Positions 1 through 64,000 of a stretch of 64,000 nt of DNA are shown piece after piece. Below the pieces are notes generated by a model. That model made no database searches and was not told the origin of the DNA. It worked only from the letters and a program-made list of their open reading frames with translations. Position 1 is the stretch's first letter; each line of letters starts with the position of its first letter. A program made the position numbers and the translations under genes. Source of the stretch: Eledone cirrhosa (lineage: Eukaryota); the NCBI GenBank assembly GCA_964016885.1, contig OZ024742.1, forward strand, positions 167,090,001 to 167,154,000, given 5' to 3'.

Positions 1-3000
1 AGATAATTTCCATCCTTCCAAGGGGAGATAATTTCCAGCCGTCCAAGGGGAGATAATTTCCCGCCAACCAAGGGAAGATAATTTTTAAAAAAATCAGGCG
101 GAGATTGTAAAAAAAATCAGGGGGAGATAATTTGTAAAAAAAAAATCAGGGGGAGATAATTTGTAAAAAAAATCAGGGGGAGATAATTTGTAAAAAAAAA
201 TCAAGGGGAGATAATTTGTACAAAAAATCAGGGGTATATAATTTGTAAAAAAAAATCAGGGGGAGATAATTTGTAAAAAAAAATCAGGGGGAGATAATTT
301 GTAAAAAAAATCAAGGGGAGATAATTTGCAGCCGTCCAAGGGGAGATAATTTTCAGCCGTCCAAGGAGAGGTAATTTCTAGTCGTCCAAGGTGAGATAAT
401 ATCCAGCCGTCCAAGGGGAGATAATTTCCAGCCGTCCAAGGGGAGATAATTTTTAAAAAAAAACAGGCGAAGATAATTTGTAAAAAAAAAATCAGGGGGA
501 GATAATTTGTAAAAAAAAATCAGGGGGAGATAATTTGTAAAAAAAAATCAGGGGGAGGTAATTTGTGAAAAAAAATCAAGGGGAGATAATTTCCAGCCGT
601 CCAAGGGAAGATAATTTCCAGCCCTCCAAGGGGCTATAATTTCCAGCGTCCAAGGGGAGATAATTTCCAGCCAGCGAAGGGGAGATAATTTTTTTTTTTT
701 TAAATCAGGGGGAGATCATTTGTAAAAAAAAATCAGGGGGAGATAATTTCCAGCCGTCCAAGGGGAGATAATTTTCAGCCGTCCAAGGGGAGATAATTTT
801 CAGCCGTCCAAGGGGAGATAATTTCCCGCCAGCCAAGGAAAGATAATATTTAAAAAAATCAGGCGGAGATAATTTGTAAAAAAAAATCAGGGGGAGATAA
901 TTTGTAAAAAAAATCAATTGGAGATAATTTCCAGCCGTCCAAGGGGAGATAATTTTCAGCCGTCCAAGGAGAGGTAATTTCTAGACGTCCAAGGGGAGAT
1001 AATTTCCAGCCGTCCAAGGGGAGATAATTTCCAGCCGTCCAAGGGTAGATAATATCCAGCCGTCCAAGGAGACATATTTTCCAGCTTTCCAAGGAGAGGT
1101 AATTTCTAGCCGTCCAAGGGGAGATAAATTCCAGCCTCCAAGGGGAGATAATTTCCAGCCAGCCAAGGGGAGATAATTTGTAAAAAAATCAGGGGGAGAT
1201 AATTTGTAAAAAAAAATCAGGGGCAGATAATTTGTAAAAAAAATCAGGGGGAGATAATTTGTAAAAAATATCAGGGGGAGATAATTTGTAAAAAAAATCA
1301 AGGGGAGATAATTTCCAGCCGTCCAAGGGGAGATAATTTTCAGCCGTCCAAGGGGAGATAATTTCCCGCCAGCCAAGGGAAGATAATATTTAAAAAATAA
1401 GGCGGAGATAATTTGTAAAAAAAATCAGGGGGAGATAATTTGTAAAAAAATCAGGGGGAGATAATTTGTAAAAAAAAAATCAGGGAGAGATAATTTGTAA
1501 AAAAAATCAGGGGGAGATAATTTGTAAAAAAAAATCAGGGGTAGATAATTTGTAAAAAAAAATCAGGGGGAGATAATTTGTAAAAAAAATCAGGGGGAGA
1601 TAATTTGTAAAAAAAATCAAGGGGAGATAATTTCCAGCCGTCCAAGGGAAGATAATTTCAAGCCCTCCAAGGGGCTATAATTTCCAGTGTCCAAGGGGAG
1701 ATAATTTCCAGCCAGCGAAGGGGAGATAATTTTTTTTTTTAAATCAGTGGGAGATTTGTACAAAAAATCAGGGGGAGATAATTTGTAAAAAAAATCAAAG
1801 GGAGATAATTTCCAGCCGTCCAAAGAGAGATAATTTCTAGCCGTCCAAGGGGAGATAATTTCGAGCCAAGGGGAGATAATTTCCAGCCGTCCAAGGGGAG
1901 ATAATTTTTTAAAAAATCAGGTGGAGATAATTTGTAAAAAAAATCAGGGGGAGATAATTTGTAAAAACAAAATCAAGGGCAGATAATTTCCAGCTGTCCA
2001 AGGGGAGATAATTTCCAGCCGTGCAAGGGGAGATAATTTCCAGCCGTCCAAGGGGAGATAATTTCCATCCTTCCAAGGGGAGATAATTTCCAGCCGTCCA
2101 AGGGGAGATAATTTCCCGCCAGCCAAGGGAAGATAATTTTTTAAAAAATCAGGCGGAGATTGTAAAAAAAATCAGGGGGAGATAATTTGTAAAAAAATCA
2201 GGGGGAGATAATTTGTAAAAAAATCAAGGGGAGATAATTTCCAGCTGTCCAAGGGGAGGTAATATCTAGCCGTCCAAGGGGAGATAATTTCCAGCCGTCC
2301 AAGGGGAGATAATTTCCAGCCGTCCAAGGGTAGATAATATCCAGCCGTCCAAGGAGACATATTTTCCAGCCGTCCAAGGAGAGGTAATTTCTAGCCGTCC
2401 AAGTGGAGATAAATTCCAGCCTCCAAGGGGAGATAATTTCCAGCCAGCCAAGGGGAGATAATTTGTAAAAAATTCAGGGGGAGATAATTTGTAAAAAAAA
2501 TCAGGGGGAGATAATTTGTAAAAAAAAATCAGGGGGAGATAATTTGTAAAAAAAATCAGGGGGAGATAATTTGTAAAAAAAATCAGGGGGAGATAATTAG
2601 TAAAAAAATCAAGGGGAGATAATTTCCAGCCGTCCAAGGGGAGGTAATATCTAGCCGTCCAAGGGGAGATAATTTCCAGCCGTCCAAGGGGAGATAATTT
2701 CCAGCCGTCCAAGGGTAGATAATATCCAGCCGTCCAAGTAGACATATTTTCCAGCCGTCCAAGGAGAGGTAATTTCTAGCCGTCCAAGGGGAGATAAATT
2801 CTAGCCTCCAAGGGGAGATAATTTCCAGCCAGCCAAGGGGAGATAATTTGTAAAAAAATCAGGGGGAGATAATTTGTAAAAAAAATCAGGGGGAGATAAT
2901 TTGTAAAAAAAAATCAGGGGGAGATAATTTGTAAAAAAAATCAGGGGGAGATAATTTGTAAAAAAAAATCAGGGGGAGATAATTTGTAAAAAAAATCAAG

Positions 3001-6000
3001 GGGAGATAATTTCCAGCCGTCCAAGGGGAGATAATTTCCAGCCGTCCAAGGGGAGGTAATATCTAGCCGTCCAAGGGGAGATAATTTCCAGCCGTCCAAG
3101 AGGAGATAATTTCCAGCCGTCCAAGGGAAGATAATTTCAAGCCCTCCAAGGGGCTATAATTTCCAGTGTCCAAGGGGAGATAATTTCCAGCCAGCGAAGG
3201 GGAGATAATTTTTTTTTAAAAATCAGGGGGAGATTTGTAAAAAAAATCAGGGGGAGATAATTTGTAAAAAAAATCAAGGGGAGATAATTTCCAGCCGTCG
3301 AAGGGAAGATAATTTCCAGCCCTCCAAGGGGCTATAATTTCCAGCGTCCAAGGGGAGATAATTTCCAGCCAGCGAAGGGGAGATAATTTTTTTAAAAAAA
3401 TCATTGGGAGATTTGTAAAAAAAATCAGGGAGAGACAATTTGTAAAAAAAATCAAGGGGAGATAATTTCCAGCCGTCCAAGGGGAGGTAATATCTAGCCG
3501 TCCAAGGGGAGATAATTTCCAGCCGTCCAAGGGGAGATAATTTCCAGCCGTCCAAGGGTAGATAATATCCAGCCGTCCAAGTAGACATTTTCCAGCCGTC
3601 CAAGGAGAGGTAATTTCTAGCCGTCCAAGGGGAGATAAATTCCAGCCTCGAAGGGGAGATAATTTCCAGCCAGCCAAGGGGAGATAATTTGTAAAAAAAA
3701 TCAGGGGGAGATAATTTGTAAAAAAAAATCAGGGGGAGATAATTTGTAAAAAAAAATCAGGGGGAGATAATTTGTAAAAAAAATCAAGGGGAGATAATTT
3801 CCAGCCGTCCAAGGGGAGATAATTTTCAGCCGTCCAAGGGGAGATAATTTCCAGCCGTCCAAGGGGAGATAATTTCCATCCTTCCAAGGGGAGATAATTT
3901 CCAGCCGTCCAAGGGGAGATAATTTCCCGCCAACCAAGGGAAGATAATTTTTAAAAAAATCAGGCGGAGATTGTAAAAAAAATCAGGGGGAGATAATTTG
4001 TAAAAAAAAAATCAGGGGGAGATAATTTGTAAAAAAAATCAGGGGGAGATAATTTGTAAAAAAAAATCAAGGGGAGATAATTTGTACAAAAAATCAGGGG
4101 TATATAATTTGTAAAAAAAAATCAGGGGGAGATAATTTGTAAAAAAAAATCAGGGGGAGATAATTTGTAAAAAAAATCAAGGGGAGATAATTTGCAGCCG
4201 TCCAAGGGGAGATAATTTTCAGCCGTCCAAGGAGAGGTAATTTCTAGTCGTCCAAGGTGAGATAATATCCAGCCGTCCAAGGGGAGATAATTTCCAGCCG
4301 TCCAAGGGGAGATAATTTTTAAAAAAAAACAGGCGAAGATAATTTGTAAAAAAAAAATCAGGGGGAGATAATTTGTAAAAAAAAATCAGGGGGAGATAAT
4401 TTGTAAAAAAAAATCAGGGGGAGGTAATTTGTGAAAAAAAATCAAGGGGAGATAATTTCCAGCCGTCCAAGGGAAGATAATTTCCAGCCCTCCAAGGGGC
4501 TATAATTTCCAGCGTCCAAGGGGAGATAATTTCCAGCCAGCGAAGGGGAGATAATTTTTTTTTTTTTAAATCAGGGGGAGATAATTTGTAAAAAAAAATC
4601 AGGGGGAGATAATTTCCAGCCGTCCAAGGGGAGATAATTTTCAGCCGTCCAAGGGGAGATAATTTTCAGCCGTCCAAGGGGAGATAATTTCCCGCCAGCC
4701 AAGGAAAGATAATATTTAAAAAAATCAGGCGGAGATAATTTGTAAAAAAAAATCAGGGGGAGATAATTTGTAAAAAAAATCAATTGGAGATAATTTCCAG
4801 CCGTCCAAGGGGAGATAATTTTCAGCCGTCCAAGGAGAGGTAATTTCTAGACGTCCAAGGGGAGATAATTTCCAGCCGTCCAAGAGGAGATAATTTCCAG
4901 CCGTCCAAGGGTAGATAATATCCAGCCGTCCAAGGAGACATATTTTCCAGCTTTCCAAGGAGAGGTAATTTCTAGCCGTCCAAGGGGAGATAAATTCCAG
5001 CCTCCAAGGGGAGATAATTTCCAGCCAGCCAAGGGGAGATAATTTGTAAAAAAATCAGGGGGAGATAATTTGTAAAAAAAAATCAGGGGCAGATAATTTG
5101 TAAAAAAAATCAGGGGGAGATAATTTGTAAAAAATATCAGGGGGAGATAATTTGTAAAAAAAATCAAGGGGAGATAATTTCCAGCCGTCCAAGGGGAGAT
5201 AATTTTCAGCCGTCCAAGGGGAGATAATTTCCCGCCAGCCAAGGGAAGATAATATTTAAAAAATAAGGCGGAGATAATTTGTAAAAAAAATCAGGGGGAG
5301 ATAATTTGTAAAAAAATCAGGGGGAGATAATTTGTAAAAAAAAAATCAGGGAGAGATAATTTGTAAAAAAAATCAGGGGGAGATAATTTGTAAAAAAAAA
5401 TCAGGGGTAGATAATTTGTAAAAAAAAATCAGGGGGAGATAATTTGTAAAAAAAATCAGGGGGAGATAATTTGTAAAAAAAATCAAGGGGAGATAATTTC
5501 CAGCCGTCCAAGGGAAGATAATTTCAAGCCCTCCAAGGGGCTATAATTTCCAGTGTCCAAGGGGAGATAATTTCCAGCCAGCGAAGGGGAGATAATTTTT
5601 TTTTTTAAATCAGTGGGAGATTTGTACAAAAAATCAGGGGGAGATAATTTGTAAAAAAAATCAAAGGGAGATAATTTCCAGCCGTCCAAAGAGAGATAAT
5701 TTCTAGCCGTCCAAGGGGAGATAATTTCGAGCCAAGGGGAGATAATTTCCAGCCGTCCAAGGGGAGATAATTTTTTAAAAAATCAGGTGGAGATAATTTG
5801 TAAAAAAAATCAGGGGGAGATAATTTGTAAAAACAAAATCAAGGGCAGATAATTTCCAGCTGTCCAAGGGGAGATAATTTCCAGCCGTGCAAGGGGAGAT
5901 AATTTCCAGCCGTCCAAGGGGAGATAATTTCCATCCTTCCAAGGGGAGATAATTTCCAGCCGTCCAAGGGGAGATAATTTCCCGCCAGCCAAGGGAAGAT

Positions 6001-6356
6001 AATTTTTTAAAAAATCAGGCGGAGATTGTAAAAAAAATCAGGGGGAGATAATTTGTAAAAAAATCAGGGGGAGATAATTTGTAAAAAAATCAAGGGGAGA
6101 TAATTTCCAGCTGTCCAAGGGGAGGTAATATCTAGCCGTCCAAGGGGAGATAATTTCCAGCCGTCCAAGGGGAGATAATTTCCAGCCGTCCAAGGGTAGA
6201 TAATATCCAGCCGTCCAAGGAGACATATTTTCCAGCCGTCCAAGGAGAGGTAATTTCTAGCCGTCCAAGTGGAGATAAATTCCAGCCTCCAAGGGGAGAT
6301 AATTTCCAGCCAGCCAAGGGGAGATAATTTGTAAAAAATTCAGGGGGAGATAATTT
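1..6356 (+). repeat. Higher-order direct duplication with 3866-bp period (about 1-2490 repeated at about 3867-6356)
   Basis: Paired ORF-track entries at constant offset 3866 (705/4571, 859/4725, 981/4847, 1617/5483, 1944/5810, 2172/6038). Shared rare variants include CCGCCAACC, GTGAAAA and AAAATTCAG. Confidence 0.93.
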
Positions 6357-9300
6357 GTAAAATAAATCAGGGGGAGATAATTTGTAAAAAAAAATCAGGG
6401 GGAGATAATTTGTAAAAAAAAATCAGGGGGAGATAATATGTAAAAAAAATCAAGGGGAGATAATTTCCAGCCGTCCAAGGAGAGATAATTTAAAAAAAAA
6501 ATCAGGCGGAGATAATTTGTAAAAAAAAATCAGGGGGAGATAATTTGTAAAAAAAAATCAGGGGGAGATAATTTGTAAAAAAAATCAAGGGGAGATAATT
6601 TCCAGCCGTCCAAGGGGAGATAATTTTCAGCCGTCCAAGGGGAAATAATTTTTTTAAAAAAATCAGGCGGAGATAATTTGTAAAAAAAATCAGGGGGAGA
6701 TAATTTGTAAAAAAAAATCAGGGGGAGATAATTTGTAAAAAAAAAATCAGGGGGAGATAATTTCCAGCCGTCCAAGGTAAGATAATTTCCAGCCCTCCAA
6801 GGGGCTATAATTTCCAGCATCCAAGGGGAGATAATTTCCAGCCGTCCAATGGTAGATAATATCCAGCCGTCCAAGTAGACATTTTCCAGCCGTCCAAGGA
6901 GAGGTAATTTCTAGCCGTCCAAGGGGAGATAAATTCCAGCCTCCAAGGGGAGATAATTTCCAGCCAGCCAAGGGGAGATAATTTGTAAAAAAATCAGGGG
7001 GAGATAATTTGTAAAAAAAATCAGGGGGAGATAATTTGTAAAAAAAATCAGGGGGAGATAATTTGTAAAAAAAAATCAGGGGGAGATAATTTGTAAAAAA
7101 AAATCAGGGGGAGATAATTTGTAAAAAAAATCAAGGGGAGATAATTTCCAGCCGTCCAAGGGGAGATAATTTTCAGCCGTCCAAGGGGAGATAATTTCCA
7201 GCCGTCCAAGGGGAGATAATTTCCATCCTTCCAAGGGGAGATAATTTCCAGCCGTCCAAGGGGAGATAATTTTCAGTCGTCCAAGGGGAGATAATTTCCC
7301 GCCAGCCAAGGGAAGATAATATTTTAAAAAATCAGGCGGAGATAATTTGTAAAAAAAATCAGGGGGAGATAATTTGTAAAAAAATCAGGGGGAGATAATT
7401 TGTAAAAAAAAAATCAGGGGGAGATAATTTGTAAAAAAAATCAGGGGGAGATAATTTGTAAAAAAAAAATCAGGTGTAGATAATTTGTAAAAAAAAATCA
7501 GGGGGAGATAATTTGTAAAAAAAAAATCAGGGGGAGATAATTTGTAAAAAAAATCAGGGGGAGATAATTTGTAAAAAAAAATCAGGGGGAGATAATTTCC
7601 AGCCGTCCAAGGGGAGATAATTTTCAGCCGTCCAAGGGGAGATAATTTCCCGCCAGCCAAGGGAAGATAATATTTAAAAAAATCAGGCGGAGATAATTTG
7701 TAAAAAAAATCAGGGGGAGATAATTTGTAAAAAAAAATCAGGGGGAGATAATTTGTAAAAAAAATCAAGGGGAGATAATTTCCAGCCGTCCAAGGAGAGA
7801 TAATTTTAAAAAAAAATCAGGCGGAGATAATTTGTAAAAAAAAATCAGGGGGAGATAATTTGTAAAAAAAAATCAGGGGGAGATAATTTGTAAAAAAAAT
7901 CAAGGGGAGATAATTTCCAGCCGTCCAAGGGGAGATAATTTTCAGCCGTCCAAGGGGAGATAATTTCCAGCCGTCCAAGGGGAGATAATTTAAAAAAAAA
8001 AATCAGGCGGAGATAATTTGTAAAAAAAATCAAGGGGAGATAATTTGCAACCGTCCAAGGGGACATAATTTTCAGTCGTCCAAGGAGAGGTAATTTCTAG
8101 CCGTCCAAGGGGAGATAATTTCCAGCCGTCCAAGGGGAGATAATTTCCAGCCGTCCAAGGGGAGATAATTTTTTTTTAAAAATCAGGCGGAGATAATTTG
8201 TAAAAAAAAAATCAGGGGGAGATAATTTGTAAAAAAAATCAAGGGGAGATAATTTCCAGCCGTCCAAGGGAAGATAATTTCCAGCCCTCCAAGGGGCTAT
8301 AATTTCCAGCGTCCAAGGGGAGATAATTTCCAGCCAGCGAAGGGGAGATAATTTTTTTAAAAAAATCATTGGGAGATTTGTAAAAAAAATCAGGGAGAGA
8401 TAATTTGTAAAAAAAATCAAGGGGAGATAATTTCCAGCCGTCCAAGGGGAGGTAATATCTAGCCGTCCAAGGGGAGATAATTTCCAGCCGTCCAAGGGGA
8501 GATAATTTCCAGCCGTCCAAGGGTAGATAATATCCAGCCGTCCAAGTAGACATTTTCCAGCCGTCCAAGGAGAGGTAATTTCTAGCCGTCCAAGGGGAGA
8601 TAAATTCCAGCCTCCAAGGGGAGATAATTTCCAGCCAGCCAAGGGGAGATAATTTGTAAAAAAATCAGGGGGAGATAATTTGTAAAAAAATCAGGGGGAG
8701 ATAATTTGTAAAAAAAAATCAGGGGGAGATAATTTGTAAAAAAAAATCAGGGGGAGATAATTTGTAAAAAAAAATCAGGGGGAGATAATTTGTAAAAAAA
8801 ATCAAGGGGAGATAATTTCCAGCCGTCCAAGGGGAGATAATTTCCATCCTTCCAAGGGGAGATAATTTCCAGCCGTCCAAGGGGAGATAATTTCCCGCCA
8901 GCCAAGGGAAGATAATTTTTAAAAAAATCAGGCGGAGATTGTAAAAAAAATCAGGGGGAGATAATTTGTAAAAAAATCAGGGGGAGATAATTTGTAAAAA
9001 AAAAATCAGGGGGAGACAATTTGTAAAAAAAATCAGGGGGAAATAATTTGTAAAAAAAAATCAAGGGGAGATAATTTGTACAAAAAATCAGGGGTATATA
9101 ATTTGTAAAAAAAAATCAGGGGGAGATAATTTGTAAAAAAAAATCAGGGGGAGATAATTTGTAAAAAAAATCAAGGGGAGATAATTTGCAGCCGTCCAAG
9201 GGGAGATAATTTTCAGCCGTCCAAGGAGAGGTAATTTCTAGCCGTCCAAGGTGAGATAATATCCAGCCGTCCAAGGGGAGATAATTTCCAGCCGTCCAAG

Positions 9301-12300
9301 GGGAGATAATTTTTAAAAAAAAACAGGCGAAGATAATTTGTAAAAAAAAAATCAGGGGGAGATAATTTGTAAAAAAAAATCAGGGGGAGATAATTTGTAA
9401 AAAAAAATCAGGGGGAGGTAATTTGTAAAAAAAATCAAGGGGAGATAATTTCCAGCCGTCCAAGGGAAGATAATTTCCAGCCCTCCAAGGGGCTATAATT
9501 TCCAGCGTCCAAGGGGAGATAATTTCCAGCCAGCGAAGGGGAGATAATTGTTTTAAAAAAATCATTGGGAGATTTGTAAAAAAAATCAGGGGGAGATAAT
9601 TAATAAAAAAAATCAAGGGGAGATAATTCCAGCCGTCCAAGGGGAGGTAATATCTAGCCGTCCAAGGGGAGATAATTTCCAGCCGTCCAAGGGGAGATAA
9701 TTTCCAGCCGTTCAAGGGTAGATAATATCCAGCCGTCCAAGGAGACATATTTTCCAGCCGTGCAAGGAGAGGTAATTTCTAGCCGTCCAAGGGGAGATAA
9801 ATTCCAGCCTCCAAGGGGAGATAATTTCCAGCCAGCCAAGGGGAGATAATTTGTAAAAAAATCAGGGGGAGATAATTTGTAAAAAAAGTCAGGGGTAGAT
9901 AATTTGTAAAAAAAAATCAGGGGGAGATAATTTGTAAAAAAAAATCAGGGGGAGATAATTTGTAAAAAAAATCAAGGGGAGATAATTTCCAGCCATCCAA
10001 GGAGAGATAATTTTTAAAAAAAATCAGGCGGAGATAATTTGTAAAAAAAAATCAGGGGGAGATAATTTGTAAAAAAAATCAGGGGGTGATAATTTGTAAA
10101 AAAAATCAAGGGGAGATAATTTCCAGCCGTCCAAGGGGAGATAATTTCCAGCCGTCCAAGGGGACATAAATTTTTTAAAAAAATCAGGCGGAGATAATTT
10201 GTAAAAAAAATCAGGGGGAGATAAATTGTAAAAAAAAATCAGGGGAAGATAATTTGTAAAAAAAATCAGGGGGAGATAATTTCCAGCCGTCCAAGGTAAG
10301 ATAATTTCCAGCCCTCCAAGGGGCTATAATTTCCAGCATCCAAGGGGAGATAATTTCCAGCCGTCCAAGGGTAGATAATATCCAGCCGTCCAAGTAGACA
10401 TATTTTCCAGCCGTCCAAGGAGAGGTAATTTCTAGCCGTCCAAGGGGAGATAAATTCCAGCCTCCAAGGGGAGATAATTTCCAGCCAGCCAAGGGGAGAT
10501 AATTTGTAAAAAAATCAGGGGGAGATAATTTGTAAAAAAAATCAGGGGGAGATAATTTGTAAAAAAAAATCAGGGGGAGATAATTTGTAAAAAAAAATCA
10601 GGGGGAGATAATTTCCAGCCGTCCAAGGGGAGATAATTTTCAGCCGTCCAAGGGTAGATAATATCCAGCCGTCCAAGTAGACATTTTCCAGCCGTCCAAG
10701 GAGAGGTAATTTCTAGCCGTCCAAGGGGAGATAAATTCCAGCCTCCAAGGGGAGATAATTTCCAGCCAGCCAAGGGGAGATAATTTGTAAAAAAATCAGG
10801 GGGAGATAATTTGTAAAAAAAATCAGGGGGAGATAATTTGTAAAAAAAAATCAGGGGGAGATAATTTGTAAAAAAAAATCAGGGGGAGATAATTTGTAAA
10901 AAAAAATCAAGGGGAGATAATTTCCAGCCGTCCAAGGGGAGATAATTTTCAGCCGTCCAAGGGGAGATAATTTCCAGCCGTCCAAGGGGAGATAATTTCC
11001 ATCCTTCCAAGGGGAGATAATTTCCAGCCTTCCAAGGGGAGATAATTTTCAGCCGTCCAAGGGGAGATAATTTCCCGCCAGCCAAGGGAAGATAATATTT
11101 TAAAAAATCAGGCGGAGATAATTTGTAAAAAAAATCAGGGGGAGATAATTTGTAAAAAAATCAGGGGGAGATAATTTGTAAAAAAAAAATCAGGGGGAGA
11201 TAATTTGTAAAAAAAATCAGGGGGAGATAATTTGTAAAAAAAAATCAGGGGTAGATAATTTGTAAAAAAAAATCAGGGGGAGATAATTTGTAAAAAAAAA
11301 ATCAGGGGGAGATAATTTGTAAAAAAAATCAAGGGGAGATAATTTCCAGCCGTCCAAGGAGAGATAATTTTTAAAAAAAATCAGGCGGAGATAATTTGTA
11401 AAAAAAAATCAGGGGGAGATAATTTCCAGCCGTCGAAGGGAAGATAATTTCCAGCCCTCCAAGGGGCTATAATTTCCAGCGTCCAAGGGGAGATAATTTC
11501 CAGCCAGCGAAGGGGAGATAATTTTTTTAAAAAAATCATTGGGAGATTTGTAAAAAAAATAAGGGGGAGATAATTTGTAAAAAAAATCAAGGGGAGATAA
11601 TTTCCAGCCGTCCAAGGGGAGGTAATATCTAGCCGTCCAAGGGGAGATAATTTCCAGCCGTCCAAGGGGAGATAATTTCCAGCCGTCCAAGGGTAGATAA
11701 TATCCAGCCGTCCAAGTAGACATTTTCCAGCCGTCCAAGGAGAGGTAATTTCTAGCCGTCCAAGGGGAGATAAATTCCAGCCTCCAAGGGGAGATAATTT
11801 CCAGCCAGCCAAGGGGAGATAATTTGTAAAAAAATCAGGGGGAGATAATTTGTAAAAAAAATCAGGGGGAGATAATTTGTAAAAAAAAATCAGGGGGAGA
11901 TAATTTGTAAAAAAAAATCAGGGGGAGATAATTTGTAAAAAAAAATCAGGGGGAGATAATTTGTAAAAAAAATCAAGGGGAGATAATTTCCAGCCGTCCA
12001 AGGGGAGATAATTTTCAGCCGTCCAAGGGGAGATAATTTCCAGCCGTCCAAGGGGAGATAATTTCCATCCTTCCAAGGGGAGATAATTTGTAAAAAAAAA
12101 TCAGGGGGAGATAATTTGTAAAAAAAAATCAAGGGGAGATAATTTCCAGCCGTCCAAGGGGAGATAATTTTCAGCCGTCCAAGGGGAGATAATTTCCCGC
12201 CAGCCAAGGGAAGATAATATTTAAAAAAATCAGGCGGAGATAATTTGTAAAAAAAATCAGGGGGAGATAATTTGTAAAAAAATCAGGGGGAGATAATTTG

Positions 12301-15300
12301 TAAAAAAAAAATCAGGGGGAGATAATTTGTAAAAAAAATCAGGAGGAGATAATTTGTAAAAAAAAATCAGGGGTAGATAATTTGTAAAAAAAAATCAGGG
12401 GGAGATAATTTGTAAAAAAAAATCAGGGGGAGATAATTTGTAAAAAAAATCAAGGGGAGATAATTTCCAGCCGTCCAAGGAGAGATAATTTAAAAAAAAA
12501 ATCAGGCGGAGATAATTTGTAAAAAAAAATCAAGGGGAGATAATTTGTAAAAAAAAATCAGGGGGAGATAATTTGTAAAAAAAATCAAGGGGAGATAATT
12601 TCCAGCCGTCCAAGGGAAGATAATTTCCAGCACTCCAAGGGGCTATAATTTCCAGTGTCCAAGGGGAGATAATTTCCAGCCAGCGAAGGGGAGATAATTT
12701 TTTTAAAAAAATCAGGGGGAGATATGTAAAAAAAATCAGAGGGAGATAATTTCTAAAAAAAATCAAAGGGAGATAATTTCCAGCCGTCCAAAGAGAGATA
12801 ATTTCTAGCCGTCCAAGGGGAGATAATTTCCAGCCAAGGGGAGATAATTTCCAGCCGTCCAAAGGGGAGATAATTTTTTAAAAAATCAGGTGGAGATAAT
12901 TTGTAAAAAAAATCAGGGGGAGATAATTTGTAAAAACAAAATCAAGGGCAGATAATTTCCAGCTGTCCAAGGGGAGATAATTTCCAGCCGTGCAAGGGGA
13001 GATAATTTCCAGCCGTCCAAGGGGAGATAATTTCCATCCTTCCAAGGGGAGATAATCTCCAGCCGTCCAAGGGGAGATAATTTCCAGCCAGCCAAGGGAA
13101 GATAATTTTTAAAAAAATCAGGCGGAGATTGTAAAAAAAATCAGGGGGAGATAATTTGTAAAAAAATCAGGGGGAGATAATTTGTAAAAAAAAAATCAGG
13201 GGAGATAATTTGTAAAAAAAAATCAGGGGGAGATAATTTGTAAAAAAAAAATCAGGGGGAGATAATTTGTAAAAAATAATCAGGGGTAGATAATTTGTAA
13301 AAAAAAATCAGGGGGAGATAATTTGTAAAAAAAAATCAGGGGGAGATAATTTGTAAAAAAATCAACGGGAGATAATATGCAGCCGTCCAAGGGGAGATAA
13401 TTTTCAGCCGTCCAAGGAGAGGTAATTTCTAGCCGTCCAAGGGGAGATAATTTCCAGCCGTCCAAGGGGAGATAATTTCAAGCCGTCCAAGGGGAGATAG
13501 TTTTTTTAAAAAAATCAGGCGGAGATAATTTGTAAAAAAAAAATCAGGGGGAGATAATTTGTAAAAAAAAATCAGGGGGAGATAATTTGTAAAAAAAATC
13601 AGGGGGAGATAATTTGTAAAAAAAATCAAGGGGAGATAATTTCCAGCCGTCCAAGGGAAGATAATTTCAAGCTCTCCAAGGGGCTATAATTTCCAGTGTC
13701 CAAGGGGAGATAATTTCCAGCCAGCGAAGGGGAGATATTTTTTTTTTAAAAATCAGGGGGAGATTTGTAAAAAAAATCAGGGGGAGATAATTTGCAAAAA
13801 AAATCAAAGGGAGATAATTTCCAGCCGTCCAAAGAGAGATAATTTCTAGCCGTCCAAGGGGAGATAATTTCGAGCCAAGGGGAGATAATTTCCAGCCGTC
13901 CAAGGGGAGATAATTTTTTAAAAAATCAGGTGGAGATAATTTGTAAAAAAAATCAGGGGGAGATAATTTGTAAAAACAAAATCAAGGGCAGATAATTTCC
14001 AGCTGTCCAAGGGGAGATAATTTCCAGCCGTGCAAGGGGAGATAATTTCCAGCCGTCCAAAGGGAGATAATTTCCATCCTTCCAAGGGGAGATAATTTCC
14101 AGCCGTCCAAGGGGAGATAATTTCCCGCCAGCCAAGAGAAGATAATTTTTTAAAAAATCAGGCGGAGATTGTAAAAAAAATCAGCGGGAGATAATTTGTA
14201 AAAAAATCAGGGGGAGATAATTTGTAAAAAAATCAAGGGGAGATAATTTCCAGCTCTCCAAGGGGAGGTAATATCTAGCCGTCCAAGGGGAGATAATTTC
14301 CAGCCGTCCAAGGGGAGATAATTTCCAGCCGTCCAAGGGTAGATAATATCCAGCCGTCCAAGGAGACATATTTTCCAGCCGTCCAAGGAGAGGTAATTTC
14401 TAGCCGTCCAAGTGGAGATAAATTCCAGCCTCCAAGGGGAGATAATTTCCAGCCAGCCAAGGGGAGATAATTTGTAAAAAAATCAGGGGGAGATAATTTG
14501 TAAAAAAAATCAGGGGGAGATAATTTGTACAAAAAATCAGGGGTAGATAATTTGTAAAAAAAATCAGGGGGAGATAATTTGTAAAAAAAATCAAGGGGAG
14601 ATAATTTGCAGCCGTCCAAGGGGAGATAATTTTCAGCCGTCCAAGGAGAGGTAATTTCTAGCCGTCCAAGGTGAGATAATATCCAGCCGTCCAAGGGGAG
14701 ATAATTTCCAGCCGTCCAAGGGGAGATAATTTTTAAAAAAAAACAGGCGGAGATAATTTGTAAAAAAAAAATCAGGGTGAGATAATTTGTAAATAAAAAT
14801 CAGGGGGAGATAATTTGTAAAAAAAAATCAGGGGGAGGTAATTTATAAAAAAAATCAAGGGGAGATAATTTCCAGCCGTCCAAGGGAAGATAATTTCCAG
14901 CCCTCCAAGGGGCTATAATTTCCAGCGTCCAAGGGGAGATAATTTCCAGCCAGCGAAGGGGAGATAATTTTTTTTTTTTTAAATCAGGGGGACATAATTT
15001 GTAAAAAAAATAAGGGGGAGATAATCTGTAAAAAAAATCAAGGGGAGATAATTTGTAAAAAAATCAGGGGGAGATAATTTGTAAAAAAAAATCAGGGGGA
15101 GATAATTTGTAAAAAAAATCAAGGGGAGATAATTTGTAAAAAAAATCAAGGGGAGATAATTTCCAGCCGTCCAAGGGGAGATAATTTTCAGCCGTCCAAG
15201 GGGAGATAATTTCCCGCCAGCCAAGGGAAGATAATATTTAAAAAAATCAGGCGGAGATAATTTGTAAAAAAAATCAGGGGGAGATAATTTGTAAAAAAAT

Positions 15301-16330
15301 CAGGGGGAGATAATTTGTAAAAAAAAAATCAGGGGGAGATTTGTAAAAAAAATCAGGGGGAGATAATTTGTAAAAAAAAATCAGGGGTAGATAATTTGTA
15401 AAAAAAAATCAGGGGGAGATAATTTGTAAAAAAAAATCAGGGGGAGATAATTTGTAAAAAAAATCAATTGGAGATAATTTCCAGCCGTCCAAGGGGAGAT
15501 AATTTTCAGCCGTCCAAGGAGAGGTAATTTCTAGACGTCCAAGGGGAGATAATTTCCAGCCGTCCAATGGGAGATAATTTCCAGCCGTCCAAGGGGAGAT
15601 AATTTTTAAAAAAAAATCAGGCGGAGATAATTTGTAAAAAAAATCTAGGGGAGATAATTTGCAGCCGTCCAAGGGGAGATAATTTTCAGTCGTCCAAGGA
15701 GAGGTAATTTCTAGCCGTCCAAGGGGAGATAATTTCCAGCCGTCAAAGGGGAGATAATTTCCAGCCGTCCAAGGGGAGATAATTTTTTTAAAAAAATCAG
15801 GCGGAGATAATTTGTAAAAAAAATCAGGGGGAGATAATTTGTAAAAAAAAATCAGGGGGAGATAATTTGTAAAAAAAAATCAGGGGGAGATAATTTGTAA
15901 AAAAAATCAAGGAGAGATAATTTCCAGCCGTCCAAGGGAAGATAATTTCAAGCCCTCCAAGGGGCTATAATTTCCAGTGTCCAAGGGGAGATAATTTCCA
16001 GCCAGCGAAGGGGAGATAATTTTTTTTTTAAAATCAGGGGGAGATTTGTAAAAAAAATCAAGGGGAGATAATTTGTAAAAAAATCAGGGGGAGATAATTT
16101 GTAAAAAAAAAATCAGGGGGAGATAATTTGTAAAAAAAATCAGGGGGAGATAATTTGTAAAAAAAAATCAGGGGTAGATAATTTGTAAAAAAAAATCAGG
16201 GGGAGATAATTTGTAAAAAAAAAATCAGGGGGAGATAATTTGTAAAAAAAATCAAGGGGAGATAATTTCCAGCCGTCCAAGGAGAGATAATTTTTAAAAA
16301 AAATCAGGCGGAGATAATTTGTAAAAAAAA
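6345..16330 (+). repeat. About 10-kb block, copy 1 (copy 2 at about 44450-54435)
   Basis: More than 20 consecutive ORF pairs at exactly offset 38105, from 6530/44635 to 15409/53514. Confidence 0.95.
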
Positions 16331-17199
16331 ATCAAGGGGAGATAATTTGTAAAAAAAAATCAGGGGGAGATAATTTGTAAAAAAAATCAAGGGGAGATAA
16401 TTTCCAGCCGTCCAAGGGAAGATAATTTCAAGCCCTCCAAGGGGCTATAATTTCCAGTGTCCAAGGGGAGATAATTTCCAGCCAGCGAAGGGGAGATAAT
16501 TTTTTTAAAAAAATCAGGGGGAGATATGTAAAAAAAATCAGAGGGAGATAATTTCTAAAAAAAATCAAAGGGAGATAATTTCCAGCCAAGGGGAGATAAT
16601 TTCCAGCCGTCCAAGGGGAGATAATTATTTAAAAAATCAGGGGGAGATAATTTGTAAAAACAAAATCAAGGGCAGATAATTTCCAGCTGTCCAAGGGGAG
16701 ATAATTTCCAGCCGTGCAAGGGGAGATAATTTCCAGCCGTCCAAGGGGAGATAATTTCCATCCTTCCAAGGGGAGATAATTTCCAGCCGTCCAAGGGGAG
16801 ATAATTTCCCGCCAGCCAAGGGAAGATAATTTTTTAAAAAATCAGGCGGAGATTGTAAAAAAAATCAGGGGGAGATAATTTGTAAAAAAATCAGGGGGAG
16901 ATAATTTGTAAAAAAAAAATCAGGGGAGATAATTTGTAAAAAAAAATCAGGGGGAGATAATTTGTAAAAAAAAAATCAGGGGGAGATAATTTGTAAAAAA
17001 AATCAGGGGTAGATAATTTGTAAAAAAAAATCAGGGGGAGATAATTTGTAAAAAAAAATCAGTGGGAGATAATTTGTAAAAAAATCAAGGGGAGATAATA
17101 TGCAGCCGTCCAAGGGGAGATAATTTTCAGCCGTCCAAGGAGAGTTAATTTCTAGCCGTCCAAGGGGAGATAATTTCCAGCCGTCCAAGGGGAGATAAT

Positions 17200-20100
17200 T
17201 TCCAGCCGTCCAAGGGGAGATAGTTTTTTTAAAAAAATCAGGCGGAGATAATTTGTAAAAAAAAAATCAGGGGGAGATAATTTGTAAAAAAAATCAGGGG
17301 GAGATAATTTGTAAAAAAAAATCAAGGGGAGATAATTTGTTAAAAAAATCAGGGGGAGATAATTAGTAAAAAAATCAAGGGGAGATAATTTCCAGCCGTC
17401 CAAGGGGAGGTAATATCTAGCCGTCCAAGGGGAGATAATTTCCAGCCGTCCAAGGGTAGATAATATCCAGCCGTCCAAGTAGACATATTTTCCAGCCGTC
17501 CAAGGAGAGGTAATTTCTAGCCGTCCAAGGGGAGATAAATTCTAGCCTCCAAGGGGAGATAATTTCCAGCAAGCCAAGGGGAGATAATTTGTAAAAAAAT
17601 CAGGGGGAGATAATTTGTAAAAAAAATCAGGGGGAGATAATTTGTAAAAAAAAATCAGGGGGAGATAATTTGTAAAAAAAATCAGGGGGAGATAATTTGT
17701 AAAAAAAAATCAGGGGGAGATAATTTGTAAAAAAAAATCAGGGGGAGATAATTTGTAAAAAAAAATCAGGGGGAGATAATTTGTAAAAAAAATCAAGGGG
17801 AGATAATTTCCAGCCGTCCAAGGGGAGATAATTTCCAGCCGTCCAAGGGGAGGTAATATCTAGCCGTCCAAGGGGAGATAATTTCTAGCCGTCCAAGAGG
17901 AGATAATTTCCAGCCGTCCAAGGGAAGATAATTTCAAGCCCTCCAAGGGGCGATAATTTCCAGTGTCCAAGGGGAGATAATTTCCAGCCAGCGAAGGGGA
18001 GATAATTTTTTTTTAAAAATCAGGGGGAGATTTGTAAAAAAAATCAGGGGGAGATAATTTGTAAAAAAAATCAAGGGGAGATAATTTCCAGCCGTCGAAG
18101 GGAAGATAATTTCCAGCCCTCCAAGGGGCTATAATTTCCAGCGTCCAAGAGGAGATAATTTCCAGCCAGCGAAGGGGAGATAATTTTTTTAAAAAAATCA
18201 TTGGGAGATTTGTAAAAAAAATCAGGGAGAGATAATTTGTAAAAAAAATCAAGGGGAGATAATTTCCAGCCGTCCAAGGGGAGGTAATATCTAGCCGTCC
18301 AAGGGGAGATAATTTCCAGCCGTCCAAGGGGAGATAATTTCCAGCCGTCCAAGGGTAGATAATATCCAGCCGTCCAAGTAGACATTTTCCAGCCGTCCAA
18401 GGAGAGGTAATTTCTAGCCGTCCAAGGGGAGATAAATTCCAGCCTCCAAGGGGAGATAATTTCCAGCCAGCCAAGGGGAGATAATTTGTAAAAAAAATCA
18501 TGGGGAGATAATTTGTAAAAAAAAATCAGGGGGAGATAATTTGTAAAAAAAAATCAGGGGGAGATAATTTGTAAAAAAAAATCAGGGGGAGATAATTTGT
18601 AAAAAAATCAAGGGGAGATAATTTCCAGCCGTCCAAGGGGAGATAATTTTCAGCCGTCCAAGGGGAGATAATTTCCAGCCGTCCAAGGGGAGATAATTTC
18701 CATCCCTCCAAGGGGAGATAATTTCCAGCCGTCCAAGGGGAGATAATTTCCCGCCAACCAAGGGAAGATAATTTTTAAAAAAATCAGGCGGAGATTGTAA
18801 AAAAAATCAGGGGGAGATAATTTGTAAAAAAAAAATCAGGGGGAGATAATTTGTAAAAAAAATCAGGGGGAGATAATTTGTAAAAAAAAATCAAGGGGAG
18901 ATAATTTGTACAAAAAATCAGGGGTATATAATTTGTAAAAAAAAATCAGGGGGAGGTAATTTGTAAAAAAAATCAGGGGGAGATAATTTGTAAAAAAAAT
19001 CAAGGGGAGATAATTTGCAGCCGTCCAAGGGGAGATAATTTTCAGCCGTCCAAGGAGAGGTAATTTCTAGCCGTCCAAGGTGAGATAATATCCAGCCGTC
19101 CAAGGGGAGATAATTTCCAGCCGTCCAAGGGGAGATAGTTTTTTTAAAAAAATCAGGCGGAGATAATTTGTAAAAAAAAAATCAGGGGGAGATAATTTGT
19201 AAAAAAAAATCAGGGGGAGATAATTTGTAAAAAAAAATCAAGGGGAGATAATTTGTTAAAAAAATCAGGGGGAGATAATTAGTAAAAAAATCAAGGTGAG
19301 ATAATTTCCAGCCGTCCAAGGGGAGGTAATATCTAGCCGTCCAAGGGGAGATAATTTCCAGCCGTCCAAGGGGAGATAATTTCCAGCCGTCCAAGGGTAG
19401 ATAATATCCAGCCGTCCAAGTAGACATATTTTCCAGCCGTCCAAGGAGAGGTAATTTCTAGCCGTCCAAGGGGAGATAAATTCTAGCCTCCAAGGGGAGA
19501 ATATTTCCAGCAAGCCAAGGGGAGATAATTTGTAAAAAAATCAGGGGGAGATAATTTGTAAAAAAAATCAGGGGGAGATAATTTGTAAAAAAAAATCAGG
19601 GGGAGATAATTTGTAAAAAAAATCAGGGGGAGATAATTTGTAAAAAAAAATCAGGGGGAGATAATTTGTAAAAAAAAATCAGGGGGAGATAATTTGTAAA
19701 AAAAAATCAGGGGGAGATAATTTGTAAAAAAAATCAAGGGGAGATAATTTCCAGCCGTCCAAGGGGAGATAATTTCCAGCCGTCCAAGGGGAGGTAATAT
19801 TTAGCCGTCCAAGGGGCTATAATTTCCAGTGTCCAAGGGGAGATAATTTCCAGCCAGCGAAGGGGAGATAATTTTTTTTTAAAAATCAGGGGGAGATTTG
19901 TAAAAAAAATCAGGGGGAGATAATTTGTAAAAAAAATCAAGGGGAGATAATTTCCAGCCGTCGAAGGGAAGATAATTTCCAGCCCTCCAAGGGGCTATAA
20001 TTTCCAGCGTCCAAGGGGAGATAATTTCCAGCCAGCGAAGGGGAGATAATTTTTTTAAAAAAATCATTGGGAGATTTGTAAAAAAAATCAGGGAGAGATA

Positions 20101-21000
20101 ATTTGTAAAAAAAATCAAGGGGAGATAATTTCCAGCCGTCCAAGGGGAGGTAATATCTAGCCGTCCAAGGGGAGATAATTTCCAGCCGTCCAAGGGGAGA
20201 TAATTTCCAGCCGTCCAAGGGTAGATAATATCCAGCCGTCCAAGTAGACATTTTCCAGCCGTCCAAGGAGAGGTAATTTCTAGCCGTCCAAGGGGAGATA
20301 AATTCCAGCCTCCAAGGGGAGATAATTTCCAGCCAGCCAAGGGGAGATAATTTGTAAAAAAAATCATGGGCAGATAATTTGTAAAAAAAAATCAGGGGGA
20401 GATAATTTGTAAAAAAAAATCAGGGGGAGATAATTTGTAAAAAAAAATCAGGGGGAGATAATTTGTAAAAAAATCAAGGGGAGATAATTTCCAGCCGTCC
20501 AAGGGGAGATAATTTTCAGCCGTCCAAGGGGAGATAATTTCCAGCCGTCCAAGGGGAGATAATTTCCATCCTTCCAAGGGGAGATAATTTCCAGCCGTCC
20601 AAGGGGAGATAATTTCCCGCCAACCAAGGGAAGATAATTTTTAAAAAAATCAGGCGGAGATTGTAAAAAAAATCAGGGGGAGATAATTTGTAAAAAAAAA
20701 ATCAGGGGGAGATAATTTGTAAAAAAAATCAGGGGGAGATAATTTGTAAAAAAAAATCAAGGGGAGATAATTTGTACAAAAAATCAGGGGTATATAATTT
20801 GTAAAAAAAAATCAGGGGGAGGTAATTTGTAAAAAAAATCAGGGGGAGATAATTTGTAAAAAAAATCAAGGGGAGATAATTTGCAGCCGTCCAAGGGGAG
20901 ATAATTTTCAGCCGTCCAAGGAGAGGTAATTTCTAGCCGTCCAAGGTGAGATAATATCCAGCCGTCCAAGGGGAGATAATTTCCAGCCGTCCAAGGGGAG
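17200..21000 (+). repeat. Tandem higher-order duplication, period about 1866-1940 bp
   Basis: ORF pairs 18013/19879, 18071/19937, 18526/20392 and 18918/20784 at offset 1866. Private variants TCATGGG (about 18498, 20364), CCAGCAAGCC (about 17566, 19506) and TTTGTTAAAA occur in both copies. Confidence 0.9.
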
Positions 21001-21846
21001 ATAATTTTAAAAAAAAAACAGGCGAAGATAATTTGTAAAAAAAAAATCAGGGGGAGATAATTTGTAAAAAAAAATCAGGGGGAGATAATTTGTAAAAAAA
21101 AATCAGGGGGAGGTAATTTGTAAAAAAAATCAAGGGGAGATAATTTCCAGCCGTCCAAGGGAAGATAATTTCCAGCCCTCCAAGGGGCTATAATTTCCAG
21201 CGTCCAAGGGGAGATAATTTCCAGCCAGCGAAGGGGAGATAATTTTTTTTTTTTTAAATTAGGGGGACATAATTTGTAAAAAAAATCAGGGGGAGATAAT
21301 TTGTAAAAAAAATCAAGGGGAGATAATTTTTAAAAAAAAATCAGGGGGAGATAATTTGTAAAAAAAAATCAGGGGGAGATAATTTGTAAAAAAAATCAAG
21401 GGGAGATAATTTGTAAAAAAAAATCAAGGGGAGATAATTTCCAGCCGTCCAAGGGGAGATAATTTTCAGCCGTCCAAGGGGAGATAATTTCCCGCCAGCC
21501 AAGGAAAGATAATATTTAAAAAAATCAGGCGGAGATAATTTGTAAAAAAAATCAGGGGGAGATAATTTGTAAAAAAATCAGGGGGAGATAATTTGTAAAA
21601 AAAAAATCAGGGGGAGATAATTTGTAAAAAAAATCAGGGGGAGATAATTTGTAAAAAAAAATCAGGGGGAGATAATTTGTAAAAAAAAATCAGGGGGAGA
21701 TAATTTGTAAAAAAAATCAATTGGAGATAATTTCCAGCCGTCCAAGGGGAGATAATTTTCAGCCGTCCAAGGAGAGGTAATTTCTAGACGTCCAAGGGGA
21801 GATAATTTCCAGCCGTCCAAGGGGAGATAATTTCCAGCCGTCCAAG

Positions 21847-24420
21847 GGTAGATAATATCCAGCCGTCCAAGGAGACATATTTTCCAGCTTTCCAAGGAGA
21901 GGTAATTTCTAGCCGTCCAAGGGGAGATAAATTCCAGCCTCCAAGGGGAGATAATTTCCAGCCAGCCAAGGGGAGATAATTTGTAAAAAAATCAGGGGGA
22001 GATAATTTGTAAAAAAAAATCAGGGGCAGATAATTTGTAAAAAAAATCAGGAGGAGATAATTTGTAAAAAAAATCAGGGGGAGATAATTTGTAAAAAAAA
22101 TCAAGGGGAGATAATTTCCAGCCGTCCAAGGGGAGATAATTTTCAGCCGTCCAAGGGGAGATAATTTCCCGCCAGCCAAGGGAAGATAATATTTAAAAAA
22201 TGAGGCGGAGATAATTTGTAAAAAAAATCAGGGGGAGATAATTTGTAAAAAAATCAGGGGGAGATAATTTGTAAAAAAAAAATCAGGGAGAGATAATTTG
22301 TAAAAAAAATCAGGGGGAGATAATTTGTAAAAAAAAATCAGGGGTAGATAATTTGTAAAAAAAAATCAGGGGGAGATAATTTGTAAAAAAAATCAGGGTG
22401 AGATAATTTGTAAAAAAAATCAAGGGGAGATAATTTCCAGCCGTCCAAGGGAAGATAATTTCAAGCCCTCCAAGGGGCTATAATTTCCAGTGTCCAAGGG
22501 GAGATAATTTCCAGCCGTCCAAGGGGAGATAATTTTTTAAAAAATCAGGTGGAGATAATTTGTAAAAAAAATCAGGGGGAGATAATTTGTAAAAACAAAA
22601 TCAAGGGCAGATAATTTCCAGCTGTCCAAGGGGAGATAATTTCCAGCCGTGCAAGGGGAGATAATTTCCAGCCGTCCAAGGGGAGATAATTTCCATCCTT
22701 CCAAGGGGAGATAATTTCCAGCCGTCCAAGGGGAGATAATTTCCCGCCAGCCAAGGGAAGATAATTTTTTAAAAAATCAGGCGGAGATTGTAAAAAAAAT
22801 CAGGGGGAGATAATTTGTAAAAAAATCAGGGGGAGATAATTTGTAAAAAAATCAAGGGGAGATAATTTCCAGCTGTCCAAAGGGAGGTAATATCTAGCCG
22901 TCCAAGGGGAGATAATCTCCAGCCGTCCAAGGGTAGATAATATCCAGCCGTCCAAGGAGACATATTTTCCAGCCGTCCAAGGAGAGGTAATTTCTAGCCG
23001 TCCAAGTGGAGATAAATTCCAGCCTCCAAGGGGAGGGTAGATAATATCCAGCCGTCCAAGGAGACATATTTTCCAGCTTTCCAAGGAGAGGTAATTTCTA
23101 GCCGTCCAAGGGGAGATAAATTCCAGCCTCCAAGGGGAGATAATTTCCAGCCAGCCAAGGGGAGATAATTTGTAAAAAAATCAGGGGGAGATAATTTGTA
23201 AAAAAAAATCAGGGGCAGATAATTTGTAAAAAAAATCAGGAGATAATTTGTAAAAAAAATCAGGGGGAGATAATTTGTAAAAAAAATCAAGGGGAGATAA
23301 TTTCCAGCCGTCCAAGGGGAGATAATTTTCAGCCGTCCAAGGGGAGATAATTTCCCGCCAGCCAAGGGAAGATAATATTTAAAAAATGAGGCGGAGATAA
23401 TTTGTAAAAAAAATCAGGGGGAGATAATTTGTAAAAAAATCAGGGGGAGATAATTTGTAAAAAAAAAATCAGGGAGAGATAATTTGTAAAAAAAATCAGG
23501 GGGAGATAATTTGTAAAAAAAAATCAGGGGTAGATAATTTGTAAAAAAAATCAGGGGGAGATAATTTGTAAAAAAAATCAGGGTGAGATAATTTGTAAAA
23601 AAAATCAAGGGGAGATAATTTCCAGCCGTCCAAGGGAAGATAATTTCAAGCCCTCCAAGGGGCTATAATTTCCAGTGTCCAAGGGGAGATAATTTCCAGC
23701 CAGCGAAGGGGAGATAATTTTTTTTTTTAAATCAGGGGGAGATTTGTACAAAAAATCAGGGGGAGATAATTTGTAAAAAAAATCAAAGGGAGATAATTTC
23801 CAGCCGTCCAAAGAGAGATAATTTCTAGCCGTCCAAGGGGAGATAATTTCGAGCCAAGCGGAGATAATTTCCAGCCGTCCAAGGGGAGATAATTTTTTAA
23901 AAAATCAGGTGGAGATAATTTGTAAAAAAAATCAGGGGGAGATAATTTGTAAAAACAAAATCAAGGGCAGATAATTTCCAGCTGTCCAAGGGGAGATAAT
24001 TTCCAGCCGTGCAAGGGGAGATAATTTCCAGCCGTCCAAGGGGAGATAATTTCCATCCTTCCAAGGGGAGATAATTTCCAGCCGTCCAAGGGGAGATAAT
24101 TTCCCGCCAGCCAAGGGAAGATAATTTTTTAAAAAATCAGGCGGAGATTGTAAAAAAAATCAGGGGGAGATAATTTGTAAAAAAATCAGGGGGAGATAAT
24201 TTGTAAAAAAAATCAAGGGGAGATAATTTCCAGCTGTCCAAAGGGAGGTAATATCTAGCCGTCCAAGGGGAGATAATTTCCAGCCGTCCAAGGGGAGATA
24301 ATTTCCAGCCGTCCAAGGGTAGATAATATCCAGCCGTCCAAGGAGACATATTTTCCAGCCGTCCAAGGAGAGGTAATTTCTAGCCGTCCAAGTGGAGATA
24401 AATTCCAGCCTCCAAGGGGA
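21847..24420 (+). repeat. Tandem higher-order duplication (offset about 1186-1189, later 1360) with an out-of-register junction at about 23035
   Basis: Private variant AAAAATGAGGCGG at about 22200 and 23386. ORF ends 22179/23365 and ORF pair 22572/23932. Confidence 0.85.
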
Positions 24421-24629
24421 GATAATTTCCAGCCAGCCAAGGGGAGATAATTTGTAAAAAAATCAGGGGGAGATAATTTGTAAAAAAAATCAGGGGGAGA
24501 TAATTTGTAAAAAAAAATCAGGGGGAGATAATTTGTAAAAAAAATCAGGGGGAGATAATTTGTAAAAAAAATCAAGGGGAGATAATTTCCAGCCGTCCAA
24601 GGAGAGATAATTTTAAAAAAAAATCAGGC

Positions 24630-27600
24630 GGAGATAATTTGTAAAAAAAAATCAGGGGGAGATAATTTGTAAAAAAAAATCAGGGGGAGATAATTTGTAA
24701 AAAAAATCAAGGGGAGATAATTTCCAGCCGTCCAAGGGGAGATAATTTTCAGCCGTCCAAGGGGAGATAATTTCCAGCCGTCCAAGGGGAGATAATTTGA
24801 AAAAAAAATCAGGCGGAGATAATTTGTAAAAAAAATCAAGGGGAGATAATTTGCAACCGTCCAAGGGGACATAATTTTCAGTCGTCCAAGGAGAGGTAAT
24901 TTCTAGCCGTACAAGGGGAGATAATTTCCAGCCGTCCAAGGGGAGATAATTTCCAGCCGTCCAAGGGGAGATAATTTTTTTTTAAAAATCAGGCGGAGAT
25001 AATTTGTAAAAAAAAAATCAGGGGGAGATAATTTGTAAAAAAAAATCAGGGGGAGATAATTTGTAAAAAAAATCAGGGGGAGATAATTTGTAAAAAAAAT
25101 CAAGGGGAGATAATTTCCAGCCGTCCAAGGGAAGATAATTTCCAGCCCTCCAAGGGGCTATAATTTCCAGCGTCCAAGGGGAGATAATTTCCAGCCAGCG
25201 AAGGGGAGATAATTGTTTTAAAAAAATCATTGGGAGATTTGTAAAAAAAATCAGGGGGAGATAATTAATAAAAAAAGTCAAGGGGAGATAATTTCCAGCC
25301 GCCCAAGGGGAGGTAATATCTAGCCGTCCAAGGGGAGATAATTTCCAGCCGTCCAAGGGGAGATAATTTCCAGCCGTCCAAGGGTAGATAATATCCAGCC
25401 GTCCAAGGAGACATATTTTCCAGCCGTCCAAGGAGAGGTAATTTCTAGCCGACCAAGGGGAGATAAATTCCAGCCTCCAAGGGGAGATAATTTCCAGCCA
25501 GCCAAGGGGAGATAATTTGTAAAAAAATCAGGGGGAGATAATTTGTAAAAAAAATCAGGGGTAGATAATTTGTAAAAAAAAATCAGGGGGAGATAATTTG
25601 TAAAAAAAAATCAGGGGGAGATAATTTGTAAAAAAAATCAAGGGGAGAAAATTTCCAGCCGTCCAAGGAGAGATAATTTTTAAAAAAAATCAGGCGGAGA
25701 TAATTTGTAAAAAAAAATCAGGGGGAGATAATTTGTAAAAAAAAATCAGGGGGAGATAATTTGTAAAAAAAATCAAGGGGAGATAATTTCCAGCCGTCCA
25801 AGGGGAGATAATTTCCAGCCGTCCAAGGGGAAATAATTTTTTTAAAAAAATCAGGCGGAGATAATTTGTAAAAAAAATCAGGGGGAGATAATTTGTAAAA
25901 AAAAATCAGGGGGAGATAATTTGTAAAAAAAAATCAGGGGGAGATAATTTCCAGCCGTCCAAGGTAAGATAATTTCCAGCCCTCCAAGGGGCTATAATTT
26001 CCAGCATCCAAGGGGAGATAATTTCCAGCCGTCCAAGGGTAGATAATATCCAGCCGTCCAAGTAGACATATTTTCCAGCCGTCCAAGGAGAGGTAATTTC
26101 TAGCCGTCCAAGGGGAGATAAATTCCAGCCTCCAAAGGTAGATAATTTCCAGCCAGCCAAGGGGAGATAATTTGTAAAAAAATCAGGGGGAGATAATTTG
26201 TAAAAAAAATCAGGGGGAGATAATTTGTAAAAAAAAATCAGGGGGAGATAATTTGTAAAAAAAAATCAGGGGGAGATAATTTGTAAAAAAAAATCAGGGG
26301 GAGATAATTTGTAAAAAAAATCAAGGGGAGATAATTTCCAGCCGTCCAAGGGGAGATAATTTTCAGCCGTCCAAGGGGAGATAATTTCCAGCCGTCCAAG
26401 GGGAGATAATTTCCATCCTTCCAAGGGGAGATAATTTCCAGCCGTCCAAGGGGAGATAATTTTCAGTCGTCCAAGGGGAGATAATTTCCCGCCAGCCAAG
26501 GGAAGATAATATTTTAAAAAATCAGGCGGAGATAATTTGTAAAAAAAATCAGGGGGAGATAATTTGTAAAAAAATCAGGGGGAGATAATTTGTAAAAAAA
26601 AAATCAGGGGGAGATAATTTGTAAAAAAAATCAGGGGGAGATAATTTGTAAAAAAAAAATCAGGGGTAGATAATTTGTAAAAAAAAATCAGGGGGAGATA
26701 ATTTGTAAAAAAAAAATCAGGGGGAGATAATTTGTAAAAAAAATCAGGGGGAGATAATTTGTAAAAAAAAATCAGGGGGAGATAATTTCCAGCCGTCCAA
26801 GGGGAGATAATTTTCAGCCGTCCAAGGGGAGATAATTTCCCGCCAGCCAAGGGAAGATAATATTTAAAAAAATCAGGCGGAGATAATTTGTAAAAAAAAT
26901 CAGGGGGAGATAATTTGTAAAAAAATCAGGGGGAGATAATTTGTAAAAAAAATCAAGGGGAGATAATTTCCAGCCGTCCAAGGGGAGGTAATATCTAGCC
27001 GTCCAAGGGGAGATAATTTCCAGCCGTCCAAGAGGAGATAATTTCCAGCCGTCCAAGGGTAGATAATATCCAGCCGTCCAAGGAGACATATTTTCCAGCC
27101 GTCCAAGGAGAGGTAATTTCTAGCCGTCCAAGGGGAGATAAATTCCAGCCTCCAAAGGGAGATAATTTCCAGCCAGCCAAGGGGAGATAATTTGTAAAAA
27201 AAATCAAGGGGAGATAATTTGTAAAAAAAATCAGGGGGAGATAATTTGTAAAAAAAAATCAGGGGGAGATAATTTGTAAAAAAAATCAGGGGGAGATAAT
27301 TTGTAAAAAAAAATCAAGGGGAGATAATTTCCAGCCGTCCAAGGGGAGATAATTTCCCGCCAGCCAAGGGAAGATAATATTTAAAAAATCAGGCGGAGAT
27401 AATTTGTAAAAAAAATCAGGGGGAGATAATTTGTAAAAAAATCAGGGGGAGATAATTTGTAAAAAAAAAATCAGGGGGAGATAATTTGTAAAAGAAATCA
27501 GGGGGAGATGATTTGTAAAAAAAAATCAGGGGTAGATAAATTGTAAAAAAAAATCAGGGGGAGATAATTTGTAAAAAAAAATCAGGGGGAGATAATTTGT

Positions 27601-30600
27601 AAAAAAAAATCAGTGGGAGATAATTTGTAAAAAAATCAAGGGGAGATAATATGCAGCCGTCCAAGGGGAGATAATTTTCAGCCGTCCAAGGAGAGTTAAT
27701 TTCTAGCCGTCCAAGGGGAGATAATTTCCAGCCGTCCAAGGGGAGATAATTTCCAGCCGTCCAAGGGGAGATAGTTTTTTTAAAAAAATCAGGCGGAGAT
27801 AATTTGTAAAAAAAAAATCAGGGGGAGATAATTTGTAAAAAAAAATCAGGGGGAGATAATTTGTAAAAAAAAATCAAGGGGAGATAATTTGTAAAAAAAA
27901 TCAGGGGGAGATAATTAGTAAAAAAATCAAGGGGAGATAATTTCCAGCCGTCCAAGGGGAGGTAATATCTAGCCGTCCAAGGGGAGATAATTTCCAGCCG
28001 TCCAAGGGGAGATAATTTCCAGCCGTCCAAGGGTAGATAATATCCAGCCGTCCAAGTAGACATATTTTCCAGCCGTCCAAGGAGAGGTAATTTCTAGCCG
28101 TCCAAGGGGAGATAAATTCTAGCCTCCAAGGGGAGATAATTTCCAGCCAGCCAAGGGGAGATAATTTGTAAAAAAATCAGGGGGAGATAATTTGTAAAAA
28201 AAATCAGGGGGAGATAATTTGTAAAAAAAAATCAGGGGGAGATAATTTGTAAAAAAAATCAGGGGGAGATAATTTGTAAAAAAAAATCAGGGGGAGATAA
28301 TTTGTAAAAAAAATCAAGGGGAGATAATTTCCAGCCGTCCAAGGGGAGATAATTTCCAGCCGTCCAAGGGGAGGTAATATCTAGCCGTCCAAGGGGAGAT
28401 AATTTCCAGCCGTCCAAGAGGAGATAATTTCCAGCCGTCCAAGGGAAGATAATTTCAAGCCCTCCAAGGGGCTATAATTTCCAGTGTCCAAGGGGAGATA
28501 ATTTCCAGCCAGCGAAGGGGAGATAATTTTTTTTTAAAAATCAGGGGGAGATTTGTAAAAAAAATCAGGGGGAGATAATTTGTAAAAAAAATCAAGGGGA
28601 GATAATTTCCAGCCGTCGAAGGGAAGATAATTTCCAGCCCTCCAAGGGGCTATAATTTCCAGCGTCCAAGGGGAGATAATTTCCAGCCAGCGAAGGGGAG
28701 ATAATTTTTTTTAAAAAATCATTGGGAGATTTGTAAAAAAAATCAGGGAGAGACAATTTGTAAAAAAAATCAAGGGGAGATAATTTCCAGCCGTCCAAGG
28801 GGAGGTAATATCTAGCCGTCCAAGGGGAGATAATTTCCAGCCGTCCAAGGGGAGATAATTTCCAGCCGTCCAAGGGTAGATAATATCCAGCCGTCCAAGT
28901 AGACATTTTCCAGCCGTCCAAGGAGAGGTAATTTCTAGCCGTCCAAGGGGAGATAAATTCCAGCCTCCAAGGGGAGATAATTTCCAGCCAGCCAAGGGGA
29001 GATAATTTGTAAAAAAAATCAGGGGGAGATAATTTGTAAAAAAAAATCAGGGGGAGATAATTTGTAAAAAAAAATCAGGGGGAGATAATTTGTAAAAAAA
29101 AATCAGGGGGAGATAATTTGTAAAAAAAATCAAGGGGAGATAATTTCCAGCCGTCCAAGGGGAGATAATTTTCAGCCGTCCAAGGGGAGATAATTTCCAG
29201 CCGTCCAAGGGGAGATAATTTCCATCCTTCCAAGGGGAGATAATTTCCAGCCGTCCAAGGGGAGATAATTTCCCGCCAACCAAGGGAAGATAATTTTTAA
29301 AAAAATCAGGCGGAGATTGTAAAAAAAATCAGGGGGAGATAATTTGTAAAAAAAAAATCAGGGGGAGATAATTTGTAAAAAAAATCAGGGGGAGATAATT
29401 TGTAAAAAAAAATCAAGGGGAGATAATTTGTACAAAAAATCAGGGGTATATAATTTGTAAAAAAAAATCAGGGGGAGATAATTTGTAAAAAAAAATCAGG
29501 GGGAGATAATTTGTAAAAAAAATCAAGGGGAGATAATTTGCAGCCGTCCAAGGGGAGATAATTTTCAGCCGTCCAAGGAGAGGTAATTTCTAGTCGTCCA
29601 AGGTGAGATAATATCCAGCCGTCCAAGGGGAGATAATTTCCAGCCGTCCAAGGGGAGATAATTTTTTAAAAAAAACAGGCGAAGATAATTTGTAAAAAAA
29701 AAATCAGGGGGAGATAATTTGTAAAAAAAAATCAGGGGGAGATAATTTGTAAAAAAAAATCAGGGGGAGGTAATTTGTGAAAAAAAATCAAGGGGAGATA
29801 ATTTCCAGCCGTCCAAGGGAAGATAATTTCCAGCCCTCCAAGGGGCTATAATTTACAGCGTCCAAGGGGAGATAATTTCCAGCCAGCGAAGGGGAGATAA
29901 TTTTTTTTTTTTTAAATCAGGGGGAGATAATTTGTAAAAAAAAATCAGGGGGAGATAATTTCCAGCCGTCCAAGGGGAGATAATTTTCAGCCGTCCAAGG
30001 GGAGATAATTTTCAGCCGTCCAAGGGGAGATAATTTCCCGCCAGCCAAGGAAAGATAATATTTAAAAAAATCAGGCGGAGATAATTTGTAAAAAAAAATC
30101 AGGGGGAGATAATTTGTAAAAAAAATCAATTGGAGATAATTTCCAGCCGTCCAAGGGGAGATAATTTTCAGCCGTCCAAGGAGAGGTAATTTCTAGACGT
30201 CCAAGGGGAGATAATTTCCAGCCGTCCAAGGGGAGATAATTTCCAGCCGTCCAAGGGTAGATAATATCCAGCCGTCCAAGGAGACATATTTTCCAGCTTT
30301 CCAAGGAGAGGTAATTTCTAGCCGTCCAAGGGGAGATAAATTCCAGCCTCCAAGGGGAGATAATTTCCAGCCAGCCAAGGGGAGATAATTTGTAAAAAAA
30401 TCAGGGGGAGATAATTTGTAAAAAAAAATCAGGGGCAGATAATTTGTAAAAAAAATCAGGGGGAGATAATTTGTAAAAAATATCAGGGGGAGATAATTTG
30501 TAAAAAAAATCAAGGGGAGATAATTTCCAGCCGTCCAAGGGGAGATAATTTTCAGCCGTCCAAGGGGAGATAATTTCCCGCCAGCCAAGGGAAGATAATA

Positions 30601-30950
30601 TTTAAAAAATAAGGCGGAGATAATTTGTAAAAAAAATCAGGGGGAGATAATTTGTAAAAAAATCAGGGGGAGATAATTTGTAAAAAAAAATCAGGGAGAG
30701 ATAATTTGTAAAAAAAATCAGGGGGAGATAATTTGTAAAAAAAAATCAGGGGTAGATAATTTGTAAAAAAAAATCAGGGGGAGATAATTTGTAAAAAAAA
30801 TCAGGGGGAGATAATTTGTAAAAAAAATCAAGGGGAGATAATTTCCAGCCGTCCAAGGGAAGATAATTTCAAGCCCTCCAAGGGGCTATAATTTCCAGTG
30901 TCCAAGGGGAGATAATTTCCAGCCAGCGAAGGGGAGATAATTTTTTTTTT
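24630..30950 (+). repeat. About 6.3-kb block, copy 1 (copy 2 at about 57700-64000)
   Basis: ORF pairs at offset 33077/33076 (24624/57701 to 28592/61668), then 33049 after loss of one 27-bp monomer (29047/62096 to 30193/63242). Confidence 0.92.
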
Positions 30951-31480
30951 TAAATCAGTGGGAGATTTGTACAAAAAATCAGGGGGAGATAATTTGTAAA
31001 AAAAATCAAAGGGAGATAATTTCCAGCCGTCCAAAGAGAGATAATTTCTAGCCGTCCAAGGGGAGATAATTTCGAGCCAAGGGGAGATAATTTCCAGCCG
31101 TCCAAGGGGAGATAATTTTTTAAAAAATCAGGTGGAGATAATTTGTAAAAAAAATCAGGGGGAGATAATTTGTAAAAACAAAATCAAGGGCAGATAATTT
31201 CCAGCTGTCCAAGGGGAGATAATTTCCAGCCGTGCAAGGGGAGATAATTTCCAGCCGTCCAAGGGGAGATAATTTCCATCCTTCCAAGGGGAGATAATTT
31301 CCAGCCTTCCAAGGGGAGATAATTTCCCGCCAGCCAAGGGAAGATAATTTTTTAAAAAATCAGGCGGAGATTGTAAAAAAAATCAGGGGGAGATAATTTG
31401 TAAAAAAATCAGGGGGAGATAATTTGTAAAAAAATCAAGGGGAGATAATTTCCAGCTGTCCAAGGGGAGGTAATATCTAG
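27880..31480 (+). repeat. About 3.6-kb block matching about 2560-6130
   Basis: ORF pairs at offsets 25318 then 25346/25345 (3274/28592, 3701/29047, 4571/29917, 5810/31155). Confidence 0.88.
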
Positions 31481-33400
31481 CCGTCCAAGGGGAGGTAATA
31501 TCTAGCCGTCAAGGGGAGATAATTTCCAGCCGTCCAAGGGTAGATAATATCCAGCCGTCCAAGGAGACATATTTTCCAGCCGTCCAAGGAGAGGTAATTT
31601 CTAGCCGTCCAAGTGGAGATAAATTCCAGCCTCCAAGGGGAGATAATTTCCAGCCAGCCAAGGGGAGATAATTTGTAAAAAATTCAGGGGGAGATAATTT
31701 GTAAAAAAAATCAGGGGGAGATAATTTGTAAAAAAAAATCAGGGGGAGATAATTTGTAAAAAAAATCAGGGGGAGATAATTTGTAAAAAAAATCAAGGGG
31801 AGATAATTTCCAGCCGTCCAAGGAGAGATAATTTAAAAAAAAAATCAGGCGGAGATAATTTGTAAAAAAAAATCAGGGGGAGATAATTTGTAAAAAAAAA
31901 TCAGGGGGAGATAATTTGTAAAAAAAATCAAGGGGAGATAATTTCCAGCCGTCCAAGGGGAGATAATTTTCAGCCGTCCAAGGGGAGATAATTTCCAGCC
32001 GTCCAAGGGGAGATAATTTAAAAAAAAAATCAGGCGGAGATAATTTGTAAAAAAAATCAAGGGGAGATAATTTGCAACCGTCCAAGGGGACATAATTTTC
32101 AGTCGTCCAAGGAGAGGTAATTTCTAGCCGTACAAGGGGAGATAATTTCCAGCCGTCCAAGGGGAGATAATTTCCAGCCGTCCAAGGGGAGATAATTTTT
32201 TTTTAAAAATCAGGGGGAGATAATTTGTAAAAAAAAATCAGGGGGAGATAATTTGTAAAAAAAAATCAGGGGGAGATAATTTGTAAAAAAAATCAAGGGG
32301 AGATAATTTCCAGCCGTCCAAGGGAAGATAATTTCCAGCCCTCCAAGGGGCTATAATTTCCAGCGTCCAAGGGGAGATAATTTCCAGCCAGCGAAGGGGA
32401 GATAATTGTTTTAAAAAAATCATTGGGAGATTTGTAAAAAAAATCAGGGGGAGATAATTAATAAAAAAAATCAAGGGGAGATAATTTCCAGCCGTCCAAG
32501 GGGAGGTAATATCTAGCCGTCCAAGGGGAGATAATTTCCAGCCGTCCAAGGGAGATAATTTCCAGCCGTCCAAGGGTAGATAATATCCAGCCGTCCAAGG
32601 AGACATATTTTCCAGCCGTCCAAGGAGAGGTAATTTCTAGCCGTCCAAGGGGAGATAAATTCCAGCCTCCAAGGGGAGATAATTTCCAGCCAGCCAAGGG
32701 GAGATAATTTGTAAAAAAATCAGGGGGAGATAATTTGTAAAATAAATCAGGGGTAGATAATTTGTAAAAAAAAATCAGGGGGAGATAATTTGTAAAAAAA
32801 AATCAGGGGGAGATAATATGTAAAAAAAATCAAGGGGAGATAATTTCCAGCCGTCCAAGGAGAGATAATTTAAAAAAAAAAATCAGGCGGAGATAATTTG
32901 TAAAAAAAAATCAGGGGGAGATAATTTGTAAAAAAAAATCAGGGGGAGATAATTTGTAAAAAAAATCAAGGGGAGATAATTTCCAGCCGTCCAAGGGGAG
33001 ATAATTTCCAGCCGTCCAAGGGGAAATAATTTTTTTAAAAAAATCAGGCGGAGATAATTTGTAAAAAAAATCAGGGGGAGATAATTTGTAAAAAAAAATC
33101 AGGGGGAGATAATTTGTAAAAAAAAAATCAGGGGGAGATAATTTCCAGCCGTCCAAGGTAAGATAATTTCCAGCCCTCCAAGGGGCTATAATTTCCAGCA
33201 TCCAAGGGGAGATAATTTCCAGCCGTCCAATGGTAGATAATATCCAGCCGTCCAAGTAGACATTTTCCAGCCGTCCAACGAGATGTAATTTCTAGCCGTC
33301 CAAGGGGAGATAAATTCCAGCCTCCAAGGGGAGATAATTTCCAGCCAGCCAAGGGGAGATAATTTGTAAAAAAATCAGGGGGAGATAATTTGTAAAAAAA
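29740..33400 (+). repeat. About 3.6-kb block duplicated at about 41490-45130
   Basis: ORF pairs at offset 11751/11752 (29917/41668 to 31155/42907), then 11725/11724 (31845/43570 to 33128/44852). Confidence 0.9.
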
Positions 33401-36400
33401 ATCAGGGGGAGATAATTTGTAAAAACAAAATCAAGGGCAGATAATTTCCAGCTGTCCAAGGGGAGATAATTTCCAGCCGTGCAAGGGGAGATAATTTCCA
33501 GCCGTCCAAGGGGAGATAATTTCCATCCTTCCAAGGGGAGATAATCTCCAGCCGTCCAAGGGGAGATAATTTCCAGCCAGCCAAGGGAAGATAATTTTTA
33601 AAAAAATCAGGCGGAGATTGTAAAAAAAATCAGGGGGAGATAATTTGTAAAAAAATCAGGGGGAGATAATTTGTAAAAAAAAAATCAGGGGAGATAATTT
33701 GTAAAAAAAAATCAGGGGGAGATAATTTGTAAAAAAAAAATCAGGGGGAGATAATTTGTAAAAAATAATCAGGGGTAGATAATTTGTAAAAAAAAATCAG
33801 GGGGAGATAATTTGTAAAAAAAAATCAGGGGGAGATAATTTGTAAAAAAATCAACGGGAGATAATATGCAGCCGTCCAAGGGGAGATAATTTTCAGCCGT
33901 CCAAGGAGAGGTAATTTCTAGCCGTCCAAGGGGAGATAATTTCCAGCCGTCCAAGGGGAGATAATTTCAAGCCGTCCAAGGGGAGATAGTTTTTTTAAAA
34001 AAATCAGGCGGAGATAATTTGTAAAAAAAAAATCAGGGGGAGATAATTTGTAAAAAAAAATCAGGGGGAGATAATTTGTAAAAAAAATCAGGGGGAGATA
34101 ATTTGTAAAAAAAATCAAGGGGAGATAATTTCCAGCCGTCCAAGGGAAGATAATTTCAAGCTCTCCAAGGGGCTATAATTTCCAGTGTCCAAGGGGAGAT
34201 AATTTCCAGCCAGCGAAGGGGAGATATATCTTTTTTAAAAATCAGGGGGAGATTTGTAAAAAAAATCAGGGGGAGATAATTTGCAAAAAAAATCAAAGGG
34301 AGATAATTTCCAGCCGTCCAAAGAGAGATAATTTCTAGCCGTCCAAGGGGAGATAATTTCGAGCCAAGGGGAGATAATTTCCAGCCGTCCAAGGGGAGAT
34401 AATTTTTTAAAAAATCAGGTGGAGATAATTTGTAAAAAAAATCAGGGGGAGATAATTTGTAAAAACAAAATCAAGGGCAGATAATTTCCAGCTGTCCAAG
34501 GGGAGATAATTTCCAGCCGTGCAAGGGGAGATAATTTCCAGCCGTCCAAAGGGAGATAATTTCCATCCTTCCAAGGGGAGATAATTTCCAGCCGTCCAAG
34601 GGGAGATAATTTCCCGCCAGCCAAGAGAAGATAATTTTTTAAAAAATCAGGCGGAGATTGTAAAAAAAATCAGCGGGAGATAATTTGTAAAAAAATCAGG
34701 GGGAGATAATTTGTAAAAAAATCAAGGGGAGATAATTTCCAGCTCTCCAAGGGGAGGTAATATCTAGCCGTCCAAGGGGAGATAATTTCCAGCCGTCCAA
34801 GGGGAGATAATTTCCAGCCGTCCAAGGGTAGATAATATCCAGCCGTCCAAGGAGACATATTTTCCAGCCGTCCAAGGAGAGGTAATTTCTAGCCGTCCAA
34901 GTGGAGATAAATTCCAGCCTCCAAGGGGAGATAATTTCCAGCCAGCCAAGGGGAGATAATTTGTAAAAAAATCAGGGGGAGATAATTTGTAAAAAAAATC
35001 AGGGGGAGATAATTTGTACAAAAAATCAGGGGTAGATAATTTGTAAAAAAAATCAGGGGGAGATAATTTGTAAAAAAAATCAAGGGGAGATAATTTGCAG
35101 CCGTCCAAGGGGAGATAATTTTCAGCCGTCCAAGGAGAGGTAATTTCTAGCCGTCCAAGGTGAGATAATATCCAGCCGTCCAAGGGGAGATAATTTCCAG
35201 CCGTCCAAGGGGAGATAATTTTTAAAAAAAAACAGGCGGAGATAATTTGTAAAAAAAAAATCAGGGTGAGATAATTTGTAAAAAAAAATCAGGGGGAGAT
35301 AATTTGTAAAAAAAAATCAGGGGGAGGTAATTTATAAAAAAAATCAAGGGGAGATAATTTCCAGCCGTCCAAGGGAAGATAATTTCCAGCCCTCCAAGGG
35401 GCTATAATTTCCAGCGTCCAAGGGGAGATAATTTCCAGCCAGCGAAGGGGAGATAATTTTTTTTTTTTTAAATCAGGGGGACATAATTTGTAAAAAAAAT
35501 AAGGGGGAGATAATCTGTAAAAAAAATCAAGGGGAGATAATTTGTAAAAAAATCAGGGGGAGATAATTTGTAAAAAAAAATCAGGGGGAGATAATTTGTA
35601 AAAAAAATCAAGGGGAGATAATTTGTAAAAAAAATCAAGGGGAGATAATTTCCAGCCGTCCAAGGGGAGATAATTTTCAGCCGTCCAAGGGGAGATAATT
35701 TCCCGCCAGCCAAGGGAAGATAATATTTAAAAAAATCAGGCGGAGATAATTTGTAAAAAAAATCAGGGGGAGATAATTTGTAAAAAAATCAGGGGGAGAT
35801 AATTTGTAAAAAAAAAATCAGGGGGAGATTTGTAAAAAAAATCAGGGGGAGATAATTTGTAAAAAAAAATCAGGGGTAGATAATTTGTAAAAAAAAATCA
35901 GGGGGAGATAATTTGTAAAAAAAAATCAGGGGGAGATAATTTGTAAAAAAAAATCAATTGGAGATAATTTCCAGCCGTCCAAGGGGAGATAATTTTCAGC
36001 CGTCCAAGGAGAGGTAATTTCTAGACGTCCAAGGGGAGATAATTTCCAGCCGTCCAATGGGAGATAATTTCCAGCCGTCCAAGGGGAGATAATTTTTAAA
36101 AAAAAATCAGGCGGAGATAATTTGTAAAAAAAATCTAGGGGAGATAATTTGCAGCCGTCCAAGGGGAGATAATTTTCAGTCGTCCAAGGAGAGGTAATTT
36201 CTAGCCGTCCAAGGGGAGATAATTTCCAGCCGTCAAAGGGGAGATAATTTCCAGCCGTCCAAGGGGAGATAATTTTTTTAAAAAAATCAGGCGGAGATAA
36301 TTTGTAAAAAAAATCAGGGGGAGATAATTTGTAAAAAAAAATCAGGGGGAGATAATTTGTAAAAAAAAATCAGGGGGAGATAATTTGTAAAAAAAATCAA

Positions 36401-37850
36401 GGAGAGATAATTTCCAGCCGTCCAAGGGAAGATAATTTCAAGCCCTCCAAGGGGCTATAATTTCCAGTGTCCAAGGGGAGATAATTTCCAGCCAGCGAAG
36501 GGGAGATAATTTTTTTTTAAAAATCAGGGGGAGATTTGTAAAAAAAATCAAGGGGAGATAATTTGTAAAAAAATCAGGGGGAGATAATTTGTAAAAAAAA
36601 AATCAGGGGGAGATAATTTGTAAAAAAAATCAGGGGGAGATAATTTGTAAAAAAAAATCAGGGGTAGATAATTTGTAAAAAAAAATCAGGGGGAGATAAT
36701 TTGTAAAAAAAAAATCAGGGGGAGATAATTTGTAAAAAAAATCAAGGGGAGATAATTTCCAGCCGTCCAAGGAGAGATAATTTTTAAAAAAAATCAGGCG
36801 GAGATAATTTGTAAAAAAAAATCAGGGGGAGATAATTTGTAAAAAAAATCAAGGGGAGATAATTTCCAGCCGTCCAAGGGAAGATAATTTCAAGCCCTCC
36901 AAGGGGCTATAATTTCCAGTGTCCAAGGGGAGATAATTTCCAGCCAGCGAAGGGGAGATAATTTTTTTAAAAAAATCAGGGGGAGATATGTAAAAAAAAT
37001 CAGAGGGAGATAATTTCTAAAAAAAATCAAAGGGAGATAATTTCCAGCCGTCCAAAGAGAGATAATTTCTAGCCGTCCAAGGGGAGATAATTTCCAGCCA
37101 AGGGGAGATAATTTCCAGCCGTCCAAAGGGGAGATAATTTTTTAAAAAATCAGGTGGAGATAATTTGTAAAAAAAATCAGGGGGAGATAATTTGTAAAAA
37201 CAAAATCAAGGGCAGATAATTTCCAGCTGTCCAAGGGGAGATAATTTCCAGCCGTGCAAGGGGAGATAATTTCCAGCCGTCCAAGGGGAGATAATTTCCA
37301 TCCTTCCAAGGGGAGATAATCTCCAGCCGTCCAAGGGGAGATAATTTCCCGCCAGCCAAGGGAAGATAATTTTTAAAAAAATCAGGCGGAGATTGTAAAA
37401 AAAATCAGGGGGAGATAATTTGTAAAAAAATCAGGGGGAGATAATTTGTAAAAAAAAAATCAGGGGAGATAATTTGTAAAAAAAAATCAGGGGGAGATAA
37501 TTTGTAAAAAAAAAATCAGGGGGAGATAATTTGTAAAAAATAATCAGGGGTAGATAATTTGTAAAAAAAAATCAGGGGGAGATAATTTGTAAAAAAAAAT
37601 CAGGGGGAGATAATTTGTAAAAAAATCAAGGGGAGATAATATGCAGCCGTCCAAGGGGAGATAATTTTCAGCCGTCCAAGGAGAGGTAATTTCTAGCCGT
37701 CCAAGGGGAGATAATTTCCAGCCGTCCAAGGGGAGATAATTTCAAGCCGTCCAAGGGGAGATAGTTTTTTTAAAAAAATCAGGCGGAGATAATTTGTAAA
37801 AAAAAAATCAGGGGGAGATAATTTGTAAAAAAAAATCAGGGGGAGATAAT
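33395..37850 (+). repeat. About 4.4-kb block matching about 51010-55465; its first 3.4 kb also matches about 12905-16330
   Basis: ORF offsets 20489 (12913/33402 to 14979/35468) and 17616/17615 (33402/51018, 36890/54505, 37544/55159). Confidence 0.9.
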
Positions 37851-38639
37851 TTGTAAAAAAAATCAAGGGGAGATAATTTCCAGCCGTCCAAGGGAAGATA
37901 ATTTCAAGCCCTCCAAGGGGCTATAATTTCCAGTGTCCAAGGGGAGATAATTTCCAGCCAGCGAAGGGGAGATATTTTTTTTTTAAAAATCAGGGGGAGA
38001 TATGTAAAAAAAATCAGAGGGAGATAATTTCTAAAAAAAATCAAAGGGAGATAATTTCCAGCCGTCCAAAGAGAGATAATTTCTAGCCGTCCAAGGGGAG
38101 ATAATTTCCAGCCAAGGGGAGATAATTTCCAGCCGTCCAAGGGGAGATAATTATTTAAAAAATCAGGGGGAGATAATTTGTAAAAACAAAATCAAGGGCA
38201 GATAATTTCCAGCTGTCCAAGGGGAGATAATTTCCAGCCGTGCAAGGGGAGATAATTTCCAGCCGTCCAAGGGGAGATAATTTCCATCCTTCCAAGGGGA
38301 GATAATTTCCAGCCGTCCAAGGGGAGATAATTTCCCGCCAGCCAAGGGAAGATAATTTTTTAAAAAATCAGGCGGAGATTGTAAAAAAAATCAGGGGGAG
38401 ATAATTTGTAAAAAAATCAGGGGGAGATAATTTGTAAAAAAAAAATCAGGGGAGATAATTTGTAAAAAAAAATCAGGGGGAGATAATTTGTAAAAAAAAA
38501 ATCAGGGGGAGATAATTTGTAAAAAAAATCAGGGGTAGATAATTTGTAAAAAAAAATCAGGGGGAGATAATTTGTAAAAAAAAATCAGTGGGAGATAATT
38601 TGTAAAAAAATCAAGGGGAGATAATTTCCAGCCGTCGAA

Positions 38640-41490
38640 GGGAAGATAATTTCCAGCCCTCCAAGGGGCTATAATTTCCAGCGTCCAAGGGGAGATAATT
38701 TCCAGCCAGCGAAGGGGAGATAATTTTTTTAAAAAAATCATTGGGAGATTTGTAAAAAAAATCAGGGAGAGATAATTTGTAAAAAAAATCAAGGGGAGAT
38801 AATTTCCAGCCGTCCAAGGGGAGGTAATATCTAGCCGTCCAAGGGGAGATAATTTCCAGCCGTCCAAGGGGAGATAATTTCCAGCCGTCCAAGGGTAGAT
38901 AATATCCAGCCGTCCAAGTAGACATTTTCCAGCCGTCCAAGGAGAGGTAATTTCTAGCCGTCCAAGGGGAGATAAATTCCAGCCTCCAAGGGGAGATAAT
39001 TTCCAGCCAGCCAAGGGGAGATAATTTGTAAAAAAATCAGGGGGAGATAATTTGTAAAAAAATCAGGGGGAGATAATTTGTAAAAAAAAATCAGGGGGAG
39101 ATAATTTGTAAAAAAAAATCAGGGGGAGATAATTTGTAAAAAAAAATCAGGGGGAGATAATTTGTAAAAAAAATCAAGGGGAGATAATTTCCAGCCGTCC
39201 AAGGGGAGATAATTTCCATCCTTCCAAGGGGAGATAATTTCCAGCCGTCCAAGGGGAGATAATTTCCCGCCAGCCAAGGGAAGATAATTTGTAAAAAAAT
39301 CAGGGGGAGATAATTTGTAAAAAAAAAATCAGGGGGAGACAATTTGTAAAAAAAATCAGGGGGAAATAATTTGTAAAAAAAAATCAAGGGGAGATAATTT
39401 GTACAAAAAATCAGGGGTATATAATTTGTAAAAAAAAATCAGGGGGAGATAATTTGTAAAAAAAAATCAGGGGGAGATAATTTGTAAAAAAAATCAAGGG
39501 GAGATAATTTGCAGCCGTCCAAGGGGAGATAATTTTCAGCCGTCCAAGGAGAGGTAATTTCTAGCCGTCCAAGGTGAGATAATATCCAGCCGTCCAAGGG
39601 GAGATAATTTCCAGCCGTCCAAGGGGAGATAATTTTTAAAAAAAAACAGGCGAAGATAATTTGTAAAAAAAAAATCAGGGGGAGATAATTTGTAAAAAAA
39701 AATCAGGGGGAGATAATTTGTAAAAAAAAATCAGGGGGAGGTAATTTGTAAAAAAAATCAAGGGGAGATAATTTCCAGCCGTCCAAGGGAAGATAATTTC
39801 CAGCCCTCCAAGGGGCTATAATTTCCAGCGTCCAAGGGGAGATAATTTCCAGCCAGCGAAGGGGAGATAATTGTTTTAAAAAAATCATTGGGAGATTTGT
39901 AAAAAAAATCAGGGGGAGATAATTAATAAAAAAAATCAAGGGGAGATAATTCCAGCCGTCCAAGGGGAGGTAATATCTAGCCGTCCAAGGGGAGATAATT
40001 TCCAGCCGTCCAAGGGGAGATAATTTCCAGCCGTTCAAGGGTAGATAATATCCAGCCGTCCAAGGAGACATATTTTCCAGCCGTGCAAGGAGAGGTAATT
40101 TCTAGCCGTCCAAGGGGAGATAAATTCCAGCCTCCAAGGGGAGATAATTTCCAGCCAGCCAAGGGGAGATAATTTGTAAAAAAATCAGGGGGAGATAATT
40201 TGTAAAAAAAGTCAGGGGTAGATAATTTGTAAAAAAAAATCAGGGGGAGATAATTTGTAAAAAAAAATCAGGGGGAGATAATTTGTAAAAAAAATCAAGG
40301 GGAGATAATTTCCAGCCATCCAAGGAGAGATAATTTTTAAAAAAAATCAGGCGGAGATAATTTGTAAAAAAAAATCAGGGGGAGATAATTTGTAAAAAAA
40401 ATCAGGGGGTGATAATTTGTAAAAAAAATCAAGGGGAGATAATTTCCAGCCGTCCAAGGGGAGATAATTTCCAGCCGTCCAAGGGGACATAAATTTTTTA
40501 AAAAAATCAGGCGGAGATAATTTGTAAAAAAAATCAGGGGGAGATAAATTGTAAAAAAAAATCAGGGGAAGATAATTTGTAAAAAAAATCAGGGGGAGAT
40601 AATTTCCAGCCGTCCAAGGTAAGATAATTTCCAGCCCTCCAAGGGGCTATAATTTCCAGCATCCAAGGGGAGATAATTTCCAGCCGTCCAAGGGTAGATA
40701 ATATCCAGCCGTCCAAGTAGACATATTTTCCAGCCGTCCAAGGAGAGGTAATTTCTAGCCGTCCAAGGGGAGATAAATTCCAGCCTCCAAGGGGAGATAA
40801 TTTCCAGCCAGCCAAGGGGAGATAATTTGTAAAAAAATCAGGGGGAGATAATTTGTAAAAAAAATCAGGGGGAGATAATTTGTAAAAAAAAATCAGGGGG
40901 AGATAATTTGTAAAAAAAAATCAGGGGGAGATAATTTCCAGCCGTCCAAGGGGAGATAATTTTCAGCCGTCCAAGGGTAGATAATATCCAGCCGTCCAAG
41001 TAGACATTTTCCAGCCGTCCAAGGAGAGGTAATTTCTAGCCGTCCAAGGGGAGATAAATTCCAGCCTCCAAGGGGAGATAATTTCCAGCCAGCCAAGGGG
41101 AGATAATTTGTAAAAAAATCAGGGGGAGATAATTTGTAAAAAAAATCAGGGGGAGATAATTTGTAAAAAAAAATCAGGGGGAGATAATTTGTAAAAAAAA
41201 ATCAGGGGGAGATAATTTGTAAAAAAAATCAAGGGGAGATAATTTCCAGCCGTCCAAGGGGAGATAATTTTCAGCCGTCCAAGGGGAGATAATTTCCAGC
41301 CGTCCAAGGGGAGATAATTTCCATCCTTCCAAGGGGAGATAATTTCCAGCCTTCCAAGGGGAGATAATTTTCAGCCGTCCAAGGGGAGATAATTTCCCGC
41401 CAGCCAAGGGAAGATAATATTTTAAAAAATCAGGCGGAGATAATTTGTAAAAAAAATCAGGGGGAGATAATTTGTAAAAAAATCAGGGGG
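38640..41490 (+). repeat. About 2.8-kb block matching about 8270-11170 and about 46375-49275
   Basis: ORF offset 30323 (9380/39703, 9654/39977, 10211/40534, 10570/40893). Shared variants include CCGTTCAAG, AAAGTCAGG and GGGGTGATAA. Confidence 0.88.
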
Positions 41491-44449
41491 AGATAATTTG
41501 TAAAAAAAAATCAGGGGGAGGTAATTTGTGAAAAAAAATCAAGGGGAGATAATTTCCAGCCGTCCAAGGGAAGATAATTTCCAGCCCTCCAAGGGGCTAT
41601 AATTTCCAGCGTCCAAGGGGAGATAATTTCCAGCCAGCGAAGGGGAGATAATTTTTTTTTTTTTAAATCAGGGGGAGATAATTTGTAAAAAAAAATCAGG
41701 GGGAGATAATTTCCAGCCGTCCAAGGGGAGATAATTTTCAGCCGTCCAAGGGGAGATAATTTTCAGCCGTCCAAGGGGAGATAATTTCCCGCCAGCCAAG
41801 GAAAGATAATATTTAAAAAAATCAGGCGGAGATAATTTGTAAAAAAAAATCAGGGGGAGATAATTTGTAAAAAAAATCAATTGGAGATAATTTCCAGCCG
41901 TCCAAGGGGAGATAATTTTCAGCCGTCCAAGGAGAGGTAATTTCTAGACGTCCAAGGGGAGATAATTTCCAGCCGTCCAAGGGGAGATAATTTCCAGCCG
42001 TCCAAGGGTAGATAATATCCAGCCGTCCAAGGAGACATATTTTCCAGCTTTCCAAGGAGAGGTAATTTCTAGCCGTCCAAGGGGAGATAAATTCCAGCCT
42101 CCAAGGGGAGATAATTTCCAGCCAGCCAAGGGGAGATAATTTGTAAAAAAATCAGGGGGAGATAATTTGTAAAAAAAAATCAGGGGCAGATAATTTGTAA
42201 AAAAAATCAGGGGGAGATAATTTGTAAAAAATATCAGGGGGAGATAATTTGTAAAAAAAATCAAGGGGAGATAATTTCCAGCCGTCCAAGGGGAGATAAT
42301 TTTCAGCCGTCCAAGGGGAGATAATTTCCCGCCAGCCAAGGGAAGATAATATTTAAAAAATAAGGCGGAGATAATTTGTAAAAAAAATCAGGGGGAGATA
42401 ATTTGTAAAAAAATCAGGGGGAGATAATTTGTAAAAAAAAAATCAGGGAGAGATAATTTGTAAAAAAAATCAGGGGGAGATAATTTGTAAAAAAAAATCA
42501 GGGGTAGATAATTTGTAAAAAAAAATCAGGGGGAGATAATTTGTAAAAAAAATCAGGGGGAGATAATTTGTAAAAAAAATCAAGGGGAGATAATTTCCAG
42601 CCGTCCAAGGGAAGATAATTTCAAGCCCTCCAAGGGGCTATAATTTCCAGTGTCCAAGGGGAGATAATTTCCAGCCAGCGAAGGGGAGATAATTTTTTTT
42701 TTTAAATCAGTGGGAGATTTGTACAAAAAATCAGGGGGAGATAATTTGTAAAAAAAATCAAAGGGAGATAATTTCCAGCCGTCCAAAGAGAGATAATTTC
42801 TAGCCGTCCAAGGGGAGATAATTTCGAGCCAAGGGGAGATAATTTCCAGCCGTCCAAGGGGAGATAATTTTTTAAAAAATCAGGTGGAGATAATTTGTAA
42901 AAAAAATCAGGGGGAGATAATTTGTAAAAACAAAATCAAGGGCAGATAATTTCCAGCTGTCCAAGGGGAGATAATTTCCAGCCGTGCAAGGGGAGATAAT
43001 TTCCAGCCGTCCAAGGGGAGATAATTTCCATCCTTCCAAGGGGAGATAATTTCCAGCCGTCCAAGGGGAGATAATTTCCCGCCAGCCAAGGGAAGATAAT
43101 TTTTTAAAAAATCAGGCGGAGATTGTAAAAAAAATCAGGGGGAGATAATTTGTAAAAAAATCAGGGGGAGATAATTTGTAAAAAAATCAAGGGGAGATAA
43201 TTTCCAGCTGTCCAAGGGGAGGTAATATCTAGCCGTCCAAGGGGAGATAATTTCCAGCCGTCCAAGGGGAGATAATTTCCAACCGTCCAAGGGTAGATAA
43301 TATCCAGCCGTCCAAGGAGACATATTTTCCAGCCGTCCAAGGAGAGGTAATTTCTAGCCGTCCAAGTGGAGATAAATTCCAGCCTCCAAGGGGAGATAAT
43401 TTCCAGCCAGCCAAGGGGAGATAATTTGTAAAAAATTCAGGGGGAGATAATTTGTAAAAAAAATCAGGGGGAGATAATTTGTAAAAAAAATCAGGGGGAG
43501 ATAATTTGTAAAAAAAATCAAGGGGAGATAATTTCCAGCCGTCCAAGGAGAGATAATTTAAAAAAAAAATCAGGCGGAGATAATTTGTAAAAAAAAATCA
43601 GGGGGAGATAATTTGTAAAAAAAAATCAGGGGGAGATAATTTGTAAAAAAAATCAAGGGGAGATAATTTCCAGCCGTCCAAGGGGAGATAATTTTCAGCC
43701 GTCCAAGGGGAGATAATTTCCAGCCGTCCAAGGGGAGATAATTTAAAAAAAAAATCAGGCGGAGATAATTTGTAAAAAAAATCAAGGGGAGATAATTTGC
43801 AACCGTCCAAGGGGACATAATTTTCAGTCGTCCAAGGAGAGGTAATTTCTAGCCGTACAAGGGGAGATAATTTCCAGCCGTCCAAGGGGAGATAATTTCC
43901 AGCCGTCCAAGGGGAGATAATTTTTTTTTAAAAATCAGGGGGAGATAATTTGTAAAAAAAAATCAGGGGGAGATAATTTGTAAAAAAAAATCAGGGGGAG
44001 ATAATTTGTAAAAAAAATCAAGGGGAGATAATTTCCAGCCGTCCAAGGGAAGATAATTTCCAGCCCTCCAAGGGGCTATAATTTCCAGCGTCCAAGGGGA
44101 GATAATTTCCAGCCAGCGAAGGGGAGATAATTGTTTTAAAAAAATCATTGGGAGATTTGTAAAAAAAATCAGGGGGAGATAATTAATAAAAAAAATCAAG
44201 GGGAGATAATTTCCAGCCGTCCAAGGGGAGGTAATATCTAGCCGTCCAAGGGGAGATAATTTCCAGCCGTCCAAGGGAGATAATTTCCAGCCGTCCAAGG
44301 GTAGATAATATCCAGCCGTCCAAGGAGACATATTTTCCAGCCGTCCAAGGAGAGGTAATTTCTAGCCGTCCAAGGGGAGATAAATTCCAGCCTCCAAGGG
44401 GAGATAATTTCCAGCCAGCCAAGGGGAGATAATTTGTAAAAAAATCAGG

Positions 44450-47400
44450 GGGAGATAATTTGTAAAATAAATCAGGGGTAGATAATTTGTAAAAAAAAAT
44501 CAGGGGGAGATAATTTGTAAAAAAAAATCAGGGGGAGATAATATGTAAAAAAAATCAAGGGGAGATAATTTCCAGCCGTCCAAGGAGAGATAATTTAAAA
44601 AAAAAATCAGGCGGAGATAATTTGTAAAAAAAAATCAGGGGGAGATAATTTGTAAAAAAAAATCAGGGGGAGATAATTTGTAAAAAAAATCAAGGGGAGA
44701 TAATTTCCAGCCGTCCAAGGGGAGATAATTTCCAGCCGTCCAAGGGGAAATAATTTTTTTAAAAAAATCAGGCGGAGATAATTTGTAAAAAAAATCAGGG
44801 GGAGATAATTTGTAAAAAAAAATCAGGGGGAGATAATTTGTAAAAAAAAAATCAGGGGGAGATAATTTCCAGCCGTCCAAGGTAAGATAATTTCCAGCCC
44901 TCCAAGGGGCTATAATTTCCAGCATCCAAGGGGAGATAATTTCCAGCCGTCCAATGGTAGATAATATCCAGCCGTCCAAGTAGACATTTTCCAGCCGTCC
45001 AAGGAGAGGTAATTTCTAGCCGTCCAAGGGGAGATAAATTCCAGCCTCCAAGGGGAGATAATTTCCAGCCAGCCAAGGGGAGATAATTTGTAAAAAAATC
45101 AGGGGGAGATAATTTGTAAAAAAAATCAGGGGGAGATAATTTGTAAAAAAAATCAGGGGGAGATAATTTGTAAAAAAAAATCAGGGGGAGATAATTTGTA
45201 AAAAAAAATCAGGGGGAGATAATTTGTAAAAAAAATCAAGGGGAGATAATTTCCAGCCGTCCAAGGGGAGATAATTTTCAGCCGTCCAAGGGGAGATAAT
45301 TTCCAGCCGTCCAAGGGGAGATAATTTCCATCCTTCCAAGGGGAGATAATTTCCAGCCGTCCAAGGGGAGATAATTTTCAGTCGTCCAAGGGGAGATAAT
45401 TTCCCGCCAGCCAAGGGAAGATAATATTTTAAAAAATCAGGCGGAGATAATTTGTAAAAAAAATCAGGGGGAGATAATTTGTAAAAAAATCAGGGGGAGA
45501 TAATTTGTAAAAAAAAAATCAGGGGGAGATAATTTGTAAAAAAAATCAGGGGGAGATAATTTGTAAAAAAAAAATCAGGTGTAGATAATTTGTAAAAAAA
45601 AATCAGGGGGAGATAATTTGTAAAAAAAAAATCAGGGGGAGATAATTTGTAAAAAAAATCAGGGGGAGATAATTTGTAAAAAAAAATCAGGGGGAGATAA
45701 TTTCCAGCCGTCCAAGGGGAGATAATTTTCAGCCGTCCAAGGGGAGATAATTTCCCGCCAGCCAAGGGAAGATAATATTTAAAAAAATCAGGCGGAGATA
45801 ATTTGTAAAAAAAATCAGGGGGAGATAATTTGTAAAAAAAAATCAGGGGGAGATAATTTGTAAAAAAAATCAAGGGGAGATAATTTCCAGCCGTCCAAGG
45901 AGAGATAATTTAAAAAAAAAATCAGGCGGAGATAATTTGTAAAAAAAAATCAGGGGGAGATAATTTGTAAAAAAAAATCAGGGGGAGATAATTTGTAAAA
46001 AAAATCAAGGGGAGATAATTTCCAGCCGTCCAAGGGGAGATAATTTTCAGCCGTCCAAGGGGAGATAATTTCCAGCCGTCCAAGGGGAGATAATTTTAAA
46101 AAAAAAATCAGGCGGAGATAATTTGTAAAAAAAATCAAGGGGAGATAATTTGCAACCGTCCAAGGGGACATAATTTTCAGTCGTCCAAGGAGAGGTAATT
46201 TCTAGCCGTCCAAGGGGAGATAATTTCCAGCCGTCCAAGGGGAGATAATTTCCAGCCGTCCAAGGGGAGATAATTTTTTTTTAAAAATCAGGCGGAGATA
46301 ATTTGTAAAAAAAAAATCAGGGGGAGATAATTTGTAAAAAAAATCAAGGGGAGATAATTTCCAGCCGTCCAAGGGAAGATAATTTCCAGCCCTCCAAGGG
46401 GCTATAATTTCCAGCGTCCAAGGGGAGATAATTTCCAGCCAGCGAAGGGGAGATAATTTTTTTAAAAAAATCATTGGGAGATTTGTAAAAAAAATCAGGG
46501 AGAGATAATTTGTAAAAAAAATCAAGGGGAGATAATTTCCAGCCGTCCAAGGGGAGGTAATATCTAGCCGTCCAAGGGGAGATAATTTCCAGCCGTCCAA
46601 GGGGAGATAATTTCCAGCCGTCCAAGGGTAGATAATATCCAGCCGTCCAAGTAGACATTTTCCAGCCGTCCAAGGAGAGGTAATTTCTAGCCGTCCAAGG
46701 GGAGATAAATTCCAGCCTCCAAGGGGAGATAATTTCCAGCCAGCCAAGGGGAGATAATTTGTAAAAAAATCAGGGGGAGATAATTTGTAAAAAAATCAGG
46801 GGGAGATAATTTGTAAAAAAAAATCAGGGGGAGATAATTTGTAAAAAAAAATCAGGGGGAGATAATTTGTAAAAAAAAATCAGGGGGAGATAATTTGTAA
46901 AAAAAATCAAGGGGAGATAATTTCCAGCCGTCCAAGGGGAGATAATTTCCATCCTTCCAAGGGGAGATAATTTCCAGCCGTCCAAGGGGAGATAATTTCC
47001 CGCCAGCCAAGGGAAGATAATTTTTAAAAAAATCAGGCGGAGATTGTAAAAAAAATCAGGGGGAGATAATTTGTAAAAAAATCAGGGGGAGATAATTTGT
47101 AAAAAAAAAATCAGGGGGAGACAATTTGTAAAAAAAATCAGGGGGAAATAATTTGTAAAAAAAAATCAAGGGGAGATAATTTGTACAAAAAATCAGGGGT
47201 ATATAATTTGTAAAAAAAAATCAGGGGGAGATAATTTGTAAAAAAAAATCAGGGGGAGATAATTTGTAAAAAAAATCAAGGGGAGATAATTTGCAGCCGT
47301 CCAAGGGGAGATAATTTTCAGCCGTCCAAGGAGAGGTAATTTCTAGCCGTCCAAGGTGAGATAATATCCAGCCGTCCAAGGGGAGATAATTTCCAGCCGT

Positions 47401-50400
47401 CCAAGGGGAGATAATTTTTAAAAAAAAACAGGCGAAGATAATTTGTAAAAAAAAAATCAGGGGGAGATAATTTGTAAAAAAAAATCAGGGGGAGATAATT
47501 TGTAAAAAAAAATCAGGGGGAGGTAATTTGTAAAAAAAATCAAGGGGAGATAATTTCCAGCCGTCCAAGGGAAGATAATTTCCAGCCCTCCAAGGGGCTA
47601 TAATTTCCAGCGTCCAAGGGGAGATAATTTCCAGCCAGCGAAGGGGAGATAATTGTTTTAAAAAAATCATTGGGAGATTTGTAAAAAAAATCAGGGGGAG
47701 ATAATTAATAAAAAAAATCAAGGGGAGATAATTCCAGCCGTCCAAGGGGAGGTAATATCTAGCCGTCCAAGGGGAGATAATTTCCAGCCGTCCAAGGGGA
47801 GATAATTTCCAGCCGTTCAAGGGTAGATAATATCCAGCCGTCCAAGGAGACATATTTTCCAGCCGTGCAAGGAGAGGTAATTTCTAGCCGTCCAAGGGGA
47901 GATAAATTCCAGCCTCCAAGGGGAGATAATTTCCAGCCAGCCAAGGGGAGATAATTTGTAAAAAAATCAGGGGGAGATAATTTGTAAAAAAAGTCAGGGG
48001 TAGATAATTTGTAAAAAAAAATCAGGGGGAGATAATTTGTAAAAAAAAATCAGGGGGAGATAATTTGTAAAAAAAATCAAGGGGAGATAATTTCCAGCCA
48101 TCCAAGGAGAGATAATTTTAAAAAAAAATCAGGCGGAGATAATTTGTAAAAAAAAATCAGGGGGAGATAATTTGTAAAAAAAATCAGGGGGTGATAATTT
48201 GTAAAAAAAATCAAGGGGAGATAATTTCCAGCCGTCCAAGGGGAGATAATTTCCAGCCGTCCAAGGGGACATAAATTTTTTAAAAAAATCAGGCTGAGAT
48301 AATTTGTAAAAAAAATCAGGGGGAGATAAATTGTAAAAAAAAATCAGGGGGAGATAATTTGTAAAAAAAATCAGGGGGAGATAATTTCCAGCCGTCCAAG
48401 GTAAGATAATTTCCAGCCCTCCAAGGGGCTATAATTTCCAGCATCCAAGGGGAGATAATTTCCAGCCGTCCAAGGGTAGATAATATCCAGCCGTCCAAGT
48501 AGACATATTTTCCAGCCGTCCAAGGAGAGGTAATTTCTAGCCGTCCAAGGGGAGATAAATTCCAGCCTCCAAGGGGAGATAATTTCCAGCCAGCCAAGGG
48601 GAGATAATTTGTAAAAAAATCAGGGGGAGATAATTTGTAAAAAAAATCAGGGGGAGATAATTTGTAAAAAAAAATCAGGGGGAGATAATTTGTAAAAAAA
48701 AATCAGGGGGAGATAATTTCCAGCCGTCCAAGGGGAGATAATTTTCAGCCGTCCAAGGGTAGATAATATCCAGCCGTCCAAGTAGACATTTTCCAGCCGT
48801 CCAAGGAGAGGTAATTTCTAGCCGTCCAAGGGGAGATAAATTCCAGCCTCCAAGGGGAGATAATTTCCAGCCAGCCAAGGGGAGATAATTTGTAAAAAAA
48901 TCAGGGGGAGATAATTTGTAAAAAAAATCAGGGGGAGATAATTTGTAAAAAAAAATCAGGGGGAGATAATTTGTAAAAAAAAATCAGGGGGAGATAATTT
49001 GTAAAAAAAAATCAAGGGGAGATAATTTCCAGCCGTCCAAGGGGAGATAATTTTCAGCCGTCCAAGGGGAGATAATTTCCAGCCGTCCAAGGGGAGATAA
49101 TTTCCATCCTTCCAAGGGGAGATAATTTCCAGCCTTCCAAGGGGAGATAATTTTCAGCCGTCCAAGGGGAGATAATTTCCCGCCAGCCAAGGGAAGATAA
49201 TATTTTAAAAAATCAGGCGGAGATAATTTGTAAAAAAAATCAGGGGGAGATAATTTGTAAAAAAATCAGGGGGAGATAATTTGTAAAAAAAAAATCAGGG
49301 GGAGATAATTTGTAAAAAAAATCAGGGGGAGATAATTTGTAAAAAAAAATCAGGGGTAGATAATTTGTAAAAAAAAATCAGGGGGAGATAATTTGTAAAA
49401 AAAAAATCAGGGGGAGATAATTTGTAAAAAAAATCAAGGGGAGATAATTTCCAGCCGTCCAAGGAGAGATAATTTTTAAAAAAAATCAGGCGGAGATAAT
49501 TTGTAAAAAAAAATCAGGGGGAGATAATTTCCAGCCGTCGAAGGGAAGATAATTTCCAGCCCTCCAAGGGGCTATAATTTCCAGCGTCCAAGGGGAGATA
49601 ATTTCCAGCCAGCGAAGGGGAGATAATTTTTTTAAAAAAATCATTGGGAGATTTGTAAAAAAAATCAGGGGGAGATAATTTGTAAAAAAAATCAAGGGGA
49701 GATAATTTCCAGCCGTCCAAGGGGAGGTAATATCTAGCCGTCCAAGGGGAGATAATTTCCAGCCGTCCAAGGGGAGATAATTTCCAGCCGTCCAAGGGTA
49801 GATAATATCCAGCCGTCCAAGTAGACATTTTCCAGCCGTCCAAGGAGAGGTAATTTCTAGCCGTCCAAGGGGAGATAAATTCCAGCCTCCAAGGGGAGAT
49901 AATTTCCAGCCAGCCAAGGGGAGATAATTTGTAAAAAAATCAGGGGGAGATAATTTGTAAAAAAAATCAGGGGGAGATAATTTGTAAAAAAAAATCAGGG
50001 GGAGATAATTTGTAAAAAAAAATCAGGGGGAGATAATTTGTAAAAAAAAATCAGGGGGAGATAATTTGTAAAAAAAATCAAGGGGAGATAATTTCCAGCC
50101 GTCCAAGGGGAGATAATTTTCAGCCGTCCAAGGGGAGATAATTTCCAGCCGTCCAAGGGGAGATAATTTCCATCCTTCCAAGGGGAGATAATTTGTAAAA
50201 AAAAATCAGGGGGAGATAATTTGTAAAAAAAAATCAAGGGGAGATAATTTCCAGCCGTCCAAGGGGAGATAATTTTCAGCCGTCCAAGGGGAGATAATTT
50301 CCCGCCAGCCAAGGGAAGATAATATTTAAAAAAATCAGGCGGAGATAATTTGTAAAAAAAATCAGGGGGAGATAATTTGTAAAAAAATCAGGGGGAGATA

Positions 50401-53400
50401 ATTTGTAAAAAAAAAATCAGGGGGAGATAATTTGTAAAAAAAATCAGGAGGAGATAATTTGTAAAAAAAAATCAGGGGTAGATAATTTGTAAAAAAAAAT
50501 CAGGGGGAGATAATTTGTAAAAAAAAATCAGGGGGAGATAATTTGTAAAAAAAATCAAGGGGAGATAATTTCCAGCCGTCCAAGGAGAGATAATTTAAAA
50601 AAAAAATCAGGCGGAGATAATTTGTAAAAAAAAATCAAGGGGAGATAATTTGTAAAAAAAAATCAGGGGGAGATAATTTGTAAAAAAAATCAAGGGGAGA
50701 TAATTTCCAGCCGTCCAAGGGAAGATAATTTCCAGCACTCCAAGGGGCTATAATTTCCAGTGTCCAAGGGGAGATAATTTCCAGCCAGCGAAGGGGAGAT
50801 AATTTTTTTAAAAAAATCAGGGGGAGATATGTAAAAAAAATCAGAGGGAGATAATTTCTAAAAAAAATCAAAGGGAGATAATTTCCAGCCGTCCAAAGAG
50901 AGATAATTTCTAGCCGTCCAAGGGGAGATAATTTCCAGCCAAGGGGAGATAATTTCCAGCCGTCCAAAGGGGAGATAATTTTTTAAAAAATCAGGTGGAG
51001 ATAATTTGTAAAAAAAATCAGGGGGAGATAATTTGTAAAAACAAAATCAAGGGCAGATAATTTCCAGCTGTCCAAGGGGAGATAATTTCCAGCCGTGCAA
51101 GGGGAGATAATTTCCAGCCGTCCAAGGGGAGATAATTTCCATCCTTCCAAGGGGAGATAATCTCCAGCCGTCCAAGGGGAGATAATTTCCAGCCAGCCAA
51201 GGGAAGATAATTTTTAAAAAAATCAGGCGGAGATTGTAAAAAAAATCAGGGGGAGATAATTTGTAAAAAAATCAGGGGGAGATAATTTGTAAAAAAAAAA
51301 TCAGGGGAGATAATTTGTAAAAAAAAATCAGGGGGAGATAATTTGTAAAAAAAAAATCAGGGGGAGATAATTTGTAAAAAATAATCAGGGGTAGATAATT
51401 TGTAAAAAAAAATCAGGGGGAGATAATTTGTAAAAAAAAATCAGGGGGAGATAATTTGTAAAAAAATCAACGGGAGATAATATGCAGCCGTCCAAGGGGA
51501 GATAATTTTCAGCCGTCCAAGGAGAGGTAATTTCTAGCCGTCCAAGGGGAGATAATTTCCAGCCGTCCAAGGGGAGATAATTTCAAGCCGTCCAAGGGGA
51601 GATAGTTTTTTTAAAAAAATCAGGCGGAGATAATTTGTAAAAAAAAAATCAGGGGGAGATAATTTGTAAAAAAAAATCAGGGGGAGATAATTTGTAAAAA
51701 AAATCAGGGGGAGATAATTTGTAAAAAAAATCAAGGGGAGATAATTTCCAGCCGTCCAAGGGAAGATAATTTCAAGCTCTCCAAGGGGCTATAATTTCCA
51801 GTGTCCAAGGGGAGATAATTTCCAGCCAGCGAAGGGGAGATATTTTTTTTTTAAAAATCAGGGGGAGATTTGTAAAAAAAATCAGGGGGAGATAATTTGC
51901 AAAAAAAATCAAAGGGAGATAATTTCCAGCCGTCCAAAGAGAGATAATTTCTAGCCGTCCAAGGGGAGATAATTTCGAGCCAAGGGGAGATAATTTCCAG
52001 CCGTCCAAGGGGAGATAATTTTTTAAAAAATCAGGTGGAGATAATTTGTAAAAAAAATCAGGGGGAGATAATTTGTAAAAACAAAATCAAGGGCAGATAA
52101 TTTCCAGCTGTCCAAGGGGAGATAATTTCCAGCCGTGCAAGGGGAGATAATTTCCAGCCGTCCAAAGGGAGATAATTTCCATCCTTCCAAGGGGAGATAA
52201 TTTCCAGCCGTCCAAGGGGAGATAATTTCCCGCCAGCCAAGAGAAGATAATTTTTTAAAAAATCAGGCGGAGATTGTAAAAAAAATCAGCGGGAGATAAT
52301 TTGTAAAAAAATCAGGGGGAGATAATTTGTAAAAAAATCAAGGGGAGATAATTTCCAGCTCTCCAAGGGGAGGTAATATCTAGCCGTCCAAGGGGAGATA
52401 ATTTCCAGCCGTCCAAGGGGAGATAATTTCCAGCCGTCCAAGGGTAGATAATATCCAGCCGTCCAAGGAGACATATTTTCCAGCCGTCCAAGGAGAGGTA
52501 ATTTCTAGCCGTCCAAGTGGAGATAAATTCCAGCCTCCAAGGGGAGATAATTTCCAGCCAGCCAAGGGGAGATAATTTGTAAAAAAATCAGGGGGAGATA
52601 ATTTGTAAAAAAAATCAGGGGGAGATAATTTGTACAAAAAATCAGGGGTAGATAATTTGTAAAAAAAATCAGGGGGAGATAATTTGTAAAAAAAATCAAG
52701 GGGAGATAATTTGCAGCCGTCCAAGGGGAGATAATTTTCAGCCGTCCAAGGAGAGGTAATTTCTAGCCGTCCAAGGTGAGATAATTTCCAGCCGTCCAAG
52801 GGGAGATAATTTCCAGCCGTCCAAGGGGAGATAATTTTTTAAAAAAAACAGGCGGAGATAATTTGTAAAAAAAAAATCAGGGTGAGATAATTTGTAAAAA
52901 AAAATCAGGGGGAGATAATTTGTAAAAAAAAATCAGGGGGAGGTAATTTATAAAAAAAATCAAGGGGAGATAATTTCCAGCCGTCCAAGGGAAGATAATT
53001 TCCAGCCCTCCAAGGGGCTATAATTTCCAGCGTCCAAGGGGAGATAATTTCCAGCCAGCGAAGGGGAGATAATTTTTTTTTTTTTAAATCAGGGGGACAT
53101 AATTTGTAAAAAAAATAAGGGGGAGATAATCTGTAAAAAAAATCAAGGGGAGATAATTTGTAAAAAAATCAGGGGGAGATAATTTGTAAAAAAAAATCAG
53201 GGGGAGATAATTTGTAAAAAAAATCAAGGGGAGATAATTTGTAAAAAAAATCAAGGGGAGATAATTTCCAGCCGTCCAAGGGGAGATAATTTTCAGCCGT
53301 CCAAGGGGAGATAATTTCCCGCCAGCCAAGGGAAGATAATATTTAAAAAAATCAGGCGGAGATAATTTGTAAAAAAAATCAGGGGGAGATAATTTGTAAA

Positions 53401-54435
53401 AAAATCAGGGGGAGATAATTTGTAAAAAAAAAATCAGGGGGAGATTTGTAAAAAAAATCAGGGGGAGATAATTTGTAAAAAAAAATCAGGGGTAGATAAT
53501 TTGTAAAAAAAAATCAGGGGGAGATAATTTGTAAAAAAAAATCAGGGGGAGATAATTTGTAAAAAAAATCAATTGGAGATAATTTCCAGCCGTCCAAGGG
53601 GAGATAATTTTCAGCCGTCCAAGGAGAGGTAATTTCTAGACGTCCAAGGGGAGATAATTTCCAGCCGTCCAATGGGAGATAATTTCCAGCCGTCCAAGGG
53701 GAGATAATTTTTAAAAAAAAATCAGGCGGAGATAATTTGTAAAAAAAATCTAGGGGAGATAATTTGCAGCCGTCCAAGGGGAGATAATTTTCAGTCGTCC
53801 AAGGAGAGGTAATTTCTAGCCGTCCAAGGGGAGATAATTTCCAGCCGTCAAAGGGGAGATAATTTCCAGCCGTCCAAGGGGAGATAATTTTTTTAAAAAA
53901 ATCAGGCGGAGATAATTTGTAAAAAAAATCAGGGGGAGATAATTTGTAAAAAAAAATCAGGGGGAGATAATTTGTAAAAAAAAATCAGGGGGAGATAATT
54001 TGTAAAAAAAATCAAGGAGAGATAATTTCCAGCCGTCCAAGGGAAGATAATTTCAAGCCCTCCAAGGGGCTATAATTTCCAGTGTCCAAGGGGAGATAAT
54101 TTCCAGCCAGCGAAGGGGAGATAATTTTTTTTTAAAAATCAGGGGGAGATTTGTAAAAAAAATCAAGGGGAGATAATTTGTAAAAAAATCAGGGGGAGAT
54201 AATTTGTAAAAAAAAAATCAGGGGGAGATAATTTGTAAAAAAAATCAGGGGGAGATAATTTGTAAAAAAAAATCAGGGGTAGATAATTTGTAAAAAAAAA
54301 TCAGGGGGAGATAATTTGTAAAAAAAAAATCAGGGGGAGATAATTTGTAAAAAAAATCAAGGGGAGATAATTTCCAGCCGTCCAAGGAGAGATAATTTTT
54401 AAAAAAAATCAGGCGGAGATAATTTGTAAAAAAAA
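44450..54435 (+). repeat. About 10-kb block, copy 2 (copy 1 at about 6345-16330)
   Basis: Constant offset 38105. Shared rare variants include CAGGTGTAG, CCAGCACTCC, TCAACGGGAG and TCAGCGGGAG. Confidence 0.95.
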
Positions 54436-57400
54436 ATCAGGGGGAGATAATTTGTAAAAAAAATCAAGGGGAGATAATTTCCAGCCGTCCAAGGGAAGAT
54501 AATTTCAAGCCCTCCAAGGGGCTATAATTTCCAGTGTCCAAGGGGAGATAATTTCCAGCCAGCGAAGGGGAGATAATTTTTTTAAAAAAATCAGGGGGAG
54601 ATATGTAAAAAAAATCAGAGGGAGATAATTTCTAAAAAAAATCAAAGGGAGATAATTTCCAGCCGTCCAAAGAGAGATAATTTCTAGCCGTCCAAGGGGA
54701 GATAATTTCCAGCCAAGGGGAGATAATTTCCAGCCGTCCAAAGGGGAGATAATTTTTTAAAAAATCAGGTGGAGATAATTTGTAAAAAAAATCAGGGGGA
54801 GATAATTTGTAAAAACAAAATCAAGGGCAGATAATTTCCAGCTGTCCAAGGGGAGATAATTTCCAGCCGTGCAAGGGGAGATAATTTCCAGCCGTCCAAG
54901 GGGAGATAATTTCCATCCTTCCAAGGGGAGATAATCTCCAGCCGTCCAAGGGGAGATAATTTCCCGCCAGCCAAGGGAAGATAATTTTTAAAAAAATCAG
55001 GCGGAGATTGTAAAAAAAATCAGGGGGAGATAATTTGTAAAAAAATCAGGGGGAGATAATTTGTAAAAAAAAAATCAGGGGAGATAATTTGTAAAAAAAA
55101 ATCAGGGGGAGATAATTTGTAAAAAAAAAATCAGGGGGAGATAATTTGTAAAAAATAATCAGGGGTAGATAATTTGTAAAAAAAAATCAGGGGGAGATAA
55201 TTTGTAAAAAAAAATCAGGGGGAGATAATTTGTAAAAAAATCAAGGGGAGATAATATGCAGCCGTCCAAGGGGAGATAATTTTCAGCCGTCCAAGGAGAG
55301 GTAATTTCTAGCCGTCCAAGGGGAGATAATTTCCAGCCGTCCAAGGGGAGATAATTTCAAGCCGTCCAAGGGGAGATAGTTTTTTTAAAAAAATCAGGCG
55401 GAGATAATTTGTAAAAAAAAATCAGGGGGAGATAATTTGTAAAAAAAAATCAGGGGGAGATAATTTGTAAAAAAAATCAGGGGGAGATAATTTGTAAAAA
55501 AAATCAAGGGGAGATAATTTCCAGCCGTCCAAGGGAAGATAATTTCAAGCCCTCCAAGGGGCTATAATTTCCAGTGTCCAAGGGGAGATAATTTCCAGCC
55601 AGCGAAGGGGAGATATTTTTTTTTTAAAAATCAGGGGGAGATTTGTAAAAAAAATCAGGGGGAGATAATTTGCAAAAAAAATCAAAGGGAGATAATTTCC
55701 AGCCGTCCAAAGAGAGATAATTTCTAGCCGTCCAAGGGGAGATAATTTCGAGCCAAGGGGAGATAATTTCCAGCCGTCCAAGGGGAGATAATTTTTTAAA
55801 AAATCAGGTGGAGATAATTTGTAAAAAAAATCAGGGGGAGATAATTTGTAAAAACAAAATCAAGGGCAGATAATTTCCAGCTGTCCAAGGGGAGATAATT
55901 TCCAGCCGTGCAAGGGGAGATAATTTCCAGCCGTCCAAAGGGAGATAATTTCCATCCTTCCAAGGGGAGATAATTTCCAGCCGTCCAAGGGGAGATAATT
56001 TCCCGCCAGCCAAGAGAAGATAATTTTTTAAAAAATCAGGCGGAGATTGTAAAAAAAATCAGCGGGAGATAATTTGTAAAAAAATCAGGGGGAGATAATT
56101 TGTAAAAAAATCAAGGGGAGATAATTTCCAGCTCTCCAAGGGGAGGTAATATCTAGCCGTCCAAGGGGAGATAATTTCCAGCCGTCCAAGGGGAGATAAT
56201 TTCCAGCCGTCCAAGGGTAGATAATATCCAGCCGTCCAAGGAGACATATTTTCCAGCCGTCCAAGGAGAGGTAATTTCTAGCCGTCCAAGTGGAGATAAA
56301 TTCCAGCCTCCAAGGGGAGATAATTTCCAGCCAGCCAAGGGGAGATAATTTGTAAAAAAATCAGGGGGAGATAATTTGTAAAAAAAATCAGGGGGAGATA
56401 ATTTGTACAAAAAATCAGGGGTAGATAATTTGTAAAAAAAATCAGGGGGAGATAATTTGTAAAAAAAATCAAGGGGAGATAATTTGCAGCCGTCCAAGGG
56501 GAGATAATTTTCAGCCGTCCAAGGAGAGGTAATTTCTAGCCGTCCAAGGTGAGATAATTTCCAGCCGTCCAAGGGGAGATAATTTCCAGCCGTCCAAGGG
56601 GAGATAATTTTTAAAAAAAAACAGGCGGAGATAATTTGTAAAAAAAAAATCAGGGTGAGATAATTTGTAAAAAAAAATCAGGGGGAGATAATTTGTAAAA
56701 AAAAATCAGGGGGAGGTAATTTATAAAAAAAATCAAGGGGAGATAATTTCCAGCCGTCCAAGGGAAGATAATTTCCAGCCCTCCAAGGGGCTATAATTTC
56801 CAGCGTCCAAGGGGAGATAATTTCCAGCCAGCGAAGGGGAGATAATTTTTTTTTTTTTAAATCAGGGGGACATAATTTGTAAAAAAAATAAGGGGGAGAT
56901 AATCTGTAAAAAAAATCAAGGGGAGATAATTTGTAAAAAAATCAGGGGGAGATAATTTGTAAAAAAAAATCAGGGGGAGATAATTTGTAAAAAAAATCAA
57001 GGGGAGATAATTTGTAAAAAAAATCAAGGGGAGATAATTTCCAGCCGTCCAAGGGGAGATAATTTTCAGCCGTCCAAGGGGAGATAATTTCCCGCCAGCC
57101 AAGGGAAGATAATATTTAAAAAAATCAGGCTAGATAATTTGTAAAAAAAATCAGGGGGAGATAATTTGTAAAAAAATCAGGGGGAGATAATTTGTAAAAA
57201 AAAAATCAGGGGGAGATTTGTAAAAAAAATCAGGGGGAGATAATTTGTAAAAAAAAATCAGGGGTAGATAATTTGTAAAAAAAAATCAGTGGGAGATAAT
57301 TTGTAAAAAAAAATCAGGGGGAGATAATTTGTAAAAAAAATCAATTGGAGATAATTTCCAGCCGTCCAAGGGGAGATAATTTTCAGCCGTCCAAGGAGAG

Positions 57401-57780
57401 GTAATTTCTAGACGTCCAAGGGGAGATAATTTCCAGCCGTCCAATGGGAGATAATTTCCAGCCGTCCAAGGGGAGATAATTTTTAAAAAAAAATCAGGCG
57501 GAGATAATTTGTAAAAAAAATCTAGGGGAGATAATTTGCAGCCGTCCAAGGGGAGATAATTTTCAGTCGTCCAAGGAGAGGTAATTTCTAGCCGTCCAAG
57601 GGGAGATAATTTCCAGCCGTCAAAGGGGAGATAATTTCCAGCCGTCCAAGGGGAGATAATTTTTTTAAAAAAATCAGGCGGAGATAATTTGTAAAAAAAA
57701 TCAGGGGGAGATAATTTGTAAAAAAAAATCAGGGGGAGATAATTTGTAAAAAAAAATCAGGGGGAGATAATTTGTAAAAA
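50760..57780 (+). repeat. Tandem higher-order duplication, period 3772-3774 bp
   Basis: ORF pairs 51018/54792, 51385/55159, 51772/55545, 52058/55831, 52380/56153, 53084/56857 and 53514/57286. The variant GGTGAGATAATTTCC (about 52775, 56548) is shared by these two copies but not by the 14.6-kb and 35.1-kb paralogues. Confidence 0.9.
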
Positions 57781-60700
57781 AAATCAAGGGGAGATAATTT
57801 CCAGCCGTCCAAGGGGAGATCATTTTCAGCCGTCCAAGGGGAGATAATTTCCAGCCGTCCAAGGGGAGATAATTTGAAAAAAAAATCAGGCGGAGATAAT
57901 TTGTAAAAAAAATCAAGGGGAGATAATTTGCAACCGTCCAAGGGGACATAATTTTCAGTCGTCCAAGGAGAGGTAATTTCTAGCCGTACAAGGGGAGATA
58001 ATTTCCAGCCGTCCAAGGGGAGATAATTTCCAGCCGTCCAAGGGGAGATAATTTTTTTTTAAAAATCAGGCGGAGATAATTTGTAAAAAAAAAATCAGGG
58101 GGAGATAATTTGTAAAAAAAAATCAGGGGGAGATAATTTGTAAAAAAAATCAGGGGGAGATAATTTGTAAAAAAAATCAAGGGGAGATAATTTCCAGCCG
58201 TCCAAGGGAAGATAATTTCCAGCCCTCCAAGGGGCTATAATTTCCAGCGTCCAAGGGGAGATAATTTCCAGCCAGCGAAGGGGAGATAATTGTTTTAAAA
58301 AAATCATTGGGAGATTTGTAAAAAAAATCAGGGGGAGATAATTAATAAAAAAAGTCAAGGGGAGATAATTTCCAGCCGCCCAAGGGGAGGTAATATCTAG
58401 CCGTCCAAGGGGAGATAATTTCCAGCCGTCCAAGGGGAGATAATTTCCAGCCGTCCAAGGGTAGATAATATCCAGCCGTCCAAGGAGACATATTTTCCAG
58501 CCGTCCAAGGAGAGGTAATTTCTAGCCGTCCAAGGGGAGATAAATTCCAGCCTCCAAGGGGAGATAATTTCCAGCCAGCCAAGGGGAGATAATTTGTAAA
58601 AAAATCAGGGGGAGATAATTTGTAAAAAAAATCAGGGGTAGATAATTTGTAAAAAAAAATCAGGGGGAGATAATTTGTAAAAAAAAATCAGGGGGAGATA
58701 ATTTGTAAAAAAAATCAAGGGGAGATAATTTCCAGCCGTCCAAGGAGAGATAATTTTTAAAAAAAATCAGGCGGAGATAATTTGTAAAAAAAAATCAGGG
58801 GGAGATAATTTGTAAAAAAAAATCAGGGGGAGATAATTTGTAAAAAAAATCAAGGGGAGATAATTTCCAGCCGTCCAAGGGGAGATAATTTCCAGCCGTC
58901 CAAGGGGAAATAATTTTTTTAAAAAAATCAGGCGGAGATAATTTGTAAAAAAAATCAGGGGGAGATAATTTGTAAAAAAAAATCAGGGGGAGATAATTTG
59001 TAAAAAAAAATCAGGGGGAGATAATTTCCAGCCGTCCAAGGTAAGATAATTTCCAGCCCTCCAAGGGGCTATAATTTCCAGCATCCAAGGGGAGATAATT
59101 TCCAGCCGTCCAAGGGTAGATAATATCCAGCCGTCCAAGTAGACATATTTTCCAGCCGTCCAAGGAGAGGTAATTTCTAGCCGTCCAAGGGGAGATAAAT
59201 TCCAGCCTCCAAAGGTAGATAATTTCCAGCCAGCCAAGGGGAGATAATTTGTAAAAAAATCAGGGGGAGATAATTTGTAAAAAAAATCAGGGGGAGATAA
59301 TTTGTAAAAAAAAATCAGGGGGAGATAATTTGTAAAAAAAAATCAGGGGGAGATAATTTGTAAAAAAAAATCAGGGGGAGATAATTTGTAAAAAAAATCA
59401 AGGGGAGATAATTTCCAGCCGTCCAAGGGGAGATAATTTTCAGCCGTCCAAGGGGAGATAATTTCCAGCCGTCCAAGGGGAGATAATTTCCATCCTTCCA
59501 AGGGGAGATAATTTCCAGCCGTCCAAGGGGAGATAATTTTCAGTCGTCCAAGGGGAGATAATTTCCCGCCAGCCAAGGGAAGATAATATTTTAAAAAATC
59601 AGTCGGAGATAATTTGTAAAAAAAATCAGGGGGAGATAATTTGTAAAAAAATCAGGGGGAGATAATTTGTAAAAAAAAAATCAGGGGGAGATAATTTGTA
59701 AAAAAAATCAGGGGGAGATAATTTGTAAAAAAAAAATCAGGGGTAGATAATTTGTAAAAAAAAATCAGGGGGAGATAATTTGTAAAAAAAAAATCAGGGG
59801 GAGATAATTTGTAAAAAAAATCAGGGGGAGATAATTTGTAAAAAAAAATCAGGGGGAGATAATTTCCAGCCGTCCAAGGGGAGATAATTTTCAGCCGTCC
59901 AAGGGGAGATAATTTCCCGCCAGCCAAGGGAAGATAATATTTAAAAAAATCAGGCGGAGATAATTTGTAAAAAAAATCAGGGGGAGATAATTTGTAAAAA
60001 AATCAGGGGGAGATAATTTGTAAAAAAAATCAAGGGGAGATAATTTCCAGCCGTCCAAGGGGAGGTAATATCTAGCCGTCCAAGGGGAGATAATTTCCAG
60101 CCGTCCAAGAGGAGATAATTTCCAGCCGTCCAAGGGTAGATAATATCCAGCCGTCCAAGGAGACATATTTTCCAGCCGTCCAAGGAGAGGTAATTTCTAG
60201 CCGTCCAAGGGGAGATAAATTCCAGCCTCCAAAGGGAGATAATTTCCAGCCAGCCAAGGGGAGATAATTTGTAAAAAAAATCAAGGGGAGATAATTTGTA
60301 AAAAAAATCAGGGGGAGATAATTTGTAAAAAAAAATCAGGGGGAGATAATTTGTAAAAAAAATCAGGGGGAGATAATTTGTAAAAAAAAATCAAGGGGAG
60401 ATAATTTCCAGCCGTCCAAGGGGAGATAATTTCCCGCCAGCCAAGGGAAGATAATATTTAAAAAATCAGGCGGAGATAATTTGTAAAAAAAATCAGGGGG
60501 AGATAATTTGTAAAAAAATCAGGGGGAGATAATTTGTAAAAAAAAAATCAGGGGGAGATAATTTGTAAAAAAATCAGGGGGAGATGATTTGTAAAAAAAA
60601 ATCAGGGGTAGATAATTTGTAAAAAAAAATCAGGGGGAGATAATTTGTAAAAAAAAATCAGGGGGAGATAATTTGTAAAAAAAAATCAGTGGGAGATAAT

Positions 60701-63700
60701 TTGTAAAAAAATCAAGGGGAGATAATATGCAGCCGTCCAAGGGGAGATAATTTTCAGCCGTCCAAGGAGAGTTAATTTCTAGCCGTCCATGGGGAGATAA
60801 TTTCCAGCCGTCCAAGGGGAGATAATTTCCAGCCGTCCAAGGGGAGATAGTTTTTTTAAAAAAATCAGGCGGAGATAATTTGTAAAAAAAAAATCAGGGG
60901 GAGATAATTTGTAAAAAAAAATCAGGGGGAGATAATTTGTAAAAAAAAATCAAGGGGAGATAATTTGTAAAAAAAATCAGGGGGAGATAATTAGTAAAAA
61001 AATCAAGGGGAGATAATTTCCAGCCGTCCAAGGGGAGGTAATATCTAGCCGTCCAAGGGGAGATAATTTCCAGCCGTCCAAGGGGAGATAATTTCCAGCC
61101 GTCCAAGGGTAGATAATATCCAGCCGTCCAAGTAGACATATTTTCCAGCCGTCCAAGGAGAGGTAATTTCTAGCCGTCCAAGGGGAGATAAATTCTAGCC
61201 TCCAAGGGGAGATAATTTCCAGCCAGCCAAGGGGAGATAATTTGTAAAAAAATCAGGGGGAGATAATTTGTAAAAAAAATCAGGGGGAGATAATTTGTAA
61301 AAAAAAATCAGGGGGAGATAATTTGTAAAAAAAATCAGGGGGAGATAATTTGTAAAAAAAAATCAGGGGGAGATAATTTGTAAAAAAAATCAAGGGGAGA
61401 TAATTTCCAGCCGTCCAAGGGGAGATAATTTCCAGCCGTCCAAGGGGAGGTAATATCTAGCCGTCCAAGGGGAGATAATTTCCAGCCGTCCAAGAGGAGA
61501 TAATTTCCAGCCGTCCAAGGGAAGATAATTTCAAGCCCTCCAAGGGGCTATAATTTCCAGTGTCCAAGGGGAGATAATTTCCAGCCAGCGAAGGGGAGAT
61601 AATTTTTTTTTAAAAATCAGGGGGAGATTTGTAAAAAAAATCAGGGGGAGATAATTTGTAAAAAAAATCAAGGGGAGATAATTTCCAGCCGTCGAAGGGA
61701 AGATAATTTCCAGCCCTCCAAGGGGCTATAATTTCCAGCGTCCAAGGGGAGATAATTTCCAGCCAGCGAAGGGGAGATAATTTTTTTAAAAAAATCATTG
61801 GGAGATTTGTAAAAAAAATCAGGGGGAGATAATTTCCAGCCGTCCAAGGGGAGGTAATATCTAGCCGTCCAAGGGGAGATAATTTCCAGCCGTCCAAGGG
61901 GAGATAATTTCCAGCCGTCCAAGGGTAGATAATATCCAGCCGTCCAAGTAGACATTTTCCAGCCGTCCAAGGAGAGGTAATTTCTAGCCGTCCAAGGGGA
62001 GATAAATTCCAGCCTCGAAGGGGAGATAATTTCCAGCCAGCCAAGGGGAGATAATTTGTAAAAAAAATCAGGGGGAGATAATTTGTAAAAAAAAATCAGG
62101 GGGAGATAATTTGTAAAAAAAAATCAGGGGGAGATAATTTGTAAAAAAAAATCAGGGGGAGATAATTTGTAAAAAAAATCAAGGGGAGATAATTTCCAGC
62201 CGTCCAAGGGGAGATAATTTTCAGCCGTCCAAGGGGAGATAATTTCCAGCCGTCCAAGGGGAGATAATTTCCATCCTTCCAAGGGGAGATAATTTCCAGC
62301 CGTCCAAGGGGAGATAATTTCCCGCCAACCAAGGGAAGATAATTTTTAAAAAAATCAGGCGGAGATTGTAAAAAAAATCAGGGGGAGATAATTTGTAAAA
62401 AAAAAATCAGGGGGAGATAATTTGTAAAAAAAATCAGGGGGAGATAATTTGTAAAAAAAAATCAAGGGGAGATAATTTGTACAAAAAATCAGGGGTATAT
62501 AATTTGTAAAAAAAAATCAGGGGGAGATAATTTGTAAAAAAAAATCAGGGGGAGATAATTTGTAAAAAAAATCAAGGGGAGATAATTTGCAGCCGTCCAA
62601 GGGGAGATAATTTTCAGCCGTCCAAGGAGAGGTAATTTCTAGTCGTCCAAGGTGAGATAATATCCAGCCGTCCAAGGGGAGATAATTTCCAGCCGTCCAA
62701 GGGGAGATAATTTTTAAAAAAAAACAGGCGAAGATAATTTGTAAAAAAAAAATCAGGGGGAGATAATTTGTAAAAAAAAATCAGGGGGAGATAATTTGTA
62801 AAAAAAAATCAGGGGGAGGTAATTTGTGAAAAAAAATCAAGGGGAGATAATTTCCAGCCGTCCAAGGGAAGATAATTTCCAGCCCTCCAAGGGGCTATAA
62901 TTTCCAGCGTCCAAGGGGAGATAATTTCCAGCCAGCGAAGGGGAGATAATTTTTTTTTTTTTAAATCAGGGGGAGATCATTTGTAAAAAAAAATCAGGGG
63001 GAGATAATTTCCAGCCGTCCAAGGGGAGATAATTTTCAGCCGTCCAAGGGGAGATAATTTTCAGCCGTCCAAGGGGAGATAATTTCCCGCCAGCCAAGGA
63101 AAGATAATATTTAAAAAAATCAGGCGGAGATAATTTGTAAAAAAAAATCAGGGGGAGATAATTTGTAAAAAAAATCAATTGGAGATAATTTCCAGCCGTC
63201 CAAGGGGAGATAATTTTCAGCCGTCCAAGGAGAGGTAATTTCTAGACGTCCAAGGGGAGATAATTTCCAGCCGTCCAAGGGGAGATAATTTCCAGCCGTC
63301 CAAGGGTAGATAATATCCAGCCGTCCAAGGAGACATATTTTCCAGCTTTCCAAGGAGAGGTAATTTCTAGCCGTCCAAGGGGAGATAAATTCCAGCCTCC
63401 AAGGGGAGATAATTTCCAGCCAGCCAAGGGGAGATAATTTGTAAAAAAATCAGGGGGAGATAATTTGTAAAAAAAAATCAGGGGCAGATAATTTGTAAAA
63501 AAAATCAGGGGGAGATAATTTGTAAAAAATATCAGGGGGAGATAATTTGTAAAAAAAATCAAGGGGAGATAATTTCCAGCCGTCCAAGGGGAGATAATTT
63601 TCAGCCGTCCAAGGGGAGATAATTTCCCGCCAGCCAAGGGAAGATAATATTTAAAAAATAAGGCGGAGATAATTTGTAAAAAAAATCAGGGGGAGATAAT

Positions 63701-64000
63701 TTGTAAAAAAATCAGGGGGAGATAATTTGTAAAAAAAAAATCAGGGAGAGATAATTTGTAAAAAAAATCAGGGGGAGATAATTTGTAAAAAAAAATCAGG
63801 GGTAGATAATTTGTAAAAAAAAATCAGGGGGAGATAATTTGTAAAAAAAATCAGGGGGAGATAATTTGTAAAAAAAATCAAGGGGAGATAATTTCCAGCC
63901 GTCCAAGGGAAGATAATTTCAAGCCCTCCAAGGGGCTATAATTTCCAGTGTCCAAGGGGAGATAATTTCCAGCCAGCGAAGGGGAGATAATTTTTTTTTT
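57700..64000 (+). repeat. About 6.3-kb block, copy 2 (copy 1 at about 24630-30950)
   Basis: Same offsets as copy 1. Shared rare variants include CCAGCCGCCC, AAAGGTAGAT and GAGATGATTT. Confidence 0.92.
62262..64000 (+). repeat. Direct repeat of window positions 1-1739 (offset 62261)
   Basis: Position 1 aligns to 62262 and position 1700 to 63961. The variant GAGATCATTTG occurs at about 711 and 62972 but not in the paralogues at 4577, 29923 or 41674. Confidence 0.9.

What the first reader, a model, noticed from the sequence alone, without database searches (positions are those of the whole stretch)
1..64000. Two-state (binary) satellite: constant 16-bp core with two alternative tails, interleaved in short runs over more than 64 kb
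Seen: each unit is CARGGGGAGATAATTT plus either GC-rich CCAGCCGTC (A) or GT(A)nT (B). The tails share no obvious homology, yet neither forms long homogeneous tracts; runs stay at about 1-8 units, giving alternating GC-rich and A-tract patches of 100-250 bp. Established: unequal exchange usually homogenises tandem arrays, and minisatellite variant repeats typically differ by point changes rather than a wholly different half. Inference: the core may be a conserved protein-binding site and the A/B alternation may be structural, as in a centromeric, subtelomeric or origin/partition-like array. I do not recognise it as a named family.
Basis: partly seen in the sequence, partly recalled or inferred. 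Interest (0 to 1): 0.75.

Follow-up and report, generated by a model that had tools for sequence, protein, structure and literature searches.

The report
Two-block octopod satellite with fossil ancestors
This window lies in a repeat of roughly 17 million bases, sitting mid-chromosome in what is likely an octopus genome and built of short alternating GC-rich and A-rich blocks; the pattern likely comes from copying one ancestral two-block unit rather than from a function of the shared core, and its likely parent repeats survive at the array edges.

Summary
The two-state array is real: 1,256 A and 1,209 B monomers fill all 64 kb, in runs of 1-12 (mean 5) that are far from random. The core is not constant: it is exact in 58% of monomers and no better conserved than the A tail (p=0.38). 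Switches are inherited, not fresh: 245 of 247 A-to-B junctions carry junction-only marker variants, and 88% of monomers lie in 12-monomer words that recur exactly. A neutral like-with-like exchange simulation reproduces this. The family totals about 17 Mb (range 11-24), mid-chromosome on four giant chromosomes and one small one of a likely octopod, with divergent arms around a ~0.2-Mb island on two. Older relatives line array edges: a core-less GC/AT composite, a 19-bp-core composite, and 25-bp runs with a 300-bp AT spacer. B is likely that spacer collapsed and re-amplified. Best reading: a young compound, probably pericentromeric satellite; centromere function untested. The scan found this family before on other DNA of this genome (e1-10323831, probably e1-10328835), with the same reading. 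No paper searched holds the motifs.

The parts
1..64000 (+). A/B compound satellite, 2,465 monomers; part of a ~2.0-Mb plus-strand block (G000:C3:165.874-167.893 Mb)
1618..1795 (+). Example A4B3 block of 178 bp, the commonest block (50 of 245)
1796..1973 (+). A4B3 block of a second lineage (178 bp); it holds the 21-bp variant with a CGAGC tail (1846-1866), the same tail as the 19-bp ancestral unit
   Evidence: 8 exact copies in the window
651..694 (+). Marked A-to-B junction, class 1: last A with an AGC tail, first B with a T-run then A-tract (38 copies of this motif)
1349..1387 (+). Marked A-to-B junction, class 2: last A with a CCCGCCAGC tail (39 copies of this motif)
6636..17294 (+). Segmental duplicate of 44741-55450 (406 monomers aligned, 22 edits, 3 monomer gaps)
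44741..55450 (+). Second copy of 6636-17294, offset about 38.1 kb
24604..30950 (+). Segmental duplicate of 57681-64000, 99.3% identical
   Evidence: blastn
1..2598 (+). Segment repeated at 3867-6465 (99.8%) and 29213-31808 (99.6%)
   Evidence: blastn

Best explanation
This is a young compound satellite, probably pericentromeric, whose real unit is an A-run plus a B-run; it likely grew by kilobase-scale unequal exchange that copies inherited junctions, while slippage within like runs likely changes run lengths, and B is likely a collapsed, re-amplified remnant of an AT-rich spacer. Steps: (1) shown: a core-less composite of palindromic GC repeats and AT microsatellite exists at several loci. 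(2) Shown as a structure, order inferred: a version carrying runs of a 19-bp G-rich unit. (3) Shown: the ~300-bp spacer of the 25-bp A' arrays is the 3' part of that ~870-bp spacer, with a ~380-bp deletion starting at the core's end. (4) Inferred: a further deletion shrank the spacer to T(n)A(n), giving the first B, which was tandemly copied and gained a G. (5) Shown: today's array is a mosaic of 2-11 kb duplicates with marked junctions. (6) Inferred: runs are short because the seed was short and the array is young, not because length is policed. (7) Inferred and untested: it forms heterochromatin beside the centromere.
For: Junction markers: last-A AGC-type tail in 160 of 247 vs 6 of 1,006 elsewhere; first-B without GTA in 192 of 246 vs 20 of 962; only 2 of 247 junctions unmarked. 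The same junction classes occur on C1, C2, C4 and unplaced contigs. 88% of monomers lie in recurring 12-monomer words vs 0 in 20 shuffles. Seven duplicate pairs (28,281 bp aligned) differ by 62 edits and 8 monomer gaps, 6 of them inside B runs. Shared 120-mers with the window fall from 0.90-1.0 (adjacent) to 0.42-0.50 (0.7-0.8 Mb away) and 0.004-0.23 (other contigs). A toy simulation from an A5B5 seed with like-with-like exchange gives A fraction ~0.5, mean run ~5, marked junctions 0.99 and almost no singles; free switching gives 0.66-0.91 marked. Ancestral layers abut the arrays on C1, C3 and C21. Spacer alignment: 262 of 281 and 274 of 295 aligned bases identical. Shortened spacers of 217, 126 and 102 bp exist. 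Spacer and first B both start right after the core, on the same side of the A run.
Against: The B-from-spacer step rests on position and low-complexity T/A runs; no spacer between about 100 and 11 bp was seen. Spacers end in TTAGGGG in 58 of 61 cases and in TCAGGGG, like B, in only 3. The simulation reached variance 1.0-4.3, below the observed ~5.8, and its rates and seed are assumptions. A4B3 (about 178 bp) is the top or joint-top block in 4 of 6 samples, tied at second rank in one and second in one, and 170-190 bp blocks exceed permutation in 5 of 6, which could mean selection. Across the family's history the core persists while tails change five times. Direction between layers is inferred from divergence and edge position, not from outgroup species.
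Confidence: 0.72

Rival explanations
1. The array is the functional CENP-A centromere DNA (or its required flank), and the GC/AT alternation is selected because ~180-bp A4B3 blocks position nucleosomes.
For: Arrays lie at 0.44-0.63 of chromosome length on five chromosomes. A4B3 is the modal block in several lineages, and 170-190 bp blocks are 24% vs 12% permuted in the window. A fraction stays 0.45-0.55 in all six samples. All four layers alternate GC-rich and AT-rich patches.
Against: No spectral peak at 175-190 bp (p=0.12 against shuffled runs). The excess is weak or absent in the B-then-A phase on C1 and C2, and blocks are copies of few lineages. Three rare-variant probes gave 67 hits on C1-C4 and 0 on C5-C122, so most chromosomes carry little of it. 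An unchecked AI note puts another family on 12 of 27 chromosomes (e1-10311123).
Confidence: 0.17
2. The shared core is a binding box for a protein (it contains AGATAA, a GATA-type motif, recalled) and is kept by selection while tails are replaced, as for the Meloidogyne 19-bp box.
For: GGGGAGATAAT is shared by two 19-bp, one 21-bp, two 25-bp and one 27-bp unit types. Core positions 11, 12 and 16 are nearly invariant; rare changes lean slightly away from the core (p=0.09).
Against: Core vs tail identity p=0.38; tail positions 19 and 24 are equally invariant; 16% of monomers have lost AGATAA and such variants were amplified. The root composite has no core at all. The A tail holds internal near-repeats that favour slippage there (seen in the sequence).
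Confidence: 0.08
3. A and B switch continually by crossover or conversion within the shared core, as in minisatellite variant-repeat shuffling.
For: Half-marked junctions exist (85 and 52 of 247), so crossovers in or near the core do occur; 2 of 8 gaps span both types.
Against: Only 2 of 247 junctions are unmarked; single B runs are absent from the window's inner runs; the free-switch simulation loses markers and makes 5-28% singles.
Confidence: 0.03

Closest known systems
Meloidogyne box-containing satellites: Box 1 (PMC3694981, abstract and section 13 read) and the 19-bp box (PMC8097292, 12 passages read)
   Same: Different repeat bodies share one short motif, are mixed in one array, and switch at the motif.
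   Different: There the box stays conserved among satellites 32-64% identical and the 19-bp box is CenH3-associated in holocentric short arrays. Here the core mutates like the tail, units are 25-28 bp, arrays are megabases at single sites, and junctions are inherited.
Satellite-state centromeres with heterogeneous higher-order repeats and ditypic/polytypic genomes (Darwin Tree of Life atlas, 10.64898/2026.09.17.752431; section 6 and passages read)
   Same: Megabase arrays, non-periodic duplicated blocks, within-chromosome similarity above between-chromosome, sub-nucleosomal monomers (32 of 263 families), several families sharing a region.
Drosophila dodeca (11/12-mer) and interspersed 10-mer satellites (PMC5844345, passages read)
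   Same: Short-unit centromere-adjacent satellites with two unit types mixed; centromeric status disputed.
   Different: Their variants differ by one base or a 5-mer, not by a tail of different origin.
Cichlid centromeres with alternately oriented satellite blocks (10.64898/2026.06.30.735501, abstract only)
   Same: Oppositely oriented satellite blocks around an interval of about 200 kb.
   Different: There four blocks are split by an inverted pair of ~15-kb elements with a methylation dip between; no such elements were looked for here.
Layered primate alpha satellite; bovine 1.706 satellite (both recalled, not read)
   Same: Older layers at array edges; blocks of two related 23-bp unit types (bovine).
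   Different: Alpha layers differ by point divergence of one monomer; the bovine higher-order unit is fixed in length.

Membership tests
Satellite DNA with heterogeneous higher-order repeats | Head-to-tail array over 100 kb | tested here: met
   ~2.0-Mb block on C3; ~17 Mb in all
Satellite DNA with heterogeneous higher-order repeats | Multi-monomer blocks duplicated without a fixed period | tested here: met
   88% in recurring 12-monomer words; many offsets from 3.8 to 62 kb
Satellite DNA with heterogeneous higher-order repeats | Local similarity exceeds between-chromosome similarity | tested here: met
   exception: the old edge at C3:165.88 Mb shares only 0.03
Regimented (human alpha-type) HOR | One fixed n-mer repeated periodically | tested here: not met
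   block length 259 +/- 96 bp; 74 and 90 distinct A and B run words
Centromeric satellite | One array region on every chromosome | tested here: not met
   found on C1-C4 and C21; 0 of 67 chromosome-level probe hits on C5-C122, although these probes missed the >=165-kb C21 array; C1 has two sites 27 Mb apart
Centromeric satellite | CENP-A occupancy, methylation dip or primary constriction | not testable with these tools
   no chromatin or cytology data; molluscs have CENP-A (PMC12210499 passages)
Centromeric satellite | Nucleosome-scale periodicity | tested here: inconclusive
   A4B3 178-bp mode but no spectral peak; pseudo-replicated
Conserved-box satellites (Meloidogyne type) | Box better conserved than the rest of the monomer | tested here: not met
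   0.951 vs 0.931, p=0.38
Conserved-box satellites (Meloidogyne type) | Junctions between unit types fall at the box | tested here: met
   B and both older spacers begin at the core's 3' end
Conserved-box satellites (Meloidogyne type) | Box conserved across species | not tested
   one search lists a second organism label at share 0.29; which part is shared was not determined
Subtelomeric/telomeric repeat | Position at chromosome ends or TTAGGG content | tested here: not met
   arrays at 0.44-0.63; none in 20 end probes; only the root composite sits beside interstitial TTAGGG
Described satellite in Dfam/Repbase/nt | Sequence match to a named entry | not testable with these tools
   databases not available; 0 papers hold any of four motif strings

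The most novel reading that the evidence does not exclude
An architecture, not a sequence, is conserved at octopod centromeres: alternating GC-rich and AT-rich patches survived complete replacement of both patch sequences over four stages, shrank from about 1 kb to a 178-bp nucleosome-sized mode, and now form megabase arms pointing away from a ~0.2-Mb island on two giant chromosomes that would be the CENP-A core.
Probability: 0.15. Interest if true: 0.75.

Novelty: new variant of a known kind. Interest (0 to 1): 0.4.

Why it matters
My searches found no paper describing cephalopod centromeric DNA. This family gives concrete candidate intervals on four giant chromosomes and probes for FISH or CENP-A mapping. 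It also preserves a rarely visible stepwise record of how a dispersed composite repeat becomes a multi-megabase satellite, and shows that unequal exchange can maintain a two-state array without selection. The processes themselves are ordinary, function is untested, and this scan has already noted the family on other DNA.

Tried and rejected
Coding role: only incidental stop-to-stop frames of 100-197 aa on the minus strand, repeated with the duplications. Rfam on four relative loci: 0 matches; the window itself was not scanned. Metagenome contigs: 0 matches. Assembly artefact: unlikely, since A-tract lengths agree between duplicates (16 differences in 28 kb) and four runs of one study hold 0.50-0.69 of the words, though these may be the source. 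No RNA holder listed. 'Only on the giant chromosomes' was rejected once C21 turned up. 'Pure A ancestor' was rejected: A' arrays are themselves compound. B from the neighbouring 12-bp A-rich satellite: considered; the C3 array edge joins the 9-bp satellite abruptly with no intermediate, and the C2 edge with the 12-mer was not captured, so it is not excluded but less well placed than the spacer. A-tract bending: the 27-28 bp period is off helical phase (arithmetic only, not modelled). Paper searches for a two-subunit GC/AT satellite: 0 with all six terms; one search gave the Meloidogyne lead. Look-ups of earlier findings by sequence and near place gave nothing.

Full report
OBSERVATION. The window is one unbroken array. 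Dynamic-programming decomposition gives 2,465 units, 1,256 A (CAAGGGGAGATAATTT-CCAGCCGTC) and 1,209 B (CAGGGGGAGATAATTT-GT(A)nT). There are 494 runs against 1,232 +/- 24 when labels are shuffled; means are 5.1 and 4.9, variances 6.2 and 5.3 against about 20 for geometric runs.

THE CORE. In 2,992 pooled 25-bp A monomers (last-in-run monomers, indel variants and A'-adjacent units left out), per-site identity is 0.951 in the core and 0.931 in the tail (p=0.38). Rare new changes are 40 core and 34 tail (p=0.09 against length). In B, core and tail are both about 0.945 (my average's columns). So the core is shared by descent and is not demonstrably under extra constraint, though a weak trend is not excluded.

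WHY TWO STATES PERSIST. Junctions have their own monomers. An AGC-type tail marks the last A in 160 of 247 runs but only 6 of 1,006 other A units. A T-run-plus-A-tract tail marks the first B in 192 of 246 runs but only 20 of 962 others. Only 2 of 247 A-to-B junctions have neither. The same classes recur on C1, C2, C4 and two unplaced contigs. 88% of monomers lie in 12-monomer words that recur exactly, against none in shuffles, at many offsets. Seven duplicate pairs that I chose from those offsets differ by 62 edits and 8 monomer gaps in 28,281 bp. Random monomers differ by 3.1-3.5 edits, so two blocks are separated by only a few gain/loss events (inference). A toy forward simulation from an A5B5 seed, run to that divergence (6 replicates per setting), keeps A at ~50%, mean run ~5 and 99% marked junctions when exchange is like-with-like, and loses markers when switching is free. 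Its variance (1.0-4.3) stays below the observed value, and its rates are assumed. Unequal exchange therefore maintains, rather than erases, a compound unit.

GENOME CONTEXT. The window is G000:C3:167.09-167.15 Mb in a 3.0-Gb genome with four chromosomes of 379-443 Mb and others of 135 Mb or less and TTAGGG telomeres. Molluscan haemocyanin domains occur 39 times, in runs of seven per gene. Seven units per subunit and the COX1 sequence point to an octopod; that link is recalled, not a database hit. An exact A-dimer occurs 54,774 times; at 2.3-5.0 per kb in 18 sampled stretches this gives about 17 Mb (11-24). Probed extents: C1 251.19-252.02 (-) and 279.15-279.3 (+); C2 245.59-248.25 (-) and 248.51-251.1 (+); C3 162.75-165.64 (-), 165.874-167.893 (+) and 168.78-169.08 (-); C4 205.5-206.4 (-); C21 17.55-17.716 (+); and unplaced contigs. 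These come from sparse probes, and other repeats interrupt them (C3:163.3, C2:250.9). On C2 and C3 the two large blocks point away from each other across a non-A/B island of about 0.2 Mb. Three rare-variant probes gave 67 hits on C1-C4 and none on C5-C122, but they missed C21, so other small arrays may exist. A fraction is 0.45-0.55 in six samples; the longest runs are A18 and B16. Sequence sharing with the window decays with distance.

ANCESTRY. Four layers were found. (i) A core-less composite of palindromic GC repeats and AT microsatellite, 74-94% identical, at loci on C2, C3, C4, C6, C8, C13 and C14 (40 of 654 candidates scored); five loci were read, two beside interstitial TTAGGG. (ii) The same composite with runs of a 19-bp G-rich unit (C2:192.18; C3:165.860). 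(iii) Runs of 4-48 A' units (tail CCAGCCGGC, mean 17) with a ~300-bp AT spacer, abutting A/B arrays on C1, C3 and C21, with small copies at C3:179.47 and C25:17.48. Its spacer is the 3' part of the ~870-bp layer-ii spacer, 93% identical over aligned bases, after a ~380-bp deletion starting at the core's end. (iv) A/B. On C3 the order ii, iii, iv is laid out along 14 kb at the array edge. B most likely arose by a further collapse of the spacer: same breakpoint, same side of the A run, a T-run then A-run, and spacers of 217, 126 and 102 bp show such shrinkage. Against this, no closer intermediate was seen and most spacers end differently from B. Of 16 family loci on 10 chromosomes, 15 lie at 0.40-0.63 of the length (window chosen after the fact), which fits an old centromere-region lineage.

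STRUCTURAL ROLE. A4B3 (178 bp) is the commonest block in the window (50 of 245) and in three other samples, from at least two or three lineages; 170-190 bp blocks exceed permutation in 5 of 6 samples. But blocks are copies, the reverse pairing is weak, and the spectrum has no peak at 175-190 bp (p=0.12). An A4B3-like ancestor explains the mode as well as selection does.

COMPARISON. It works like a heterogeneous-HOR satellite (atlas 10.64898/2026.09.17.752431, section 6 and passages read; its bioRxiv supplement, which lists species and families, was closed and could hold this family). It resembles Meloidogyne box satellites in switching at a shared motif (PMC3694981; PMC8097292) but fails their defining test of box conservation. 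Dodeca and interspersed 10-mers (PMC5844345) and cichlid inverted blocks (abstract) are partial parallels. No paper held four motif strings; searches on cephalopod satellites and centromeres listed none that describes one (listings; PMC12682272 has no 'satellite'). Dfam, Repbase and nt could not be searched.

EARLIER NOTES. e1-10323831 describes this family on another piece of this genome with the same reading (seen after my analysis). e1-10328835 suggested edge layers and a parent beside telomere-type DNA; I had seen the C1 layer before reading it, and then confirmed layers on three chromosomes and the TTAGGG-adjacent root. These are unchecked AI notes, not independent support.

VERDICT. A real, apparently undescribed compound satellite with a well-preserved ancestry. 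The two-state pattern is explained by ordinary repeat dynamics (0.72). A selected centromeric architecture remains possible (about 0.15). Interest 0.4.

Noticed in passing
G000:C3:167.893-168.7 Mb (L078-L080, L023, L024, L128, L146); C2:245.4-245.585 Mb (L055, L081-L085); C3:162.65 and 163.3 Mb (L127, L177): Two very AT-rich short satellites, a 9-bp unit (AAAATTCCT) and a ~12-bp unit (ATCCATT plus a variable A-run), border the 3' ends of A/B blocks on C2 and C3.
   Followed up: partly
L054 (C2:245.0 Mb) and L068 (C1:280.0 Mb): A ~225-bp GC-rich satellite lies outside the 3' end of A/B arrays on two chromosomes, beyond a short AT-rich satellite; the shared order suggests exchange of whole segments between chromosomes. 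No Rfam match.
   Followed up: partly
G000:C1:251.19-252.2 and 279.15-279.3 Mb: The two C1 arrays are divergent but 27 Mb apart, and the first starts at a 200-N gap (L001); an inversion or a scaffolding error could have split one region.
   Followed up: no
L120 (C25:17.477-17.480 Mb): A short A' run turns head-to-tail into inverted arrays of a 21-bp and then a 19-bp unit with the same core and new tails.
   Followed up: partly
L115:37-430; L159-L163: The root composite multimerises CCGGAAAT and TGCGCATGCGC motifs, which resemble ETS and NRF1 sites (recalled); with the GATA-like core it looks like stacked promoter motifs, untested.
   Followed up: no
L118 (C3:179.47 Mb), L067 (C1:279.5 Mb): A single A' run plus spacer start runs into a ~20-bp satellite related to the spacer's 5' part and to the repeat at C1:279.5 Mb.
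   Followed up: no
G000 C1-C4 vs C5 onward: Strongly bimodal karyotype: four chromosomes of 379-443 Mb, the rest 135 Mb or less; the large A/B arrays are on the four giants.
   Followed up: partly
G000:C2:345.14, 115.16-115.18, 206.20, 163.79 Mb: Nuclear copies of mitochondrial COX1.
   Followed up: no
G000:C1:173.75-173.91 Mb; C26:21.93-22.02 Mb; C27: At least five complete seven-unit haemocyanin genes, three tandem on C1 and an inverted pair on C26.
   Followed up: no
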